The translations under genes and the position numbers were made by a program. 64,000 nucleotides of DNA from an uncultured Pseudomonadales bacterium (GTDB lineage Bacteria > Pseudomonadota > Gammaproteobacteria > Pseudomonadales > Azotimanducaceae): contig CAZFIA010000005.1 of NCBI GenBank assembly GCA_964519335.1, positions 12,249 through 76,248 on the forward strand, written 5' to 3'. Numbering within the stretch: the stretch's first letter is position 1; every line of letters begins with the position of its first letter. The notes beneath the pieces are model-generated. The model was given only the letters and a program-made list of their open reading frames with translations, made no database searches and was not told where the DNA came from. This document shows positions 1 to 64,000 of the stretch, in pieces.

Positions 1-208
1 ACCGTTCAGCTGGTTCATGCCTTGCGATTCCAGCGTGTCGGATGAAAATGGCTGAGGAGAAACCGCACAACCAGCAACGAAAAGAACAAACAGGCCAAGA
101 ATGAACTTCTCCCATAGCGTCTTATCGCTATCTAAACTACCGGCCAGATACCTGGTTCCGCTCTTCGGTTTTAGCCGGCAATTGTTTGTTCGAGCACGGG
201 TGTTCACA
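1..208 (-). CDS. putative lipoprotein, N-terminal fragment (gene runs off the window start)
   Basis: The reverse-strand frame is open to position 1 and reads ...KFILGLFVLFVAGCAVSPQPFSS..., a hydrophobic signal segment plus lipobox VAG|C. The only canonical in-frame start upstream is GTG at 208-206, so the start is uncertain. Confidence 0.35.
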
Positions 209-617
209 GTTTGTTTCCCAAAGTAGTTGTCGATATGCCGGATTAACGCGCATAGCCTGCAACTCAACCCTAGTAGAGATCGAAGTCGCAACAAGCGAAA
301 AGCGTTAATCAGGTTCAGTTAATGAGCTCGAGTTTTTCGCCGATACTCGCCGCTTTACGCAACAAGAATGTAGCCGGGGAACTTAGGGTTCAGAGTGATC
401 AGCGTCTCGCAACGTTACAATGTTGTAACCTGGGTATGAAACACCCTATGCAGCAAGAAACTGCCAAAGACTTGGCGGGCTTAGCGTTTTATTGGCTTGT
501 ATCGCAACTCAAAGAAACCAATGCTGCTCGATGAAACTCGGAAGAAGTTCTTTGCAGTCGACACTGTCAATTCTTCGCCAGCAGGTTTTATTCAACGATT
601 TGAAACAGTTCACACTC

Positions 618-1538
618 TCAATCTGGGCGAAACTGAATCACTTGCCGCTCATCCGCCTGTTGCTCCCGCGCGATTTCTTCACGAAGGAGTTGCACCTGCG
701 CTACGTTCGACAACGGGTCAAATCCCGCGATCTCATAGATCAGCAACGAAAGTGATTGCGGCATGACTGGAGCTCTGGCATCGGCCTTGCCAAGTCCCGA
801 GTCTTTGCTGTGAGCAACTTCTTCATGATTAAAAAACGAATTAAGCGCCGAGCCAGCGACGACGAGATCAACAAGCTCCAATTTGGAACTCGAACGCGTA
901 TAGCTTTTTAGTCGAGTCGGAATATCAATAATCTCTTTCGGTAGATTCCAACGCTTGAGTATCGCTGCACTTAAAACAATCTGAACCGTCTCCACAATAT
1001 CTTGCAATGCGAAGGTGTCGGTAAAATTCTCATACTCTGCCTTAGCCAGGATGGGATACGCACCAATGTTGTGAACCAACCCCGCAAGCCTTGCGCGCTC
1101 GGAAGATAGCTCGGTGTAATTTCGTGCCAGCACTGCCGCAGCGGCTGCAACATAAGTCGAATCAGCAACAGCCATCCGGTAACGACGTTCGATCATCTCG
1201 TTGGTGGGCTGAAACACCAGTTGATTGGAAAGTCCTGCGGCAAGCTCTGAGGCATATCGCAGGCCAAGCTGTTTGATCGCCAGGCTAATAGATCCCACGG
1301 GGCGGCTTACACTGTGATGAGCCGAGTTGGCGATATGCAGCAACTTACAAGCAAGCCCTGGATCTTGCGCTACTACCTGCGAAAACTCGCGCAGATTTAC
1401 GGCTTCTCTTGCAGTGATCGCCTCAATGCGCGCGTTAGATTCTGGGAGCGTCGGCAACTCAAGATTCTGGTCTTGTACGTCTGAAAGCAACCGGGAATGT
1501 ATACCGGGCGTAGCTTCGGCGAGATTTTGATCGGGCAT
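618..1538 (-). CDS. HDOD domain signalling protein
   Basis: 306 aa ORF with an ATG start. The N-terminal half (LPTLPESNARI...REFSQVVAQDPGLACKLLHIANSA...) matches the HDOD (HD-related output domain) pattern. Confidence 0.8.
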   Translation of the reverse strand: MPDQNLAEATPGIHSRLLSDVQDQNLELPTLPESNARIEAITAREAVNLREFSQVVAQDPGLACKLLHIANSAHHSVSRPVGSISLAIKQLGLRYASELAAGLSNQLVFQPTNEMIERRYRMAVADSTYVAAAAAVLARNYTELSSERARLAGLVHNIGAYPILAKAEYENFTDTFALQDIVETVQIVLSAAILKRWNLPKEIIDIPTRLKSYTRSSSKLELVDLVVAGSALNSFFNHEEVAHSKDSGLGKADARAPVMPQSLSLLIYEIAGFDPLSNVAQVQLLREEIAREQQADERQVIQFRPD

Positions 1539-1550
1539 TGGGCTATTCCA

Positions 1551-2015
1551 CTATTGTTTGATGAACACGACGCGACGATTTTCTGCGCGACCGTTCGCGT
1601 GAGCGTTGGCGGCCATCGGTCGAGACTCGCTATGAGCATCGCTTGTCAATCGAGCAGAATCGACCCCGCGATCCGTCAGGTAGTTAACCACCGCCCCCGC
1701 TCGTCGCGCTGAGAGCGCCTGGTTGAAGGAAACACTGCCCTGGCTGTCTGTATGACCCACAACCAGCAACTTTAAGCTTGGGAAGTTGGCAAGCGTGGAC
1801 GCTATGCGGTCAAGCTTTGCACTTTCGCTCGCATCGAGCGCCGCAGAGTTGGAGGCAAAATAGACCACCGGAAACTCCACGTTAGTCGAGTCGTCGCAGC
1901 AGGTGGCGCTATTGGAGGCTCTTCGAGCGTTGTCCGCAGCTACAGTTTCAGGCACGGATAGAAATGCAAAAAACAGGACAGTGTAAGAAAAAATGATTAG
2001 TTTTCGGGCAAACAT
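1551..2015 (-). CDS. OmpA-family (peptidoglycan-binding) small secreted protein
   Basis: The C-terminal region (VYFASNSAALD...LVVGHTDSQGS..FNQALSARRA..V..YL...G......ENRRVVF) is a classic OmpA_C/Pal-like domain. I place the start at internal ATG 2015 (MFARKLIIFSYTVLFFAFLS = signal peptide). The 284 aa track ORF is an upstream read-through. Confidence 0.8.
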   Translation of the reverse strand: MFARKLIIFSYTVLFFAFLSVPETVAADNARRASNSATCCDDSTNVEFPVVYFASNSAALDASESAKLDRIASTLANFPSLKLLVVGHTDSQGSVSFNQALSARRAGAVVNYLTDRGVDSARLTSDAHSESRPMAANAHANGRAENRRVVFIKQ

Positions 2016-2195
2016 CGTCAAAACGCTCAGTGGTGTCACTACTAGGTATAGCAAGGGCTGAGCGGAATGCCATTTATAAGCTGAATCACCGAGGAGCCAA
2101 CCCCACAACGACCGCGCGCGGCTCTGTGACCCACCCGACATCAATGGCAAAATGAGCATCGGACACAAATTTGCCGCCCTATGGGGCAAATAGCG

Positions 2196-2266
2196 GGACA
2201 GCCATGCAACAGAGAGCTGGACACCCACGCATCCCCTCAAACGGACGACAAAGAGCTGGACACCCA
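2196..2266. repeat. dispersed GGACA(N)CC repeat cluster (3 copies)
   Basis: GGACAGCCATG at 2196-2206, plus two AGAGCTGGACACCCA direct repeats with cores at 2219-2227 and 2258-2266. The last core abuts the ATG at 2266. Confidence 0.7.
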
Positions 2267-2688
2267 TGAAACACCTCATACTGACAGAACACTTTGCAAG
2301 TAGTGCCGACGAAGTTTGGTCCGTAATCGGCGTGCTTGATCGCGTTGATTGGGTGCCTGGCATAGATACCGCCGAGATGAGAGGCGATGAGCGCCACATG
2401 ACCATGGAGGGCCAATCGTCGCTGGTCGAGAAAATTCACAGACACGACAACGAAACGCGAGAGATCGAGTACGGCGTTGTTCAGTCGGGCGTTGGGATTA
2501 CACATCACCGCGCTCATATCCGGTTGCAAGCCACTGAGACCGGCTGCACGCTACACTGGACTCTCGAAATTGAACCAGATGCCTTCAAAGATGTCGTTGG
2601 AGGCATGATGCAAGCGAGTGCAGACGGCATCCGGCAGGTACTCGGAGAGCCGGCGCCGAAGAACGCAGCCAGTATTGACCATTCATGA
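2266..2688 (+). CDS. SRPBCC (Bet v1/START-like) superfamily protein
   Basis: 140 aa. Size and pattern (ADEVWSVIG...DRVDW.PG....E....) are typical of polyketide cyclase/SRPBCC small ligand-binding proteins. ATGA overlap with the next gene. Confidence 0.65.
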   Translation: MKHLILTEHFASSADEVWSVIGVLDRVDWVPGIDTAEMRGDERHMTMEGQSSLVEKIHRHDNETREIEYGVVQSGVGITHHRAHIRLQATETGCTLHWTLEIEPDAFKDVVGGMMQASADGIRQVLGEPAPKNAASIDHS

Positions 2689-3743
2689 ACTTCGGCAGCG
2701 ACAACGCAACTGGCGCATCAGATTCTGTTCTAGCTGCTATTCAAGAAGCGAATCAAGGCACCACGGCCGGTTACGGCGCGGACCAATGGACCGACCGGGC
2801 GCACAACCGGCTGGAAGAGGTGTTTGAAAGTGAATTGGACGCCTACTTCGTAGCCACGGGAACTGCTGCAAACACTTTGGCACTGGCGAGCATGGTACAA
2901 CCCTGGGAGAGCATTCTATGCCACGCCGAGTCCCATGTTGCTAACGATGAATCAACCGCGCCAGAGTTTATGACCGGCGGGGCTCGACTGGTGCCGCTCT
3001 CGGCAGGCCACGGCAAACTTGAAACCGCGGATTTAGAGCACTATTTCGCAACGGCTGGAACTCTTGTTCCGCACAATTCAAAAGTAGCCGCCTTGTCTCT
3101 GACCCAGAGCAGTGAGTTAGGAATGGTCTACACGCCGGATGAAATTGCCGGACTGACTCAAGTGGCTCAAAATAATGGGGCACGTGTGCACATGGACGGC
3201 GCCCGTTTCGCCAACGCTGTTGCAGCGATCGGTTGCTCACCCGCAGAGCTAAGCTGGCAGGCTGGTGTCGACGTCTTGTGTCTAGGCGCAACCAAGTGCG
3301 GGGCGCTGGCTGCAGAAGCGGTGATCTTCTTTAACAAGAAGCTCGCCGATGGTTTCATACACCGTCGAAAGCGCAGCGGGCACTTACTAAGTAAAGGGCG
3401 GCTCTTCGGTGCCCAGTTTGAAGGCTGGCTAAAAGACAACCATTGGCTAGAACTGGCGAGTCACGCCAACGCGATGGCGGGCACATTGGCCTTTCAACTG
3501 CAACAGATGCAAGGGGTTCGAATGGCATGGCCTGCTCAAGCAAACGAGATATTTGCGATAATCCCCGACGACCTACATAACCGCTTGAGCGCGTCAGGCG
3601 CCGTGTACTACGAATGGCCTGCAACTGCACTGGCCGATCATGATCGACTTGAGCCCGGAGAAGTCTTGATTCGTTTGGTAACCTCTTTTGAAACACACCC
3701 TGAAGAGATTGCGCAATTCGTAGACACTGCAAGCCGCAAGTAA
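2685..3743 (+). CDS. ltaE: low-specificity L-threonine aldolase (beta-eliminating lyase family, PLP)
   Basis: 352 aa. The N-terminus FGSDNATGASDSVLAAI and the overall layout resemble threonine aldolases. Confidence 0.8.
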   Translation: MNFGSDNATGASDSVLAAIQEANQGTTAGYGADQWTDRAHNRLEEVFESELDAYFVATGTAANTLALASMVQPWESILCHAESHVANDESTAPEFMTGGARLVPLSAGHGKLETADLEHYFATAGTLVPHNSKVAALSLTQSSELGMVYTPDEIAGLTQVAQNNGARVHMDGARFANAVAAIGCSPAELSWQAGVDVLCLGATKCGALAAEAVIFFNKKLADGFIHRRKRSGHLLSKGRLFGAQFEGWLKDNHWLELASHANAMAGTLAFQLQQMQGVRMAWPAQANEIFAIIPDDLHNRLSASGAVYYEWPATALADHDRLEPGEVLIRLVTSFETHPEEIAQFVDTASRK

Positions 3744-3753
3744 AGCCTTAGCT

Positions 3754-4701
3754 CTACGTGTAGGTGGCGGCCAAACCGTTAACCGTTGCAAAGAACTCAT
3801 CACGAACTTCTTCGATTACATCTTTTACTGGCCGAACAGAATCGATGCGTCCTGCCACCTGCCCGGTTAACGCGATACTCGAATTCATGTCGCCGCCGAA
3901 ATAGAGGTCCTGGGCATTGCCAAAATCACCCATCACATTTCGCTCGGTTGCTTTTTCGAGCTCTGTAGACTTATCGGTTCGAAGCGCGCGCAACGCGGGA
4001 GAATGAAACCGGTTTAGAAAGACAGTATCGGTTTCTTCTGCATCGACAATGGCATTTTTCCAGTTGTCATGAACCGGAGATTCGGCAGCAGATACCATGC
4101 GCGTGCCCATCTGCACAGCCTCTGCACCCAAAGCAAACGCGGCGGCCATCGACTTACCGTCCACAAATCCACCTGCAGCAATAATGGGTACATCGACCTT
4201 AGAACGAACTAATGGCAAAAGCACCATAGTGCTAACGTCTCTCGGATTCTTAAACCCGCCACCTTCACCGCCCTCAACAACCAATCCATCTACGCCCGCT
4301 TCCACTGCCTTAAGTGCAGCCGCTAAACTTGGCACAACGTGAAAGACGGTGAGACCAGCTTCTTTTAGAGTCCTCGTGTACCGTTCAGGGTTGCCAGCGG
4401 ATGTCGTTACAAAGCGAACACCTTGATCAATGACAAATTCGACAATCGTCGGATCGCGAACAAATGCCTGGGCTATGTTTACACCGAACGGCTTATCGGT
4501 GAGCGTGCGCATTTTCTTGATCTCTTCGCGGATGACGTCCAGTTCACCCGACGAGGTTTCAATGATTCCCAGACCTCCTGCATTGGACACCGCTGATGCG
4601 AGCTGAGAGCGAGCGATCCAGCCCATTGGCGCTTGCACGAGCGGAATGTCTACGCCGAGCAGTTCTGTCAGCCGATTATTGAATTTACCTGAAGAGGTCA
4701 T
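3754..4701 (-). CDS. nitronate monooxygenase / NAD(P)H-dependent flavin oxidoreductase (NMO family)
   Basis: 315 aa. Motifs IPLVQAPMGWIA...SNAGGLGII and GGF.DG are characteristic of the 2-nitropropane dioxygenase/FabK-like TIM barrel. Confidence 0.8.
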   Translation of the reverse strand: MTSSGKFNNRLTELLGVDIPLVQAPMGWIARSQLASAVSNAGGLGIIETSSGELDVIREEIKKMRTLTDKPFGVNIAQAFVRDPTIVEFVIDQGVRFVTTSAGNPERYTRTLKEAGLTVFHVVPSLAAALKAVEAGVDGLVVEGGEGGGFKNPRDVSTMVLLPLVRSKVDVPIIAAGGFVDGKSMAAAFALGAEAVQMGTRMVSAAESPVHDNWKNAIVDAEETDTVFLNRFHSPALRALRTDKSTELEKATERNVMGDFGNAQDLYFGGDMNSSIALTGQVAGRIDSVRPVKDVIEEVRDEFFATVNGLAATYT

Positions 4702-4756
4702 TGGAGATTCCTTGAGTTACTTCTATTTGCTTCGGCAGTCATCGCGTACGGCGGAC

Positions 4757-6418
4757 TTAGCCCGCGGAAGATTGCCGCAGATCAGGTAGCTGATAGCCTT
4801 TTGCGTCGAGATCTGCACGAACAACTTTCTTATCCATCTTGCCCGTAGTGGTAAGTGGAATGGTGTCGATGTAGAGCACTTCGTCGGGCAGCTGCCATTT
4901 AGCGAAGGCGGTGGCGCAATGATCGAGCACTTGTTGTTCGCTCACCTCAGCACCTTCTTCAAGAACAATGAGTGCTACCGGCCGTTCATCCCATTTCGGA
5001 TGCGGCTGCGCGACGACGCATGCCGCGGCGATGCCTTTGATTGCAACAATGTGGTTTTCGAGATCCACTGAAGAGATCCACTCACCGCCGCTTTTAACCA
5101 GGTCTTTGGAGCGATCGCTAATAATGAGGTATTCGTCAGAATCAATCTTTCCGACGTCGCCAGTGATGAGCCAGCCATCGTGAAATTTCTCAGGTTGCGG
5201 ATCGTTGTAGTACTCGCTGCAAATCCACGGACCTCGTATCAATATTTCTCCGACGCTCTCGCCATCATGAGGCACGCGATTGAACTCCTCGTCAAATATG
5301 TCGAGCTCAAGGCCCGGCATGAGTTGACCGGCTTTGGCAACGTTTTCGAATTGATCATCTTCACTAAGCTCAAGATGTTGTCGCGTCATTACGCGGCGTG
5401 AAAGAGTGGCGAGGGGGCTGGTTTCGGTCATGCCCCAACCCTGAATCATCTCTACGCCGAGTGTGTCCCAATACCATCGGATCAGGGAAGGTGGTGGTGA
5501 GGATCCGCCGCAAGTGAGTCGCTGCAGCTTGGACAGATCAAGACTCGACGGATCTGCTTCATAAAGAGATTTCACACCTTGCCAGATGGTGGGGACACCA
5601 GCAGACAGCGTGACGCCTTCATCGGCCATTAAGCGAGCGAGTCGCACTGGATCCATGAAGCGATGGGGTAAAACTTGCTTTGCCCCAAGCATAGTTGCGC
5701 TCCAGGGAATGCCCCAGCCCATGGCATGAAACATAGGCACAATACCGCATATAGAGTCGGCGCCTGAAAGCCCCATCGAATCAGTCATGCACTGCGTCAT
5801 GGTATGTAGGTACTGCGAGCGATGCTCGTACTCAACGCCTTTTGGATTACCCGTAGTTCCACTGGTGTAGCACAAACCCAGTGGCGAATTCTCGTCGATC
5901 TGAGGCCAACCGAAATCAGTCGGCTTGCCGGTAATAAAATCTTCGTAATCTTGAGCACCGGGCAGGTCGCTGGACCAACCCTCGAAGCCCTCTTCAGTCG
6001 CAACGACAACCTTTGCGACACTAGGCATGCGCCCTTTCAATTTCTCGAGCAGAGGCAAGACATCGGCATCAACGATGATCAGCTTGTCTTGCGCATGATC
6101 GATAATGTACTCAAGGTCATTATCGGACAGCCTGACATTCAGCGTGTGCAAGACCGCGCCCATACATGCGATCGCGTGGTAAGCCTCGAGATGCCGAGAG
6201 CCGTTCCACATGAACGTCCCCACACGATCGCCAACTTCTATTCCCGACTCTTTGAGTGCATGAGCCAGCTGATGGGCTCGATTACGGGTCTGTAGATAGG
6301 TTTGGCGTCGAACGCCTTTCTCTGTCGCCGTCACGATCTCTTCGTTCGGCGCAACCTTCGCTCCCCGATCCAGCAAATTCGACATGAGCAGAGGTGTTCG
6401 CTGCATTGCCATAGTCAT
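4757..6418 (-). CDS. AMP-dependent acyl-CoA synthetase (fatty-acid--CoA ligase family)
   Basis: AMP-binding motif YTSGTTGNPKGV, plus GWGMTE and a C-terminal TGKMDKK. I chose the start at ATG 6418, preceded by AAAAGGGGGA (Shine-Dalgarno) on the minus strand. The track ORF begins 10 codons earlier. Confidence 0.85.
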   Translation of the reverse strand: MTMAMQRTPLLMSNLLDRGAKVAPNEEIVTATEKGVRRQTYLQTRNRAHQLAHALKESGIEVGDRVGTFMWNGSRHLEAYHAIACMGAVLHTLNVRLSDNDLEYIIDHAQDKLIIVDADVLPLLEKLKGRMPSVAKVVVATEEGFEGWSSDLPGAQDYEDFITGKPTDFGWPQIDENSPLGLCYTSGTTGNPKGVEYEHRSQYLHTMTQCMTDSMGLSGADSICGIVPMFHAMGWGIPWSATMLGAKQVLPHRFMDPVRLARLMADEGVTLSAGVPTIWQGVKSLYEADPSSLDLSKLQRLTCGGSSPPPSLIRWYWDTLGVEMIQGWGMTETSPLATLSRRVMTRQHLELSEDDQFENVAKAGQLMPGLELDIFDEEFNRVPHDGESVGEILIRGPWICSEYYNDPQPEKFHDGWLITGDVGKIDSDEYLIISDRSKDLVKSGGEWISSVDLENHIVAIKGIAAACVVAQPHPKWDERPVALIVLEEGAEVSEQQVLDHCATAFAKWQLPDEVLYIDTIPLTTTGKMDKKVVRADLDAKGYQLPDLRQSSAG

Positions 6419-6490
6419 TCCCCCTTTTATTCTATAGCCGCCGATCATAGCAAAAGGCGCACAGGCGGGCGGGGGAAATGGCGGGCAGCA

Positions 6491-6620
6491 GAAAATTCAG
6501 GACAGCCAAGCATTTCGACCTGAACGGAATATTCGAGACCGGAAAATCGAGGACAGCCAAATATTGCGCTTCGAAACGGGCGATTCCGCTGGAGCAGAAA
6601 CCTGGATGTCCCAAATTCTC
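6491..6620. repeat. dispersed GGACA(G/T)CC repeat cluster (3 copies, + + -)
   Basis: GAAAATTCAGGACAGCCAAG (6491-6510), GAAAATCGAGGACAGCCAAA (6542-6561), and reverse-strand GAGAATTTGGGACATCCAGG (6601-6620). Confidence 0.85.
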
Positions 6621-6814
6621 TGAAACACTCGCCATTTATTGGAGAGCAGAATCGCAGATAGATCAGATGCTCTCTGCGCCTAAGTTCTGCCAACTCGATG
6701 AGCAATAGGCGCACTAGCCATTGTGTCGCCTACTATCGCGATATCAAAGTCTTTGACTGCAACGCCCCCTTTTAGTGACAGAGCACTCTAAGCGAAGCAA
6801 CTCGAGTCTGTCCT

Positions 6815-7879
6815 TCACAGCTGCCCCACTAGGGACAATTTGAAAATCACGTCTGCAGCTGCCGCACCACTCAGATCTTCAATCAGCGCCAACTCGACCC
6901 TAGCCTTGGGAGTAAGATCCACCTGGAAACCCAGCGTCCCCTGCAAGACCGTCTCCCCCAAGTGCGATAACTCGGCATCGAAAAGGGCACCATGTGCATC
7001 AAGCTGCGCAAGCAGCCCAAGTCGATTCCGCCGCCCCAATCGCTTTCGTAGGCCAAGGTGGCCATAAGGAACTAAAGCCTCGCGCCGGTCACGTAACAGA
7101 TCGCCTTTACCTATGAACGTTACACCAGCACCTAGCGAAAGTTGGACACCCAAGATAGACAGTAACGCTTCGTCTACGTAATCGAACCCCAGAGCAACAT
7201 CAACAGCGCCGGAGCCACTAAGACTGCGCGCCCGGCCCGTCGGTAGCTTGAGATGCAACCGAGAGACCAGCGAACGGTTTGGCGCCTCATAAATTCCATA
7301 CCCGAGCCACCCTCGGACATCACCGAGATTAGACGATTTACCATCCACATCGATTTCAAGAGCTCCATCCGCAAGAACCAAGTAATCGGTTGCTCCTCGT
7401 TCAGTCGAGGGTCGATCGCCGTCAGGCAGGCCGAACAAGTCATGGAACTCATCAATCAAGCCATCAAATCTGCCGCCCGAATGAACCACCCATGGGATTT
7501 CCAGCCCACCTTCCCAGCGATTAAGAAATCCTCGCTTAACAGTGTAGGAAAACGTCGAAGTTTCTCCATCCAGAAATACGAACTCAGAGGCACTAACCCC
7601 CCCCGTAAAGCTATTTGCAGCGTCAACATTGAATCTCAGACGCCAACCTTCAGCCCGCGCACCACGCATCGCTGGTAGACCAAAAATTTGCGCAAGCGGG
7701 GAGGTGTTACGCAATTCAAGAGTTTCTCCCGCAGCCTCCGCCTGAGGGGCAAAAGAAACAAGGATAGAGGCTAAACAGCCGATCGTTAGAACATTCGATC
7801 GCTTGACCCGACGGAGCCTAGTTAGTTCGAATATCGAAAGTTTGGGACAGCCAAACATTGGGAACAATTGCCATTGCAT
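6815..7879 (-). CDS. secreted/outer-membrane hypothetical protein (possibly DUF3187-like)
   Basis: 354 aa ORF. The N-terminus carries RLRRVKR followed by a hydrophobic stretch and AEA (signal peptide). An alternative ATG lies at 7858. Codons 9-13 (FGCPK) are encoded by a copy of the dispersed repeat, so the true start is uncertain. Confidence 0.55.
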   Translation of the reverse strand: MQWQLFPMFGCPKLSIFELTRLRRVKRSNVLTIGCLASILVSFAPQAEAAGETLELRNTSPLAQIFGLPAMRGARAEGWRLRFNVDAANSFTGGVSASEFVFLDGETSTFSYTVKRGFLNRWEGGLEIPWVVHSGGRFDGLIDEFHDLFGLPDGDRPSTERGATDYLVLADGALEIDVDGKSSNLGDVRGWLGYGIYEAPNRSLVSRLHLKLPTGRARSLSGSGAVDVALGFDYVDEALLSILGVQLSLGAGVTFIGKGDLLRDRREALVPYGHLGLRKRLGRRNRLGLLAQLDAHGALFDAELSHLGETVLQGTLGFQVDLTPKARVELALIEDLSGAAAADVIFKLSLVGQL

Positions 7880-7921
7880 AGTCCCAGCACTCCTAGCGTA
7901 AAAATAAACAGGACAGCCAAC
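7836..7921. repeat. dispersed GGACA(G/T)CC repeat cluster (2 copies, + +)
   Basis: GAAAGTTTGGGACAGCCAAA (core 7845-7855) and AAATAAACAGGACAGCCAAC (core 7911-7921). Confidence 0.8.
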
Positions 7922-8026
7922 TAAAAGCGGCCACGTGTGAGTCTACTACTGGAAGAGTACTCGGGACTAACCCGTGGACGCGTTAACCGAAACAGATCCC
8001 TAGCTCACGCGCCCCACATAGGCCTG

Positions 8027-9310
8027 CTAGTCGCCGAAGCAGCGTCTGATGTCAGCGCCGAGAGCAGAGAGCCTCTCCTCCAAACGCTCATAGCCCCGGT
8101 CTATCTGCACCACGTTGTGAATGGTGGTTTCTCCTTTTGCAGCCAAAGCTGCAATAACCATCGCCATACCAGCACGTATATCAGGAGAATTCAGCGAAAT
8201 TCCGTGCAGCTGCCGAGGTCCAGCAACAACTACGCGATGAGGATCGCACTGCACTATTCCTGCACCCATTGCGATGAGCCGATCTACAAACACCAACCGC
8301 CGGTCAAAAAGGCGTTGGCTGATCAAAACCGATCCTTGGCATTGCGTGGCCAGAACGATGGCAATACTTATGAGATCTGGGGGAAAGCCTGGCCAAGGTA
8401 AATCAGCAATTTTAGGCGTCGCACCATCAAATTCTGAATCTATTCTCAATTCCTGGCTGTCCGCTATTACTATGTCATCTCCATCGACATCCCAGGTAAC
8501 CCCGAGTCGCCCAAAAGCTGCCTGAGTGATCCTCTGATTTTCCGGTTGTGCCCCAACTATACGTAAAGAGGATCGCGTGGCCGCCGCAAGAGCGATGAAC
8601 GAACCAACTTCCATATAATCAGGCGCTACTGTGAATTCCGCACGGGAGAGAGCCGAGACACCAACTATCGACAACGTGTGAGTTCCAACCCCAGTTATGC
8701 GTGCGCCCATGGCTATAAGGCAGCGACACAAATCCTGAACATGCGGCTCAGTGGCAGCTTGAGATATTCGCGTTGTGCCAGTAGCCAATACGGCGCATAG
8801 AACAGCTTGTTCGGTGCCCGTAACGCTCATCTCATCCAGGAACAGATCCGTCGCCCGAAAGCCCTGGCTGGAAAGAACGTGGGTACCGCCCTCAACATCG
8901 ATTACTGCTCCAAAGGCTTTAAGCGCTAGAAGGTGGGTGTCCAAATTTCGGCGGCCAATTCGATCGCCGCCAGGTTGAGTAAGGCGTGTTCGGCCAAAGC
9001 GCGCGAGCATCGGAGCCGCCAGAAGAACTGAAGTTCTGATCTGCGCACTGAGTTCAGGGTCAGGGATTTGGTTCTTTAGACCGGAGGCATCAATCACGCA
9101 CCTGTGATCTGCAAAATGTACCTCGGCACCAAGACCTCGAATCAGTCGAAGCTTGGTGCGAACATCGCCAATATCTGGAACGTTGTGCAACACAAGGGGC
9201 TCATCAGACAGCAGGGCCGCAGCAATGAGCGGCAGCGCCGCATTCTTGTTGCCCCGGGGGGTAATCTTACCGCTAAGCGGCTTTCCGCCGCGAATCTTGA
9301 AGTAACTCAT
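8027..9310 (-). CDS. murA: UDP-N-acetylglucosamine 1-carboxyvinyltransferase homologue (EPSP-synthase fold), Asp-type active site
   Basis: 427 aa. It aligns by eye with E. coli MurA along its length (GNKNAALP, PGFPPD, DIRAG..., IDRGYERLEERL.ALGA). The active-site loop reads PGGDRIGRR where E. coli has PGGCTIGAR. Confidence 0.85.
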   Translation of the reverse strand: MSYFKIRGGKPLSGKITPRGNKNAALPLIAAALLSDEPLVLHNVPDIGDVRTKLRLIRGLGAEVHFADHRCVIDASGLKNQIPDPELSAQIRTSVLLAAPMLARFGRTRLTQPGGDRIGRRNLDTHLLALKAFGAVIDVEGGTHVLSSQGFRATDLFLDEMSVTGTEQAVLCAVLATGTTRISQAATEPHVQDLCRCLIAMGARITGVGTHTLSIVGVSALSRAEFTVAPDYMEVGSFIALAAATRSSLRIVGAQPENQRITQAAFGRLGVTWDVDGDDIVIADSQELRIDSEFDGATPKIADLPWPGFPPDLISIAIVLATQCQGSVLISQRLFDRRLVFVDRLIAMGAGIVQCDPHRVVVAGPRQLHGISLNSPDIRAGMAMVIAALAAKGETTIHNVVQIDRGYERLEERLSALGADIRRCFGD

Positions 9311-9331
9311 TCGGCAAGCGTATGCCGAATG
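9308..9331 (-). promoter_or_regulatory. hairpin enclosing the murA-like start codon
   Basis: The mRNA-sense sequence CAUUCGGCA-UACGCU-UGCCGAAUG has a perfect 9 bp stem. The last three nt are the AUG start codon. Confidence 0.35.
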
Positions 9332-9428
9332 GCCAAGTCCTATGTGTCGATTCTGTGCAACGGTTGAGGCAAAAAGGTGCAGCTTCCTCGGCGAGTAATA
9401 CGCGATATCTGCATCAGAAGATCAGTAA

Positions 9429-10331
9429 CTAAGGGCGCACGGTGTAGCGAGGAAGAGGGTCAGGACTCGGCGGTGGATTCAGCGGAGCATCTGCAATCAG
9501 CTCAGCAAATATTTTGGCGTACCCCTGAACCTCCGAAGCCAGCTTCGTACGCTGTGTTTCTTTTAGACTAGCCAGTAACTGGAGCGTCAGCTCTTGATAA
9601 ATCACTTCGTTGACTTCAATCATTTCCGCGAATTCAGGTGTGTAATGCTGATCGAAATTCAGCAGGAGGTCCTCAACGAGCGCAACATCAGGAGGTTCCA
9701 ACTGAAGTGCTTTCAACAGTTTGCTCTGCCACTCAAGCCGATAATCCAAAATTACTTGCGCGTCGGGGAGCATTTCCAGATGCTTCTCGAGAATCAACGC
9801 CTGCTGTTCGTCTGATAATCGACCAACAAATCTTCGCAGAAACCTAGCGTAGTCTTTCGCCTCTGCTTTTGCGTAATCGTCTGGGTCGCGTTTCGCCTCT
9901 CGCTGGTATTCGCGGTTCGATTTCACAAGCGCTTTATCAAAGGATCTCAATTGCTTAGGGGAAAGGGAAAGCAAGACATCCACCCCAATCGGGGCAGCCC
10001 TGGAGGTTAACGCAAGGCCCCACAGCTCAACCTCCTCGACAGTTTCTTCCAACCGGTCAGCATCCAGTGTTTGAGACTCAATAGCATTCGAGACTCTAAG
10101 CAACTCATCTCGATAAACAGCGAGCTGGGTAGTTCGATGCCAGTACATGAGTTCAGCGCTGCTCGCATTAAAATAGGCGCGCTGTGCTTTATCCATATCA
10201 ATGTAATCGCTCACCCACCACCGCGCCAATCGGTCGGCGTTGTTATAGAAGAGCTTTACTCCACAACCCTGACTAATTAGGCAGATGACAATGAGATAGA
10301 CGCATCGCACATGTGCGGAAGAACAACTCAA
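9429..10331 (-). CDS. lipoprotein, DUF6279-like
   Basis: 300 aa. The signal peptide ends ...CLISQGC. The following KLFYNNADRLARWWVSDYIDMDKAQ resembles DUF6279-family lipoproteins. The TTG start overlaps the upstream stop (TTGA). An alternative GTG lies at 10310. Confidence 0.6.
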   Translation of the reverse strand: MSCSSAHVRCVYLIVICLISQGCGVKLFYNNADRLARWWVSDYIDMDKAQRAYFNASSAELMYWHRTTQLAVYRDELLRVSNAIESQTLDADRLEETVEEVELWGLALTSRAAPIGVDVLLSLSPKQLRSFDKALVKSNREYQREAKRDPDDYAKAEAKDYARFLRRFVGRLSDEQQALILEKHLEMLPDAQVILDYRLEWQSKLLKALQLEPPDVALVEDLLLNFDQHYTPEFAEMIEVNEVIYQELTLQLLASLKETQRTKLASEVQGYAKIFAELIADAPLNPPPSPDPLPRYTVRP

Positions 10332-11056
10332 TGTGAGCTACTAGTCTGAGCCTTACTTTGGCCGGCGAAAAAATTCACCAACCAATGCCCCATAACAGAC
10401 TGGTCAATAGAATGAGAGAGCGAATCTAACCCCGATTCAAAAACCTCTTCACCCAGAAGGTCCTTTCGGAAAGTCATGAGTGATCGCGCGTATTCCCTTC
10501 GAAACTCTGGATGTCCTTGAATCGTCAAAGTGTGATTACCTACCGTAAAGCCTGCGTTTGGGCAAAAAGTGTTGGTAGCGTACAAGGTGGCGTCGGGAGG
10601 CAGCTCGAGCACCTGATCCTTGTGACTTGATAGCAGACTCAATCGCTCCGTGGGAGGCGTCATCCAATAGTCATCTTCAATAATGTCACAACTGTGTACA
10701 CCTACAGCCCAACCTTCTTCCGCAGCGCCCACCCTACCTCCAAAAAAGTGGGCAACAAGTTGATGACCAAAACAAATTGCGGCCAATTTTATCTCTTGTT
10801 CTCTTAGTTGGCCGACAAAGTCCACCAGAGGGGGAATCCATGGAAGGTCATCGTAAACACTGTCTCTCGAGCCAGTGATTAAGTAGCCGTCGCACTGCGC
10901 CGGGTCAGGAACGTTGCCGCTTTGAACATCGTAGACACTGATTTGTAAAGAAGGATCAGCGCTGAGCAGTAGATGCTCAAACATATCGGGATAGTCTCCA
11001 TGTTCCGCGATGAACTCATCTCGTACTGAGTCGACTTTTAGTATTCCTAAATGCAT
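10328..11056 (-). CDS. class I glutamine amidotransferase-like protein (GMP synthase-type GATase domain)
   Basis: 242 aa with the catalytic triad context LAAICFGHQL (Cys) and GHPEF (His). Confidence 0.8.
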   Translation of the reverse strand: MHLGILKVDSVRDEFIAEHGDYPDMFEHLLLSADPSLQISVYDVQSGNVPDPAQCDGYLITGSRDSVYDDLPWIPPLVDFVGQLREQEIKLAAICFGHQLVAHFFGGRVGAAEEGWAVGVHSCDIIEDDYWMTPPTERLSLLSSHKDQVLELPPDATLYATNTFCPNAGFTVGNHTLTIQGHPEFRREYARSLMTFRKDLLGEEVFESGLDSLSHSIDQSVMGHWLVNFFAGQSKAQTSSSH

Positions 11057-11200
11057 GGAAACATCCGACAGTTATATTCGGGAATGGACAATCAGGAGAT
11101 CGCCTCAGTTCCCACGCATTCTGCCCAGCGAAGGAATCGAGCGCAAAGAAGAGATCAGATGGCTCTGCTGGCTTATCCCAAGCGATCTGCTATCTCAGGA

Positions 11201-11257
11201 TCGATTTCTGGACAGCCAGGTTTTGCACGATCTCGCTAGAAATATTGGACAGCCGAC
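11201..11257. repeat. dispersed GGACA(G/T)CC repeat cluster (2 copies, + +)
   Basis: GATTTCTGGACAGCCAGG (core 11210-11220) and GAAATATTGGACAGCCGAC (core 11247-11257). Confidence 0.8.
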
Positions 11258-11580
11258 GAATCCCGGGCCCAGCGGGCCAAAAACCACTCCACGAACCGCA
11301 ATCTGTGGATAACTCTGAGGATAAGCACAGCCCTTCCGGCAATAGCACTGGAAACACAAAACCGATGCAGGTACCACAATTAGTTCAAAGATTAGATTAT
11401 TTTGTTTTTTATCAGCTAGTTAGCGGAATTCTAACATACGTTTACTCACCTCCAAACAGCCCTCTAACAGGTCTGTGAGCCTTCTCGTACGCTTGTGCAT
11501 AACGCATTTAGAACGCACCTCACCCCCCAAAATTGGCGTCAAAACTGTTCGAGCTTCTGGAGCTCCCGTAGTTTAGGCGG

Positions 11581-11934
11581 CTAGAGCCCAATAGCGTTGA
11601 TTGACTGTCCAGCAACCAAAATCGCCAAAGCCAAGGAAACGCCAAGCAAGGTACGCCAGAGCGCGACCGAAATCCGAGGCGATGGCGGGCTGTCCGAAGA
11701 TTCTAAGTCGACATTCGTTTCTTCCGACTGGTTCATAGCGGTCTCTTCAACCATCGGAAGTAAGTCCCCAGCCGACCGGGCTTTCACTTGTGGTTCGGCA
11801 AAGGTGATGTGCAGTTCTTCGATTATTTCACGTCGCGCACGACGGTATTCTTGTCGCGAGATTCCCCCGGCTCCATGCGTCCTCGCAAGCTCACGCAGAT
11901 GGCGAGCCGCGGGTTCCAGTTCTAAAAAGCTCAC
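11581..11934 (-). CDS. hypothetical protein with a C-terminal transmembrane anchor
   Basis: 117 aa ORF. It has an arginine-rich helical N-terminus, an acidic linker and the hydrophobic tail WRTLLGVSLALAILVAG. It is co-directional with the PP2C gene. Confidence 0.45.
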   Translation of the reverse strand: MSFLELEPAARHLRELARTHGAGGISRQEYRRARREIIEELHITFAEPQVKARSAGDLLPMVEETAMNQSEETNVDLESSDSPPSPRISVALWRTLLGVSLALAILVAGQSINAIGL

Positions 11935-12025
11935 AAGCCTGACACCTCAACAACGGACTGGCGTGTGTGCCGGACCTCATCGGCAACACCACCATCGAAT
12001 TCAGTTTCTGATAGTCGAACAAAAA

Positions 12026-12346
12026 TCAACCTGACCGGACCTTTTGAAGAATCAATACTAACGGATCCAGCCCTGGTGCCAGTAGTCGCATTAGCCAGGG
12101 AGATTCTTCCAACAGCTCAGCCTGTAAATTAGCGATACTTGATAACCTGTGCTCTTGCTCAAAAACCATCGCCTGCGACGAGAAAGGCCAAGCCGCGTTC
12201 TTTGTAAGCCCTTTAAGGTGCTCCCAGAATAATTCCAGAAATACCCGGAGGTGGCTCAATTCTATGGCGATGATTGGGACATCTCCTTCCTGATCGAAAT
12301 CGACTATTTTCAGAATTTCGTTGTGCGATAGAGGCTGGCTGTCCAA
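12026..12346 (-). CDS. hypothetical acidic protein
   Basis: 106 aa ORF with no recognisable motif. Its TTG start lies inside a copy of the dispersed repeat, so the start and possibly the gene itself are doubtful. Confidence 0.3.
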   Translation of the reverse strand: MDSQPLSHNEILKIVDFDQEGDVPIIAIELSHLRVFLELFWEHLKGLTKNAAWPFSSQAMVFEQEHRLSSIANLQAELLEESPWLMRLLAPGLDPLVLILQKVRSG

Positions 12347-12544
12347 TTCTTCTACCCCACGCAGCTCATTGGCGTAGCAACCGCCCCAATACCACCACTA
12401 CCAAGCTCTTCTCGCTTCACCAGCCAGGATTCAGGTATCACAGGAGAAAGAGCGGCAACCCGCGAGCGCAATTGGGCGGCAGAGAGGATCCGCAGTTGCG
12501 ATCGGTCATTAGCCTCGGCCGCGGCCCAGTCTATTCCCGCACGA

Positions 12545-13291
12545 TCAATGGAAAACATGTTCAAAACCACGCAGCGCCAGAAAGGAAATGTTGTCTCGAG
12601 CGGGCCGAGAAAGTGCAAGCTCAATAAGCTCGGACGCGGCAACCTCAAGGTCAGGTTGAGTGAGTATTTTACCTATTTCGCAATCAGCCACTTCACGATA
12701 CAAGCCATCTGTGCAAAGAAGTAAAGTGTCTGTCGACTCCAGGTCAAACACCGCAATGTCCAGTTCAAGGGGGCGCCGTCCGCCAACAGACCGAGTTATG
12801 ATGTTTGTATTAGCAGCAAGAGCTTCATCCTCAGTTATCGCCCCAGAATCGAGTAGATCAGCTATCGGGTTATGGTCGCGGGTGACCACCTTCAGGCAAC
12901 CACGACGCAATCGATACAAACGACTATCACCGGCCCAGAGGACCACACCTGTCGTACCTTCGATAGTTAGGCTCACCACCGTAGACCCAATAACGGCGGA
13001 AGGCCCTATCTCCTTTGCCTGTTTACGCAGCGATTGATGCGTGATTACCAACCGATCTTCAATCCAGTCCACTCGATCAGCGAGCGTATGACCCGTCTTT
13101 AGATCCGAAGGTTCGGGTACCAAGGCTTCGGCGACCGAACGACTGGCTACCTCACCCGCCGAATGGCCACCCATCCCATCTGCGACCACCCAAATAGATT
13201 CTCTGGTGCAGGCCATCACAGCGTCCTCATTGACCCGCCGACGGTTTCCCGGATGGGTCCGACTCGCTGAAAGCCAGGGCCGCTCATGCAT
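12545..13291 (-). CDS. PP2C-family Ser/Thr protein phosphatase (Stp1/PrpC-like)
   Basis: Motifs RRVNEDA, VADGMGGHSAGEVAS and LLLCTDGL. I chose the start at ATG 13291 (MHERPWLSAS...). The track ORF extends 41 codons further upstream. Confidence 0.85.
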   Translation of the reverse strand: MHERPWLSASRTHPGNRRRVNEDAVMACTRESIWVVADGMGGHSAGEVASRSVAEALVPEPSDLKTGHTLADRVDWIEDRLVITHQSLRKQAKEIGPSAVIGSTVVSLTIEGTTGVVLWAGDSRLYRLRRGCLKVVTRDHNPIADLLDSGAITEDEALAANTNIITRSVGGRRPLELDIAVFDLESTDTLLLCTDGLYREVADCEIGKILTQPDLEVAASELIELALSRPARDNISFLALRGFEHVFH

Positions 13292-13434
13292 GACTAAACC
13301 TGAGCGTGTTTTCGGAGGAAGCATGTAGGCCAGGCAGGACCAGATCAGGGCAGATAGGTAAACCTCTGCAGAAACTCGCATTAGGCTGGCCCGCACATCG
13401 AAACATGCGACCACACCAATACAAAGCTAGTTCA

Positions 13435-13703
13435 GGACATCCAAGATATGGCTTCTTAGTGAAGTGTTCAGATGTTAGGGAGTCCATCAGCACTCCTTGT
13501 CCAATAGAAGTTTTTAGAGCAAATCGAACGCACCGCGCAATCCCGTGGCGCATGAGTATCTACTGAGAGCATAGGTGAGCGTCGCCGCGAGAAATGCGAC
13601 CCCGTTCACAGTGGCTACCAGATAAGGACATCCATCGAACGCTGACTGCAAATTCCATCGAGTTGATTAACGTTTATGGGCGAACCAAAGCTGGACATCC
13701 AGA
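13435..13703. repeat. dispersed GGACA(G/T)CC repeat cluster (3 copies, all +) upstream of the RayT-like gene
   Basis: GGACATCCAAG 13435-13445, GGACATCCATC 13625-13635 and GGACATCCAGA 13693-13703. A possible degenerate GGACAATC copy lies at 13746-13753. Confidence 0.8.
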
Positions 13704-13780
13704 CTTCGCTCCTTGATTCGTAACAGAACACAACCTTAACGCTATGGACAATCTCTTAAGGTCATTCGAAGCAACGTCCT

Positions 13781-14764
13781 ATGAAAAGCGAAATCTCACT
13801 GACGCATTATTCGTCCATGACTTACCCTCGAGCCCACCTCGTAGATCAAAAAAATGGCGGTTACTACCACTGCATTTCTCGTTGTGTTCGTCAATCCTGG
13901 CTTTGCGGGACCGATCATCAGAACGGGAAATCTTACGAGCACCGACGCGGCTGGATCGCCAGTCGAATTCAGCTTCTAACCAACCTATTCGCCGTCGACG
14001 TGTACGCCTACGCGATAATGAGCAACCACTACCACATAGTGGTTAGGCTTGACCCAAAAAGAACTAATAAATGGACAGACAAAGACATTGTTGATCGTTG
14101 GTTAGCAAGATCGGGTACAAAGAAATCAAAGAGATATCTCCGCGAACAAAGTAAACGTCTTCTCGAACAGCCCAATAAAATCAATCAAATCAGAAGTCGA
14201 CTAGGCAGTCTCTCCTGGTTCATGCGCTTCATCAATGAACCCATCGCTCGCAGTGCTAACGCCGAGGATGAATGCGCTGGACGGTTTTGGGAAGGCCGTT
14301 TCAAATCTGTAGCGCTGCTCGACCGGACGGCTTTGTTGGCTTGCATGGTTTACGTGGACCTAAACCCTGCAAGAACTAGTTCCAGAGCCAAGATTCCCTC
14401 CCTCCACACCAGTGCGCATCAGCGTGCTCGAAATAGTAAGAAGAAGCTGGCCAATTTTGAAGATATAGACACAACTCTTAGGGAGTACGTCGATTTACTT
14501 CGTTGGACTCGAATACAAAACCAGAAAGCGGAAGATCAAACAGCGACGAGTAAACCAAACCTACTAGATAGCATCAACCAAGATTCACAAAATTGGTTGC
14601 AATGGGTTAGCTCTTTTTCCTATTGGTATCGGGCGTACGGTTTGAGAAGAGCTCTCGATAACTACACTCTAAAACTCGGACAGTGTTGGCTACAAACACC
14701 CGAGTTGAGGAAAATGGATTTGGGTAACAGGCCTGGGTTTGGTCGCGCGACCGCTAGTGCATAA
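13781..14764 (+). CDS. REP-associated tyrosine transposase (RayT/TnpA_REP)-like HUH Y1 protein, long form
   Basis: 327 aa. It carries GGYYHCISRCV, the HUH motif in MSNHYHIVV and a YVDLNPAR segment, typical of IS200/IS605-type Y1 transposase domains of the RayT group. An alternative start lies at ATG 13817 (MTYPRAHLVD). The gene looks visibly more A/T-rich than its neighbours. Confidence 0.8.
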   Translation: MKSEISLTHYSSMTYPRAHLVDQKNGGYYHCISRCVRQSWLCGTDHQNGKSYEHRRGWIASRIQLLTNLFAVDVYAYAIMSNHYHIVVRLDPKRTNKWTDKDIVDRWLARSGTKKSKRYLREQSKRLLEQPNKINQIRSRLGSLSWFMRFINEPIARSANAEDECAGRFWEGRFKSVALLDRTALLACMVYVDLNPARTSSRAKIPSLHTSAHQRARNSKKKLANFEDIDTTLREYVDLLRWTRIQNQKAEDQTATSKPNLLDSINQDSQNWLQWVSSFSYWYRAYGLRRALDNYTLKLGQCWLQTPELRKMDLGNRPGFGRATASA

Positions 14765-15608
14765 AGTTGAACATTCGCCTTCGGAAGGTAGTTGCCAGCG
14801 CATTTCCCTGAGGCAATAAGTCAAAAATTCTCAACATCGTAAGCCGACCAATGTCGTCTCTAAATTTTCGATCTGCGCAGAGAATTTCGAGTGCAGACTC
14901 TAGCGCCTCCTCGATCTTGTTCTCAGCCGCGTAGCAAACTGCCAGGGAATACTGGGTCTCTAAATCCCCTGTTTTTTCAGAAAGCTGTTCCTTCAGAGCG
15001 TCCAGATCACCGAGATCGGATGCTTCCTCAACAAATAAAAGCCGCGCCCGAGGACGAGCAACGTCGGGAACATCGTCACCTATCCCAGCCAATACTGACT
15101 TTGCCTCATTGGTATTTCCCAGAAGGATCAACACATCAGCTAACTCAACCCGAAACGCAGCGTTTCCGGGTTCTTCTTCGATGGCGCTCTTTAAGATAGC
15201 CAGCGCAGCATCAAAATCCTTAGTCTCGAGCAAATCAGCAAGTTGCTCCTTCAACACCTCGGCACTAGAAAGCGTAAGCCGATCGCACAGCGCAATTAGG
15301 GCTTCTTCGGGCTGCGGGCCGTCTATCTGCTCCAACAACTGACCATCTTTGACTACTCGAATACTTGGCAGCGTCTGAACCTGAAGGTGCTGAGCGAGAG
15401 ACTGATCTGATGCGACGTCAACGAGAGCAAGCAGGACTTTTCCCGACCGCGCGTTTACCTGGGTGTCCAAAAAATCACGGGCAGCTACCGTTTCCGGCAT
15501 CTGCTCGGCCCAAAACAATACGATGACGGGAAGCTCGTTCGAACGCTCGATGACATCGGATTGGAAGTTCTGTGGATCGGCCGGAAAGACTGAAGGAATC
15601 GCGTTCAC
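14754..15608 (-). CDS. cnoX: thioredoxin-domain/TPR co-chaperone (YbbN/CnoX family)
   Basis: 284 aa. An N-terminal thioredoxin-like domain without a CxxC (PVIVLFWAEQMPE) is followed by TPR-like helices. GPQPEEAL matches E. coli YbbN. Confidence 0.8.
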   Translation of the reverse strand: MNAIPSVFPADPQNFQSDVIERSNELPVIVLFWAEQMPETVAARDFLDTQVNARSGKVLLALVDVASDQSLAQHLQVQTLPSIRVVKDGQLLEQIDGPQPEEALIALCDRLTLSSAEVLKEQLADLLETKDFDAALAILKSAIEEEPGNAAFRVELADVLILLGNTNEAKSVLAGIGDDVPDVARPRARLLFVEEASDLGDLDALKEQLSEKTGDLETQYSLAVCYAAENKIEEALESALEILCADRKFRDDIGRLTMLRIFDLLPQGNALATTFRRRMFNFMH

Positions 15609-15667
15609 TGGATGCTCAATGCCGGGTGTAAACGCCTACTCTAGCAAAAAGGGGGTGCAGAAAGAGT

Positions 15668-15705
15668 AAAGCCAGACGCAGGCTTTTACACCCACGTCTG
15701 GCTTT
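15668..15705. other. perfect 11 bp inverted repeat (hairpin) in the cnoX-MBL spacer
   Basis: AAAGCCAGACG (15668-15678) and CGTCTGGCTTT (15695-15705) are separated by a 16 nt loop. AGTTTTT follows on the + strand. Confidence 0.5.
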
Positions 15706-15902
15706 AGTTTTTGGCCCCTTCCCTGCGGCTCGAGAAGAACAATAGTCGGTTCAACGCGATCCCACATACCCCATCTGGTGTATATCTCTCGAATGAGTGA
15801 ACAATTCGTACGGTGATAAGGTCTTCCAGGAGACAAAACGGCGGGGATAAGTGGCGGTTTGAGAACAACCAGGCAAGGCCCCTAACGATCGTTCTGAAAA
15901 TC

Positions 15903-16055
15903 TGGACATCCAACATCTAACTTGGAATTGCCTGGATGTCCAATATTCCACCTCTTGGGAATTCCTTGGGGCCAGTATTTGCTCTTTGCTTAGCTGTCCC
16001 GAATTGCCCTCTTTGCTTGGCTGTCCCGAATTGCCTGGCTGTCCCGAATTGAACC
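15903..16055. repeat. dispersed GGACA(G/T)CC repeat cluster (5 copies: an inverted doublet plus a 26-27 bp tandem array)
   Basis: TGGACATCCA 15903-15912 and its exact complement TGGATGTCCA 15933-15942. Tandem units CTTTGCTTAGCTGTCCCGAATTGCCCT (15984-16010), CTTTGCTTGGCTGTCCCGAATTGCCT (16011-16036) and the partial unit GGCTGTCCCGAATTGAACC (16037-16055). Confidence 0.88.
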
Positions 16056-16083
16056 TGCCAAATCGATCCAAACCAAGGCGAAC

Positions 16084-16854
16084 CTATAAGACCAAGTCGC
16101 CCGACGGCACCGTCTGCCAGCTCACTCCAGAACTTTGGCTGGCATATTCGATCGAAGCTACGCGGCCTCGAAAACTCGAGAAAGATTGCTCGATGATCTC
16201 AAGGTCGTTGTTCGCCTCACTAATGTGCCCGATGACCACCCGCAAGCCGCTGTGACCAATTGCTTCCAACAACTCAACAGCCTGCTGGTTATTGAGATGC
16301 CCGTGGAGACCACCCACTCGTCGCTGCAAATAAGGCGGATATCGACCAGACCTGAGCATCTCAAGATCGTGATTACTCTCCATCAGCAGGAGATCACAGT
16401 CTTGGTAACTTGCTATCACGTGCGGCGTCACGTGGCCCAGGTCAGAGAGAACCCCTACCTTCACGCCATCATGTACAAACACGAATTGCGTTGGTTCACG
16501 AGCATCATGCGGCACTGCGACGGGCACCACCTGAACGTTGCCTACGGCGAAGGATTCATGAGAGTCAAAACTGTTGGCAGCAAATGGAAAATCCATTGCC
16601 TTCAATGTTCCGTGGGAAGCGTAGACGGGAATGTTGAACTTGTGAGACAGGGTTTGAACACCCCGCATATGATCGGAGTGTTCATGAGTAACAAGCAGCG
16701 CCGTGATATCACCAGGAGCGAGGTCGAGTCGTGCAAGCCTTGTGGCCACCTGCCTCGCGCTAAAGCCGCAATCCACTAAAAATAGCTGGTCACCTAGCTG
16801 TACGAGAGTTGCATTGCCCTTGCTCCCGCTGCCGAGAGAGGCCAGGCGCATCAA
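16084..16854 (-). CDS. MBL-fold metallo-hydrolase
   Basis: 256 aa with the HxHxDH motif (THEHSDHM). A 4-nt overlap with bamC suggests a dapA-bamC-MBL operon. Confidence 0.85.
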   Translation of the reverse strand: MMRLASLGSGSKGNATLVQLGDQLFLVDCGFSARQVATRLARLDLAPGDITALLVTHEHSDHMRGVQTLSHKFNIPVYASHGTLKAMDFPFAANSFDSHESFAVGNVQVVPVAVPHDAREPTQFVFVHDGVKVGVLSDLGHVTPHVIASYQDCDLLLMESNHDLEMLRSGRYPPYLQRRVGGLHGHLNNQQAVELLEAIGHSGLRVVIGHISEANNDLEIIEQSFSSFRGRVASIEYASQSSGVSWQTVPSGDLVL

Positions 16855-17981
16855 ATCGCGTATTCGCGAATAAGATTCAGTACTTCTCGTGCGCGCAGTG
16901 GCTCAATGGCCGCGGCATCTTCACCCACAGCTCTTACCTGATAGCCTCCGGCAGTAGAAGGTTTCACCAGTATCTGCATTGCCAGCAAGGCACCCTGGCG
17001 TTTACGGCCCAGGAATCCGCGTTTTTCCGGTTCGCCGCTCAGCAACGATTCTGGAAGATCGACGTAAAAAACACCCTCCGACCGATCAAGGTCGGTCACT
17101 GCTACATCCGCGCTATCCAGCGCCTGAGTAACCGATGCCCAGGCCCGGTCAAAGTCGAGATTGAGCCGCAATATGGGCTGTCCATCCTTGGCAGTCGCCA
17201 ATTCTGCTTTGCTCGCTCCCACCAGATTCTGCCCAGCCCGCGAGACACTCTGAGAACTTACTTCTGATGCAAGGTAGCCACCCAGCTCTCGTAACAAGCC
17301 TTCTTCGACAGCCAGAACTGCAGACTCTGAGGACAACAATTTGTCATCGGCCAGTTCAGCTCCAGACCCCAGTACATCATTTTGATGCCGAACATGAATC
17401 TCAGTCGTGTCCTCGCGCATACCTTGCTCAACACTGAAGTTCACTCGATCGCGACCACCCTCAGAGGAGCTGTCTTTTTTCCCCTGCGCAATCGCAAGAC
17501 GCACAACATCCCGATTGTCCTCTCCATCCACTTCCACCCAATCGGTGACAATGCGGCCCGTGAGCGCCGTCTCGGTGTCTGAACTAACGCCGTTTTCCGC
17601 AAGAAACTGCTTTAACTTCGGCCAAACCACAGAAGGCGGTTCCGCCAACACCAACCACCGACGATCACCCAATTTTTGAATCTTTGCGCCCTTGGTTTCT
17701 CCGGTGGCAATTATTGGCGCTGGCCGCGGCGCTGTCTCGGGGTAAGTCGTACCACTCGTATTTGCAATTTGCGGGATCGCGAACGGTTCAGTTACTCGCC
17801 CCGCTGAAAGATCGCCAGGCACCTCAAGGCCATCTCGCAACGGCACGTCGAGATAGTCATCAGACCGATTAACAATTAGCCCTTTGTCGTCGTCTAGCCA
17901 ACGCGAACAACCGCCGAGCAAAGTAAGCACGACAAGAGTCCCACAAAAATAAGCTGCAGCTCGCATAGTCATGTAACTCAC
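16851..17981 (-). CDS. bamC: outer membrane protein assembly factor BamC (NlpB) lipoprotein
   Basis: 376 aa with lipobox LLGGC. It lies immediately downstream of dapA and overlaps it, which is the conserved dapA-nlpB arrangement. Confidence 0.8.
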   Translation of the reverse strand: MSYMTMRAAAYFCGTLVVLTLLGGCSRWLDDDKGLIVNRSDDYLDVPLRDGLEVPGDLSAGRVTEPFAIPQIANTSGTTYPETAPRPAPIIATGETKGAKIQKLGDRRWLVLAEPPSVVWPKLKQFLAENGVSSDTETALTGRIVTDWVEVDGEDNRDVVRLAIAQGKKDSSSEGGRDRVNFSVEQGMREDTTEIHVRHQNDVLGSGAELADDKLLSSESAVLAVEEGLLRELGGYLASEVSSQSVSRAGQNLVGASKAELATAKDGQPILRLNLDFDRAWASVTQALDSADVAVTDLDRSEGVFYVDLPESLLSGEPEKRGFLGRKRQGALLAMQILVKPSTAGGYQVRAVGEDAAAIEPLRAREVLNLIREYAI

Positions 17982-18853
17982 AATGCTCCTTGTTCTTTAA
18001 GTGCGTCTTTCACAACCGACTGGTTGGCCTGTGAAAGTGGCAATAGGGGCAAGCGAATACCGCTCGATATCTTACCCATTTGATTCAGTGCCCATTTAAC
18101 GGGCTGTGGACTAGACTCCACAAACATCGCGGCGTGCACCGGCTGCAACCGTGCATCCAGTTCAGCAGCTTTTGCAAGGTTGTTATCAAGGATCGTGCGA
18201 CAAAACGCAGACATCTGAGACGGAATGACGTTGGCACTTACGGAGATCGCACCAACCGCGCCAAGCTGCGCCATCCGCAGGGTTTGGGCATCTTCGCCAG
18301 ACAATACTATAAAGCTCTCATCTACCAGCGCTCGAATCTCAGCCACCCGTTCCGGATCGCCACAGGCTTCCTTAATACCCACCACAGATTCAATGTTTGC
18401 AATCTCCGCCACGGTTGGCGCCAACATATCGCACGCTGTACGAGGCGGAACGTTATAGAGCACTAGTGGAATCTTGCTAACAGAAGCGATCGCCTCGTAG
18501 TGCGCAATCAATCCGGGCTGAGTGGGTCGGTTGTAGTAGGGCGTCACCAGTAGAGCGGCATCAGCACCTAGCTGTTCTGCTGCCTGAGTTTGATGGATGG
18601 CCTCAGATGTAGAGTTAGCTCCGGTGCCCGCAATTACAGGTACTCGCCCTGCAACTTTCTTAACCGTGGCCTCAATCACCTGCAGATGTTCATCGACATC
18701 CAGCGTTGCTGATTCGCCAGTGGTACCCATGGGGACAATACCGTTCGTTCCACTGGCTATATGCCAGTCGATGAGCTCGTCAAGTTCCTGCCAATGCACC
18801 CGGCCATCCGGCGCCATGGGCGTGACCAACGCCACGATACTGCCGCTCAACAT
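17978..18853 (-). CDS. dapA: 4-hydroxy-tetrahydrodipicolinate synthase
   Basis: 291 aa with GSIVALVTPM, GTTGES and the YNVP...T pattern typical of DapA. Confidence 0.95.
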   Translation of the reverse strand: MLSGSIVALVTPMAPDGRVHWQELDELIDWHIASGTNGIVPMGTTGESATLDVDEHLQVIEATVKKVAGRVPVIAGTGANSTSEAIHQTQAAEQLGADAALLVTPYYNRPTQPGLIAHYEAIASVSKIPLVLYNVPPRTACDMLAPTVAEIANIESVVGIKEACGDPERVAEIRALVDESFIVLSGEDAQTLRMAQLGAVGAISVSANVIPSQMSAFCRTILDNNLAKAAELDARLQPVHAAMFVESSPQPVKWALNQMGKISSGIRLPLLPLSQANQSVVKDALKEQGAL

Positions 18854-18923
18854 GTCTGCTGTCCTGTGGATCGCTTATGAAAATCGCCCGGTATGGTAAA
18901 GCGCCCGGGCACGCCCCACAAAC

Positions 18924-20081
18924 TCAATCGTCGGACGCCGGATGAACAGCGGACTGAGCGCTGGGACCGGCGGGTTCCGCGGTTCGGAAACTACCGGTCT
19001 GAAACTCACCGCCGTCGTCTCTGATCACCAAATCGCTGGGCCATGCGTCGTAAACCGCTTTCACCAGCGTGGCAAGCGGAATCGCAAAAAATACACCCCA
19101 AATGCCCCACAGGCCGCCAAATGCGAGGACAGCAACAATAATGGTTATGGGATGCAGATTTACCGCACCTGAAAACAGCAACGGCACAAGCACATTGCCA
19201 TCGAGCGCCTGAATCACACCATAAACCAGCATTAGCCAGCCGAACTCGCCTGTCCAACCCCATTGGCTGTAGGCAACCAGTGCGACAGGAATGGTGACCA
19301 CGGCAGCACCCACATAAGGGACAAGCACTGAAATACCAACTAGCAAACCTAAGAGGGCGGCGTAGTTAAGCCCCATAAACTCAAACGCGATATAACTGGC
19401 CGAGCCAACAATGAAGATCTCTATAAACTTACCGCGAACATAGTTTGCAAGCTGCCTGTTCATCTCACTACCTACGTTCTCGAGCAGCGGACGCTCCCGA
19501 GGCAACAAAGATCCGAACCAGGAAATGAGTACGTCTCGGTCTTTCAGAAAGAAGAACACCGAGATAGGCACGAGCACCACGTAAATCAACAACCCAATCA
19601 CTGAGGGTACTTGCGAAACCAGCGTTTCGACCATCGTCCGGCTGAGGTTCCCAACCTCTCCTATGGCGAGGTCTACAAATTCCTGCACTTGAGATTGCGT
19701 CAGCAAATCTCCAAAACTCTCGGGAAGATTAATAGAGACGTCTTGCAACCTAAGCAACAGCGCTGGAATCGCATCTGCTAGTGCCTTCAACTGTCGCCAC
19801 ACCAGCGGCAATACGATCAAGATAAAGCCAACCAGCAAACCCGTGAAAACCAGAAAAGTCACTATTACCGACATAAGTCTGGGCATGCCTGCCTGCTCTA
19901 AACGACGGACGAGACCTTCAAGTACAAATGCGAGCACCAGGCCCGTCAGCACCGGTGCGAGATAAGAACCCAGGCTGATAACAATCGCGAGGCCGGAGCA
20001 CAGGAACACAATCAGGAAGATAGCTTCCTCGTTCGCGAAATAGCGGTTCATCCAACCGCCGATGACATCCATGAACTTCAT
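18924..20081 (-). CDS. AI-2E family transporter (PerM/YdiK-like permease)
   Basis: 385 aa polytopic membrane protein with the PerM-like architecture. Confidence 0.8.
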   Translation of the reverse strand: MKFMDVIGGWMNRYFANEEAIFLIVFLCSGLAIVISLGSYLAPVLTGLVLAFVLEGLVRRLEQAGMPRLMSVIVTFLVFTGLLVGFILIVLPLVWRQLKALADAIPALLLRLQDVSINLPESFGDLLTQSQVQEFVDLAIGEVGNLSRTMVETLVSQVPSVIGLLIYVVLVPISVFFFLKDRDVLISWFGSLLPRERPLLENVGSEMNRQLANYVRGKFIEIFIVGSASYIAFEFMGLNYAALLGLLVGISVLVPYVGAAVVTIPVALVAYSQWGWTGEFGWLMLVYGVIQALDGNVLVPLLFSGAVNLHPITIIVAVLAFGGLWGIWGVFFAIPLATLVKAVYDAWPSDLVIRDDGGEFQTGSFRTAEPAGPSAQSAVHPASDD

Positions 20082-20130
20082 GCGGCGAACTTCTCAGCAA
20101 ACGTCATCGTTCTCTCTCTTCTGTCCGGCA

Positions 20131-20388
20131 CTAATCAGCACGTTTGCGTAACAAATACACATAGGTGTCGTTTTGCGATTGCGCGTCCAACAACTCATTG
20201 CCACTTTGCTCGCTGAACACCTCAAAGTCGCGCACTGAGCCGGGGTCTGTCGCCTTAACCCTGAGCAATTCACCTGCAGACAGGCGGTTTAGCGCCTGTT
20301 TGGCCTTGAGCAGCGGCATAGGGCAATTCAGGCCCTGTACATCCAGCTCAGCATCTACTTCGGTGGTGCTCGCGCAATAACTGGTCAT
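20131..20388 (-). CDS. TusA/SirA-family sulfurtransferase-like protein
   Basis: 85 aa with LDVQGLNCPMPLLKAKQAL, the CPxP motif of the TusA family. Confidence 0.85.
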   Translation of the reverse strand: MTSYCASTTEVDAELDVQGLNCPMPLLKAKQALNRLSAGELLRVKATDPGSVRDFEVFSEQSGNELLDAQSQNDTYVYLLRKRAD

Positions 20389-20504
20389 GGGAGCAAGTAT
20401 CGCACAGCTAAGACAACCGGCGCTCTACCGCCGATAGCCCCACAATCCAAAATTCTTGGGGAACTTTGCGCTTTCTGCGGGTTCCTTTCATTATGCTAAT
20501 CAAG

Positions 20505-22058
20505 ATGAGACAGCGACCCCCAACAGGAGCTTCCGCCAGCCTGCCGGCCGATTCCTCCTCACCTAACCTCAAGGAGCCTAACCCACGGGCCCCTGAATGC
20601 TCAGTATCCCGTCGCTGGGCGCAGCGCTGGCTGACAGCCGGCGCTCTGTGCACGGTGTTATCTAGCGCTCCGATCAGCGCGGCGCCTCCAAGTGATTTAC
20701 CGTTGTTGGGAGATAGCTCTTCAGCTCTGGTGTCGCTTGAGACAGAAGCCCGTATTGGGGCCGACTTCTTAAAGCAAATTCGCGCCTCGTTGCCCCTTTC
20801 CTCAGACCCGTTGCTCAAGTATTACACCGACGTTCAGCTGCGGCGTCTTACTCAATACTCCGAGCTGCGTGATGGCATCCTCAGCGTGGTGCTCATCAAT
20901 GACGATCAAATCAATGCGTTTGCGGCACCCGGAGGGGTCGTTGGTATCAACATGGGTTTGTACCTCCACGCTCAGGACGTTCACGAATATTCGTCGGTAG
21001 TGGCTCATGAGTTGGCTCACTTAAGCCAGCGACATTTCGCCAGAGGGCTGGAACAACAACGGAACATGACGATCCCAACGCTCGCGTCTCTGGTTGCTGC
21101 CATCGCGCTTGGCGCGCTGGCTGGGGGAGAAGCGGGGCTCGCCGCACTTAGCACCAGTCAAGCTGCCTCAATAAATAGCCAGCTACGCTACAGCCGAGCA
21201 AGGGAGCAAGAAGCAGACCGTGTCGGCTTAAACACGCTTGTGAATAGCGGCATGGACCCCAACGGAATGGCCCGCATGTTTGATCGCATGCGCCGCGCCT
21301 TCCGTTTTACAAAACGCCCACCAGAATTTTTGCTTACCCACCCAGTTACCGAATCGCGAATTAGCGATGCGCGCAACCAGATCGCACGCAAGCCTCTCGA
21401 AGAGAGCTACAACGACTCAGCCGAGTACCAAATGATGCGATCGAGGGTGATTTTGCATTTCGCAAATTCCCCCGAAGACGCTCTGCGTTTATTCGAAAAG
21501 AAACTGCGCGAAGAGCCCGATAACGAGGGCGCACGGTACGGCATGGCGATCGCGCTGTCTGCCAGCGATAAACACGACCAGGCGCTGAAAGCACTGCGAC
21601 CATTGCAAGAGAATCAGCCCAATAGACTGTTGGTCACAGCGACTCATGCAGAACTGTTAATGAATGCAGACGTAACTGATGAAGCACTTAATCTGCTCGC
21701 GCGGCAACTGGTGCTTAATCCAGAAAACGTTGCTCTATCGATGTTGTACGCCCGAGGGCTTGAACAGACCGAGCGTTTTGAGGAAGCCGAATTTCTCCTG
21801 GAACGTTTGAGCCGCGTGCATGGCGATGATTCGCAAGTTTGGTACCAACTTGCCGAAGTGGCAGGTAAAGCCGGCAGCATTATTGCTGTGCACCGAGCAC
21901 GAGCGGAATTCTTTGCTCTGCATGGCGCCTACGCCCGTGCAGTCAATCACCTGGAATACGCACGCGGCTTGGTCGATCCAAAGAATTTTCAGTTAATGGC
22001 CCGTCTTGAAGCGCGGCTGACGGATATTCGCGAGATTCAGCGCAAGAGAGGCAGCTAG
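20505..22058 (+). CDS. bepA: M48 metalloprotease with TPR domain (BepA/YfgC-like)
   Basis: HELAHLSQRH (HExxH), a downstream REQEADR glutamate, and C-terminal TPR-like repeats. The start is ambiguous (TTG 20466, ATG 20493 or ATG 20505) because the region preceding the signal peptide is long. Confidence 0.85.
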   Translation: MRQRPPTGASASLPADSSSPNLKEPNPRAPECSVSRRWAQRWLTAGALCTVLSSAPISAAPPSDLPLLGDSSSALVSLETEARIGADFLKQIRASLPLSSDPLLKYYTDVQLRRLTQYSELRDGILSVVLINDDQINAFAAPGGVVGINMGLYLHAQDVHEYSSVVAHELAHLSQRHFARGLEQQRNMTIPTLASLVAAIALGALAGGEAGLAALSTSQAASINSQLRYSRAREQEADRVGLNTLVNSGMDPNGMARMFDRMRRAFRFTKRPPEFLLTHPVTESRISDARNQIARKPLEESYNDSAEYQMMRSRVILHFANSPEDALRLFEKKLREEPDNEGARYGMAIALSASDKHDQALKALRPLQENQPNRLLVTATHAELLMNADVTDEALNLLARQLVLNPENVALSMLYARGLEQTERFEEAEFLLERLSRVHGDDSQVWYQLAEVAGKAGSIIAVHRARAEFFALHGAYARAVNHLEYARGLVDPKNFQLMARLEARLTDIREIQRKRGS

Positions 22059-22070
22059 CTGAGGTCAGGT

Positions 22071-23117
22071 TTAAGGCCGCGGGAAATCGAGCATACGCCG
22101 CAGTGGAATCATTGCTTGCTTACCGATTTCAGGATCAACAAGAATCTCCCGACCGGTGCCGTCGAGCAGACAGTCACGCAGCGCCTCTAGCTCATTCATC
22201 GCCATCCAGGGGCAATGCGCGCAGCTTCGACAGGTTGCACCATCCCCGGCCGTTGGCGCCTCTATGAAGCGTTTGCCAGGGTTCATTTTGCGCAGGTAGT
22301 GAAAAATCCCGCGGTCGGTCGCGACGATAAATGTGTCCTGGGGAAGCTCACCCGCCGCCTTAATAATCTGGCTGGTGGATCCAACGCAATCCGCGAGATC
22401 AACCACTGCCGCCGGTGACTCTGGATGCACTAGCACCCCAGCGTCCGGGTAGACCGCTTTCAGGTCAAAGAGGGCTTTCGACTTAAACTCCTCGTGAACA
22501 ATACAAGCGCCGTTCCAAAGCAACATATCAGCGCCGGTTTCTTGTTGGATGTACCCACCCAAATGTTTGTCTGGCGCCCAGAGTACTTTTTCGCCCTTCG
22601 CGTGCAAGGATTCAACTATAGGCAGAGCCACGCTGCTGGTAACCACCCAGTCTGAAAGAGCCTTAACCTTAGCGGAGGTGTTGGCATACACCACTACCGT
22701 TCGGTCACTATGCTCCTTGCAAAAAATCTCAAACTCTTCTGGCGGGCAACCAATATCAAGACTGCACTCGGCTTCGAGCGTCGGCATGTAAACGGTTTTT
22801 TCCGGCGACAGAATCTTCGCGGTCTCTCCCATGAATTTGACGCCCGCAACAATCAGTATCTCTGCCCCGTGGTCGCGACCAAAACGCGCCATCTCGAGCG
22901 AATCAGAAACGCAGCCGCCTGTTTCGTCTGCGAGATCCTGCACGTCTTGATCAACGTAATAGTGCGCAACAAGCGCAGCCTTACGTTGCTTCAAAAGTGA
23001 TTTGATTTCGCTTTTGAGTTCGTTCTTGTGAGACTCATCTAGAACCGCAGGTTCGTACAGAGGAATCTGTTCATCGCTAAGGGTGAAGTCTGGGAGGTCT
23101 ACATCTGAATTTTCCAT
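22071..23117 (-). CDS. nadA: quinolinate synthase
   Basis: 348 aa with a typical NadA layout, including HYY.D..VQ.LAD and the C-terminal CxxCxxM cluster region ([10 protein letters not shown]). Confidence 0.95.
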
Positions 23118-23295
23118 GCGCTGAGTTTAGCATCCATGCCCCGAAAAACGAGCAAATAGAAAGACGAGCAAATAACAGGCGTTAACGGCAGCGGGAACGC
23201 TGGTAAGCTGCGCGACACAGACGAGGATCGCAATCATTACATCTGATGCTCCACCCAAGGGCGGGAAAAGCCTGCCTGTTAAGCCGAGGCTTGCA

Positions 23296-24144
23296 TTGCT
23301 CTCAAACGGTGTATCGCCGCACAACGACAATCATGCTCGGATTATTGAATCACTGACGCAAGATGGCTGGGAGGTCTGCGTATTTGGGCACAACGAATTA
23401 TGCATGCTCGAATCTGGCGTGTGTGCGGGCGCAACACCGCTCGAGACGTTTGATCTGGTTTGGATGCTAGGGCTGGGCGAGCAACAAAATTTCTTCGATC
23501 GCTGTCAGATTTTGAACAATCTCCCCGCTCAAAAACTCGTGAATAGCCCTGTAGGTATGCTGTTTCTACACGCAAAACTTGCATTGCTGCCGCATGCTCC
23601 CATCACATTCAGCGGCAACCAGCCCAATGAGTTGCTCGCAGCAACCCAGAGGAATCCGGAAATAGAGCGATGGGTAGTAAAACCCACCGCAGGGAGCTAC
23701 GGGCGCGGAGTCACACTCGCCAACAATCAAGACGCCCTTACGGAAGCACTCCAAGCGGCAACTAACGCCGGTCGCTACTGCGTGGTTCAGGCGTATGTAG
23801 ATGAAATAACGGCAGGAGAAACTCGATGTCTGCTGGTTAACGGGCAAATCATCGGCAGCTATCTACGGATACCAAACAAGGACTTCCTGGCAAATTTGAG
23901 CCAGGGCGGCCGAGCTCAGCGAACAGAGTTGGACAGCCAGCAAAAACGCCAAATTTGTGAAATAGGCAATATTCTTTCTTTAAGCGGCGTGAGATTTGCA
24001 GCAATCGATATGGCTTTTCCCTGGCTCATAGAGGTCAATATCGCAAATCCAGGCGGTCTAGCAACGTTGGCGGCCCTTGAAGCCGTTGACGACCCCAGGG
24101 TTGGCGAGAAAATGGCTCAGGCTCTACGTACTATGTTGGATTAA
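23296..24144 (+). CDS. ATP-grasp ligase, glutathione synthetase (GshB)-like
   Basis: 282 aa. The C-terminal half aligns by eye with the GshB ATP-grasp region (VVKP..GSYGRGV, E.R.LLVNG, ANLSQGGRA, ..EVNI.NPGG). It has a TTG start. The frame stays open upstream to 23176 without a canonical start codon. Confidence 0.7.
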   Translation: MLSNGVSPHNDNHARIIESLTQDGWEVCVFGHNELCMLESGVCAGATPLETFDLVWMLGLGEQQNFFDRCQILNNLPAQKLVNSPVGMLFLHAKLALLPHAPITFSGNQPNELLAATQRNPEIERWVVKPTAGSYGRGVTLANNQDALTEALQAATNAGRYCVVQAYVDEITAGETRCLLVNGQIIGSYLRIPNKDFLANLSQGGRAQRTELDSQQKRQICEIGNILSLSGVRFAAIDMAFPWLIEVNIANPGGLATLAALEAVDDPRVGEKMAQALRTMLD

Positions 24145-24146
24145 GG

Positions 24147-24365
24147 CTATTTACTCTGCGCAGCCGACGCTCGCAGCTTGTCTAGAGCATCCTGCCGTTC
24201 ATCGATACGCGAAACATGATCGAAAATCATTGCGCGCCGCCGCGGATGGCTACCCGCCTTAATCACCTCAAGTTGTCCTTTCAGGCGCACGATTTCCTGC
24301 TCGCAGAGCGCGACAGCAGAATCCAGACCTGACGCAGGGATTCGATCGTCTGAGTTAGTAGCCAT
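24147..24365 (-). CDS. small coiled-coil hypothetical protein
   Basis: 72 aa ORF with heptad-like helices. It converges on the ATP-grasp gene with a 2-nt gap. No family recognised. Confidence 0.4.
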   Translation of the reverse strand: MATNSDDRIPASGLDSAVALCEQEIVRLKGQLEVIKAGSHPRRRAMIFDHVSRIDERQDALDKLRASAAQSK

Positions 24366-24379
24366 GTATTGAGTTTACC

Positions 24380-24564
24380 GGACATCCAACAACTGTGAGA
24401 ATTCGGGACAGTCAGGATTTACCCACCATCAGAAAATTCAAGTTGAAGTGCCCGGGAATCCCCAAAACAGCCGCTCGTTCCTAAATCTTGGATGTCCTGA
24501 TCTCCTCTAAATCTTGGATGTCCTGATCTTCGCTGGATGTCCCGATCTGCGTCCCGATCTCTGC
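24380..24564. repeat. dispersed GGACA(G/T)CC repeat cluster (5 copies, including a 26 bp tandem array)
   Basis: GGACATCCAAC 24380-24390 and GGACAGTCAGG 24406-24416 on the + strand. Tandem units CTAAATCTTGGATGTCCTGATCTCCT (24481-24506) and CTAAATCTTGGATGTCCTGATCTTCG (24507-24532) are followed by decaying partial units up to 24564. Confidence 0.88.
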
Positions 24565-24735
24565 TATCCCCGCTAAGAGTTTTCCAACAGCCCTCTGCTA
24601 ACATGCCACGCCGAACACAAAGGCGAATTGCTCACAGAAAATGTCTCCTTTGGCGGCTCGCTAACGTCCCAGGAGAGGTCCAGTATCGATGTTGATCAAC
24701 GAGTACAAACGAAGACCAAAAGCGCTGGGTAAGTC

Positions 24736-25950
24736 ATGCCGGGGCCGCTAACCGGATTCAAAGTGCTCGATCTGTCGGCGGTGGTGTCGGGTCCACTAAC
24801 GGCTGCGTTGTTGGCGGATCAAGGCGCCAGCGTAACTAAGGTCGAGCGCCTGACCGGAGATATACAGCGTCATGTTGGTAGCCAACGAGGCGGCTTTTCG
24901 GGTTTCTTTCACGTGCTCAATCGGGGTAAGCGTTCGATCGCACTCGACCTTGGTAAACCGGAAGGCAAGGAGATCGTGCATCGCCTTGCAAAGACCGCCG
25001 ATGTCGTAATCCAGAATTTTCGGCCCGGTGTTGTTGATCGACTGGGCATAGGCTACGCCGACTTGTCCGCCGAAAACGCCGGACTCGTCTATCTGTCGAT
25101 CAGCGGTTTTGGGCAGACCGGTCCACGGGCAGGCCAAAGAGCCTATGATCCGATCATCCAGAGTTTCTCAGGCATTGTTGAAGTGCAGGGACGTATCCAT
25201 CTGGAACACCCCGAAACCCCAGAGCAGGTGAACATGCTGCTACTGGACAAGTTGACGGCATACACCGGCAGTCAGGCAATCACGGCAGCCCTGCTGGCAC
25301 GCAGCAAGTCAGGTGAGGGTCAACACATCAAGCTGTCAATGCTAGATACCGCAATCGCCTTCAGCTGGGCGGATGTGGCAGCCGATTTGATCCTGCAGCC
25401 CGATGGGGCAGAGCCCATCGAGCACCGCCCACCGATTGGCGCCTCAGGCCATCTCACTGAATACGCTGATGGCTGGGGGGCGACAATGACCCTCTCAGAC
25501 GCCGAATTTCAAGGGATGTGCGCCGCCTACAACCTGCCTGAGCTGGCGAATGATCCGGACTTTGCGACGATCAGCGCCCGGATGAGCAATCGTACGACAT
25601 ATCGGGAAATATTGAATACTGTGGTAGCTGAAGCGGCAAAAAAGCTAACGCTAAGCGAGGCAGAGGATCGTCTCACCAGGCACGAAGTGCCCTTCGCCCG
25701 GGCGGCCAAACTGGCGGAACTCGCTACCGAGCCGCAGATTCAACACAACGCGCTGTTTCGAGAGTTAGATCACCCCATCGCTGGCAAGCTGCGAGAGGCG
25801 CGGCCAGCGGCGCTGTTCGAAAGAACCCCGAATCAACCCGCTGAACCCGCGCCTGATATCGGCGAACACACGAGGGTGATCCTTAAAGAACTGGGAATGG
25901 AGGATCGCTGCGACGCCCTCGCCCAATCTGGCGTGATCCGGCAAAACTAG
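24736..25950 (+). CDS. family III CoA-transferase (CaiB/BaiF)
   Basis: 404 aa with the N-terminus PLTGFKVLDLS..VSGP......LADQGA.V.KVE, typical of this family. Confidence 0.85.
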   Translation: MPGPLTGFKVLDLSAVVSGPLTAALLADQGASVTKVERLTGDIQRHVGSQRGGFSGFFHVLNRGKRSIALDLGKPEGKEIVHRLAKTADVVIQNFRPGVVDRLGIGYADLSAENAGLVYLSISGFGQTGPRAGQRAYDPIIQSFSGIVEVQGRIHLEHPETPEQVNMLLLDKLTAYTGSQAITAALLARSKSGEGQHIKLSMLDTAIAFSWADVAADLILQPDGAEPIEHRPPIGASGHLTEYADGWGATMTLSDAEFQGMCAAYNLPELANDPDFATISARMSNRTTYREILNTVVAEAAKKLTLSEAEDRLTRHEVPFARAAKLAELATEPQIQHNALFRELDHPIAGKLREARPAALFERTPNQPAEPAPDIGEHTRVILKELGMEDRCDALAQSGVIRQN

Positions 25951-25994
25951 ATCGTATACCCGCTGATGCAGACACCGGATTGGTTTTCGGGCCG

Positions 25995-26699
25995 CTAGGG
26001 TCGACCAACGTCCGATCGGACAATGCGACGGCGTTGCGGCGCCCCACCAGAGGGGGGTCGGGCACCGGGATGCCGAAGGCCGTTACCCGGATGCCGCAGA
26101 CCATTAGAAGGATGATCGGGTCCTGGCTCATAAACAAACCGAGCCGAGTTCCGCCGGCGACCGTTTGCAAAAAAGCGATTAGAAAAGAACGGCGAAAAGC
26201 CAAATTGCCGTGATGGATAATAAACACTGTCAGCAGCACGCAGCGCCGCCAATTCTTGTTGCTCAAATCGAGCCTGGGCTTCACGCGCTAACTCACGCTC
26301 GCGGATACGATTAGATTCACGATCTGATCGATCCGATGAGAGCAGCTGCGCAACCTCAAGGATATCTCGCTGCCGATCTCGTACAACAGACACATCAGCT
26401 TCACTCAGAGCATCTGGTACATCAACGTTAACCAACTCGCCGTCGCCATTGTCGTTAAACTCGACAACACCGTCCTTCCCCACCGATCGAAATACCTGGG
26501 TTAGCGAATTGCTTTCCGTGGAAGAACTAGATGTTAGGATCTTTGCCTCCTCAGTCTCAGCAGCATTAGCACTATAGCCACCAGCTACAAGCAACCAGGC
26601 ACAAACCAGACCAGGTGCCCAGGCAGCTACAAATGCTGGCTTACTTTTGTGAGGAAAGCCCTGATGAAACAGATCCCAGAGTGAGGAGTTAAAGTCCAC
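25995..26699 (-). CDS. secreted hypothetical protein (DUF4124-like N-domain, repeat-containing tail)
   Basis: 234 aa. A hydrophobic signal segment is followed by a GKDGVVEFND motif resembling DUF4124, a charged coiled region, and the C-terminal duplication GLRHPGNGLRHPG. Confidence 0.5.
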   Translation of the reverse strand: MDFNSSLWDLFHQGFPHKSKPAFVAAWAPGLVCAWLLVAGGYSANAAETEEAKILTSSSSTESNSLTQVFRSVGKDGVVEFNDNGDGELVNVDVPDALSEADVSVVRDRQRDILEVAQLLSSDRSDRESNRIRERELAREAQARFEQQELAALRAADSVYYPSRQFGFSPFFSNRFFANGRRRNSARFVYEPGPDHPSNGLRHPGNGLRHPGARPPSGGAPQRRRIVRSDVGRP

Positions 26700-26708
26700 A
26701 ACAAGTAC

Positions 26709-27254
26709 TCATAAGTCTTTGCAGTGTTTGTTATAACTCTTTTGCTGCGACTTAACTCGCGTGGAGACTTCATTGTCCGATAAGTAGCGGCGCTCACCGT
26801 CAGGGGTTTTTTCATAAAAAACTCCACCGGACGAGAGTTCCTCAATCTCTGCAGCTACAACTTTGCACCTCTCTCGCTGCTTTAACGATAGTTCAGGTGC
26901 TCTAGCCTTAGCCATCGCCTCCAAACGACGAGTCTCTTCAAATCGCCGCAAAATCGCTTCTGTAGCCGCATGCTGACGTTGTGCCGCTCCGACATCAGGC
27001 GCCTGCGGATTACTATTACGCCATCGCCGTCTATTCTCACTTTCTAACTCTTCAAAGCGCGAACGCGTTTCTGGATCAAGCGTTTCAAGCAGTGCTTCCG
27101 AGAACATGGGCTCGTATGACTCTGCATTCAAGTTGTTTGCGCAAAGTAATAAGAACATCGCAACACTCAGGCGAGCCATATGCGCAAGCATTGATTGACC
27201 TACGCGTCGACGCGCTAAAACAGAAGACCGCGTTGGTTGACTAGCCTGCATCAC
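26709..27254 (-). CDS. secreted hypothetical protein
   Basis: 181 aa. Signal peptide MARLSVAMFLLLCANNLNA (internal ATGs at 27191 and 27179 are likelier starts), charged helical repeats, and a C-terminal GGVFYEKTPDGERRYLSD motif. Confidence 0.5.
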   Translation of the reverse strand: MMQASQPTRSSVLARRRVGQSMLAHMARLSVAMFLLLCANNLNAESYEPMFSEALLETLDPETRSRFEELESENRRRWRNSNPQAPDVGAAQRQHAATEAILRRFEETRRLEAMAKARAPELSLKQRERCKVVAAEIEELSSGGVFYEKTPDGERRYLSDNEVSTRVKSQQKSYNKHCKDL

Positions 27255-27368
27255 TCAATCCGATAGTTCCCTGCCGATATATTAATGACTGAGAATCAGG
27301 AAAACGTGACCCAACTCCCCTTGCTCAACAATCCCAAATAGTTTGCGCGAAACCAGCAACCTAACTAA

Positions 27369-28250
27369 CTAGTAATCCAGTCGAAAACTAGCGCCATCGC
27401 GAACCAACCGACCCGCTGTAGGTGTCGCAAAGTGCGTACCTAAAACCAGAACCGGTTTGTCAGCGTAGCGCTTCATAAAATCGTTGCGGGTCCGAGCAGA
27501 GAGCTCTGGGTCAACATCCGCAGTGCTCGACCAGTCTGCATGTGCTATTTGGCAGGGGTGATGAATCATGTCGCCAGTTATTATCGCCTCTTCCCCGCGA
27601 GAGCGAATATGGATACTTACGTGGCCGGGCGTGTGTCCGGGTGTGCTCTCAAGCTGCACCTCGGGACACACCTGATGATCTGAGTCGACAAAATCTGCGA
27701 GACCCGCGTCAATAACAGGTTGCACAGAGTCTTCGATTACGGGCCCATATTCTTGAGGCTCGACGCACCAATGCGACCACTCTGTTGAGCTGTAAAGGTA
27801 GCGTGCTGATGTGAACGTCGGAACAAAATTCCCATTTACCAATCGCGTATTCCAACCCACATGATCGACGTGCATATGTGTGCACAATACCGTGTCGAAG
27901 CACTCTGGAGGAAAACCATCAGCAATCAGCCGCTCCAAAAAATCGGACTGCATGTGATTCCATTTAGGATAGCTACGCACCTTGTCGTTACCGATACACG
28001 TATCGACAAGCAAAGTTCGGTCAGGTGTCTCGACGACAAAGCTGTGCATGCTCAGCACTAGCCGCTTACGCTCATCCAAAAAGGGGTCGAGCCAATCATG
28101 AGCCGAGAGAGCTTCCGGGGTCGCCTGTGGCAGCAGGTGTGGTCCCAGTGAGGCAGTGGTTAGTTCGACATAGCGTCGTATTCGTACATCACCAATCTGC
28201 CACGAGAGTACATCTAGATCAGGCATTGCGAATGGTAAGACCGCCGTCAA
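27369..28250 (-). CDS. MBL-fold metallo-hydrolase (lactonase-like)
   Basis: 293 aa with HMHVDHVGW (HxHxDH) and a later TPGHTPGH. An alternative start at ATG 28226 reduces the overlap with the upstream SDR gene to 8 nt. Confidence 0.8.
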   Translation of the reverse strand: MTAVLPFAMPDLDVLSWQIGDVRIRRYVELTTASLGPHLLPQATPEALSAHDWLDPFLDERKRLVLSMHSFVVETPDRTLLVDTCIGNDKVRSYPKWNHMQSDFLERLIADGFPPECFDTVLCTHMHVDHVGWNTRLVNGNFVPTFTSARYLYSSTEWSHWCVEPQEYGPVIEDSVQPVIDAGLADFVDSDHQVCPEVQLESTPGHTPGHVSIHIRSRGEEAIITGDMIHHPCQIAHADWSSTADVDPELSARTRNDFMKRYADKPVLVLGTHFATPTAGRLVRDGASFRLDY

Positions 28251-28995
28251 CCGGCAAGGCTACTCCAGTGATGAACGATGATGCCGGCAACACCAACGAG
28301 AGAGTGCCGTGCGCAACTTCTTCTGGATCTGCGTAACGTCGCAGCGCCACTCGCCGCTTCGCAAATATGGTTTTGTGATCGTCTCTTATTTCCGCCGTCA
28401 TTCCCGTGTTAATCGGGCCGGGACAAATGCAGTTAACGGTAATGTTATCTCGCCCGAGTTCCACAGCGAGTGACCGGGTTAGGCCAATGACACCAGTTTT
28501 TGCCGCGGTGTAAGGGCTACCGCCAGCGGTAGCGCCCAGGCCTTCGGTGGACGCGATGTTAACAATGCGCGGGTGACTGGCTTTCCGAAGATGCGGCAAG
28601 GCAGCGCGAATGGTCCGCGTGTGAGCGGTAAGTAGCACACTGAGGGATAACGCCCACCGGTCTTCAAAATCATCAGAATCTATAGGCGCAGGAAGCGATA
28701 TGCCGGCGTTGTTTACCAGAATATCAATCCCGCCAAAATCAGCCGCGATCTGGGCGATCGTGCTCTGGATCGCAGCGCCATCAGCAAGATCAAGCGGGTA
28801 GGCTCGGGCATCGGTCCCAGCAGCGGCGATGAGTGCTTGCTCCTCAGCCAGCGGCTGTTCATTAATATCAATAAGAGCAACCCGAGCACCTGCGTCTGCA
28901 AACACTCGAGCAGTGGCCTGACCCATGCCACTTGCAGCTCCGGTAATGATGGCAACCTTGCCCTCAATCGATCGACTGAATTTCGATAGCGCCAT
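28219..28995 (-). CDS. SDR-family oxidoreductase (FabG-like)
   Basis: GKVAIITGAASGMGQA (TGxxxGxG), NNAG and YTAAK (YxxxK). I chose the start at ATG 28995. Confidence 0.9.
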   Translation of the reverse strand: MALSKFSRSIEGKVAIITGAASGMGQATARVFADAGARVALIDINEQPLAEEQALIAAAGTDARAYPLDLADGAAIQSTIAQIAADFGGIDILVNNAGISLPAPIDSDDFEDRWALSLSVLLTAHTRTIRAALPHLRKASHPRIVNIASTEGLGATAGGSPYTAAKTGVIGLTRSLAVELGRDNITVNCICPGPINTGMTAEIRDDHKTIFAKRRVALRRYADPEEVAHGTLSLVLPASSFITGVALPVDGGLTIRNA

Positions 28996-29076
28996 ATGTC
29001 TCTCCCCTATTTGTAGACCACGGACGAACCGCAAAAGGTACCCGTCTAGAGCGCTCGAGACAAAGGGAGAAAGAGA

Positions 29077-29152
29077 TGGTGGGACGTCTGGGGTTCGAAC
29101 CCAGGACCAACGGGTTAAAAGCCCGGTGCTCTACCAACTGAGCTAACGTCCC
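29077..29152 (-). tRNA. tRNA-Lys (anticodon UUU)
   Basis: The reverse complement GGGACGTTAGCTCAGTTGGTAGAGCACCGGGCTTTTAACCCGTTGGTCCTGGGTTCGAACCCCAGACGTCCCACCA folds as a cloverleaf. The anticodon loop is CTTTTAA, the T-loop is GGTTCGAA, and CCA is encoded. It is very similar to E. coli tRNA-Lys. Confidence 0.95.
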
Positions 29153-29302
29153 TATGCAACTGCGGGTTATCTGCCGAATGGCCCCGCGCAGCGAGCGGCA
29201 CAGTTTAGCGGCGGGAAAGCTAAACGCAACCGCAAAAGCGGGTATCTGAACACTGTTAAATCTGACCCAAGTCAGCCTTTACAACGATGCATGACTGCCC
29301 GG

Positions 29303-29338
29303 AAATCATGGCTGTCCAATAAATCATGGCTGTCCAAG
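29303..29338. repeat. dispersed GGACA(G/T)CC repeat, 2 x 18 bp tandem
   Basis: AAATCATGGCTGTCCAAT (29303-29320) and AAATCATGGCTGTCCAAG (29321-29338), located between the queC stop and tRNA-Lys. Confidence 0.85.
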
Positions 29339-29340
29339 AT

Positions 29341-30030
29341 TCACGCGTACGGCGTCGGGTCAGGCACGCCGGCCTGCTCAAAGCCGGCGGCGCGCAGGCG
29401 GCAACTGTCACAGCGGCCGCATGCACGACCGTCGGGGGTGGGTTGGTAGCACGACAGGGTCAAGCTGTAGTCGACATCATGTTGAACCCCAAGTTGTATG
29501 ATCTGCGCCTTGGTTAGATTAAGCAGCGGCGCACGAATGTTCAGCTTCTGACCTTCGACCGCTGCCTTGGTAGAAAGGTTGGCCATGGCCTCGAAGGCCG
29601 CGATGAATTCTCCGCGACAGTCCGGGTAACCCGAGTAGTCGACTGCGTTGACGCCAATGAAGATGTCACTCGCACCCAGTACTTCAGCCCAGGCGAGCGC
29701 CAGCGACAGAAAAACAGTGTTGCGAGCCGGGACGTAGGTGACCGGGATACCCTCAGTGGGCTCTTCGGGCACGTCGATCGACAGGTCCGTCAGCGCCGAA
29801 CCACCAAACTGCGAGAGATCGAGCGTCACCGTACGGTGCTCGATTGCACCGGCGGCGGCAGCCACCCGGAGTGCAGCAGCAAGCTCAGCTTCCTGTCGCT
29901 GACCATAGTCAAACGACAACGCGTAGGTTGCATAACCTTCCGCGATCGCAGTGCTAAGCACGGTAGAGGAATCGAGCCCGCCAGATAACAACACTACCGC
30001 ACGAGGGCGGTCTGGATGCGTGTCAGTCAC
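29341..30030 (-). CDS. queC: 7-cyano-7-deazaguanine synthase
   Basis: 229 aa with [13 protein letters not shown] (PP-loop) and the C-terminal Cys cluster CGRCDSC. Confidence 0.95.
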
Positions 30031-30674
30031 CGCCCCGCCTCATCATTCCACAACAGTTTGTGCAGCTGGATTTGAAAGCGAACGGGCAATCTATCCTGCA
30101 CTATCCAATCCGCGAGCAATCGTGGTTCAAGCTCTGGGGCGCTGGGTGAGAGGAGAACCGCGGCCTGGCCCTGAAACAATTCATATTGCTCGCATTTCAA
30201 TCGGGTCCACTCGTAGTCACTACGATCGCAAATCACAAACTTGATCTCATCGTGCTCGCCAAGGCTTGCAAGGTTAGCGTAGAGGTTTCGGCCTACCTCA
30301 CCCGATCCTGGCGTCTTCAAATCAACCACCCGAGCTACTCTTGGATCAACTGTTGTGACATCAAGCGCGCCACTGGTCTCAAGCGAGACCTGCAAGCCTT
30401 CGTCACAGAGTTTTTGCATGAGCTCAAAAACACCGGCCTGAGCAAGGGGCTCTCCACCAGTGACGGTGACATGCGCAACACCATACTCAAGCACCTGGGC
30501 GACAAGCCCATCAATTTCATGAAGTTCCCCGCCGGAAAACGCGTACGCCGTATCGCAATATTGGCAGCGCAGCGGACAGCCTGTGAGGCGCACGAACACC
30601 GTAGGCAAACCACCACGCGACGTCTCTCCTTGCAGAGAGACAAACACTTCGGTAATTCGCAGGGTGCCGGCCAC
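30027..30674 (-). CDS. queE: 7-carboxy-7-deazaguanine synthase (radical SAM)
   Basis: [13 protein letters not shown]... and [10 protein letters not shown] (a CX3CX2C variant) are typical of QueE. I chose GTG 30674, just downstream of the cpoB stop. The track ORF (to 30761) overlaps cpoB. Confidence 0.88.
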
Positions 30675-30687
30675 CGGAGTTAAGCGG

Positions 30688-31869
30688 CTAGCGGAGTTCA
30701 GCAGCGTAAGTGCGAGCCAGTCCCGCAGCAGGCGTATCGGGATAACGCACCACAACATCATCGAGATAGGATAGCGCTTCGGTGGTGCCGCCGAGCCGAT
30801 GATTCACCACGCCCAGCTTATAGAGCGACAGCGGGACTTTCTGATGCGCCGGAAACTGGGCAACAACCAAATTGAATGAGCCCCGCGCATCTTCCAGACG
30901 ATCAGACATCAGATACAGCTCCCCAAGCCAGTAGCGTGATTCGGGAGCATAGCTGCCGTCGGGGAACTCATTGATCACGCCCAAATAAGCCGCTATCGAT
31001 TGCTCAAATTGCTGGTCTTTCATCAGCTCGAACGCACGAGCGTAAGCCTCTTGTTCTGTGGATACTCCCACAGGTTCAGGACTGAGGATCGGCTCCGGTT
31101 CTGCGACAGACGCCGAAGCCGGCGCAACCACGGTTGGCGATCGGTCGGTTTCATTCGCTAAGGCCGTCTCTTCTGGCACAACCGGAGCCACTGCAAGCGA
31201 GTCATCCAACTCTCCCGTCTGCACTATCGGCACTTGCGGCCTTGGTGGAGGCACAGCCGGAAGCAACACGGTGGGTTGCTGGCCCTGGGCTTCTTTCAAC
31301 GGGGCAGGATCAGGGACAGGAGAAGGGACAGAGGACGAGGTCTGCAAGGCCGGTTCTTGCCCAGCCAAACTCTCACCCGGGCTCGCCGATGCCGGATCTT
31401 GCCCGGCAAGCCGACGATCAATATCAAGGTACTGAGACCGCTGCAGATTCTGCAGACGCTTTATCTCATACGCCTGCTCTTCTACAACCCCGCGCAACTC
31501 CAACAACTCAGCTTGCAGCTGCTGCAACTCGAAAAACAACTGCGCGTTCTGACCCGGTTGCAGTTGCTGTGGTTGCACACTGCTACCAGTGGCAAGCGAG
31601 CCGTCTTGTATCGGCTCGCTTTCGTAACCCGGATATCCACTGGAACCAGATTGGGGCGTAAGCCCTTCGGGCAGCACCGGTTGTGGCGTACTGATCCCGT
31701 TTATTAACTCGCCTATCGCCGCGGACCCTTCCGCAGCAACCGAGCTGCCCGGAGCCTGAGCACCACTGGTACTCATATCTTCAACCGGCACCGCGGCCTG
31801 CGCCCGTGGTGCCGGTAGGAAAGTTATGAAGGAGACAGCGATAACGGGCATTAACGCAAACCGGGTCAT
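30688..31869 (-). CDS. cpoB: cell division coordinator CpoB (YbgF), with a long low-complexity linker
   Basis: Signal peptide MTRFALMPVIAVSF...AQA (start ATG 31869), a coiled-coil segment (LFFELQQLQAELLELRG..EEQ) and a C-terminal TPR domain (YW.GE......A...F......P.H.K...A..KLG). The gene sits after pal. Confidence 0.82.
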   Translation of the reverse strand: MTRFALMPVIAVSFITFLPAPRAQAAVPVEDMSTSGAQAPGSSVAAEGSAAIGELINGISTPQPVLPEGLTPQSGSSGYPGYESEPIQDGSLATGSSVQPQQLQPGQNAQLFFELQQLQAELLELRGVVEEQAYEIKRLQNLQRSQYLDIDRRLAGQDPASASPGESLAGQEPALQTSSSVPSPVPDPAPLKEAQGQQPTVLLPAVPPPRPQVPIVQTGELDDSLAVAPVVPEETALANETDRSPTVVAPASASVAEPEPILSPEPVGVSTEQEAYARAFELMKDQQFEQSIAAYLGVINEFPDGSYAPESRYWLGELYLMSDRLEDARGSFNLVVAQFPAHQKVPLSLYKLGVVNHRLGGTTEALSYLDDVVVRYPDTPAAGLARTYAAELR

Positions 31870-31921
31870 CCTAAACCCAGCGGTAACTGTTGTAGAACGA
31901 GCCAAACGCAACACGTTAGAC

Positions 31922-32458
31922 CTAGCGGTAAGCCACAATCGCGCGTCGATTACGCGACCATGATGATTCATTGTGGCCCGGATCTTCAGGCCGTTCCTCG
32001 CCATAGCTCACCGTCTGTATTTGCGAAGGTGTAGCCCCGGCAGACAGTAAAAAGCGACGCACGGTATCTGAGCGACGCTCACCCAGCGCCAGGTTGTATT
32101 CGCGTGTGCCGCGCTCATCGCAGTGGCCCTGGATCAATATGGACCGGGACGGATTTTCCGCAAGCACCCTGGCGTGCATCTCAAGAATGGCCAGATCGTT
32201 CTGCGACAGATTTGACTGGTCGTAAGCGAAATAAAATGTGCGCGCAAGCAGCTGGTTGGTACCCGGAATATATGGGTTTCCGCTGCTATCGAAGGTGCCA
32301 AATGATTGCTGCGGAGCCGGTGCAGGCGGGGGCTCATCGCCTGTTACCTTATCGTCATTACCGGGTGGCAACGCTAACGGAGGACTGCTGTTACAACCCG
32401 CGAGCAAAAGTCCTACGAGGGTGAAGGTCGCGGTAGCACGAAGCCAGTTTGTATTCAT
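31922..32458 (-). CDS. pal: peptidoglycan-associated lipoprotein Pal
   Basis: Lipobox LLAGC (start ATG 32458) and an OmpA_C domain (FYFAYDQSNL...IQGHCDERGTREYNLALGERR). Located in the tol-pal cluster. Confidence 0.95.
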   Translation of the reverse strand: MNTNWLRATATFTLVGLLLAGCNSSPPLALPPGNDDKVTGDEPPPAPAPQQSFGTFDSSGNPYIPGTNQLLARTFYFAYDQSNLSQNDLAILEMHARVLAENPSRSILIQGHCDERGTREYNLALGERRSDTVRRFLLSAGATPSQIQTVSYGEERPEDPGHNESSWSRNRRAIVAYR

Positions 32459-32663
32459 TCTGAATGTCTCCTGAGACGTTTTATCAGCACTGTTTTGTAA
32501 GCTCAACGCGAGGCGGATTAACCAATATTGTTCGTACTCGCGCCGGAAAAATTGCGAAAAAAAGAAATGCCTGAGCGTCAGCCAACTGAGTATTGGCAGA
32601 CTCTAAACAACACATCCTGTCACCAAAAGTGTCCTCAATTGTCCCAAGGAATTGTCCGAAGGC

Positions 32664-34046
32664 TCAATTGCTCAAAGGAGAGGTGGTGACAACCGATCGC
32701 AAATAGGGCGACCAGGCGGGTTCACGAACATCTCCATCTGAGGATGGTAAGCGGTACTTCACGCGACCATCGACAGACACAACGGCGAGTATACCTCGGC
32801 CATCGATTTGTGTGGCATATATCACCATCGCTCCGTTGGGTGCGACCGACGGAGATTCATCCAGATCGGTTTGGGTGAGAATGCGGAAATCGTCACCCGC
32901 AAGGCTCTGCCAGGCAATGTGGAACACGCCTGACTGACGATGCACAAATACGAGATGCTTGCCGTCCGGCATATGCTGAACGCGTGCATTGTAGTCACCC
33001 TCATTGGTCAACCGCGCATCGAACTTGCCGCTGCGCGCATCAAGCTGGTAAATCTGCGGCTTGCCGCCCCGATCCGAGGTAAAGGCGATCATTTTGCCAT
33101 CGGGCGAATAGCTGGGTTCTGTGTCTATCGCCCGATTTTGGGTCATGCGCCGAAGACCCCGGGTCTCAAGATTCATGATGTAGATCTCCGGGTTGCCGTC
33201 CTTTGACAGCACCATCGCGAGTTCTCTTCCATCCGGGGAATAGCGCGGCGCGCTGTTGATACCGGGAAACTCTGCGATTTTCTCGCGGCTGTTTGCCACC
33301 AGATCGTGCAGATAGATCGCTGACCGACCCGTATCAAAAGAGACATAGGCGACCTCGCGGCCATTGGGCGCCCAGCTTGCCGAAAGGATCGGCTCATTAG
33401 ACTCGTGCAGCGTCTGCACCCGCTCGCCGTCAGAGTCAGAGATCTCCAACTTGAAGGTGGCGCCTCCAGTGCCGAGCCGACTAGCAAGCACATACATTAA
33501 GCGCGTGGAGAACGCTCCAGGGATACCGGTGGCCTGCTCGAAAACAATGTCGGCCGCCTTGTGCGCCATATCGCGCCACTGACTGCTCGACCCCGCAATT
33601 GACTGTGCGGCCAACAATCTTTCGGCCACTACATCAAAGACGTACAAATTAAGCACCTGACCACCCGCGGTACCAGGCACCACGTTGCCTATCACCAAAA
33701 ACTCCTGGCCCTGAATTTTCCAGTCGCGAAACAGCACCTCCGAGGGTTGGGTAGGCAGCGACAACATGCTCGAGGCTTCGAGCACTTCAAACTGGCCGGA
33801 GCGCTGCAGATCAAATTCAACAATGCCCTCTATGGGGGCTTGAGCGCGCACCTGGGGGTCAATGCGAAACGGCACCACAGCCACTTTAGTCTGCTTGTCG
33901 TAACCGGCATCAATAATCACGGTATCGAGTGTTTCGGCGCCAAATAGCGCAGACGGTGCGGCCAATAACACAATCGTACAAAGCCCAATCCACAATCGCC
34001 GTGCTCGACGTTGCAGCTGCGTATTCAATTCAATCGGTCTAATCAA
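32664..34046 (-). CDS. tolB: Tol-Pal system beta-propeller protein TolB
   Basis: 460 aa with repeated WSPDG/YSPDG blades and a signal peptide. The TTG start overlaps the tolA stop. Confidence 0.95.
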   Translation of the reverse strand: MIRPIELNTQLQRRARRLWIGLCTIVLLAAPSALFGAETLDTVIIDAGYDKQTKVAVVPFRIDPQVRAQAPIEGIVEFDLQRSGQFEVLEASSMLSLPTQPSEVLFRDWKIQGQEFLVIGNVVPGTAGGQVLNLYVFDVVAERLLAAQSIAGSSSQWRDMAHKAADIVFEQATGIPGAFSTRLMYVLASRLGTGGATFKLEISDSDGERVQTLHESNEPILSASWAPNGREVAYVSFDTGRSAIYLHDLVANSREKIAEFPGINSAPRYSPDGRELAMVLSKDGNPEIYIMNLETRGLRRMTQNRAIDTEPSYSPDGKMIAFTSDRGGKPQIYQLDARSGKFDARLTNEGDYNARVQHMPDGKHLVFVHRQSGVFHIAWQSLAGDDFRILTQTDLDESPSVAPNGAMVIYATQIDGRGILAVVSVDGRVKYRLPSSDGDVREPAWSPYLRSVVTTSPLSN

Positions 34047-34870
34047 CGGAGTAAATCCTCGGGATTAAATAACAGGTTAAAACGCCGAAAGCGGCGTTCA
34101 AAAATAGCTGAATCATCAGGCACATCAAAACGTCTGGAGCGCCTGATGGCTGACTCAGCCGAACGGTCAAAGGCTGCATCTCCACTAGAGGTGACAAGCG
34201 ACACCGCCGAGACAGAACCGTCAGGGACCAGCTCTACTCGCAGCGTAACCTTCATGCCATTGCGTGCGGAAGCAGGCCGTGACCAATTAGCAACAATTTT
34301 ACTGCGAATACCCTGAAAAAAGGTCTGCGCAAGGGCTGCTTCTGCACCCTCAGCCTCTTCTGCTGCGGTTTTTTCTTTACTAGCTACTGAGCTGGTAGAC
34401 AAGGCTTCTAGCCGAGCCTGCCGCTCTGCCTTGGCACGCTCCGCTGCCTCCTCGATGCGGGCAGCACGATCGCGTTCGGCCTGGGCACGCACGCGTTCGA
34501 CTTCTTCACGCGCCAGTTTTTCTTCCTCATCACGCTTCTGCTCTTCCGCACGTTTTTTGTCGCGTTCAATCGCAAGCTGTTTGCGCTTGGTTTCTTCACG
34601 TTGCCGACGCTGATCTTCAAGCAACCGGGGATCTACCTTGTCGGGAGCTGCAATCGGCTCCGGTTGCGAACTTGGCGGTGGAGCCTGCGCGCGCGCTTTG
34701 GACTGGGTGGGTTCGAGCACTAACAAAGAGGCATTAATCACCTTCGGCTTTATAATTCTCTCTTCACTAGCTTGCGTGCTCACGCCTTGCCAGAGAAACA
34801 ACACAAGCGCTGCATGAATCGCAAAGGCAAGTAGTACGGGAAGCGAGTAGTGGCGTAGGGCGTAAAGCAT
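34043..34870 (-). CDS. tolA: Tol-Pal system protein TolA
   Basis: 275 aa with an N-terminal TM helix, a long E/K/A/R-rich helical domain and a C-terminal TolA/TonB-like domain. Located between tolR and tolB. Confidence 0.85.
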   Translation of the reverse strand: MLYALRHYSLPVLLAFAIHAALVLFLWQGVSTQASEERIIKPKVINASLLVLEPTQSKARAQAPPPSSQPEPIAAPDKVDPRLLEDQRRQREETKRKQLAIERDKKRAEEQKRDEEEKLAREEVERVRAQAERDRAARIEEAAERAKAERQARLEALSTSSVASKEKTAAEEAEGAEAALAQTFFQGIRSKIVANWSRPASARNGMKVTLRVELVPDGSVSAVSLVTSSGDAAFDRSAESAIRRSRRFDVPDDSAIFERRFRRFNLLFNPEDLLR

Positions 34871-34879
34871 CGACAGCGA

Positions 34880-35323
34880 TCAGCTACCGCTAGAAGGCGA
34901 GCTCGCAGGATCAGTAATAAGGCCAACGCTTTCCGCCCCAGCCCCCTGCAGCACAGTCATGATCTTAACCACGCGACCATAATCAAGGCTGTGATCTGCA
35001 CGAACGTACACCGGAATATCAGGTCGCGCGCTTATGACTTTGGTTGCCTGATCCGCCAACGAAAATTCAGTAACACGGGTACCTTCGTCATCATCGTCAG
35101 ACAAGCCAAGATTCACAAAGATCGCGCCGTCCGCCTGAATTGATACAACAAGAGGATCATCCTGTTGTTCGGCGATGGGCTCTGACGGGGCATTAGGAAG
35201 GTCCACCAGCACGCCCTGCGTTAACAGGGGCGCTGTTGCCATAAAGATCACCAGCAGCACCAGCATAACGTCGATGTAAGGCACCACGTTTATCTCAGCC
35301 ATTGGCTTGCGCCTGCCCGCCAT
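34880..35323 (-). CDS. tolR: Tol-Pal system protein TolR (ExbD family)
   Basis: 147 aa with the EINVVPYIDVMLVLLVIFM motif. Confidence 0.92.
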   Translation of the reverse strand: MAGRRKPMAEINVVPYIDVMLVLLVIFMATAPLLTQGVLVDLPNAPSEPIAEQQDDPLVVSIQADGAIFVNLGLSDDDDEGTRVTEFSLADQATKVISARPDIPVYVRADHSLDYGRVVKIMTVLQGAGAESVGLITDPASSPSSGS

Positions 35324-36042
35324 TATCTAACCTGCCGTTTGGTAAGGCCGCCGGCGCGATTCGCTGTGCCCGCGTGGGCGGCGCGCGCGAGGATGCCGGT
35401 GAGTTCATCCGAAAAGGTTTCAAGACGCTTGGTTAGCACTTCTACGCGCGCGGCAAAGCGGTTGTAGCCAATCACCGCTGGAATAGCGGCAAACAGTCCC
35501 ATCGCGGTTGCGACCAACGCCTCAGATATTCCGGGTGCGACTGTCGCAAGCGTGGCCTGACTCATGTTGGCAAGGCTGCGAAACGAATTCATGATTCCCC
35601 AAACCGTGCCAAACAAACCGATATAGGGGCTAGTCGAACCAACCGTCGCAAGAAAAGGAATGTGCCGCTCCATCTTTTCTTCTTCGCGATTTAGCGCCAC
35701 ACGCATCGCGCGCTGACTGCCCTGCAGTATCGCATCGGGGTCAGCATTCGACTGATCAGACAGCCGGCTAAACTCCTTAAAGCCCGCAACAAAGACGTGC
35801 TCATAGCCCTGTAACTCACCTGAAGAGTCATTTACTTCGGTATACAGCTGGCGCAAATCGACGCCCGACCAGAATTCGTCTTCAAACGCATCCATGGATC
35901 GCTGTTGTGCATTGAGTGCAAACCAGCGTTGAAAAATCATGACCCAGGAGATGACGGAAGCGATCAGTAGCACCGCCATCACAATCTGCACCAGCAGGCT
36001 GGCTCCGGAAATCAGTTCAAATATGGAGAGATCTTCAGCCAC
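35323..36042 (-). CDS. tolQ: Tol-Pal system protein TolQ (MotA/ExbB family)
   Basis: 239 aa with three TM segments and the GLFGTVWGIM motif. Confidence 0.95.
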   Translation of the reverse strand: MAEDLSIFELISGASLLVQIVMAVLLIASVISWVMIFQRWFALNAQQRSMDAFEDEFWSGVDLRQLYTEVNDSSGELQGYEHVFVAGFKEFSRLSDQSNADPDAILQGSQRAMRVALNREEEKMERHIPFLATVGSTSPYIGLFGTVWGIMNSFRSLANMSQATLATVAPGISEALVATAMGLFAAIPAVIGYNRFAARVEVLTKRLETFSDELTGILARAAHAGTANRAGGLTKRQVR

Positions 36043-36151
36043 TCGGTATCGCCCCCACTAGGCAGTTAATTCGGAACGAAGGTTACCCGCACGGCGCCTG
36101 AGCGCCAGTCTTCAACGGGGTAATTTAGACGCTCGTTTGAACAAGAGTGGG

Positions 36152-37192
36152 TTAAGAATCACCGCTGGTCTCTTGGACCAACAAAGATTTTGGAGGTTTC
36201 AAGCCAAAATGAGCATATGACTTGCCTGTTGCGACACGACCCCGGGGGGTTCGCATCAGAAAGCCCTGTTGAATCAGGAAAGGCTCAATCACATCTTCAA
36301 TAGTGTCGCGCTCCTCGCCTACAGCTGCTGCCAGCGAGTCGAGTCCAACCGGGCCACCATCAAACTTCTCCATAATGGCGAGCAAAACCCGCCGATCCAT
36401 GCCGTCGAAACCCTCAGCATCCACACTCAGCATGTTGAGCGCCTGGTCAGCAATCTGCTCGCTGATCTGGCCATCGCCTTTAACCTCAGCGTAGTCGCGC
36501 ACTCGCCGCAGCAATCGGTTGGCTATTCTCGGTGTGCCGCGTGAGCGACGCGCAATCTCTCGTGCCCCCGCCGCGTCCAGGTTCAGTTCAAGCTTGCCCG
36601 CCGAGCGGGTGATGATGAGCGCAAGGTCGGCTTGAGAGTAAAAGTCGAGTCGCGCTTGAATGCCAAAACGGTCGCGCAACGGTGACGTCAGCAATCCCGT
36701 TCGAGTGGTGGCACCTACCAATGTAAAACGGGGTAGCTCGAGCTTCAGCGAACGTGCCGCAGGTCCTTCTCCAATCACAATATCGAGTTGATAGTCTTCC
36801 ATGGCCGGGTAGAGAATTTCTTCAACCACAGGATTTAGCCGGTGGATCTCATCCACAAACAAGACATCACCCGCCTCGAGGTTTGTGAGCAAGGCAGCAA
36901 GATCACCCTGACGTTCAAGCACGGGACCCGAAGTCACTTTAAGGTTAGAACTCATTTCATTTGCAATAATGTGCGCAAGCGTGGTTTTACCGAGCCCAGG
37001 AGGACCCGAGATCAGCGTGTGATCGAGTGCCTCGCCGCGTTTCCGCGCCGCTTGAATAAATATACCCATCTGCTCGCGCACGCTTACCTGACCTACATAC
37101 TCGTCAAGTGTCGATGGACGCAACGCGTAATCGAAGCGCGCATCCTCAGACGCAGAGGCAGGCGCAATCAGACGATCGGGTTCAATACTCAC
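36152..37192 (-). CDS. ruvB: Holliday junction branch migration DNA helicase RuvB
   Basis: Walker [16 protein letters not shown], and a start context VSIEPDRLI equivalent to the usual MIEADRLI. I chose GTG 37192, which is 17 nt after the ruvA stop. Confidence 0.95.
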
Positions 37193-37211
37193 TGTGATCT
37201 CACACTCAAGG

Positions 37212-37856
37212 TTAGACCTGCCCTTCAGACTTTTGCCCAAGGAACTGCAGCGCAGCGCGGAGCATCGCCTGGGTGTTATCTGTTATGTCAGGATCCTGCG
37301 CTACCTGTTGCACTACTTGCGATGCGTACTGCGGTTTATAGCCCAGCGCCACCAACGCCTCCTCTACCTCATCAATAACCGCCCGCTGGGCTCGTTGCGG
37401 CGATGGCGCCGCAGATTCAAGCGGTTCATCAGGCAATAGATCTTGTCGATTGCGCAGCTCAACCAGTAACCGCTCGGCTGTTTTTTTACCTACTCCCGGC
37501 ACTTTAGTGAGGGCCCGATAGTCGTCATCAGAAACACAGCGGGCGAGATCGCTCGCGCTGTAGGTGCGGAGTATGGCCAACCCCATCTTGGGGCCAACGC
37601 CATTAATTCGAATGAGGTTACGAAACAGGTCGCGCTCGGTTTGCTGGATGAAGCCGTACAGCAGTTGCGCGTCTTCGCGCACCACCAGGTGCGTGTGCAA
37701 AACCAGGTTCTCAGCTTGAACCCCGCCAGCCGTGGGCACACTAAGAGGCATCTGGGCGCCATCAGGTACCTCTATTTCATAGCCCACGCCGCCAACATCA
37801 AGTAGCACGGTGTTTTCGGTCACTTTTAGCAATTGGCCGGTCAGGCGTCCGATCAT
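37212..37856 (-). CDS. ruvA: Holliday junction branch migration complex subunit RuvA
   Basis: 214 aa with MIGRLTG... and HhH motifs ([19 protein letters not shown]). Confidence 0.95.
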
Positions 37857-37877
37857 GGGGGTCAGTAATCTCGCTCT

Positions 37878-38381
37878 TTAGCAGACAGGGGCAGTTGCCG
37901 CAGTATTGACGTGGCAGATGGCGATCGCAAGCGCATCAGCGGCGTCTTCGGCCGGGGTGCCTGCCAGCTTAAGCAACACTCGTACCATATGTTGCACCTG
38001 GGCTTTGTCTGCACCGCCTGTCCCCGTTACTGCCAATTTAACTTCGCGCGCAGCGTATTCTGAAACTCCTAACGACGACGCCACAACAGCCGCAATCGCT
38101 ACCCCCCTGGCCTGGCCGAGCTTAAGCGCTGACGATGGGTTCTTGGCTAAAAAGACCCGCTCGATCGCCACCTCATCGGGTTGAAACTCAGCGACAATTT
38201 CGCGTAACCCTTCATAAATAATGCCGAGGCGATCGGGCATTTCGCCAATGCCGCTTTTTATGCAACCGCTACTGATGTACGAGAGTTTTTCGCGGGCCCC
38301 TAATGTCGCCGCAGAAGGAATCTCGATAATCCCGTAGCCCGTGATTCGCGAGCCAGGATCAATGCCAAGAACGCGGGTCAA
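37878..38381 (-). CDS. ruvC: crossover junction endodeoxyribonuclease RuvC
   Basis: 167 aa with [14 protein letters not shown] and DAADALAIA. Confidence 0.95.
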
Positions 38382-39121
38382 GACGCCTCAAGCGCACTTT
38401 CCGGGAATTCTCCGTTGCTGTATACGTTTTGCACGTCGTCCAGCTCTTCTAGCGCTTCGATTAGCCGCAGTACTTTTAGTGCATCGTCCTCGCTGCACTC
38501 AACAGTGGTGTCGGGCAGCATGGTTACCTCGGCGTTGTCGGGTGCAAGCTCAGCCGCGCGCAGTGCATCTACAACCTTGCCAAAAGATTCGAAGGTGGTG
38601 AGCACGGTAGCAGCGCCGTCTTCTTCCATTTCAAGATCTTCGGCACCCGCTTCGAGTGCGGCTTCCATTAATTGCTCTTCATCGGCACCTGGTGCATAGC
38701 TGAGCACACCGCGACGCTTAAACAGGTAAGCCACCGAACCATCGGTGCCCAGGTTGCCGTTGTACTTAGTGAACGCGTGTCGAACCTCGGCTACCGTCCG
38801 ATTTTTGTTGTCGGTCATCGCCTCGACTAAAATGGCTACGCCAGCAGTGCCATAACCCTCATACACCAGCTCGTCGGGATCTGTGCCTTCCCCACCACCA
38901 GCGCCGCGGGTAATTGCGCGATCAATAGTGTCGCGTGGCATGTTCGCCGACAGGCCGGTATCCACTGCAGCCCGCAGACGGGGGTTGTCGTTAGGATCGC
39001 CGCCGCCCAGTCGGGCTGCAACGGTAATTTCGCGAATCAGCTTGGTCCACAACTTGCCTCGCTGTGCATCCACCTTCGCCTTTTTGTGTTTGATATTCGC
39101 CCATTTTGAATGGCCCGCCAT
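38378..39121 (-). CDS. yebC: YebC/PmpR-family transcriptional regulator
   Basis: 247 aa with the [15 protein letters not shown] signature. Confidence 0.95.
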
Positions 39122-39133
39122 ATCTCTACTCTC

Positions 39134-40900
39134 CTAACTCGCCGCTTTGGGGCGCAAGCGCAAGTGTAGCTCGCCCAACTGAGTCTCGCTAACCTCACTG
39201 GGCGCTTCGGTTAACAGGCAACTCGCGGTTTGGGTTTTCGGAAAAGCGATCACGTCGCGAATCGCATCGGTGCCGGCCATCAACATGGTCAAGCGGTCCA
39301 GGCCAATTGCGATACCCCCATGCGGAGGACAGCCGAACTTAAGCGCGTCGAGCAAAAAGCCAAACTTAACCTGGGCCTGGTTACCCAGCCCGAGGGCTTC
39401 GAACACAGCATCCTGCATGGGTTGCTCGTGGATACGCGCAGAACCGCCGCCGACCTCGTGACCATTCAAGACCACATCGTAGGCGTCCGCCCGAGAAGCC
39501 AACGGATCAGCTTTAAGTTCATCCACACTGCAGGTCGGTCTGGTAAATGGATGATGAACGGAAGTTAGTTCGCCGCCTCGAGCCTTCTCGAACATTGGCC
39601 AATCAATAACCCAAAGCGGCGCAAAACCCTCAGTAATAAGGTTAAGGTCCACGCCTAATTGGTTACGCAGCGCGCCGATCGCGTCATTAACAACGTTGGT
39701 TTTGTCGGCACCAAAGAACACAAGGTCACCCGTTTCGGCACCCGCCCGTTCGAGAACCGCCAATGCAACCTCATCCGGCAAGAATTTCAGTATGGGTGAC
39801 TGCAGACCTTCAACGCCCTTCGCCAGATCATTCACCTTTATATAGGCTAAGCCCTTAGCGCCGTAGCGACCCACAAAATCGGTATAACCATCGATTACTT
39901 TGCGCGTAAGCGCCGCGCCACCCGGTGCCCGCAGCGCTACTACGCGGCTCTGGGGATCGTTGGCCGGCCCGTTAAACACCTTGAACTCTACTTCGCTCAT
40001 AAGATCTGCGATATCGACAAACTGCATGGGGTTGCGCAAGTCGGGCTTGTCGCTGCCGTACAGACGCATGGCCTCACTGTAGGTCATTACCGGAAAGGAG
40101 CCCAAATCGACATCAAGCAGTTTCTTGAATAGCCCGCCGAGCAGCGCCTCCGTCATGTTCATGATGTCGAGCGACGTGATAAAGCTCGCCTCTATATCAA
40201 TCTGCGTAAACTCGGGCTGCCGATCTGCACGCAGATCTTCGTCGCGATAACAGCGTGCGATTTGATAGTACTTGTCGAGCCCCGACATCATCAGCAGCTG
40301 CTTAAACACCTGGGGCGATTGCGGCAGTGCGAAGAACTGCCCAGGTTGAGTCCGGCTCGGTACCAAATAATCCCGGGCGCCTTCTGGTGTCGCTGCAGTA
40401 AGCGTCGGAGTTTCAACATCAAGGTAGCCATCTTCCTCGAGGAAATTTCGAACATAGCTGGTAATTCGCGAGCGCAGGCGCAGGCGCTCTTGCATCTCCG
40501 GGCGTCGTAAATCCATGTAGCGGAACTTGAGGCGGACGTCTTCACCGGCTTCAGAATGCTCGTCGAGCTGAAACGGCGGGGTTGCCGCCACGTTGAGAAT
40601 CTCAAGCTCTGCCCCCAACACCTCGATCTCGCCGGTGACCATATCTGGATTAACTTTGCCTTCCATGCGCGGACGAACCTTGCCCACCATCTTGAGCACA
40701 AACTCGTTGCGCACCCGGTCCGCGGTGGCGAAGCTGTCTTGAACATCGGGGTCATAGACCACCTGAACCAGGCCCGTTCGGTCTCGAACGTCCAGAAATA
40801 TGACGCCGCCGTGGTCTCGCCGACGGTGCACCCAGCCACACAGCTCAACCGTCTCGCCAACGTCAGCCGTAGATATCTCGCCACAATAGTGACTTCGCAT
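39134..40900 (-). CDS. aspS: aspartate--tRNA ligase
   Basis: 588 aa with MRSHYCGE..., the OB-fold, class II motifs ([29 protein letters not shown]) and the bacterial insertion domain. Confidence 0.97.
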
Positions 40901-40963
40901 GTTGATAATTCCTTGAGTTAAACCGGAAGATTCTCGCGAACCTTGCGCACGCAGTTTAGACGT

Positions 40964-40996
40964 TCTGCGCTATATCTGCGCTATATCTGCCCTATA
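40964..40996. repeat. 3 x 11 bp perfect-phase tandem repeat upstream of aspS
   Basis: TCTGCGCTATA TCTGCGCTATA TCTGCCCTATA, located 64-96 nt upstream of the aspS start codon (minus strand). Confidence 0.8.
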
Positions 40997-41067
40997 AAGG
41001 GCGATGCTGAAGATGATAGGCGATGCCGCAAGGCGTGATCAGACAGGCCAGCAGGACGCCACTTCGA

Positions 41068-41469
41068 TCAACTAGAGGTTTTGCTGGTCTTCTTGCCGCC
41101 GCTCTTGGCGCCATTCTTACCCGAGCTGGACTTGCCGCTCTTGCCGGATTTGTCATTCTTGCTGGTTTTGTCGCTATTGGCAGATGACGCAGAATCCGAG
41201 CCCCCAGAGGACGACTTCTCGGAGGAATCTGAAGACGAATCAGTTGCGCCATCCGACCCCTCAGTCTTTGCCAAATTCTTCTTATTGCCCGATTTAAAAT
41301 CAGTTTCGTACCAGCCGCCGCCCTTTAAACGGAACCCTGCAGCCGAGATCAGTTTGGTGAGGGATTTCTTGCCGCACTCGGGACACTTCTTGAGGGGCTT
41401 TTCGCTGATCTTCTGTAATGCGTCGAACTGGTGATCACACTTTTCGCACTGGTATTCGTAGATGGGCAT
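41068..41469 (-). CDS. FmdB-family zinc-ribbon protein with a Ser/Gly/Lys-rich tail
   Basis: MPIYEYQCEKCDHQFD...CPECG is the FmdB/CxxC_CxxC_SSSS signature. Roughly the last 70 residues are low-complexity S/G/K/D. Confidence 0.8.
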   Translation of the reverse strand: MPIYEYQCEKCDHQFDALQKISEKPLKKCPECGKKSLTKLISAAGFRLKGGGWYETDFKSGNKKNLAKTEGSDGATDSSSDSSEKSSSGGSDSASSANSDKTSKNDKSGKSGKSSSGKNGAKSGGKKTSKTSS

Positions 41470-41782
41470 ATGGTTATTGGTGTTCTGTTACTAGTTGTCA
41501 CTTGGTTAGCAGCCACATTCTTTTAGAAAAAGAGCCTTTTCAGTTGCGCAGCCACAATCGATTAGGCCAATTATGGCGGTTTTTTATTTATTTTTGGCGT
41601 CTTTTCTAACCTATGCAGAGTAAATTAAGAACCCGACCAACAATCCCCGTTGAAACACAAAATTCCACATAAAGCCTGCTTTTTTATTACTGAAACAGCG
41701 CCGAACAAACCAGAAAAAACAACCACTATTGGGGGAAGTCGATAATATCCAGCGATTTCGCTGGTTTTTCTCAATTACGCGC

Positions 41783-41812
41783 TTGCGATATAGGCAAACA
41801 GTAGGCTATAAA
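41783..41812 (+). promoter_or_regulatory. candidate sigma70-type promoter for the HU-like gene
   Basis: TTGCGA (41783-41788), an 18 nt spacer, then TATAAA (41807-41812), about 100 nt upstream of ATG 41915. This is a sequence-pattern match only. Confidence 0.3.
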
Positions 41813-41914
41813 GCGCTCCATCGGTGAGCGCTGAACAAGCGTTAGCTGAAAAAACTTGGACTTAACCTGGTCTGACACACGTCAGACGCTCTCTCCAAAC
41901 TGAGGACATTATTA

Positions 41915-42364
41915 ATGGCACGCAAACCGGCCAAGAAAAAAGCCGCAAAGCGCAAGGCACCCGCCAAGCGCCGAGCACCGGCAAAGAAATCTCGAGCTAA
42001 AGCGAAGAAGAAGACAGCCAGAAAAGCGGCTACTCCGGCTCGCAAACTAACGTCGATCACGAAAAAGATGACAAAAACGCAGATTTACTCTGAACTCGCG
42101 GACAGCACAGAATTGACCCAGAAGCAGGTGGCTTCAGTATTCGACGAGCTTGAAGTACTCATCGAACGCCATATCAAGAAGCGCGCGGTTGGAGAATTCA
42201 CCCTACCCGGTCTCTTAAAGATCAAGTCAGTGAAGCGTCCTGCTACCAAGAAGCGTCTCGGTCGCAACCCGGCTACCGGCGAAGAGATCTGGATCGGGCC
42301 CAAGCCTGCTTCAATCCGCGCTCGAGTTACCGCACTGAAGAAGCTTAAGGAAATGGTGGGCTAA
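41915..42364 (+). CDS. HU/IHF-family DNA-binding protein with a Lys/Ala/Pro-rich N-terminal extension
   Basis: The C-terminal ~95 aa match the HU fold (MTKTQIYSELA..., GEFTLPGLLKI, R.GRNP.TGEEI.I). The first ~50 aa are AKKKAAKRKAPAKRRAPAKK-type repeats. SD-like GAGGA lies 8 nt upstream of the ATG. Confidence 0.85.
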   Translation: MARKPAKKKAAKRKAPAKRRAPAKKSRAKAKKKTARKAATPARKLTSITKKMTKTQIYSELADSTELTQKQVASVFDELEVLIERHIKKRAVGEFTLPGLLKIKSVKRPATKKRLGRNPATGEEIWIGPKPASIRARVTALKKLKEMVG

Positions 42365-42448
42365 CCGCCGCGAGCCTTCCTTAACTCCCCACAATTGGCG
42401 GAGATAGAGCCTAAATTCGCAAGAATTCCCGGTTCTGTAGCAACAAAA

Positions 42449-42482
42449 GGGCTGCTGAGACTCGTCTCACAGCCCTTTTTTC
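42449..42482 (+). terminator. Rho-independent terminator downstream of the HU-like gene
   Basis: GGGCTG(C)TGAGAC...GTCTCACAGCCC forms a GC-rich hairpin followed by TTTTTT. It is preceded by AAAA, so it may act in both directions. Confidence 0.7.
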
Positions 42483-42571
42483 TGTTTCGCAGCCTGCTAA
42501 GCCCTTAAACTTGCGCCCAAAGCTCGCAGCAAAGGCGGGCCAACCCCACCAACTAATGGAACCTACCCGCC

Positions 42572-44308
42572 ATGCGCGCGAGTCAACTCCTGATCCCCAC
42601 CATGAAGGAAGACCCAGCTGATGCTGACGTGGCTAGCCACCGTCTGATGCTGCGCGCCGGCCTCATTCGCCAGGTTGCCTCGGGTGTTTATACCTGGCTG
42701 CCGCTGGGGGTGAAGGTGTTACACGCAATCCAGTCCATTGTCCGAGAAGAGCTTGAAGTATCAGGTGCACAAGAAGTATTGATGCCGGTCGTGCAGCCTG
42801 CCGCTTTGTGGCGGGAGAGCGGTCGTTGGGATGTCATGGGCCCAGAAATGGCGCGCCTGAAAGACCGGCACGACAATGATTTTTGTCTGTCACCTACCCA
42901 GGAAGAAGTGGTAACTGACCTGGTGCGACGGGAGGTCCATAGCTACAAAGAACTGCCGCGCAATCTATACCAGATACAGACGAAGTTTCGCGACGAGATT
43001 CGACCGCGCTTCGGAGTGATGCGTGCGCGCGAGTTCACGATGAAAGATGGCTACTCGTTTCACATAGATCAAGACAGCTTTGACGCCACCTACAACGAAA
43101 TGCATGCCTGCTACAGCCGCATCCTCAACCGTCTGGGTCTTAAATTTCGCGCGGTAGATGCAGACACGGGCAATATCGGCGGCGATAACTCGCATGAGTT
43201 TCAGGTCCTGGCAGACTCCGGTGAAGACTTAATCGCCTATTCCACCGAATCCGATTACGCCGCCAACCTGGAGAAGGCAATCACGGTGTTTCCAACCGCG
43301 CGCCCCACGCCTGGCACCGATGCCCTTGAGAAAGTTTCGACCCCTGAAGTAAGAACTATCGACGGCGTGGCCAAACTTCTAGACGTTCCGGCCACGCAGT
43401 GCGTCAAAACGCTCTTTGTTGATGGCGAAATCGAGCTCGACGAACAGGCGCCTGACGCCGAGCCGCCGCTGGTAGCACTGGTTCTGCGCGGCGATCATGA
43501 ACTAAACGAACTCAAGGCCGAGAAAATGCAAGGTGTGGCAAGCCCATTGCGCATGGCCGATCCAGCAAAAATTAAGGCGGCGGTGGGCGCAGACGTCGGA
43601 TCGCTGGGGCCAGTAAACCTGCCGTTCAAGTTCTACGTAGATCATAGCGCCGCCCAGCTCAGCGACTTTGTGTGTGGGGCTAACATCGACGAATATCACT
43701 ACATTGGCGTTAACTGGGAACGGGACGCCGCCCTTGAGGATGATCAGATTGTCGATTTGCGCAACGTACAGGAAGGCGAGCCTTCACCAGACGGCAAGGG
43801 CACACTCGCTTTCACGCGCGGCATCGAAGTTGGCCACATTTTTCAACTAGGCACCAAGTATTCTGATGCCCTGGGTGCCACGGTGCTGAACAAGGAAGGC
43901 CGCCAGCAGGTGCTTATCATGGGCTGCTACGGCCTGGGAATCACCCGGCTGGTTGCGGGCATCATCGAACAGTGCCATGACGACAACGGCATTTGCTGGC
44001 CTGAAGCGGTGGCGCCCGCCCATGTTCACATCCTTGCGCTCAACTACGATAAGTCTGACGCGGTGCGCGAGGCATCAGATGCGCTATACGCACAGTGCCG
44101 GGAAGCGGGCTTTCAAGTGCTGCTCGATGACCGCAAGGAACGCCCCGGGGTAAAATTTGCCGACGCTGATCTTCTGGGCATTCCTCATCGGGTAACCATC
44201 GGAGATCGCAATCTGAAAAGCGGTGAGGTTGAATATCAGCGTCGAACCGAAAGCGAGGCTCAGCTTATTAACCCGGCCAGCGTTCTGGAAATACTCGCTT
44301 TAACCTGA
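42572..44308 (+). CDS. proS: proline--tRNA ligase
   Basis: 578 aa with MRASQLLIPTMKE, class II motifs and the bacterial-type INS editing domain length. Confidence 0.97.
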   Translation: MRASQLLIPTMKEDPADADVASHRLMLRAGLIRQVASGVYTWLPLGVKVLHAIQSIVREELEVSGAQEVLMPVVQPAALWRESGRWDVMGPEMARLKDRHDNDFCLSPTQEEVVTDLVRREVHSYKELPRNLYQIQTKFRDEIRPRFGVMRAREFTMKDGYSFHIDQDSFDATYNEMHACYSRILNRLGLKFRAVDADTGNIGGDNSHEFQVLADSGEDLIAYSTESDYAANLEKAITVFPTARPTPGTDALEKVSTPEVRTIDGVAKLLDVPATQCVKTLFVDGEIELDEQAPDAEPPLVALVLRGDHELNELKAEKMQGVASPLRMADPAKIKAAVGADVGSLGPVNLPFKFYVDHSAAQLSDFVCGANIDEYHYIGVNWERDAALEDDQIVDLRNVQEGEPSPDGKGTLAFTRGIEVGHIFQLGTKYSDALGATVLNKEGRQQVLIMGCYGLGITRLVAGIIEQCHDDNGICWPEAVAPAHVHILALNYDKSDAVREASDALYAQCREAGFQVLLDDRKERPGVKFADADLLGIPHRVTIGDRNLKSGEVEYQRRTESEAQLINPASVLEILALT

Positions 44309-44312
44309 GTTA

Positions 44313-44975
44313 ATGCATGCCCCAATGGACAATCAACTAATAATTCTGGGACTAGTGCTGGCACTCTCTGCTCTGCTATCAGGGCCTGCTGCTGCTCTCG
44401 ACAAACAGAAACAGGATCCAGAGTTGCTCGCCAAACTGGGCGAATCACTCACCCAAAAAACTGAGGCAGCCGATCCGTTTGATGCTCAGGTCTGGTTACT
44501 CGCTAACGACACCCGGCTTGCGCGTTACGTGAAAGACGCACCCACACGATTGCGAATACTGCAAAACGTGTATTCGCAAGCCCACAATCAAAATCTCGAC
44601 CCTGATCTGGTGTTGGCCTTAATGCACGTCGAGAGCTTTTTCGATCCCTACGCGATCTCCCGGGTGGGCGCTCAGGGCCTGATGCAAATCATGCCGTTCT
44701 GGCGCAAGGAGCTCGGGCGTAATGATCAGGATAACCTTACCGACATCGAAACCAACATTCGCTACGGCACCACCATTCTTGCCCACTACATTGAACGCTC
44801 CGAAGGCGACCTGGTAGAAGCACTGGGGCGCTACAACGGCAGCAAGGGCCGCATGAGATACCCCGAGCTGGTGTTTGATCGCTGGCGCCGCTTCTGGCAA
44901 AACCGCACGATGGAAGAGCAGCCGGAAATCAGCAAAACCTGTAGCGAGTATCGGTTAAAAGCCTGTCGGCGTTAA
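44313..44975 (+). CDS. lytic transglycosylase domain protein (Slt family)
   Basis: 220 aa with a signal peptide and the catalytic motif MHVESFFDPYAISRVGAQGLMQIMP. Confidence 0.85.
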   Translation: MHAPMDNQLIILGLVLALSALLSGPAAALDKQKQDPELLAKLGESLTQKTEAADPFDAQVWLLANDTRLARYVKDAPTRLRILQNVYSQAHNQNLDPDLVLALMHVESFFDPYAISRVGAQGLMQIMPFWRKELGRNDQDNLTDIETNIRYGTTILAHYIERSEGDLVEALGRYNGSKGRMRYPELVFDRWRRFWQNRTMEEQPEISKTCSEYRLKACRR

Positions 44976-45844
44976 ACAGGCTTGGCATTCGGATCGAGAG
45001 CAACCGCCGGGTCGCCGTTCTCATAGAGCCCCAACAAACCATTACCACGCGCGCTGCCATCGTAGGCGGCAAAGCCCAAAACAGCCTGCAACTCAGGGGT
45101 AAGTCCGCGTACGGTCTCAAGGCTTAGATTAAGCACGCTGTTTTCAACCCCACGTAGCCAGCCGGCGCAGAACGACACTGAAACAGCTCGCCTAGGAGTG
45201 TTACCTTCGTTGGCTCCCGCACCGTGCACCAAATCACCCCGAAACAGCAATGCATCTCCCGCGGCCATCGTGGCTTGCACAAAATCAACGGACGAATAGG
45301 TTTGAACGTCGCGAAAACTGCCAGGCCCTACCCAGGTGGCACCGTTGATTTGGGTAAAGTCGCTGAGCGCAACTATCGCATTCACCACAAAAGGATCAGC
45401 GCCCAACGGCAGCGGCCAGGAGTCAGAATCGCGGTGCGCCGCCTGGCGGGGCTCACCGGGTTGAATTTGAATTAGCTCAGCCGCACTTAGCCTCACCTGG
45501 CTCGCCACTGGTGCAAGCGCACGTTTGGCCCATCCCAACAAGTCAGCGTTGCCAATGACTTGCGAAGAGCAGGGTAACTTCTCAATCAACCCGTGCAGAC
45601 GAATTGTCTTGTGGCCTAAAAAGCGGTTGTAGGTTGTCGACTTTGTGTCCGGCAGGCCAGGTAAAGAGTCTGTCTGCCCCCCAGCTTTCTGATAAGAAGA
45701 CTCAATGTAGCGATCGCACTCGTTGTTTAGCCTACCCAGCAGCTCTGAGTGGACAAAACTCTTGAGCACAACAGCACCGGAGGTCGCAATCTCCGCATCA
45801 ACAGCAGACCAATCAGCGGGCGTCGGGTATTCGCTAATTGACAC
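44972..45844 (-). CDS. phytanoyl-CoA dioxygenase (PhyH) family Fe(II)/2-oxoglutarate oxygenase
   Basis: 290 aa with an HRDSD (HxD) facial-triad motif and a distal H..G.N...R pattern. Confidence 0.75.
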   Translation of the reverse strand: MSISEYPTPADWSAVDAEIATSGAVVLKSFVHSELLGRLNNECDRYIESSYQKAGGQTDSLPGLPDTKSTTYNRFLGHKTIRLHGLIEKLPCSSQVIGNADLLGWAKRALAPVASQVRLSAAELIQIQPGEPRQAAHRDSDSWPLPLGADPFVVNAIVALSDFTQINGATWVGPGSFRDVQTYSSVDFVQATMAAGDALLFRGDLVHGAGANEGNTPRRAVSVSFCAGWLRGVENSVLNLSLETVRGLTPELQAVLGFAAYDGSARGNGLLGLYENGDPAVALDPNAKPV

Positions 45845-45875
45845 TCATATGTCCAGACGTTGCACCGCAGTCAAT

Positions 45876-46382
45876 CTAGGAGTCCGTGCGCTGAGCCGCC
45901 AAGGTTTCGATGCGCGACATTATGCCTACCCGGGTCTGGGGACCCACCAGTGTCTCAACAAAATCACCACCCGGCGCCACGATGTAGGTGCTGGGTAACA
46001 CTGCTGGCGCTTCTTGTCCCCAGCGCGCTCTTGGGTCTTCTGCCAGTACCGCAAATTCAATGCCCATGCGCTCGCTTACATCGGCGAGCTTTTGATCCCG
46101 CAAACCGTCGTAGTTAACGCCAATAACTTTCACGGACAAGCTCTCGTCTGCTCCCGTTGAATCACCATCCAGCTGGTTAAGTTCTGGAATTTCATGACGA
46201 CAAGGGCCGCACCATTCAGCCCAATAATTCACCACCAGCCAATCAGATCCCGCGAGATTGACGCTCGAGCCGGTTATGGTCGCCGCCGTGTTGGTCTCCT
46301 TGGGCGCACAGCCAAATACCATGCCCAGCATCAAGCAGCACAAAAAACTACGAAGGAAAAATCTATCTGTCAGATGCATCAT
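45876..46382 (-). CDS. TlpA/ResA-family thiol:disulfide oxidoreductase lipoprotein
   Basis: 168 aa with lipobox VFGC and the thioredoxin motif WAEWCGPC. Confidence 0.82.
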   Translation of the reverse strand: MMHLTDRFFLRSFLCCLMLGMVFGCAPKETNTAATITGSSVNLAGSDWLVVNYWAEWCGPCRHEIPELNQLDGDSTGADESLSVKVIGVNYDGLRDQKLADVSERMGIEFAVLAEDPRARWGQEAPAVLPSTYIVAPGGDFVETLVGPQTRVGIMSRIETLAAQRTDS

Positions 46383-46450
46383 TTGAACTCAAACTCGCAA
46401 GCCGTCATTCTAAACCCTATTTTCCAATCTGCAGACCGCAGGTGAATTAG

Positions 46451-47533
<1,083 letters not shown>

Positions 47534-47551
47534 TAAATCGCGTCCACCAAA

Positions 47552-47902
47552 TCAGTGAACGATGGGCCGCGGCTCGGCAAGTGTCTGCCCGTCGCCCTCG
47601 TCCACATCAATGTCTACGTTTTGTACCGCAAAGCGCCTGGTGACAATCTCACCGGCCAAGTAATTAGGCAACTCGCGCATAAACGCTTCCATGTGCTCGG
47701 TTTGAAAGTGATCGCGTAGCGATTCCATAGACTCCCACTCCTGAAACAACATCAGCACGTTTTCATCGAGCAAGCCAAGATAAAAGTCGTAGGAGATACA
47801 GCCATGCTCTGAGGTGCTGGCCTCAGCCATTTGTCTGGCAAGTTCGAGCGCCTGCTCTCGGCAGTCGGGTTTCAACGGAATGGTGCCGTGCACGATAATC
47901 AT
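47552..47902 (-). CDS. antibiotic biosynthesis monooxygenase (ABM) domain protein
   Basis: 116 aa ferredoxin-like dimeric alpha-beta barrel pattern (MIIVHGTI..., C.SY.F........F.EW.S...L..H..T.H). Confidence 0.72.
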   Translation of the reverse strand: MIIVHGTIPLKPDCREQALELARQMAEASTSEHGCISYDFYLGLLDENVLMLFQEWESMESLRDHFQTEHMEAFMRELPNYLAGEIVTRRFAVQNVDIDVDEGDGQTLAEPRPIVH

Positions 47903-47917
47903 AGCGCCATGATACGG

Positions 47918-49840
47918 CTATCCCTGCCGACTATCCAAACCGGCCTGAATCTCATCAAGAATTGCCGGATCATCGATAGTAGAAGGCATGGTGTAGTCGT
48001 CGCCGTCAGCCATCTTGCGAATGGTCTGGCGTAAAATCTTGCCTGAGCGGGTTTTAGGCAACCGCTCAACGCGCAGCAACTGCCGAAAGTTGGCAAACGC
48101 CCCCACCTCTGCGCGCACTGCAGCTATCAGCTCCTCGCGCAGGCTCTCAAGCGCAATATTTACGCCATCCTTAAGCACCACCAGACCCAGAGGCACCTGA
48201 CCCTTGTCCTCGTCCTTAATTCCCACAACGGCGCATTCAGCGACCGCTGGATTACCGGCCACCACTTCTTCCATCTGCCCCGTAGACAGCCTGTGTCCAG
48301 CCACGTTTATGACATCATCGACGCGACCCATGATGTAGACATACCCCTCGTCGTCGACATAGCCGCCATCACCCGTTAGGTAATAGCCTGGGTAACGCTC
48401 CCAGTAAGCACTTAGGTAACGGGCGTGATCTTCCCAGACCGTTGGCAATGCGCCCGGCGGTAGCGGCGCCTTGAGTACCACGTTGCCTTCCTCGCCCGCC
48501 GGCAGTTTGTTGCCATCCTCATCAAATATTTGCAGGTCGTAACCTGGAATGGGCAAGGCCAGTGAGCCAGGCTTGATAGGGACAAGTCCCATCCGCGCAA
48601 GGTTGGAACAAATAGGCCAGCCGGTTTCGGTTTGCCACCAGTGATCAACAACGGGACAGTGCAGCACCTCATCCAGCCAATGATAAGTAGGTGGGTCGAG
48701 CCGCTCACCTGCAACAAACAAGGTGCGCAGGCAGGTCACGTCGTATTGCTTAAGCAGCGCGCCATCGGGATCTTCTTTCTTGATGGCGCGAAACGCAGTG
48801 GGTGCTACAAAAAACGCTCGGACCTGATAGTCCTGAATTACTCGCCAAAAGGTTCCAGCATCTGGAGTACGCACCGGTTTACCTTCAAACAGGACACTCG
48901 AACAGCCTGCAATCAAAGGGCCATACACAATAAAGCTGTGGCCAACCACCCAACCCACATCAGAAGCCGCCCAATAGGTCTCGCCCTGATTGACGCCGTA
49001 CACCACGTCCATGCTGTAGGACAGCGCAACCGCGTGACCGCCGTTATCGCGCAGCACACCTTTTGGTTTACCCGTAGTGCCAGAGGTATAAAGGATATAG
49101 AGCGGATCGCAGGCATCCATCACTTCGAAGTCTGCCGACTCACCCAGCGCTTCGAACTCGTTCCAATCAATATCGCGTGGCGCCTGCATCGCGCAGTCGG
49201 CCTGCGGACGCTTAAGCACAACACAATGGTCTACTTTGTGATCGGCAAGCTCGACTGCCCGATCCAGAAGCGGTTTGTACTCAATGACCTTATCGAACTC
49301 GATGCCGCAATTAGCAGCAAGCACAACCTTGGGCGTTGCATCATCGATTCTTACGGCAAGTTCCGGTGCTGCAAAGCCACCAAACACCACCGAATGCACC
49401 GCACCAATACGTGCGCAAGCAAGCATGGCCACTGCTGTTTCAGGAACCATCGGCATGTAAATCACTACGCGATCACCCTTACCCACACCAAGGGCAACCA
49501 GCGAGCCCGCAACCTTCGCCACCCAATCGGTGAGTTCACCGTAGGTGTATTTAGTGTAGGTATCGGTAGCGGGCGAATCATAGATGAGCGCAATCTCATC
49601 GCCGCGCCCGGCCTCGACATGGCGATCGAGCGCGAGCCAGGCCGTGTTTAGCTTGCCGCCGGCATACCAGCGATCAGCACCGTTATCGTCTTTACTCAAT
49701 ATGGTTTTCGGAAACTCAAACCATTCGATGCGTTCGGCTTGCTCGCGCCAGAATCCTTCAGGATCCTGTGCTGCACGCTCACTTACCGCGGCATAGTCTG
49801 CGAGCAGCTGCTTGTCTGACTCACTCTTGGATTCGCTCAT
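47918..49840 (-). CDS. acyl-CoA synthetase of the acetate/propionate--CoA ligase (Acs/PrpE) family
   Basis: 640 aa with the N-terminus DPEGFWREQAERIEWF....RWYAGGKLN...DRH, plus YTSGTTGKPKG and a C-terminal TRSGKILR. Confidence 0.9.
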   Translation of the reverse strand: MSESKSESDKQLLADYAAVSERAAQDPEGFWREQAERIEWFEFPKTILSKDDNGADRWYAGGKLNTAWLALDRHVEAGRGDEIALIYDSPATDTYTKYTYGELTDWVAKVAGSLVALGVGKGDRVVIYMPMVPETAVAMLACARIGAVHSVVFGGFAAPELAVRIDDATPKVVLAANCGIEFDKVIEYKPLLDRAVELADHKVDHCVVLKRPQADCAMQAPRDIDWNEFEALGESADFEVMDACDPLYILYTSGTTGKPKGVLRDNGGHAVALSYSMDVVYGVNQGETYWAASDVGWVVGHSFIVYGPLIAGCSSVLFEGKPVRTPDAGTFWRVIQDYQVRAFFVAPTAFRAIKKEDPDGALLKQYDVTCLRTLFVAGERLDPPTYHWLDEVLHCPVVDHWWQTETGWPICSNLARMGLVPIKPGSLALPIPGYDLQIFDEDGNKLPAGEEGNVVLKAPLPPGALPTVWEDHARYLSAYWERYPGYYLTGDGGYVDDEGYVYIMGRVDDVINVAGHRLSTGQMEEVVAGNPAVAECAVVGIKDEDKGQVPLGLVVLKDGVNIALESLREELIAAVRAEVGAFANFRQLLRVERLPKTRSGKILRQTIRKMADGDDYTMPSTIDDPAILDEIQAGLDSRQG

Positions 49841-50970
49841 GCCGTGGGGATTACTTTACTCGCCTTGAGCCTGGCAATGTCATCGCCTGAGAAACCCGCT
49901 GCCTCGAGCACGGCTTGCGAGTCTTGTCCTTCCATACGTGGGCCATTGCGAACTTCTGGTGCGGTGCGCGAGAAACGCGGCGCAGGTGCCGGCTGCACAA
50001 CGCCGTCGATGTTCACAAAACCCTTGCGGTGTTGGTTATGCGGGTGATCCGGCGCTTCAAAAATCGACAGCACCGGTGCAAAACACACGTCGCTGCCTTC
50101 CATGATGTCGCACCACTCGTCGCGGGTCTTTGATTTCATAATTGCGGTGAGCCGCGCTTTTTGATCACGCCACAGCGAAGGATCCATCTGCTTGCCAAAC
50201 GTGTCTTCATCGAGTCCGGCTTTCTCTTTCAACAGCGCATAAAACTGCGGCTCTATAGAACCCAGGCTTACGTACTTGCCGTCGCTGGTTTCATAGGTGT
50301 CATAGAAAGGCGCGCCGCCATCAAGCAGGTTAGTGCCGCGTTGATCGGTAAACCGCCCCATAGAAGCCATGCTAAAGAACATCGACATAAGCGAGGCAGC
50401 CCCATCGATCATGGCTGAGTCGATAACCTGTCCTTCGCCAGACTTGCTCGCTTCAAGCAGCCCACACACCATGCCGTAAGCAAGCAACATGCCGCCGCCG
50501 CCAAAGTCACCCACCAGATTCAACGGCGGCACCGGGCGTTCACCCTCTCGGCCTACCGAGTAAAGAGCACCGGACAATGCGATGTAGTTAATATCGTGGC
50601 CCGCTGCGTTAGCCATAGGGCCTTCCTGCCCCCAGCCGGTCATGCGGCCATACACCAGTTTCTTGTTGCGCTGCATGCAGGTGTCGGGGCCCAGCCCAAG
50701 CCGCTCGGTAACGCCTGGCCGAAATCCTTCAAACAGGCCATCCGCGGATTCAACCAGCTTGAGTACGGTTTCAACCCCCTCGGGCTGCTTTAGATCAACC
50801 GCGATCGACTGGCGGTTACGATTGAGCACGTCTTTGGAGGGCTGCGGATTCTCGGTGTAACGATCTACCCGGATAACTTCCGCCCCCATATCTGACAGCA
50901 TCATGCCGCAGAACGGGCCCGGCCCAATGCCGGCCAACTCGATAATCTTCACCCCTGCTAATGGACCCAT
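49837..50970 (-). CDS. family III CoA-transferase, alpha-methylacyl-CoA racemase-like
   Basis: 377 aa. The N-terminus MGPLAGVKIIELAGIGPGPFCGMMLSDMGAEVIRVDR closely follows the AMACR/Mcr subgroup. A 4-nt overlap with the downstream synthetase gene suggests an operon. Confidence 0.85.
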   Translation of the reverse strand: MGPLAGVKIIELAGIGPGPFCGMMLSDMGAEVIRVDRYTENPQPSKDVLNRNRQSIAVDLKQPEGVETVLKLVESADGLFEGFRPGVTERLGLGPDTCMQRNKKLVYGRMTGWGQEGPMANAAGHDINYIALSGALYSVGREGERPVPPLNLVGDFGGGGMLLAYGMVCGLLEASKSGEGQVIDSAMIDGAASLMSMFFSMASMGRFTDQRGTNLLDGGAPFYDTYETSDGKYVSLGSIEPQFYALLKEKAGLDEDTFGKQMDPSLWRDQKARLTAIMKSKTRDEWCDIMEGSDVCFAPVLSIFEAPDHPHNQHRKGFVNIDGVVQPAPAPRFSRTAPEVRNGPRMEGQDSQAVLEAAGFSGDDIARLKASKVIPTA

Positions 50971-51049
50971 TGTTCACTCCCCAGTATTTGGCCACCAGAA
51001 TTTAACCGGCTGCATATGTCGCAATATTCTCAGGGGTTATTATGCGTAG

Positions 51050-52186
51050 GTGAGCGACTTGGTTCCATCGGAAGACACCATCAGCAATACACCCGCCAAA
51101 CCATCTGCCCCAAAGAGCCCGCAACGCAAGATAATTCATGCCGATTGCGACAGCTTCTTTGCATCCGTGGAGATGCGCGACGATCCAAGCCTTAAGGATT
51201 TGCCCGTCGCCGTAGGCGGCTCACCCGATAAACGCGGCGTGGTCAGTACCTGCAACTACGCAGCCCGGCGTTATGGCGTACACAGCGCTATGCCCATGAG
51301 CCGCGCTGTGCGGCTGTGCCCCCGGCTCGTGATCGTGCCCGGCAATATGGCCAAATATAAGGAGGTCTCCGGCCAGGTCAGAGAGATCTTTGAACGCTTC
51401 ACAGACCTCATTGAACCTCTATCGCTGGATGAAGCCTTTCTCGATGTAAGCAACTGTTCAGATCATGAGGGCAGCGCCACCCTGATGGCACGCGAAATCC
51501 GCCGCGCGGTTCGCGAGGAACTCGGAATAACAATTTCTTGCGGTATTGCTCCGAACAAATTTATCGCAAAGATCGCGAGCGACTGGGAGAAGCCCGACGG
51601 TCAGTTCACCGTAACGCCAGAACAGGTAGACGCCTTTGTCGCCGAACTGCCGGTAGAAAAAATATTCGGTGTAGGTGCGGTAACCGCCAAACGCATGCAC
51701 GACAAAGGCTTACGCACGTGCAGCGACCTAAGGAAGCTCTCCATCACAGACCTCACTCGTGACTTCGGAAAATTTGGCACGCGCCTCTTCGATCTATCCC
51801 GCGGTCTCGACGAGCGCCCCGTTCGATCACACCGAATACGCAAGTCAATCAGCGTCGAGCGGACGTACGCAGAAGACCTTCCCGACCTTGAGAGCGCATT
51901 GGCTGCAAGCAAACCACTGTTTGCAGATTTACAGAAGAGAATCGATGGCAATCTCAACAACGCCCGGAAGCGAATCGATCAGTGTTTCGTAAAGGTTCGT
52001 TTCAGCGACTTCAGCACCACTACCGTGTCGAGCATGAAGAGTAACTGCGAGCAGAAAGTGTTCGAAGGATTAATCAATCAGGGCTGGGCAAGAGCGAGTA
52101 AACCCGTAAGACTCATTGGCCTGGGTGTGCGGCTGGCTCACCCAGACTCGCGAGACCAACTGGCGCTGTTCGACGATTCAAGCTGA
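51050..52186 (+). CDS. dinB: DNA polymerase IV (Y-family)
   Basis: 378 aa with IIHADCDSFFASVE, PVAVGG, and SLDEAFLDV. GTG start. Confidence 0.95.
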   Translation: MSDLVPSEDTISNTPAKPSAPKSPQRKIIHADCDSFFASVEMRDDPSLKDLPVAVGGSPDKRGVVSTCNYAARRYGVHSAMPMSRAVRLCPRLVIVPGNMAKYKEVSGQVREIFERFTDLIEPLSLDEAFLDVSNCSDHEGSATLMAREIRRAVREELGITISCGIAPNKFIAKIASDWEKPDGQFTVTPEQVDAFVAELPVEKIFGVGAVTAKRMHDKGLRTCSDLRKLSITDLTRDFGKFGTRLFDLSRGLDERPVRSHRIRKSISVERTYAEDLPDLESALAASKPLFADLQKRIDGNLNNARKRIDQCFVKVRFSDFSTTTVSSMKSNCEQKVFEGLINQGWARASKPVRLIGLGVRLAHPDSRDQLALFDDSS

Positions 52187-54003
52187 ACTTTGGCGTAACG
52201 TGCATAGAGCGGACTGGTGTTAAGAAGCTCAGCATGCGGACCTATCGCAGATACCTCGCCGCCATCAAGCACCACAATACGATCAGCGCCAATAACAGTA
52301 GATAGACGGTGCGCGATCGCGATCACCGTCACCTCGCCTCTAATACTCGCAAGCGCATCGCGAATCTGACTCTCGCTCTCTGCATCGAGCGCGCTTGTGG
52401 CCTCGTCGAGTAACAGAACGCGTGGCTCGCTATAGAGCGCCCTGGCGATGGCCAAACGCTGGCGTTGGCCGCCGGATAAGCCTACGCCGCCTTCTCCCAG
52501 TTCGGTATCAAGCCCATCAGGCAGAGCCTCGACAAAATCCAGGGCGTTGGCTTTGCGCAACGCACGGCGCACACGCGTGTCGATGATATCGCTACCGGGT
52601 TCTAGAGGTGTTCCTGCATCTGTCACCGAGTCGGAGTCGGATTCGGCTTTCGCCTCTGCATAGACAACCAGGTCTCGAATGCTGCCCGCAAGTAACGCCG
52701 CGTCCTGTGGCACCAAGGCTATGTGTTCACGCAAATCATCACGGTTGAGTGCGCGCAGATCGTTACCGTCAAGCGACACCGCACCATCCACAGGATCATA
52801 AAAACGCAACACCAGATCAAACAACGTGCTCTTGCCCGCACCGGACGGACCCACCAACGCCACCATCTCACCGGGATCAACCTTGAAAGAGACGTTGTTC
52901 AGTACGCGTACGGTTGGCCGGGAAGGGTAAACGTAGCCCACGCCATCGAAGGCGATAGCGCCGCGCAGAGCTGATATGTCAGCCGCTGTTTGGGGATCCG
53001 GCAGTTCGTTGGGTGCCGCCAGCAATTCCATAAGGCGCTCCGTTGCGCCAGCCGCTCGCTGCAAATCAGACCAGACCTCAGAGATTGCGCCGACAGAACC
53101 AGCAACAATAAGGGCATAGAACACAAACGCGGCAAGCTCGCCAGCAGTGGTGCGCCCCTGCAACACATCTTGTCCACCCACCCAGATCATGGCGCCAATT
53201 GCCCCCATGATGAGCAGCATCACCATGGCAATAAGAAACGCGCGCTGGCGAATGCGGTGGGCTGCCACTACAAAGGCACTCTCTACTCGAGATTTAAAGG
53301 CTCGAACATCTGCCGTCTGATGATTGTAAGCCTGCACCACTTTAATGTTGCGTAACGACTCACCCGCGTAGCTTCCTACGTCGGCAAGCGTGTCCTGACT
53401 CGTGCGCGACAGCTTTCTAACGCTACGGCCAAAAACAATAATGGGGATGATAATGAGCGGAATGCTGCCGAGCACAATGGCTGTGAGTTTCGGATTGGTA
53501 ACCAACAACAACACCACGCCGCCCACAAACATCAACGCATTGCGCAAGGCGATAGAGACCGACGAACCAATCACGTTTTGCAAAAGCGTTGTATCAGTTG
53601 TAATGCGCGACTGGATTTCGGTGGGCTGATTGGCCTCGAAAAAGCCGGGGTGCAGATCTATCAAATGCGCATAAACATGATTGCGCAGATCAGCACTCAC
53701 ACGCTCCCCCACCCAGGACACAAAATAGAAGCGCACAAAGGTGCCGATGGTCAACGCCAGCACCAGAGCTCCAAACCACAGAAGGCTGGAACTCAACAAT
53801 TCGGGATCTTGCGAGCCAAAGCCGGAATCGATAACCACACGAACGCCCTGACCCACCGACAGGGTGATACTGGCCGTGACGATCAATGCAACCGTAGCCG
53901 CAAGGATTTGCGGTTTATAGGGCGCCAAATAGCTTAGCGCGTGTTTCAGGCTGCCAAGATTCTTGGATGTCTCTCGTTCGACATCCAGTAGGGGTTCAGA
54001 CAT
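52138..54003 (-). CDS. ABC transporter, fused permease/ATP-binding protein (MsbA/ABCB-type exporter)
   Basis: 621 aa. Six-TM exporter domain, Walker A GPSGAGKST, signature LSGGQRQR and Walker B LLLDEATSALD. Confidence 0.9.
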   Translation of the reverse strand: MSEPLLDVERETSKNLGSLKHALSYLAPYKPQILAATVALIVTASITLSVGQGVRVVIDSGFGSQDPELLSSSLLWFGALVLALTIGTFVRFYFVSWVGERVSADLRNHVYAHLIDLHPGFFEANQPTEIQSRITTDTTLLQNVIGSSVSIALRNALMFVGGVVLLLVTNPKLTAIVLGSIPLIIIPIIVFGRSVRKLSRTSQDTLADVGSYAGESLRNIKVVQAYNHQTADVRAFKSRVESAFVVAAHRIRQRAFLIAMVMLLIMGAIGAMIWVGGQDVLQGRTTAGELAAFVFYALIVAGSVGAISEVWSDLQRAAGATERLMELLAAPNELPDPQTAADISALRGAIAFDGVGYVYPSRPTVRVLNNVSFKVDPGEMVALVGPSGAGKSTLFDLVLRFYDPVDGAVSLDGNDLRALNRDDLREHIALVPQDAALLAGSIRDLVVYAEAKAESDSDSVTDAGTPLEPGSDIIDTRVRRALRKANALDFVEALPDGLDTELGEGGVGLSGGQRQRLAIARALYSEPRVLLLDEATSALDAESESQIRDALASIRGEVTVIAIAHRLSTVIGADRIVVLDGGEVSAIGPHAELLNTSPLYARYAKVQLESSNSASWSRESG

Positions 54004-54098
54004 CAGAGTATTTGCTTGCGCCGGGCGCCGTATCCTACTCCGGCTGCGTCTTGGTGTCGTGCCCCGCCGTGCATGTCATTCGTCGCGCATGCTATAGA

Positions 54099-54821
54099 AT
54101 GAGATCGAGCGAATTTATCGGAGAGAACCCCGTGAGCGACCAGCCCCCAAGCAAGCACAGCATCACCGAGACCGACGATCAGATTCTGGTTGAACCAGCG
54201 GATGCCGCCGTCGGTGCAGTAATTTGGCTGCACGGCCTGGGCGCTGATGGTCACGACTTCCTGCCCGTCGTGGAAGAGCTGAACATTCCTGACGGCCTGC
54301 GCTTTGTGTTTCCACACGCTGAAGTTCGCCCGGTGACCATCAATGGTGGCGCCGAGATGCGGGCCTGGTACGACATCGATATGTCGGCGCCCCTCGCGGG
54401 CACCGAAGACATTCGAGATTCAGCAAAGCGACTCGACGGACTGGTTCAAACCCAAATCGATCACGGGCTTGAAGCCAATCAAATAGTGGTTGCAGGTTTC
54501 TCGCAGGGAGGAGTAATCGCGCTGCAGCATGGTTTGCGCAGTACCCGCAAGCTCGCCGGCATCATGGCGCTGTCGACTTACGTGCATGACCCGGAGCACC
54601 TAATTGATGAAATCACACTCGAAAGCGTAGACGCCCCCATCTTTATGGCCCACGGCATTGCCGATCCCATGATCCCCATTACTCGCGCGATTACATCGCG
54701 CGAGGCGCTGCTCGGCCTCAACTATCGCCTTGAGTGGCACGAATACCAAATGGGGCATCAGGTGTGCATTGAAGAACTACACGATATTTCTACATGGCTC
54801 ACACAACGGTTTTCGCCTTGA
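54099..54821 (+). CDS. carboxylesterase/phospholipase-family alpha/beta hydrolase
   Basis: VIWLHGLGADGHDF and the nucleophile elbow GFSQGG. I chose the start at ATG 54099. The track ORF start at 53967 overlaps the ABC gene. Confidence 0.85.
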   Translation: MRSSEFIGENPVSDQPPSKHSITETDDQILVEPADAAVGAVIWLHGLGADGHDFLPVVEELNIPDGLRFVFPHAEVRPVTINGGAEMRAWYDIDMSAPLAGTEDIRDSAKRLDGLVQTQIDHGLEANQIVVAGFSQGGVIALQHGLRSTRKLAGIMALSTYVHDPEHLIDEITLESVDAPIFMAHGIADPMIPITRAITSREALLGLNYRLEWHEYQMGHQVCIEELHDISTWLTQRFSP

Positions 54822-55459
54822 CCACTTCTTTAAAGCGCGGACCTACAAAAACCGCTGAGCCAGAAAACAACGAGCTTCCTCTACCAGACCGCCTACCACT
54901 AGCCCCTACCTCCGATGAGTGGCTACCCTGCGTACTAGCGAATTTTGATGATTTTCTTGCTGACCACGCTTCCTGCGAAAAGAAGGCGTCCGGCATGGCA
55001 GTAAACGTTGCGTCGCACTATCCCGACCAACCGCGTTTGCTTGAAGCAATGGCGGATTTAGCCGTGGAAGAAATGAGTCATTACAGAGAAGTTATTCGTC
55101 TGCTCATTTCGCGCGGCGCACGACCTATTGCTGATACAAAAGATCCCTACGTGAACGCTCTGCAAAAACACATACGCAATGGTACTGCGGCCTATCTGAT
55201 GGACCGTTTGCTCGTAGCGGCAGTTGTAGAAGCACGAGGCCATGAACGGTTTGGTCTGGTCGCACAAGCCGTAACGGACCCGGCACTAAAGAAGTTCTAC
55301 AACGCCATCACCGCAAGCGAACATCGTCACTGGCAGCTCTTTGTTCAGCTGGCCGCACACTATTTCCCACAAACCGAGGTTCAATCAAGGCTAAACGAAC
55401 TTTGCGGCGCAGAGGCCGAGATCGTTGCTGCCCAACCGCCAAGGGCAGCATTGCATTGA
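54794..55459 (+). CDS. miaE: tRNA-(ms2io6A37)-hydroxylase MiaE (ferritin-like di-iron)
   Basis: DHASCEKKASG...LAVEEMSHYREV...EARGHERF...SEHRH are the paired E..H di-iron motifs typical of MiaE. Confidence 0.8.
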   Translation: MAHTTVFALTTSLKRGPTKTAEPENNELPLPDRLPLAPTSDEWLPCVLANFDDFLADHASCEKKASGMAVNVASHYPDQPRLLEAMADLAVEEMSHYREVIRLLISRGARPIADTKDPYVNALQKHIRNGTAAYLMDRLLVAAVVEARGHERFGLVAQAVTDPALKKFYNAITASEHRHWQLFVQLAAHYFPQTEVQSRLNELCGAEAEIVAAQPPRAALH

Positions 55460-55677
55460 GGGGCGGAGAATAAATCAACAAACACTCAACAGCTTCATCC
55501 AGGCCCACTCAATCCAAGGTTCCGCAATCAATAGTTCCTGGGGGAGAGCCACTTGAGACCTACCTCGCAAGCTGGGCCGAACCTATCGCCCGCCACAATT
55601 TCACGGCCCATACAGATTCTGAGAAACTAAATCTCGCCCGGATCAAGGCCTGTCGCGCAGGTCGCTTTCGCTGGGTA

Positions 55678-57051
55678 TTGGTGGTGCCTGCATTCGACGA
55701 AGCCGCCGACTGCATCGATACGCTCACACAAAACCTGAGTTTTGAGCGCACCAGCAAGAGTTTACTGATCATTCTGGTGCTCAATGCACCGGCTGACGCA
55801 ACCGACGCAGCAATTACTCGCACCCAGGCCGGCTTACCGGATTCAGCGAGCATCGCTCCGGAAGAAGCTCAGCCCGGCATACAGATTCTCAGGGTAGACG
55901 CCGTTACCGAACCTCTTCCAGCTGACCACGCAACGGGATTGGCACGAAAGATTGGCAATGACATCGCTTGTCAGCTGATCGCGAGAGGACACATCACCAC
56001 GCCGGTGCTCTGTAACACAGATGCTGATGCCATTTTGCCGGCTGACTATTTCTCGCGTATCAGCCGAGCGCACGCAGAATCAAATGGCCCCCATACCAGA
56101 AGTGTTGCCAGAAGAGCTACCGATACAGCCGCCTGGGTATTGCCTTTCGAACACGTTAGCGACGACCTAAAACAACAGCAGGCCGGTACAGCCTACGAAC
56201 TTTATTTACGTTCGTTGCAGCTTAACCTGCAACGTTGCGGGTCACCCTATGCCTATCCCGCTCTCGGTAGTCTGCTCGCGATCAATCCGGTGTACTACGC
56301 TAAATCCCGCGGTTTTCCTAAGCGCCGGGCGGGAGAAGATTTTTACTTACTCAACAAACTGGCAAAGCTCGCTGGTATTACTTATTTGACGGGGGTACCG
56401 GTACGCCTGGCGGCGCGCCTAAGTTCAAGGGTACCTTTTGGAACAGGCCCTGCTATCGCGAAAATGCTCCAAGAAAAACAGACAGATAAAGAACAGAAAC
56501 CCGCCCTACCCTGCGACCGGCAGGAGACCTACGCTCTGGCGAGCTTCGCACTGTTGCGGCAGTTCTACGCAGGTATCAGTGAGCTCCAAGCGACCGAGCA
56601 GACACCTGACAAAGCGCCTCCTAGCAAGGAACCTCTTAACCAGGAAAGAGCGGCACGAAAACTGCCAAAAGCCTGGCAAGACCCAGATTTGCTGTGGCTA
56701 TTAAAACACCTCGGTGTACCTGGGGCGCTGGTTAGATTGAAAAAGAACTACCGCACCGACAGCAGTTTACATCGGGCTGTTCACGAGTGGTTTGACGCCC
56801 TCAAAACCGTACGTTTTCTTAACGAGGCGCGGCACTTCCACGACGATGAACCGCTAATGAGCCAGATTGAGCACTTGCGGACATTTTTACCCCAGGGTTA
56901 TTCAAGCGGTGATTATGCAAACGCCGCACCTGAGCCTACCCCGGAGGAACGCTGGCAACGGGTATGCACGATCAATCGCGATTTGGAGCTCAATCGTTCG
57001 ATAACTCGTCACTCGGTGATTCGATCAGGCGACGATTCTCCAACAAACTGA
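55678..57051 (+). CDS. uncharacterised GT-A-like (glycosyltransferase family 2-like) protein
   Basis: 457 aa with VVPAFDE near the N-terminus, a DxD-like TDADAIL and a later GEDFYLLNKL. The only canonical start in the open frame is TTG 55678 (or GTG 55681/55684). Confidence 0.5.
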   Translation: MVVPAFDEAADCIDTLTQNLSFERTSKSLLIILVLNAPADATDAAITRTQAGLPDSASIAPEEAQPGIQILRVDAVTEPLPADHATGLARKIGNDIACQLIARGHITTPVLCNTDADAILPADYFSRISRAHAESNGPHTRSVARRATDTAAWVLPFEHVSDDLKQQQAGTAYELYLRSLQLNLQRCGSPYAYPALGSLLAINPVYYAKSRGFPKRRAGEDFYLLNKLAKLAGITYLTGVPVRLAARLSSRVPFGTGPAIAKMLQEKQTDKEQKPALPCDRQETYALASFALLRQFYAGISELQATEQTPDKAPPSKEPLNQERAARKLPKAWQDPDLLWLLKHLGVPGALVRLKKNYRTDSSLHRAVHEWFDALKTVRFLNEARHFHDDEPLMSQIEHLRTFLPQGYSSGDYANAAPEPTPEERWQRVCTINRDLELNRSITRHSVIRSGDDSPTN

Positions 57052-57162
57052 CCGACAGGAGACGCCACCAATCCGTAAAATGTGCGAATTCTGAGAACCA
57101 GCACACAACGGATTCTTGGCCTATGTCCGCGGCCGCCAGGCCTCCTACCTTATAATCGCAGC

Positions 57163-57753
57163 ATGGATCAGCAGCTACCAGAAAATCCCGATCTATCCTG
57201 GGACCTTGGGTCGATCAACAACGCCAATCGGGCGCGTGACTTTGTCATGCAATTCGAGGAAACGCTGTGCGTGTATTCGCGAACTGTGAAACAAATCTAC
57301 AGCACCTACACGATGCACTTCCCGCGTCAGATCGAACGCAAGCTCGTAATACTTCCTGATCCCAATGCATTCCACGATACCTACTATCACATCAACCCCG
57401 AAGCGGTGATGGCGACCGGTATCTACATTATCCCAGGCGATCTGGTTGACCGACAGGGTCTACAGCTCGCGAACGTTGGCGAAGGCCGCAAACTGGGACA
57501 ACGCCAGGTACCGTTCGAGAAAGGTGTACGAGCGATTGCTCAAAAACGCCCAGACTCGGATCCGTTCTTGCCGATTCTGGTGAAAGGCGATCTACGAGAA
57601 TTCGATTCAGAATGGCCCGTGCTGCACTTGCATCGCCTGCGCCTAGATTCACTCGGAGATCGCTCTGAACTTGAGCGCAACTCAGTTCGCGAAACCGTGC
57701 AGGAGAAGCTGGAGGCGCTGTTCGCCTCTGAACGCCGCCAGAGCTGGGCCTAG
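57163..57753 (+). CDS. hypothetical soluble protein
   Basis: 196 aa from ATG 57163 (MDQQLPENPDLSW...). No recognisable motif. Co-directional with its flanking genes. Confidence 0.45.
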   Translation: MDQQLPENPDLSWDLGSINNANRARDFVMQFEETLCVYSRTVKQIYSTYTMHFPRQIERKLVILPDPNAFHDTYYHINPEAVMATGIYIIPGDLVDRQGLQLANVGEGRKLGQRQVPFEKGVRAIAQKRPDSDPFLPILVKGDLREFDSEWPVLHLHRLRLDSLGDRSELERNSVRETVQEKLEALFASERRQSWA

Positions 57754-57779
57754 GCTATTTCTTAGCGTATAAGCAGCCT

Positions 57780-58655
57780 ATGACTGCTGCGCCGCCCTCA
57801 AAGCTACTACCAAACCGCCGATCTCTGCTGCTAGCCGGCTTCTTTCTACTGCTGCTTGCTGCGTGCTGGTCAGGCACCCTGGAACGCATCGCCCGGGGGG
57901 AGGCCGATGCTGCGCTCAATCGCGTTGTTGTAGCGTTCGCCCTGGCGCGAACGTTAAACGGCGCAATCTCAGTCGCTCAGGGCACAGAGATTGCCCTGCA
58001 GCCGGCCGGCGTTGGTGTAACGCTCACCGCTGGTGAGGTGCTGGACCCGTTAAACGATCTGGTCGAACGATTTTCGATCCTGGCGCTCACAGCGACCATC
58101 TCTCTGAAAGGTCAGATATTGCTGTCAGAGCTATTGAGTACGAGCTGGGTGAACTTGTTGCTCACCGCCTGCGTTGGTATTTATCTGCTGACCGCCTTAC
58201 TACCACCCTTGCGGCGCTTCGAAAAAGTCGCTGCACGCATCACCTCGCTTGTGATGTTCACCCGGCTGATTTTTGTGGTGGTGATGTTCACCGCGAACTG
58301 GCTAGGCAATCTAACCCTGACTGAGCGGCATACTGACGCGGTGGCAGAGCTGACCCAGACCAGGGAACAAATCAGCGCCATAAACAAAGAGGCAGACCTG
58401 CCAACTACCAACGGTGAATCCTCAGTGCTCGATCGCGTCAGCGACTTCTTTGCCGAACAACGAGATGCACTGGATATCGGCAATCGGCTGCAAGCACTCC
58501 TCGATCGCGCAGAACAGGCCGTGTCGCACCTGATCACGCTCAGCGTGCTGTTTTTGCTGCAGTACGTCGCCCTACCCATTGGCGCGTTTTGGCTAGCCAG
58601 TTTTTGCGTGCGCACGGCATGGTCGATCTGGTGGCAAACTCCACCGCCCTCTTAA
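57780..58655 (+). CDS. hypothetical polytopic membrane protein
   Basis: 291 aa. An N-terminal TM (LLLAGFFLLLLAACW), several central hydrophobic helices, an amphipathic/coiled segment and a C-terminal TM. It begins 26 nt after the previous gene. Confidence 0.5.
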   Translation: MTAAPPSKLLPNRRSLLLAGFFLLLLAACWSGTLERIARGEADAALNRVVVAFALARTLNGAISVAQGTEIALQPAGVGVTLTAGEVLDPLNDLVERFSILALTATISLKGQILLSELLSTSWVNLLLTACVGIYLLTALLPPLRRFEKVAARITSLVMFTRLIFVVVMFTANWLGNLTLTERHTDAVAELTQTREQISAINKEADLPTTNGESSVLDRVSDFFAEQRDALDIGNRLQALLDRAEQAVSHLITLSVLFLLQYVALPIGAFWLASFCVRTAWSIWWQTPPPS

Positions 58656-58762
58656 GCCTGTACGGAACCCTCAATTTAGGCCTCGACGAGAAAATAGCCT
58701 ACGACCATCAGGTTCGCGTACTATGCGCGCTTCTTATATTACCTTCGAATCCGATCTCCGAA

Positions 58763-59755
58763 ATGAGCGCGACCACCACCGGCAGCAGGGCCGACATCTC
58801 TACCACTAAGATTTTTATTGATGGCCAGGCCGGCACCACCGGCCTGGATATGCGCGAGCGCCTGATGAAATTACCGCGATTCGAACTTCTTGAGATCGAG
58901 GATGCTGAGCGCAAGAACAATGCTCGCCGCAAAGAGTTGATTGACGCGGCCGATATCGCCGTTTTGTGTTTACCTGACGAGGCAGCAATCGAAGCCGTGG
59001 AACTCGCCCGCGATAGCACCACTCGCATCCTGGATGCATCCACTGCCCATCGTGTTTCCGCAAACTGGGCCTACGGTTTACCCGAACTTTCTGCGGCCAA
59101 CCGCGCACAAGTTACCGAGGCAAAGCTGGTGAGCAATCCGGGCTGTTACCCTCAGGGCGTTATTCTCGGTATCGCACCTTTGGTGAACGCAGGTTGGCTC
59201 GACTCGGCTGCAGCGCTCTCGGTGCATGCGCTGTCCGGCTACTCCGGTGGGGGCACCAAGCTCATTCAAAGAATCGAACAGATGTCACCCGCTGAACGTC
59301 CAAGTTGGTCGGCCCGACCTTATGCGCTCAATTTGCAACACAAACACATGCCTGAAATGCAGTTGTACAGTGGCCTAATGACAGCGCCGCTGTTTGCTCC
59401 TACTGTCGGCAACTACTACAAAGGTATGATTGTCAGTACGGCGCTACCGGGCGATCAGCTATCTGATAACTTCGGCAAAAAGACCGCCGAGGATGTCAGC
59501 GCGCTGCTAACCGAAACCTATGAAAATGAACCGTTCATCAAGATTTTGTCGCTTGACGAAGCAGCACCCGATGGCTTCCTCGACCCTACCGCTTGCATAG
59601 ACACCAATCGCCTGGAATTTATCGTTACAGGTAATAGCGATCAGGTGCTAATCACCGCGCGCTACGACAACCTCGGTAAGGGCGCAGGGGGTGCCGCCCT
59701 GCAAAATCTCAATCTAATGAGCGGCTGCACCGAAACCGACGGTCTTGCGGCATGA
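58763..59755 (+). CDS. argC: N-acetyl-gamma-glutamyl-phosphate reductase (short, type-2 ArgC)
   Basis: KIFIDGQAGTTG (NAD binding) and the active-site motif SNPGCYPQG. I chose the start at ATG 58763 (about 330 aa). Confidence 0.88.
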   Translation: MSATTTGSRADISTTKIFIDGQAGTTGLDMRERLMKLPRFELLEIEDAERKNNARRKELIDAADIAVLCLPDEAAIEAVELARDSTTRILDASTAHRVSANWAYGLPELSAANRAQVTEAKLVSNPGCYPQGVILGIAPLVNAGWLDSAAALSVHALSGYSGGGTKLIQRIEQMSPAERPSWSARPYALNLQHKHMPEMQLYSGLMTAPLFAPTVGNYYKGMIVSTALPGDQLSDNFGKKTAEDVSALLTETYENEPFIKILSLDEAAPDGFLDPTACIDTNRLEFIVTGNSDQVLITARYDNLGKGAGGAALQNLNLMSGCTETDGLAA

Positions 59756-61032
59756 GCCGACTCACGAGCTACCGCGAACTTACAGACGACGCACTTGCAA
59801 ACACTCTAGCCGCGGTAGAAACCCAGTTCGCGCGTCTGCAAAAACAAAGCCAGGCTCAAAACAGACAGCTTGATCTTACCCGCGGCAAGCCCTCGGATGC
59901 CCAGCTGGATATGTCTGATGCACTCGACGGTATTCTCGACGGAAACTATCTGAGCGCAGACGGCGTTGATACCCGCAACTACGGCGGCATTCGCGGCCTG
60001 CGCGAAGCGCGCGAGCTTGGCCAGGAGTTAATGGGTATCCCCCCCGAACTAATAATGGCGGCAGGCAACTCAAGCCTGGAGCTAATGCACTCGGCAATGA
60101 CCTTTGCTTGTACCAGGCGCTGGCACAATCAAAAACCCGGCATGATCTGCCCGGTGCCTGGCTACGATCGACACTTCACCGTGTGCGAAGCGAACAACAT
60201 TGCGATGCACCCGGTCCGCCTTACGGACACTGGCCCAGACATGGACGCACTCGATAAGCAGGTTTCGGCTGACCCGGAACTTAGTGGTTTGTGGTGCGTA
60301 CCACGATTTTCTAACCCTACCGGCATAACCTACTCAGATGAGGTAGTGACCCGCATAGCCCAGCTGCCGTCGAAGGCAGCAAACAAAGACTTCATTGTGT
60401 TTTGGGACAACGCTTATTCCGTACACGCGTTGCACGATCAAGCACCCAAACTTGCCAACCTGATGACCGCCGCTGAAAGCGCCGGAACGCAGGACAATAT
60501 GTTTATGTTCAGCTCAACCTCAAAAATCACCTTTGCAGGTGCAGGCATTGCCTTCTTTGGTGGCTCAAAACAGACGCTGGATCAGTTTGAAGACTATTTA
60601 TCGTCCGCGACTATCGGGCCAGACAAGGTAAACCAGCTCCGCACAGTCAAATTTTTGCGTGGCCGGCTTCATGAGCATATGGCTGCCCACGCTGAGCTAT
60701 TGCGGCCACGCTTTGAACTGGTAGAGCAGAAGCTGAGTGAAGGACTGAAAGGGCTCGATATCGCAACCTGGACCAGCCCCCAGGGCGGCTATTTTGTGTC
60801 CCTCGACTGCTTGCCTGGCCTTGCTAAAGTTATTGTAAGCCTGGCCGCCAGCGCTGGGGTTAAGCTAACTGCCGCCGGCGCCACCTGGCCAGGCGGTGTC
60901 GACCCAGATGATTCAAACATTAGAATAGCGCCTACCTATCCAGAGGCCAACGAACTGGATGCAGCTCTCGATGTATTGGTAAGTGCTATAAAACTCGCAA
61001 GCGCACGGCACTACGCCGACGCTGGCAACTAG
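59752..61032 (+). CDS. class I/II PLP-dependent aminotransferase
   Basis: 426 aa with LTRGKPS near the N-terminus and SSTSKITFAGAG (the PLP lysine context). ATGA overlap with argC. Confidence 0.82.
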   Translation: MSRLTSYRELTDDALANTLAAVETQFARLQKQSQAQNRQLDLTRGKPSDAQLDMSDALDGILDGNYLSADGVDTRNYGGIRGLREARELGQELMGIPPELIMAAGNSSLELMHSAMTFACTRRWHNQKPGMICPVPGYDRHFTVCEANNIAMHPVRLTDTGPDMDALDKQVSADPELSGLWCVPRFSNPTGITYSDEVVTRIAQLPSKAANKDFIVFWDNAYSVHALHDQAPKLANLMTAAESAGTQDNMFMFSSTSKITFAGAGIAFFGGSKQTLDQFEDYLSSATIGPDKVNQLRTVKFLRGRLHEHMAAHAELLRPRFELVEQKLSEGLKGLDIATWTSPQGGYFVSLDCLPGLAKVIVSLAASAGVKLTAAGATWPGGVDPDDSNIRIAPTYPEANELDAALDVLVSAIKLASARHYADAGN

Positions 61033-61046
61033 ACAATCAACAAGGA

Positions 61047-62213
61047 TTGAACGCTTTGACCACAGAAGAAACAAGTCGATTCGAAGACTTCGCATTGCCT
61101 AAGCCGCTGCTCATGGCACTCGATGATCTCGGCTTTGCCTCTGCGACGCCTATTCAAAGCGTTTCGCTGCCGTACAGTCTGTCGGACTACGATATTACGG
61201 GTCAGGCACAAACTGGTACCGGGAAGACCGCCGCGTTTCTTATCACCATCCTCACCCAACAGTGGGAGAATCCGCGCCGTGGTGCAGCAAAACCAGGCGC
61301 ACCCAGAGCACTTATTCTTGCGCCTACCCGCGAACTTGCGCTGCAAATTGAAGCCGATGCCGTCGAGTTGTCTGCGCATATCGACTGCCACGTGGTAACG
61401 GTTGTTGGCGGCATGGACATTAATAAACAGCGCGATGCGTTGCACGCAAAGCCTCTGGATATTCTAGTTGCAACGCCAGGCCGCCTCCTCGACTTTGTGC
61501 AGCGTCGCGACATCTATCTGAAAGACTGCGAAATTCTGGTTATTGACGAAGCCGACCGTATGCTTGATATGGGCTTCATTCCTGATGTCCGGCGCATCGT
61601 GTATCAAACTCCACACAAAAAGCAGCGCCAAACATTGTTCTTTTCGGCCACCTTCAACGAGGCTGTTATGCGATTAGCAGCAAGCTGGACGCTAAGCCCA
61701 GAACACGTTGTTATCGAGCCCGATCAGGTGGCATCAGATACGGTTGACCAACAGTTCTGGCTCGTTGCCTACAAAGAGAAGCGTGAGTTGCTTGCTCGAT
61801 TTATAAAGAGCGAGTCACCCACTCGCACCATTGTGTTCGTAAACCGTCGCGACCAAACCCGCGACCTGCACGCCTATCTTTCAAGACAAGGCATCAACTG
61901 TGAGCAACTCTCGGGCGAAGTGCCCCAGGCGAAGCGAATTCGCACGCTCGATCGATTCAAGAACGGCGACATAAGTACTTTAGTAGCCACTGACGTAGCT
62001 GGCCGCGGAATTCACGTCGATGATATTTCGCACGTTATCAATTTTCACCTGCCCGATGACCCGGAAGATTACGTGCACCGCATTGGCCGCACTGGCCGCG
62101 CGGGCGCAGAAGGCACCGCCGTAAGCTTTGTAGATGAAACAGAGGCCTTTAGTCTGCCTGATATAGAAGAGTACCTTGGACATAAAGTGAGCTGCACTCA
62201 GCCGCCGCTATAG
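61047..62213 (+). CDS. rhlB: DEAD-box ATP-dependent RNA helicase, RhlB-like
   Basis: FEDFAL (Q-motif region), GQAQTGTGKTAAFL, PTRELA, DEAD, SAT and HRIGRTGRAG. It aligns colinearly by eye with E. coli RhlB but lacks the basic C-terminal tail. Confidence 0.78.
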   Translation: MNALTTEETSRFEDFALPKPLLMALDDLGFASATPIQSVSLPYSLSDYDITGQAQTGTGKTAAFLITILTQQWENPRRGAAKPGAPRALILAPTRELALQIEADAVELSAHIDCHVVTVVGGMDINKQRDALHAKPLDILVATPGRLLDFVQRRDIYLKDCEILVIDEADRMLDMGFIPDVRRIVYQTPHKKQRQTLFFSATFNEAVMRLAASWTLSPEHVVIEPDQVASDTVDQQFWLVAYKEKRELLARFIKSESPTRTIVFVNRRDQTRDLHAYLSRQGINCEQLSGEVPQAKRIRTLDRFKNGDISTLVATDVAGRGIHVDDISHVINFHLPDDPEDYVHRIGRTGRAGAEGTAVSFVDETEAFSLPDIEEYLGHKVSCTQPPL

Positions 62214-62222
62214 TGAATCACC

Positions 62223-63299
62223 ATGACTTTCGAACGCGACAATATCGCGCGCATGAACGGCTACAGCTACGGCGAACAGCCCGATCGCGCAACTATGGTA
62301 AAGCTCAATACTAACGAGAACCCTTACCCGCCAAGCCCAAAGGTTGCAAGGGCATTACAAGATTTTGATCCTTCCCAGTTGCGGACTTATCCCAACGCAC
62401 TGGCAGAATCCTTTTGTGGAGCAGCTGCAAAACTCAATGGCGTAGAGCCAGAAAATGTCATGGCGACCAACGGCGGTGACGAGGCGCTGCGGCTCGCGAT
62501 AACAACTTTTGTCGATCCAGGAGCAACTTTTGGTTCCCTGGTGCCTAGCTATTCGTTGTACCCGGTGCTCGCCAGCGTACAAGATGCAAACCAGCTGGAG
62601 ATTCCGTTAGATAAAAACTTTGGCTGGCCACAAGACCTGGCCGGCCAGCTCAACAGCGCCAACGCAAAGCTCACCTGCATCGTTAATCCCCACGCGCCGA
62701 GCGGAGCGCTCACCGACTTGTCCGCAGTTATTGAACTGGCGAATTCTCTCAATGGCGTGCTGCTGGTTGACGAAGCCTATATCAACTTCGTTGATCCGAG
62801 CCTCGGCCACAATCTGGCGCCGCAGGTGCTCAATACTAAAAACCTGCTCATTTTGCGCAGCATGAGCAAAGGCTATTCACTCGCCGGCCTAAGGTTCGGA
62901 TACTTATTGGGTCACAAAGCGCTCATGGCGCCTATGCGAGAGAAGACCCGCGACAGCTACAACGTCGATGGACTGGCTCAGGTGCTGGCGGAAGCTGCTC
63001 TTACTGACGCCGACTACAGCGCTAACAACTGGGCCACTATCAGCCGTAGCCGCGACAAGCTCCGCGAAAGTTTGCAAGCACTCGGTTTTGAGGTGGGCGA
63101 GTCGCACGCAAACTTTCTACTGGCGAAGAGCGCGCAAGCGCACGGTATGCAAGCAGAGGCGCTGTTTGATGCGCTGCACCAACGTGACATTTTTGTGCGT
63201 TACTTTTCTGCGCTGCCGGATTGCTTGCGAATCACCGTTGGCACAGAACAGGAAAATAACATCCTGGTCGCTGCACTTAAGGAACTGCTTGGCGCGTGA
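62223..63299 (+). CDS. hisC: histidinol-phosphate aminotransferase
   Basis: 358 aa with KLNTNENPYPPSP, VDEAY and RSMSKGYSLAGLRFGY (PLP lysine). Confidence 0.9.
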   Translation: MTFERDNIARMNGYSYGEQPDRATMVKLNTNENPYPPSPKVARALQDFDPSQLRTYPNALAESFCGAAAKLNGVEPENVMATNGGDEALRLAITTFVDPGATFGSLVPSYSLYPVLASVQDANQLEIPLDKNFGWPQDLAGQLNSANAKLTCIVNPHAPSGALTDLSAVIELANSLNGVLLVDEAYINFVDPSLGHNLAPQVLNTKNLLILRSMSKGYSLAGLRFGYLLGHKALMAPMREKTRDSYNVDGLAQVLAEAALTDADYSANNWATISRSRDKLRESLQALGFEVGESHANFLLAKSAQAHGMQAEALFDALHQRDIFVRYFSALPDCLRITVGTEQENNILVAALKELLGA

Positions 63300-63907
63300 C
63301 CGCTTGCCCGTTAACGCAGTGCAAGGCTTTCATTTTCGATATGGACGGCACACTCACAGTGCCGCAGCATGACTTTGATGCTATTCGAGAACTGCTTGGT
63401 ATACCCCAGGGCAGCCTGATACTTGAGTACCTGGACAAGCTGCCACCGGCCGACAGGCAGCAAAAACGCGCGCAGCTGAACGAATTCGAGGCAGAACTTG
63501 CTGCAGAATCCCAACCTGCGCCGGGTCTTTTCGAGCTGCTTAATGAGCTACGTAGCCGCGAGATCGGTGCCGCGGTACTAACCCGCAACTCTCTAAGTAA
63601 TGCCCGGATCAGTCTAAATGCCATTGGTGCGCTGCACTATTTCAACGAGCAGACGCTTGTTGGCCGCGACGAAGCAGAACCAAAACCCAGCCCCGCGGGT
63701 ATCGAACTTCTTGCCGAAAGACTGGGTACCCATGCGCATCTGTGCGCAATGGTGGGTGACTATCGGCACGACCTTGAGGCAGGAACAAGAGCGGGGGCAC
63801 ATAGCGTGCACATAAAACACCCAGGCACACCTGCGTGGCCGGAGTTCACACACACCCGTGTTACCGATCTGTTAGAACTGCGAAACCTACTAGCGCCTCT
63901 CCATTAG
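63296..63907 (+). CDS. HAD-superfamily hydrolase (phosphatase)
   Basis: 203 aa with FIFDMDGTL (DxDGT motif I) and a distal GD..HD (motif IV). The GTG start overlaps the hisC stop. Confidence 0.85.
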   Translation: MTACPLTQCKAFIFDMDGTLTVPQHDFDAIRELLGIPQGSLILEYLDKLPPADRQQKRAQLNEFEAELAAESQPAPGLFELLNELRSREIGAAVLTRNSLSNARISLNAIGALHYFNEQTLVGRDEAEPKPSPAGIELLAERLGTHAHLCAMVGDYRHDLEAGTRAGAHSVHIKHPGTPAWPEFTHTRVTDLLELRNLLAPLH

Positions 63908-64000
63908 ATGGCCTATCGAGTAGGTCATCGATCCACCTGACGACCTGGTCAGGTATGCTCACTGATCGACCACAGCCGTAAGCGAATAATCGTGACCACC

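Follow-up and report, generated by a model that had tools for sequence, protein, structure and literature searches.

RAYT-related Y1 HUH enzymes are present in about one quarter of bacterial species. REPs, the repeats paired with RAYTs, are imperfect palindromes of 20-40 nt that carry a 5' GT[AG]G head and number hundreds genome-wide (Nunvar 2010; Bertels & Rainey 2011, PMC3116915). In TIRtrons, a RAYT-like Y1 gene is located between inverted non-GTAG repeats that share the TIR motif GGGGWSAS (Di Nocera, De Gregorio & Rocco 2013, PMC3733652); families of these repeats may reach moderate abundance, with copies lying as dimers or in clusters (PMC3733652). In the survey of the TnpA_Y1 superfamily, subclass 2.3 is characterized by the motifs NHYH, WE and YVDLNP, a TS tail, a median length of ~325 aa and a HuH-Y distance of ~110 aa (Quentin et al. 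2018, PMC6006769, Table 1). It is rooted within subclass 2.1, the home of most TIRYTs (PMC6006769), and appears in that survey without any associated repeat (Quentin et al. 2018, PMC6006769). Our literature search found no later report of a DNA repeat partner for this subclass.

Here we analysed a stretch of 64,000 nucleotides from an uncultured Pseudomonadales bacterium (the window). With considerable confidence, we regard its GGACA(G/T)CCA units as end repeats cognate to a Y1 HUH homologue of subclass 2.3, which resides there in single copy and is encoded at 13781-14764. The units would thus play a role equivalent to that of REPs for RAYTs, or of TIRs for TIRYTs.

A regional family of GGACAKCC repeats

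The pattern GGACAKCC has 30 matches on both strands of the window, compared to 4.07 expected (sd 1.96; maximum of 9 in 100 dinucleotide shuffles), and is the top over-represented 8-mer family of the window. The dispersed family proposed in an earlier note on this DNA is therefore real, and its copies are, as described there, mostly intergenic, grouped and present on both strands. The 9-mer GGACAKCCA has 24 matches against ~1 expected in the window, all 24 of which are located at 2196-29335, in agreement with the two dozen copies previously assigned to the left part. It is missing at 30-73 kb (the window plus L501, a contig from the same strain), which extends to ~73 kb the absence already noted for the spacers at 30-64 kb. 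Relative to the centre of the RayT-like gene, the exact 9-mers span 12.1 kb leftwards and 15.0 kb rightwards. In this clade, extra copies occupy almost all long spacers and a few genes within ~14 kb around the gene, and the 9-mer is absent from the remainder of the ~75 kb of the strain's sequence outside this neighbourhood. Further repeat clusters are possible elsewhere in the genome of the strain, beyond the ~75 kb examined. Confinement to a single 30-kb stretch, together with absence from related genomes, had been named as speaking against the family; the former is close to what we see within ~75 kb of the strain, which the position of the RayT-like gene explains without casting doubt on the repeat.

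Some points of the earlier description had to be amended. Besides the core in bamC (17176), the only genic one recognised before, genic cores are found at 6125 (acyl-CoA ligase), 8455 (murA), 10509 (amidotransferase), 23931 (RimK-like), 30574 and 39327. The full 9-mer is present at three of these sites (starting at 8454, 10508 and 23931), and is incomplete at 30574 and 39327, two coding 8-mers right of the repeat-rich stretch that both lack the final A. The semi-conserved A/T-rich flank stands, with the consensus aAATTyN-GGACAKCCA-RnnATT in place of GAAWWTYN-GGACAKCC-ARG. The plus-strand coordinates were correct overall, except that 13625 should read 13626, and the minus-strand values were starts of 11-mers.

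A 9-nt core within A/T-rich flanks, at ~1 copy per kb in the left part, with no strand bias and conserved within the clade, resembles the DNA uptake sequence of a competent lineage. However, the even core-genome distribution of such sequences is not seen, as the copies are regional and missing from 44 kb of adjacent core genome, spacers included; moreover, they form tandem arrays and are strongly intergenic. We therefore consider an uptake sequence extremely improbable.

Arrangement of the copies

The leftmost copies (2196..2266, plus strand) comprise GGACAGCCA at 2196 and two GGACACCCA variants at 2219 and 2258, which sit in a 39-nt tandem duplication of the start of a cyclase gene. The spacer at 6500..6611, which stands in place of a glpD-like gene found in relatives, contains three copies (6500 and 6551 on the plus strand, 6603 on the minus strand), the outer two of which are ~24-nt inverted units able to form a long hairpin (RNA fold z=-4.1). 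The murA/DUF3187 spacer (7845..7919) has two plus-strand copies, at 7845 and 7911, and their position is kept in four lineages. Two minus-strand 9-mers with typical flanks lie inside murA (8454..8462) and the amidotransferase gene (10508..10516); both are kept in L124 and L126, and absent in L127. A decayed kinase/POTRA region (11210..12344) has a convergent set, with plus-strand copies at 11210 and 11247 (GGACAGCCG), and minus-strand copies at 11687 (GGACAGCCC) and 12336.

The array upstream of the RayT-like gene (13435..13701, plus strand) consists of three sense copies of GGACATCCA at 13435, 13626 and 13693, at offsets of -346, -155 and -88 from the start codon. The downstream array (15904..16044), located past a convergent Trx-TPR gene, has one plus-strand copy at 15904 followed by minus-strand copies at 15933, 15991 (variant GGACAGCTA), 16018 and 16036. 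It includes 27-nt and 18-nt tandem units, and has orthologous arrays in L124, L126, L496 and L502. Farther right, a plus-strand 9-mer inside the RimK-like gene (23931..23939) is kept in L496 and L497. The convergent cluster in a divergent promoter region (24380..24542), with plus-strand copies at 24380 and 24406 (variant GGACAGTCA) and minus-strand copies at 24489, 24515 and 24534, has an arrangement common to L496, L497 and L502. The rightmost copies (29309..29335, minus strand) form an 18-nt tandem pair just 3' of queC and 5' of tRNA-Lys, and have orthologues in L496 and L497. Array periods go down to 18 nt, and copy number in the arrays changes by tandem duplication.

Several copies abut start codons as GGACAKCC-ATG (the variant at 2258 in the window, 6969 and 9670 in L127, 933 and 4248 in L502), as would be expected of an RNA-level motif, either a GGA-containing protein site or a mimic of the Shine-Dalgarno sequence that recurs in leaders and sponge RNAs. 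Such a motif is highly improbable, given that both orientations are found inside single co-directional spacers, that the conserved core is far longer than GGA, and that no Rfam match was obtained even at E<=5.

A subclass 2.3 homologue in the middle of the repeats

The earlier note did not recognise the element as any described repeat, and overlooked the open reading frame at 13781..14764 (plus strand), which encodes a RayT/TnpA_Y1 homologue of 327 aa bracketed by the repeat; for this reason we place the element among REPtrons and TIRtrons. The gene has a central position in the repeat-rich stretch, and the conserved N-terminus of its product begins at M13 (13817). The protein matches Pfam Y1_Tnp (PF01797) with E=0.017 and 15.7 bits, below the curated cut-off of 23, and NCBIfam REP_Tyr_transpos (NF047646) with E=1.5e-6 and 28.1 bits, below the curated cut-off of 80; both models were built on shorter subclasses than 2.3. 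The orthologues match REP_Tyr_transpos at 3.5e-8 to 2e-7, and 46 of 47 homologues match Y1_Tnp. Homologues carry the JGI label "REP element-mobilizing transposase RayT".

Alignment of 47 homologues revealed the full set of motifs. The HuH motif NHYH (SNHYHIVV, residues 81-88) is found in every full-length homologue, with H83 and H85 invariant; the W motif (GRFWEGRF) has invariant W170-E171; the Y motif YVDLNP (VYVDLNP) has invariant Y191 and conserved N195 and P196, giving the class 2 signature Y---NP; and the TS tail corresponds to invariant T210-S211. The distance from H85 to Y191 is 106 aa, compared to 98-113 aa in the homologues. A sequence-level search of the PDB gave no match; the AF2 model (pLDDT 84, pTM 0.85), searched with Foldseek, ranked E. 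coli TnpA_REP first (4ER8_A; probability 1.00, TM-target 0.57), followed by ISDra2, IS608 and Sulfolobus TnpA. By its motifs, length and predicted HUH/Y1 fold, the product of 13781-14764 is a TnpA_Y1 subclass 2.3 homologue. Its gene has one copy in the window and no adjoining tnpB, and relatives keep it in synteny down to 51% identity.

Association of gene and repeat across genomes

The RayT-like gene is flanked by inverted core arrays, sense upstream and antisense downstream. We searched the protein against all 504 fetched loci with tblastn and hmmsearch. Among 240 loci fetched by DNA pattern alone, 13 have full subclass-2.3 homologues beside arrays, with identities of 38-58%, compared to none in 248 viral control loci. 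Since arbitrary 9-mers commonly form three-copy arrays as background, array matches alone prove nothing and only the co-occurrence with the gene counts. In a tally over 20 loci ('>' upstream, '<' downstream), the nearest upstream copy is '>' in 16/19 loci, and the nearest downstream copy is '<' in all six non-syntenic loci with downstream sequence included. The bracket is also found in a non-syntenic 5.7-Mb contig. The non-syntenic locus L504 has one sense copy at -85 and six antisense copies at +170 to +445, and replicons of cultured Pseudoalteromonas have GACACCCA at -143/-77 and +193 (L505), and at -117/-76 and +236/+281 (L507) of the homologue. The homologues in a Shewanella plasmid (L506) and in Catenovulum (L508) have one copy or no clear copy.

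Conservation in relatives

Comparison of orthologous spacers, as suggested earlier, showed that some copies are kept at orthologous positions across lineages, with the core retained while the flanks drift. In the aligned murA/DUF3187 spacer, the identity of orthologous cores is 0.96, compared to 0.47 in the flanks; in a second aligned spacer, the values are 0.79 and 0.55, respectively. A relative of 74% identity (L498) has no copy in the 12.4 kb scanned, a syntenic stretch from CoA-transferase to tolB only. Judged from these alignments, retention at orthologous sites with conservation specific to the core is more reminiscent of protein-binding sites under selection than of transposon remnants in decay.

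The same pattern could arise if the sites bind an unrelated host protein, such as a local regulator, a nucleoid-associated protein or a centromere-like landmark, with the RayT gene a bystander. The asymmetric 9-nt core with a G/T-degenerate position, its presence on both strands at variable spacing, and its persistence amid drifting flanks all agree with this. The density also does, as known parS clusters are of a scale comparable to the ~24 sites counted here over 27 kb. Nevertheless, the core is found on both sides of subclass-2.3 homologues across unrelated genomes and genomic contexts, which a host-specific regulator would not explain. In addition, a partition or regulator gene is absent from the repeat domain, and the GC skew shows neither origin nor terminus in the window. 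Altogether, we consider binding of the sites by an unrelated host protein quite unlikely, and favour the pairing of the repeats with the subclass 2.3 enzyme.

Comparison with known repeat and transposase systems

The window system resembles REP-RAYT systems and REPtrons in that a Y1 HUH gene, present once and inherited vertically, stands between copies of its own extragenic repeats, the repeat copies persist long at orthologous sites, and the predicted fold of the protein is closest to TnpA_REP. A classical REP/BIME or REPIN, whose palindromic hairpins move as inverted doublets and serve to stabilise or terminate transcripts, would also fit clustered extragenic copies flanking a RAYT homologue, the exclusively convergent opposite-strand neighbours in this clade (13 '><' vs 0 '<>'), and the long hairpin at 6500..6611. 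By contrast, the units are non-palindromic; the mean DNA MFE of single units is -2.31 (n=94), compared to -2.28 +/- 0.11 in flank-swapped controls, which indicates no hairpin. The GT[AG]G head is absent from logos of 30, 46 and 79 copies. Most adjacent pairs (92/116) are direct rather than the inverted hairpin unit of a REPIN, shuffles fold at least as well as four of the five tested spacers (the fifth is significant), and the orientation relative to transcription is mixed. A REP, BIME or REPIN is thus very unlikely, as the earlier note had already concluded for the classical REP/BIME. Within the ~75 kb available, the copies are regional.

IS200/IS605 elements (IS608, ISDra2) share the catalytic fold, the HUH and Y motifs and, as we would propose, action on single-stranded DNA at the fork. 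They are multi-copy mobile insertion sequences that carry one-strand subterminal hairpins and a Y---Q motif, often alongside tnpB, whereas the window has one syntenic gene copy in ~75 kb, Y---NP, inverted arrays and no tnpB; an insertion sequence of this type was rejected.

The closest known kind is the TIRtron/TIRYT. Here too, including in Pseudoalteromonas, a Y1 gene has on both sides inverted repeats that show no relation to GTAG REPs, and further copies occur away from the gene as singles, dimers or clusters. GGACAG matches positions 3-8 of GGGGWSAS, with positions 1-2 unconserved and the last S broken by the T and C variants. However, each end here is an array in which 1-7 short units share a 9-nt core, instead of one long TIR, the protein belongs to subclass 2.3 rather than 2.1, and the copies are confined to ~14 kb on either side.

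HUH Rep systems (geminivirus, circovirus, rolling-circle plasmids) combine iterons with a conserved nonanucleotide where small replicons start replication, and fall into another HUH clade. By analogy, the window would likewise pair an HUH enzyme with a conserved ~9-nt sequence, in direct-repeat arrays plus an inverted copy beside the gene, but it has no evident stem-loop bearing the core. To our knowledge, all solved substrates of Y1 transposases are hairpins, from which the GGACAKCCA units differ, and we know of no Y1 mechanism that explains the dominance of direct arrays.

A proposed mechanism and its implications

We propose direct recognition of the core by the RayT-like enzyme, probably with nicking and rejoining of the core. 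By analogy with E. coli TnpA_REP and IS608 TnpA, the enzyme would most likely act on single-stranded DNA at the replication fork. Short-range re-insertion, together with slippage between adjacent copies, could generate a local "repeat neighbourhood", and the position of the gene would account for the regional restriction of the repeats. Since the 8-9-nt core is near-invariant across proteins only ~40% identical, the comparison suggests that the conserved catalytic part of the enzyme makes the contact, and not an accessory domain that evolves fast.

More tentatively, and with rather less conviction, subclass-2.3 enzymes may be domesticated, locus-fixed HUH proteins instead of moving transposases, for which the 8-9-nt GACANCCA, likened to the nonanucleotide of Rep proteins, would be a universal substrate conserved across orders. 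The enzyme might then seed and maintain a ~27-kb neighbourhood under selection since before genus-level splits, which would imply a local host function instead of selfish spread. Processing of single-strand DNA at the fork, control of neighbouring promoters and local recombination are examples of such functions.

For subclass 2.3, the candidate substrate that emerges is a short core without palindromic symmetry, found in inverted arrays whose distance to the gene is fixed. Pseudoalteromonas and Salinisphaera sp. G21_0 are cultured hosts of homologues. If confirmed, this candidate would mean that a Y1 enzyme is able to work without a hairpin, and that Y1-associated repeats can remain local and persist at orthologous sites, which would inform the discussion of RAYT-type systems as either selfish or domesticated.

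Distribution of the repeat in the window

In the 64-kb window, the core GGACAKCC (K, G or T) has 30 matches, compared to 4.07 expected and a maximum of nine in dinucleotide shuffles, and the 9-mer GGACAKCCA has 24 against ~1 expected; these words stand at the top of the list of over-represented 8-mers. The intergenic family described in the earlier note is thus enriched above composition, the coordinates assigned to it were essentially right, and its confinement to the left half holds for all 24 exact 9-mers (2196-29335). Repeat finders recovered a unit of 18-27 nt (GAAAATTCAGGACAGCCAAGCATTTCG) that is arrayed in tandem at periods of 18, 26-27 and 39 nt, and the logo built from the 30 window copies and 46 copies of relatives gave the consensus aAATTyN-GGACAKCCA-RnnATT. 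Neighbouring copies within 300 nt are direct repeats in 92 of 116 cases, and opposite-strand neighbours in this clade are convergent (13 versus 0). The proposal that bamC harbors the sole genic copy has to be amended, as full 9-mers with typical flanks are also found in murA (8454), an amidotransferase gene (10508) and a RimK-like gene (23931).

The repeat reaches 12.1 kb to the left and 15.0 kb to the right of the center of the ORF at 13781-14764, in every spacer longer than ~300 nt. A que-tol-pal-ruv-aspS block with tight spacers makes up the right half of the window, and the few real spacers there are repeat-free, in agreement with the earlier note; copies are likewise lacking from the 10 kb that follow in the same strain (L501). 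Right-half spacers hold short tandem repeats at 32637-32662 and 40964-40996, namely two units of AATTGTCCCAAGG, the reverse complement of which (CCTTGGGACAATT) contains a GGGACA word, and three units of TCTGCGCTATA; the long stretch at 40.9-42.6 kb has small ORFs only. An inverted repeat, TGGATGTC-N8-GACATCCA, lies at 53964-53987, exactly between the divergent overlapping starts of an ABC transporter gene and a hydrolase gene, and could be an operator; although it has GACATCCA in common with the repeat core, it stands alone and its orientation is divergent.

Single units fold no better than flank-swapped controls in the unit-hairpin test, and the only significant long hairpin is in the 6485-6625 spacer. 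Rfam scans at gathering level and at E≤5 found tRNA-Lys only. Spacing or sequence spoke against sigma-54 and sigma-70 promoter elements, DnaA boxes, sites for IHF or CsrA, and m6A motifs, which were rejected.

A subclass-2.3 Y1 transposase homologue bracketed by the repeat

The ORF at 13781-14764 (+) encodes a 327-aa protein that matches no Pfam family at gathering level, with a weak match to Y1_Tnp and, as in its orthologues, consistent matches to the NCBIfam “REP-associated tyrosine transposase” (E 1.5e-6 to 3.5e-8). It has thousands of homologues of ~305 aa, some labelled RayT by JGI. In an alignment of 47 sequences, 46 of which match Y1_Tnp, the residues H83 and H85 (NHYH), W170-E171, Y191 (YVDLNP) and T210-S211 are conserved. 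The AlphaFold model (pLDDT 84) most resembles E. coli TnpA_REP (PDB 4ER8), followed by ISDra2 and IS608 TnpA; the C-terminal domain modelled alone (pLDDT 66) gave no Foldseek match, and Pfam detected no HTH. Table 1 of PMC6006769 lists the motifs, length and HuH-Y distance of TnpA_Y1 subclass 2.3, and those of our protein, including a HuH-Y distance of 106 aa, are the same. Down to 51% protein identity, the gene keeps its syntenic position between an FHA-PP2C operon and a Trx-TPR gene; the relative at 51% has the repeat mostly in a GGACACCCA dialect.

The protein was searched against 504 fetched loci. Apart from the syntenic relatives, 13 loci among the 240 fetched by DNA pattern alone have a full subclass-2.3 homologue adjoining the arrays; these homologues are 38-58% identical to our protein and all possess NHYH, GRFWE and YVDLNP, whereas none was found in 248 viral loci. 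The copies follow a rule, with those upstream on the strand of the gene (sense) and those downstream on the other strand (antisense). On the upstream side, the nearest copy is sense in 16 of 19 loci; on the downstream side, it is antisense in all six non-syntenic loci with downstream sequence. In eight lineages, the innermost upstream copy lies ~73-90 nt ahead of the start codon. The gene in the window is preceded by three sense copies (13435, 13626 and 13693, +), and an antisense array (15933-16044, -) lies past the convergent Trx-TPR gene. On a 5.7-Mb contig, a non-syntenic homologue (46% identical) is preceded by a single sense copy (-85) and followed by six antisense ones (+170 to +445), with flanks (AGATCAGGACATCCAA) like those of the 24.4-kb cluster of the window. 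In complete replicons of cultured Pseudoalteromonas, GACACCCA brackets homologues annotated only as “transposase”, at -143/-77 and +193 in one case and at -117/-76 and +236/+281 in a second. Two plasmid-borne homologues, L506 (Shewanella) and L508 (Catenovulum), have one copy or no clear copy. As the same bracket is present in unrelated genomes, a centromere-like or parS-like domain was rejected. At the level of sequence, the comparison demonstrates that the repeat is the partner of the subclass-2.3 Y1 gene, around which it forms inverted arrays.

A two-copy pattern scan of public genome contigs and a three-copy scan of metagenomes yielded, across many phyla, non-coding arrays that share the core, and the matches listed from both were mostly unrelated tandem or coding repeats. 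Shuffled-core controls gave 95 and at least 120 arrays versus 33 real ones; arrays alone are therefore background, and a universal motif across phyla was dropped. Only its co-occurrence with the protein, found later, rescues part of this broad reading. A Thermodesulfobacteriota MAG (L014) and gammaproteobacterial MAGs (L024/L110 and L023/L061) also have dispersed non-coding families with this core, one example being 14 copies of GGGGACAGCCAC within 8 kb, arranged as inverted pairs. Their 8-kb loci contain no subclass-2.3 gene; these families may belong to TIRYT/2.1-type genes beyond the fetched stretch, or be coincidence.

Conservation among relatives

The window, from an uncultured gammaproteobacterium, shares 99.9% identity with an ENA contig; the HDOD protein at its left flank shows SNP differences from the longer contig, and a 2-nt indel distinguishes the near-identical ENA contig at 11803. 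The best named relatives of the window proteins are 63-69% identical and mostly from Gammaproteobacteria or Pseudomonadales MAGs. Syntenic relatives were retrieved via MurA and a CoA-transferase, with identities of 91% (L124, MurA), 85% (L126), 84% (L497), 85% (L496), 77% (L127) and 74% (L498). All of them except L498 have 11-16 copies per ~20 kb, for the most part in corresponding spacers; L498 has none in 12.4 kb. Orthologous copies have a core identity of 0.96 versus 0.47 in the flanks in one spacer, and of 0.79 versus 0.55 in a second, and other arrays vary in copy number. L125 (JGI 3300000972 BBAY73_10000026) is 99.9-100% identical to L124 in aligned blocks and lacks eleven segments of 50-124 nt, several within genes; these deletions are probably an assembly artefact of an older data set, and L125 was excluded.

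Tandem duplications that take in both the repeat and the first codons of a cyclase (Polyketide_cyc2) gene occur in the window (2196-2285) and L124 (18551-18640), that in the window creating a 21-codon upstream ORF with a stop overlapping the real ATG. In two relatives, L127 (6969 and 9670) and L502 (933 and 4248), the repeat also abuts annotated starts (GGACAKCC-ATG), those of a pspC-like gene and of a small gene, which suggests that some copies now supply the ribosome-binding region.

Gene decay and neighboring elements

Some long spacers of the left half stem from gene decay. Compared to relatives, the window has lost a glpD-like (DAO) gene at 6411-6814, and within 11584-12558 a Ser/Thr kinase is left as three fragments and a POTRA/ShlB protein as a 117-aa ORF. 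An FHA protein is also truncated at 13317-13487 against its relatives. A perfect DnaA box (TGTGGATAA) and, 3 nt on, a one-mismatch box (TGAGGATAA) lie within 11296-11440, followed by an A/T-rich stretch (~11370-11440) inside the decayed kinase/POTRA region; GC skew gave no origin at 11296-11440. On the minus strand, a stretch of ~200 nt (15609-15810) upstream of the Trx-TPR gene is far more conserved in relatives than the rest of its spacer and contains a 17-bp stem-loop (15667-15706) followed by a T-rich tail; it may represent a terminator or leader RNA, its Rfam match to BASRCI27 being weak and sub-threshold.

Comparison with known systems

The units have neither hairpin nor GTAG, so the repeat is not a classical REP, as the earlier note had maintained, and the system is not an IS, since the gene is syntenic and present once in the ~75 kb of the strain seen. 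Among described kinds, the TIRtron/TIRYT is closest, with a TIR motif, GGGGWSAS, that overlaps GGACAG of the core (PMC3733652); our system differs in its arrays of a 9-nt core, its protein subclass and its local distribution. A previous study states that it could detect no REP-like sequence for either subclass 2.1 or subclass 2.3 (PMC6006769). In the papers searched, we found no description of the core or of any subclass-2.3 repeat, and searches with the repeat sequence strings returned primers only.

IS608, ISDra2 and TnpA_REP have an established mechanism, acting on DNA that is single-stranded at the fork (PMC6006769). By analogy, we propose that the enzyme would recognize the core, and probably nick and rejoin it. 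Short-range re-insertion and slippage may then have given rise to the repeat neighborhood. Across the ~75 kb of the strain seen, the repeat in this clade is a local, long-lived family.

Follow-up and report, generated by a model that had tools for sequence, protein, structure and literature searches.

The RayT-like gene and its site

The window, meaning the whole analysed stretch of 64 kb, carries a single copy of a gene for a RayT-like protein (13781-14764, + strand). The frame is open over 327 codons and encodes S-N-H-Y-H-I-V-V at residues 81-88 (HUH codons 14027-14035), the W motif F-W-E-G-R-F at residues 169-174 and a Y-V-D-L-N-P-A-R segment, of which Y-V-D-L-N-P forms residues 191-196 and includes a catalytic-type tyrosine, Tyr191 (codon 14351-14353). 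The 327 aa protein with an NHYHIVV motif and a YVDLNPAR segment that an earlier note on this DNA had described is thus borne out. An alignment with 19 homologues (alignment A1) shows H83, H85, W170 and Y191 to be invariant and, because it also shows a conserved N-terminus (MTYPRAHL), the true start is probably M13 at 13817, which would give a protein of 315 aa.

The protein remained below the cutoffs of the two family models NCBIfam NF047646, REP_Tyr_transpos (28.1 bits, cutoff 80), and Pfam PF01797, Y1_Tnp (15.7 bits, cutoff 23), and PDB sequence searches with the single protein and with a profile returned zero matches. An AlphaFold model (pLDDT 76, pTM 0.77) predicts the Y1 HUH fold, with the HUH motif in a sheet/helix core and the catalytic Tyr placed in a C-terminal helix. 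The best PDB match of the model in a Foldseek search is 4ER8_A (probability 1.0, TM 0.64 on target), E. coli RayT bound to a REP hairpin, followed by 2EC2, 2VHG, 2XO6 and 2F4F (IS608, ISDra2 and IS200 transposases). Extra helices are modelled at 92-163 and 211-299, and the HUH and W motifs are 85 aa apart compared with ~30 in E. coli RayT. By analogy, the gene would encode a HUH/tyrosine enzyme that nicks and joins single-stranded DNA and has additional inserted and C-terminal domains; in motifs and length it fits subclass 2.3 of TnpAY1.

The gene is followed on the opposite strand by cnoX (14754-15608, -; thioredoxin plus TPR), which overlaps its 3' end by 11 nt. The site is conserved, with FHA/PP2C genes divergent from the gene upstream and cnoX convergent with it downstream, in relatives down to 53% protein identity. 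The dN/dS ratio of the gene is 0.07-0.12 at a dS above 1 (1.1-3.2 across relatives), similar to that of cnoX. The gene is under purifying selection, is vertically inherited and has long been resident in the window lineage.

With a GC content of 47.4%, the lowest in the window, the gene is indeed more A/T-rich than its neighbours (48-56%), as the earlier note had remarked, but the difference is small and its GC3 (48.8%) lies within the neighbours' range (44-66%). The low GC content and the mobility of related elements in Shewanella (see below) might indicate that the window copy is a recently acquired, active insertion sequence. This is hardly credible, since relatives down to 53% protein identity carry the gene at the very same site, GC3 is ordinary, the right end of the element is absent, the 3' end is overlapped by cnoX and there is one copy in 64 kb. 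The several near-identical copies in different contexts that characterize an insertion sequence were not found in the window, whose one copy occupies a site that is fixed across relatives. Recent horizontal transfer was rejected in view of the conserved synteny and GC3, and the horizontal acquisition that the note had proposed is not supported by the shared site or by the dN/dS values.

Copies of the GGACAKCC repeat in the window

The exact sequence GGACAKCC occurs 30 times in the 64 kb, compared with 4.07 +/- 1.96 times in shuffles (maximum 9). About 19 out of the 30 copies are intergenic, in a window in which intergenic DNA makes up 13%. The extended consensus, A-R-W-T-Y-N-GGACAKCC-A-R-N-N-W-W-T, lacks GTAG, and single units and the direct array fold as single-stranded DNA no better than shuffles, in agreement with the claim that the repeat has neither the GTAG tetranucleotide nor the long hairpin of described REPs. 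An inverted doublet at 15896-15950 alone folds well (10-bp stem, z = -3.8) and resembles a REPIN. The only Rfam match in the window is a tRNA. Three known types of binding site, compared with the repeat consensus and the array spacings, were rejected: the sigma-54 site (spacing off by 2 nt), the Pho box (repeated every 11 nt, in contrast to the 18-27 nt of the arrays) and the CsrA site, whose GGA motif fails for the variants with K = G.

Upstream of the gene GGACATCC is found on the + strand at 13435, 13626 and 13693. The left array has two copies of GGACATCCA: one at 13626-13634, 183 nt before the start at 13817, which the relatives L001 and L088 share at the orthologous position, and one at 13693-13701, 116 nt before the start, which is retained in L001 and L003 and is degenerate in L005. 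The third GGACATCCA (13435-13443) precedes the start by 374 nt and falls within an FHA-domain ORF that has decayed (13284-13553, -) and in which it encodes G-C-P. Three upstream copies in the same orientation had been reported and are confirmed, except that the second begins at 13626 rather than 13625 and that the copy at 13435 is not part of the spacer. A degenerate copy, GGACAATC, is present on the + strand at 13747-13754, 63 nt before the start, at the position of the canonical left-end copy of the family (median 81 nt before the start, see below); it is this canonical copy that has decayed to GGACAATC in the window lineage.

Downstream, beyond cnoX, a cluster contains exact copies at 15904 (+), 15934 (-), 16019 (-) and 16037 (-) and a copy with one mismatch, GGACAGCT, at 15992 (-), so that the five copies, four of them in the opposite orientation, with only cnoX between them and the gene, are as previously noted. 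The first two form an inverted doublet (15904-15941) of GGACATCCA (+, 15904) and TGGATGTCC (15933-15941, -), 21 nt apart, which is also found in the relatives L001, L003, L005 and L088. The other three form a tandem array on the - strand (15982-16053; cores GGACAGCT at 15992 and GGACAGCC at 16019 and 16037; periods of 27 and 18 nt) between the stop codon of the MBL gene and a 17-bp terminator-like hairpin. This cluster is not the canonical right end of the family. That end, expected ~190 nt past the stop codon, is missing in the window lineage and was lost from the window copy because cnoX overlaps the 3' end of the gene.

Further copies are dispersed over other spacers: at 6500 (+), 6551 (+) and 6604 (-) within 6500-6611; at 11210 and 11247 (both +, 11210-11254); at 24380 (+), 24406 (+, GGACAGTC), 24490, 24516 and 24535 (all -) within 24380-24542; and, as the rightmost intergenic copies, two on the - strand 18 nt apart (29310-29335), which adjoin the tRNA gene at 29080-29152. 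The cluster at 24380-24542 has orthologous clusters in L001-L005 and L088, and its layout (two copies on the + strand facing three on the - strand) is the same as that around the genes of the family. Overall, 28 GGACAKCC copies fall within 1-30 kb and two within 30-64 kb, and all strong copies lie within ~28 kb around the gene. Both controls, the 30-64 kb part of the window and a 50-kb stretch of E. coli, contain the motif at chance level. A replication origin or terminus was rejected as the cause of the regional clustering, the GC skew being negative throughout the window without a switch. A strand switch at 41-42.5 kb lies between aspS and proS.

The relatives retain motif copies at the orthologous places in their spacers despite dS values above 1 and diverged flanks. 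Such copies, retained under saturated synonymous divergence, could also be binding sites selected by the host and not products of transposition. A broader alternative is that the HUH protein has been domesticated as a sequence-specific DNA-binding or DNA-nicking host factor (e.g., in regulation, replication or repair, or local chromosome organisation) and that GGACAKCCA now marks operator-like sites, derived from element ends, no longer mobile and maintained by host selection as a regulon-like or domain-like set. The persistence of copies across dS values of 1.1-3.2, a gene kept at one site with a dN/dS of ~0.1, the confinement of strong copies to ~28 kb around it, with none in 30-64 kb, and the presence of promoters or 3' UTRs in every copy-holding spacer all agree with this idea. 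We nevertheless consider it unlikely: the copy numbers at orthologous spacers differ among relatives (e.g., 2 to 5 in the cnoX-MBL spacer), which implies ongoing gain and loss; the adjacent genes have no common functional theme; and the invariant HUH and Tyr residues argue for retained catalysis rather than binding alone.

In copy density the two spacers on either side of the gene do not exceed five others, located between 6 and 30 kb, and the bracketing of the gene would therefore not be significant within the window alone. The similar copy density of these five spacers, together with a short conserved core in phased AT-rich flanks that is reminiscent of a protein-binding site or an uptake signal, would suit a repeat that is unrelated to the HUH gene (for instance one bound by a transcription factor or a nucleoid protein, or one resembling an uptake signal) and lies close to it by coincidence.

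Association of the gene and the repeat across the family

Related loci from many gammaproteobacterial genera (68 loci) were searched with the pattern RGACAnnC over 700 bp on each side of the gene. The W motif (WE) and YVDLNP are present in 64 out of 64 family ORFs. Carriers of the gene with complete genomes include Hahella sp. NBU794 (NZ_CP192738.1), Marinomonas sp. PE14-40 (NZ_CP130700.1), Marinobacter nauticus and Shewanella metallivivens. Upstream of the gene 86 copies are on the + strand and 8 on the - strand, and downstream 88 are on the - strand and 3 on the + strand, such that 174 out of 185 flanking copies obey a single orientation rule. The two 700-bp flanks contain on average 2.72 copies for the gene versus 0.57 for 407 control ORFs from the same loci. 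A + copy is located 55-100 nt upstream in 44 out of 64 loci (chance expectation ~1.4) and a - copy 160-240 nt downstream in 49 out of 69 loci (chance expectation ~2.7), with the nearest copies at median distances of 81 nt from the start codon and 189 nt from the stop codon, respectively. Position +8, which lay outside the search pattern, is A in 51 out of 57 left-end and 54 out of 61 right-end copies, and the family core can be written RGACA[C/G/T][C/T]CA (RGACAnCCA). The orientation rule, the fixed distances from the start and stop codons and several loci in which the motif is found solely beside the gene cannot be coincidence. With the mobile unit in Shewanella that ends in the motif, they make an unrelated host motif highly improbable.

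Gene-adjacent and dispersed copies co-vary within a genome: proximal and distal copies match at 8.3 out of 18 variable positions within a genome and at 5.8 between genomes (permutation p < 0.0002, ignoring differences in base composition). The dispersed copies occur at ~1 per kb in the +/-10 kb loci of relatives. Among doublets away from the gene direct pairs dominate (88), and convergent pairs (17) exceed divergent pairs (7) as a trend only. Flanking by opposed copies on both sides is seen family-wide; in the window just the left array adjoins the gene and the opposite copies follow beyond cnoX. An independent metagenome locus (L201) has the same gene-repeat layout. It was the only gene-bearing locus in a metagenome scan for tandem arrays (two GGACAKCCA separated by 8-38 nt), whose 120 matches consist largely of chance pairs of two copies or of tandem repeats within coding sequence and are uninformative as a test of the reverse association. 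In the 190-nt 3' spacer neither an RNA nor a small ORF nor a hairpin proved to be conserved: blastn and tblastx comparisons of distant loci align the terminal repeat only, and the presence and position of perfect hairpins vary from locus to locus.

The element is mobile in relatives of the window gene. In Shewanella it forms a multicopy unit of 1.27-1.29 kb bounded by an inverted repeat of the RGACAnCCA type. Two loci from different Shewanella species (L030 and L039) have just 1272 nt in common, from -71 to +219 around the gene, and two further loci (L050 and L062) hold four or more copies. The Shewanella relatives thus show the near-identical copies in different contexts that define an insertion sequence.

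The explanation that accounts best for these observations, and that we consider likely as a whole, is a subclass 2.3 gene that was fixed long ago together with its family's terminal repeat, here GGACAKCC(A), and whose repeats have since dispersed. GGACAKCC(A) would be the version of the subclass 2.3 terminal repeat in the window lineage. On the gene strand the family unit begins with WWWnnRGACAnCCAY in one to seven direct copies, the innermost ~80 nt before the start codon, and it ends, after a spacer of ~190 nt behind the gene, with one to eight copies on the opposite strand. This architecture, with its orientation rule and fixed distances, is observed directly in the related loci. In the window lineage the element appears to have been fixed between the FHA/PP2C genes and cnoX; the right end and the innermost left copy have been lost, and the gene has been kept under purifying selection with its catalytic residues intact. 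Solo copies, short tandem arrays and inverted doublets of the end repeat would have spread into the spacers, and a few genes, of the ~30 kb around it, analogous to the REP/REPIN populations that a domesticated RayT serves in trans. By analogy with RayT and the IS608 TnpA, the protein may bind and nick at or beside the repeat, the arrays may act as multiple binding sites and the dispersed copies may have been made or maintained by the window HUH protein. The link between a RayT-like gene and a non-canonical repeat that the earlier note had proposed is, in this form, supported by the opposed arrays, fixed distances and co-variation at the related loci rather than by the window.

For the maintenance of a short-repeat population by a domesticated transposase, RayT-type proteins and REPs are the textbook case, and to our knowledge all mechanistic knowledge of this system rests on the recognition of a hairpin plus GTAG. 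The present data provide subclass 2.3 with a candidate DNA partner, marked by a 9-nt conserved core, a strictly kept orientation and constant spacing to the gene, and the question of its substrate becomes directly testable with oligonucleotides and one purified protein. The mobile members in Shewanella and the anciently fixed member in the window lineage form a natural series from an active element to a domesticated gene with satellite repeats. Tentatively, and with somewhat less conviction than doubt, subclass 2.3 and its RGACAnCCA arrays may represent an unrecognised type of Y1 HUH element with hairpin-less array ends, a length-constrained 3' spacer of ~190 nt, a 1.3-kb mobile unit and, after domestication, REP-like satellites mainly near the gene. 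In that case there would be two structurally distinct modes by which HUH/tyrosine enzymes recognise their DNA substrates. For genome annotation, short intergenic arrays of the RGACAnCCA kind should not be taken as regulatory sites by default.

Comparison with known systems

The best structural match of the window protein, E. coli RayT (TnpAREP, yafM), has collinear HUH, W-x-x-RF and Y-x-x-x-NP segments, but the window protein is twice as long and reaches 28 bits against the NCBIfam cutoff of 80. Like the RayT of the REPtron, the gene is single-copy and vertically inherited; extragenic dispersal of a short repeat and inverted doublets that form hairpins, as in REPINs, are also common to both, and opposed flanking repeats are common to RayT and the family as a whole. 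Unlike REPs, in which GT[AG]G stands at the foot of an imperfect palindrome, the unit has no GTAG and no intrinsic palindrome, and its dispersal appears regional in the window. With the IS200/IS605 transposases (IS608 and ISDra2 TnpA) the protein shares the predicted Y1 HUH catalytic fold, and the relatives of its gene make up compact, single-ORF mobile units of ~1.3 kb; the ends of IS200/IS605 elements are subterminal hairpins on one strand without inverted repeats, whereas the family described here has inverted repeat arrays and no hairpins. Every Y1 HUH transposase studied to date recognises hairpins, as far as we know, and the lack of a hairpin in single units counts against recognition of the repeat. 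Multiple direct copies at each end, with the two ends mutually inverted, are also a feature of Tn7 and Mu, whose ends each contain several direct sites of ~20 bp. Their transposases are DDE enzymes that act on double-stranded DNA and have no homology to the window protein.

Subclass 2.3 of TnpAY1 was defined with HuH = NHYH, W = WE, Y = YVDLNP, a median length of 325 aa, an insertion of ~55 aa that separates beta3 from alphaC and a C-terminal tail in two parts (PMC6006769, Table 1 for motifs and length). The window protein has identical NHYH, WE and YVDLNP motifs, a length of 327 aa, a long insertion between HUH and W, a long C-terminal tail and a gammaproteobacterial host. In that work, the largest comparative study, Quentin, Siguier, Chandler and Fichant (2018) sought GT[AG]G plus a hairpin by automatic and manual searches; no REP-like sequences were found for subclass 2.3, no repeat was assigned to subclasses 2.1 and 2.3, and their function was left open (PMC6006769). 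Among the papers searched, none links subclass 2.3 to a repeat. The genes studied here differ from the published description in that they are flanked by inverted arrays of hairpin-less RGACAnCCA, and the window copy is single and anciently fixed whereas the paper describes multicopy, recently spreading members (PMC6006769).

TIRYTs or TIRtrons (Di Nocera, De Gregorio and Rocco 2013; PMC3733652) likewise combine a RayT-like gene with terminal inverted repeats that are not REPs, at similar distances from the coding sequence (family-wide; the window keeps the left side only), and some of their TIRs belong to families dispersed as dimers or clusters, as observed here. They differ in that their ends are single TIRs, in contrast to direct-repeat arrays, and share GGGGWSAS, with which the core RGACAnCCA(Y) overlaps only in GGACAS. 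Furthermore, the TIRYTs described so far belong to subclasses 2.1, 2.2 and 2.5, and none to 2.3, according to Quentin et al. (PMC6006769). The closest described kind is the TIRtron/TIRYT (PMC3733652) together with subclass 2.3 (PMC6006769), rather than a REPtron proper.

The HUH protein and the repeat in the window

The open reading frame at 13781-14764 (+), described in the earlier note as a RayT-like HUH transposase gene with a YVDLNPAR segment, is real and codes for S-N-H-Y-H-I-V-V, F-W-E-G-R-F and Y-V-D-L-N-P-A-R. In an alignment with 19 homologues the residues H83, H85, W170 and Y191 are invariant and the conserved protein opens at MTYPRAHL; the true start is therefore probably at 13817. 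The protein scores below threshold for both Pfam Y1_Tnp (15.7 bits, cutoff 23) and NCBIfam REP_Tyr_transpos (28, cutoff 80). The proposed comparison with the RayT-REP complex was made with an AlphaFold model (pLDDT 76, pTM 0.77), for which the top PDB match is E. coli RayT with bound REP hairpin (4ER8_A), followed by the IS608, ISDra2 and IS200 transposases. Motifs, length and a long HUH-to-W insertion match TnpAY1 subclass 2.3, which has the signature NHYH / WE / YVDLNP and a median length of 325 aa (Table 1, Quentin et al. 2018, PMC6006769). That study required GT[AG]G plus a hairpin and reports that subclasses 2.1 and 2.3 yielded no REP-like sequences in either automatic or manual searches (PMC6006769).

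The GGACAKCC motif occurs 30 times in the window (4.07 +/- 1.96 in shuffles), with about 19 copies falling in intergenic DNA (13% of the window), and belongs to a unit of about 21 nt (A-R-W-T-Y-N-GGACAKCC-A-R-N-N-W-W-T). The repeat coordinates reported earlier are correct overall, with the copy given as 13625 really at 13626. The three copies said to fill the upstream spacer exist, the one at 13435 lying inside a decayed FHA-domain reading frame, and the array has an additional degenerate fourth copy at 13747; all five downstream copies are present, the fifth, at 15992, carrying one mismatch. As single-stranded DNA, neither single units nor the direct array gave a fold; a 10-bp stem does form in the inverted doublet 15904/15934 (z = -3.8). 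Copies are just as numerous in five other spacers, located between 6 and 30 kb, as in the two spacers that adjoin the gene, so a link between gene and repeat cannot be established from the window alone.

Strong copies (GGACA[N][CT]CA), about 12 of them intragenic, all lie within 1741-29335, roughly 15 kb to either side of the gene, and the motif is at chance level in the window from 30 to 64 kb. At its right edge the copy-rich region meets a tRNA gene (29080-29152, -), and GC rises there from about 0.52 to about 0.56. GC skew indicates no replication switch. Repeat-like units with typical AT-rich flanks at 6125-6132 and 10509-10516, within the AMP-binding and GATase genes, are kept at the same codons in relatives (L001-L005); they may have been inserted in frame or may reflect coding coincidence.

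Gene and repeat across the family

A scan of species-representative genomes yielded 80 loci (L006-L085) with subclass 2.3-type genes at 38-49% identity from many gammaproteobacterial genera. Every complete reading frame contains YVDLNP and FWE, and the median length is 325 aa. GGACACCCA or a close variant of it is the most frequent 9-mer in the 20-kb stretch at many of these loci, and its flanks are species-specific. When copies were counted per locus as the most frequent 8-mer fitting [AG]GACANNC, the 700 bp upstream of the gene held 86 copies on the gene strand versus 8 on the opposite strand, and the 700 bp downstream held 88 on the opposite strand versus 3 on the gene strand. Both flanks together average 2.72 copies, versus 0.57 for 407 control reading frames from the same loci. 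Distances are likewise fixed: in 44 of 64 loci the nearest upstream copy has its end 55-100 nt ahead of the start codon (median 81; about 1.4 loci by chance), and in 49 of 69 loci the nearest downstream copy starts 160-240 nt past the stop codon (median 189; about 2.7 by chance). Position +8, outside the search pattern, is A in about 90% of left-end and of right-end copies, and a single consensus, WWWnnRGACACCCAY, therefore serves both ends.

Several loci carry copies solely beside the gene, and others have dispersed units at a density of about one per kb. Within one locus, copies close to the gene match distal ones at 8.3 of 18 variable positions, versus 5.8 for copies from different loci (permutation p < 0.0002, uncorrected for base composition). 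Averaged over 38 full loci, there are 2.55 copies per kb in the first 0.5 kb from the gene and 0.16 per kb at a distance of 7.5-10 kb; a few copy-rich loci dominate this average, which, with the confinement of strong copies in the window, hints at preferentially local spread. The layout of gene and repeats recurs in an independent metagenome locus (L201), and the motif is at chance level in a control 50-kb E. coli stretch including rayT. Orientation, fixed distances and co-variation within genomes support, at family level, the proposed tie of the RayT-like gene to the repeat, and we consider it very likely that gene family and repeat are linked.

The interval from the stop codon to the first right-end repeat (about 190 nt, IQR 175-207, in L006-L085; e.g., L064:10922-11213, L033, L084) is conserved in length across genera and variable in sequence, and is absent in the window. 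Among the family loci, this spacer showed no conserved small reading frame, no similarity by blastn or tblastx and no hairpin that recurs consistently.

Four metagenome contigs with unrelated GC backgrounds (0.44-0.71; L132, L155, L122, L135) carry arrays of GGACA[T/C]CCAC units whose flanks are particular to them (e.g., CTAACTGGACATCCACACTAAG); in L155, 11 units make up an 18-nt tandem array. No HUH gene occurs in the 2-12 kb covered of these contigs.

Mobile and immobilised members

Around the gene, two Shewanella species have only 1272 nt in common, at 91% identity; this segment runs from -71 relative to the start codon to +219 past the stop codon and lies within unrelated flanking DNA. Two S. 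metallivivens loci likewise have 1286 nt in common (94% identity), one of them with at least three further copies. The common segment ends in inverted AACAAAGACACCCA (GGCCACCCA in S. metallivivens); an IS-like unit of about 1.3 kb, bounded by this repeat, is thus part of the family. Within 12 kb of one S. metallivivens locus (L062:600-12130) the 1.29-kb element is present at least four times, as copies or fragments; two of these abut head to tail at 11200, which suggests that the mobile form inserted in tandem or in nested fashion.

The copy of the window lineage is fixed and immobilised. Homologues of 77, 68, 65, 59, 56 and 55% identity occupy the same chromosomal site, with the shared order GATase, (FHA) PP2C (-), HUH gene (+), cnoX (-), MBL, bamC, dapA, and dN/dS among these orthologues is 0.07-0.12 (dS 1.1-3.2), the same regime as cnoX. 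The gene had been called A/T-rich and hence possibly horizontally acquired; its GC content is indeed low (47.4%), but its GC3 (48.8%) falls in the range of its neighbours. Given the conserved site, the cnoX-like dN/dS and the unremarkable GC3, recent acquisition is not supported.

The left array is retained on the gene strand: three copies remain, at -374, -183 and -116, and the one at -63 has decayed. Because the 3' end of the HUH gene runs 11 nt into cnoX, the right end is lost. The cluster on the opposite strand beyond cnoX (15934-16044) lies 1.2 kb from the stop codon, resembles other dispersed clusters (e.g., 24380-24542) and is best read as a member of the dispersed satellite population. 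On this reading, the bracketing described earlier holds for the adjoining left array but not for this cluster as the right end of the element. Orthologous positions in relatives hold copies despite saturated synonymous divergence, with varying flanks and copy numbers; site selection, continual regeneration or both could account for this.

At 13284-13553 (-), an open frame of 89 codons is what remains of the FHA-domain gene, which in relatives stands ahead of PP2C and is 122 aa long in L086 and L088. The N-terminal ...GCPEL... and C-terminal ...RFSHA survive in this remnant, the FHA core being gone, and the repeat copy at 13435 codes for its G-C-P, as in L088. The kinase and ShlB genes of L086 and L088 are also lost from the window lineage. 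Between the remnant and the HUH gene, the block CATAGGTGAGCGTCGCCGCGAGAAATGCGACCCCGTTCACAGTGG (13560-13615) is kept in L001, L005, L086, L088 and L090 within an otherwise diverged spacer and may be a promoter, operator or small RNA. The 190 nt upstream of cnoX (15609-15800) are well conserved in relatives and include a terminator-like hairpin with a 17-bp stem (15667-15706, -) and a conserved GGCCCC(T/G)TCCCTG(C/G)GGCTC block; this stretch has no Rfam match and may be the MBL gene terminator or a cnoX leader. Elsewhere, the 1.67 kb between the divergent aspS and proS (40901-42571) contain no reading frame of at least 150 aa and no repeat copies.

Proposed mechanism and known systems

IS608 TnpA and E. 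coli RayT nick one DNA strand in a metal-dependent reaction with a covalent 5'-phosphotyrosine intermediate. Because the HUH and tyrosine residues are conserved on a RayT-like fold, the HUH protein is predicted to nick one DNA strand in the same metal-dependent way, through a covalent 5'-phosphotyrosine intermediate. Each end carries a direct-repeat array, and the two arrays face in opposite directions; this suggests multiple protein-binding sites, perhaps read by subclass-specific domains of the protein. The protein may recognise its DNA as duplex, as single strand or as the hairpins that inverted doublets form. The full statement, in which the protein would also act in trans on the copies dispersed in the window's genome, appears probable to us.

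None of the papers searched was found to assign a repeat to subclass 2.3, and the described TIRYTs belong to subclasses 2.1, 2.2 and 2.5 (PMC6006769). Among known systems the nearest are RayT with REP/REPINs and, as a more exact parallel, the TIRtrons, RayT-like genes flanked by TIRs that share GGGGWSAS; some of these TIRs form dispersed families, as dimers or clusters (Di Nocera et al. 2013, PMC3733652).
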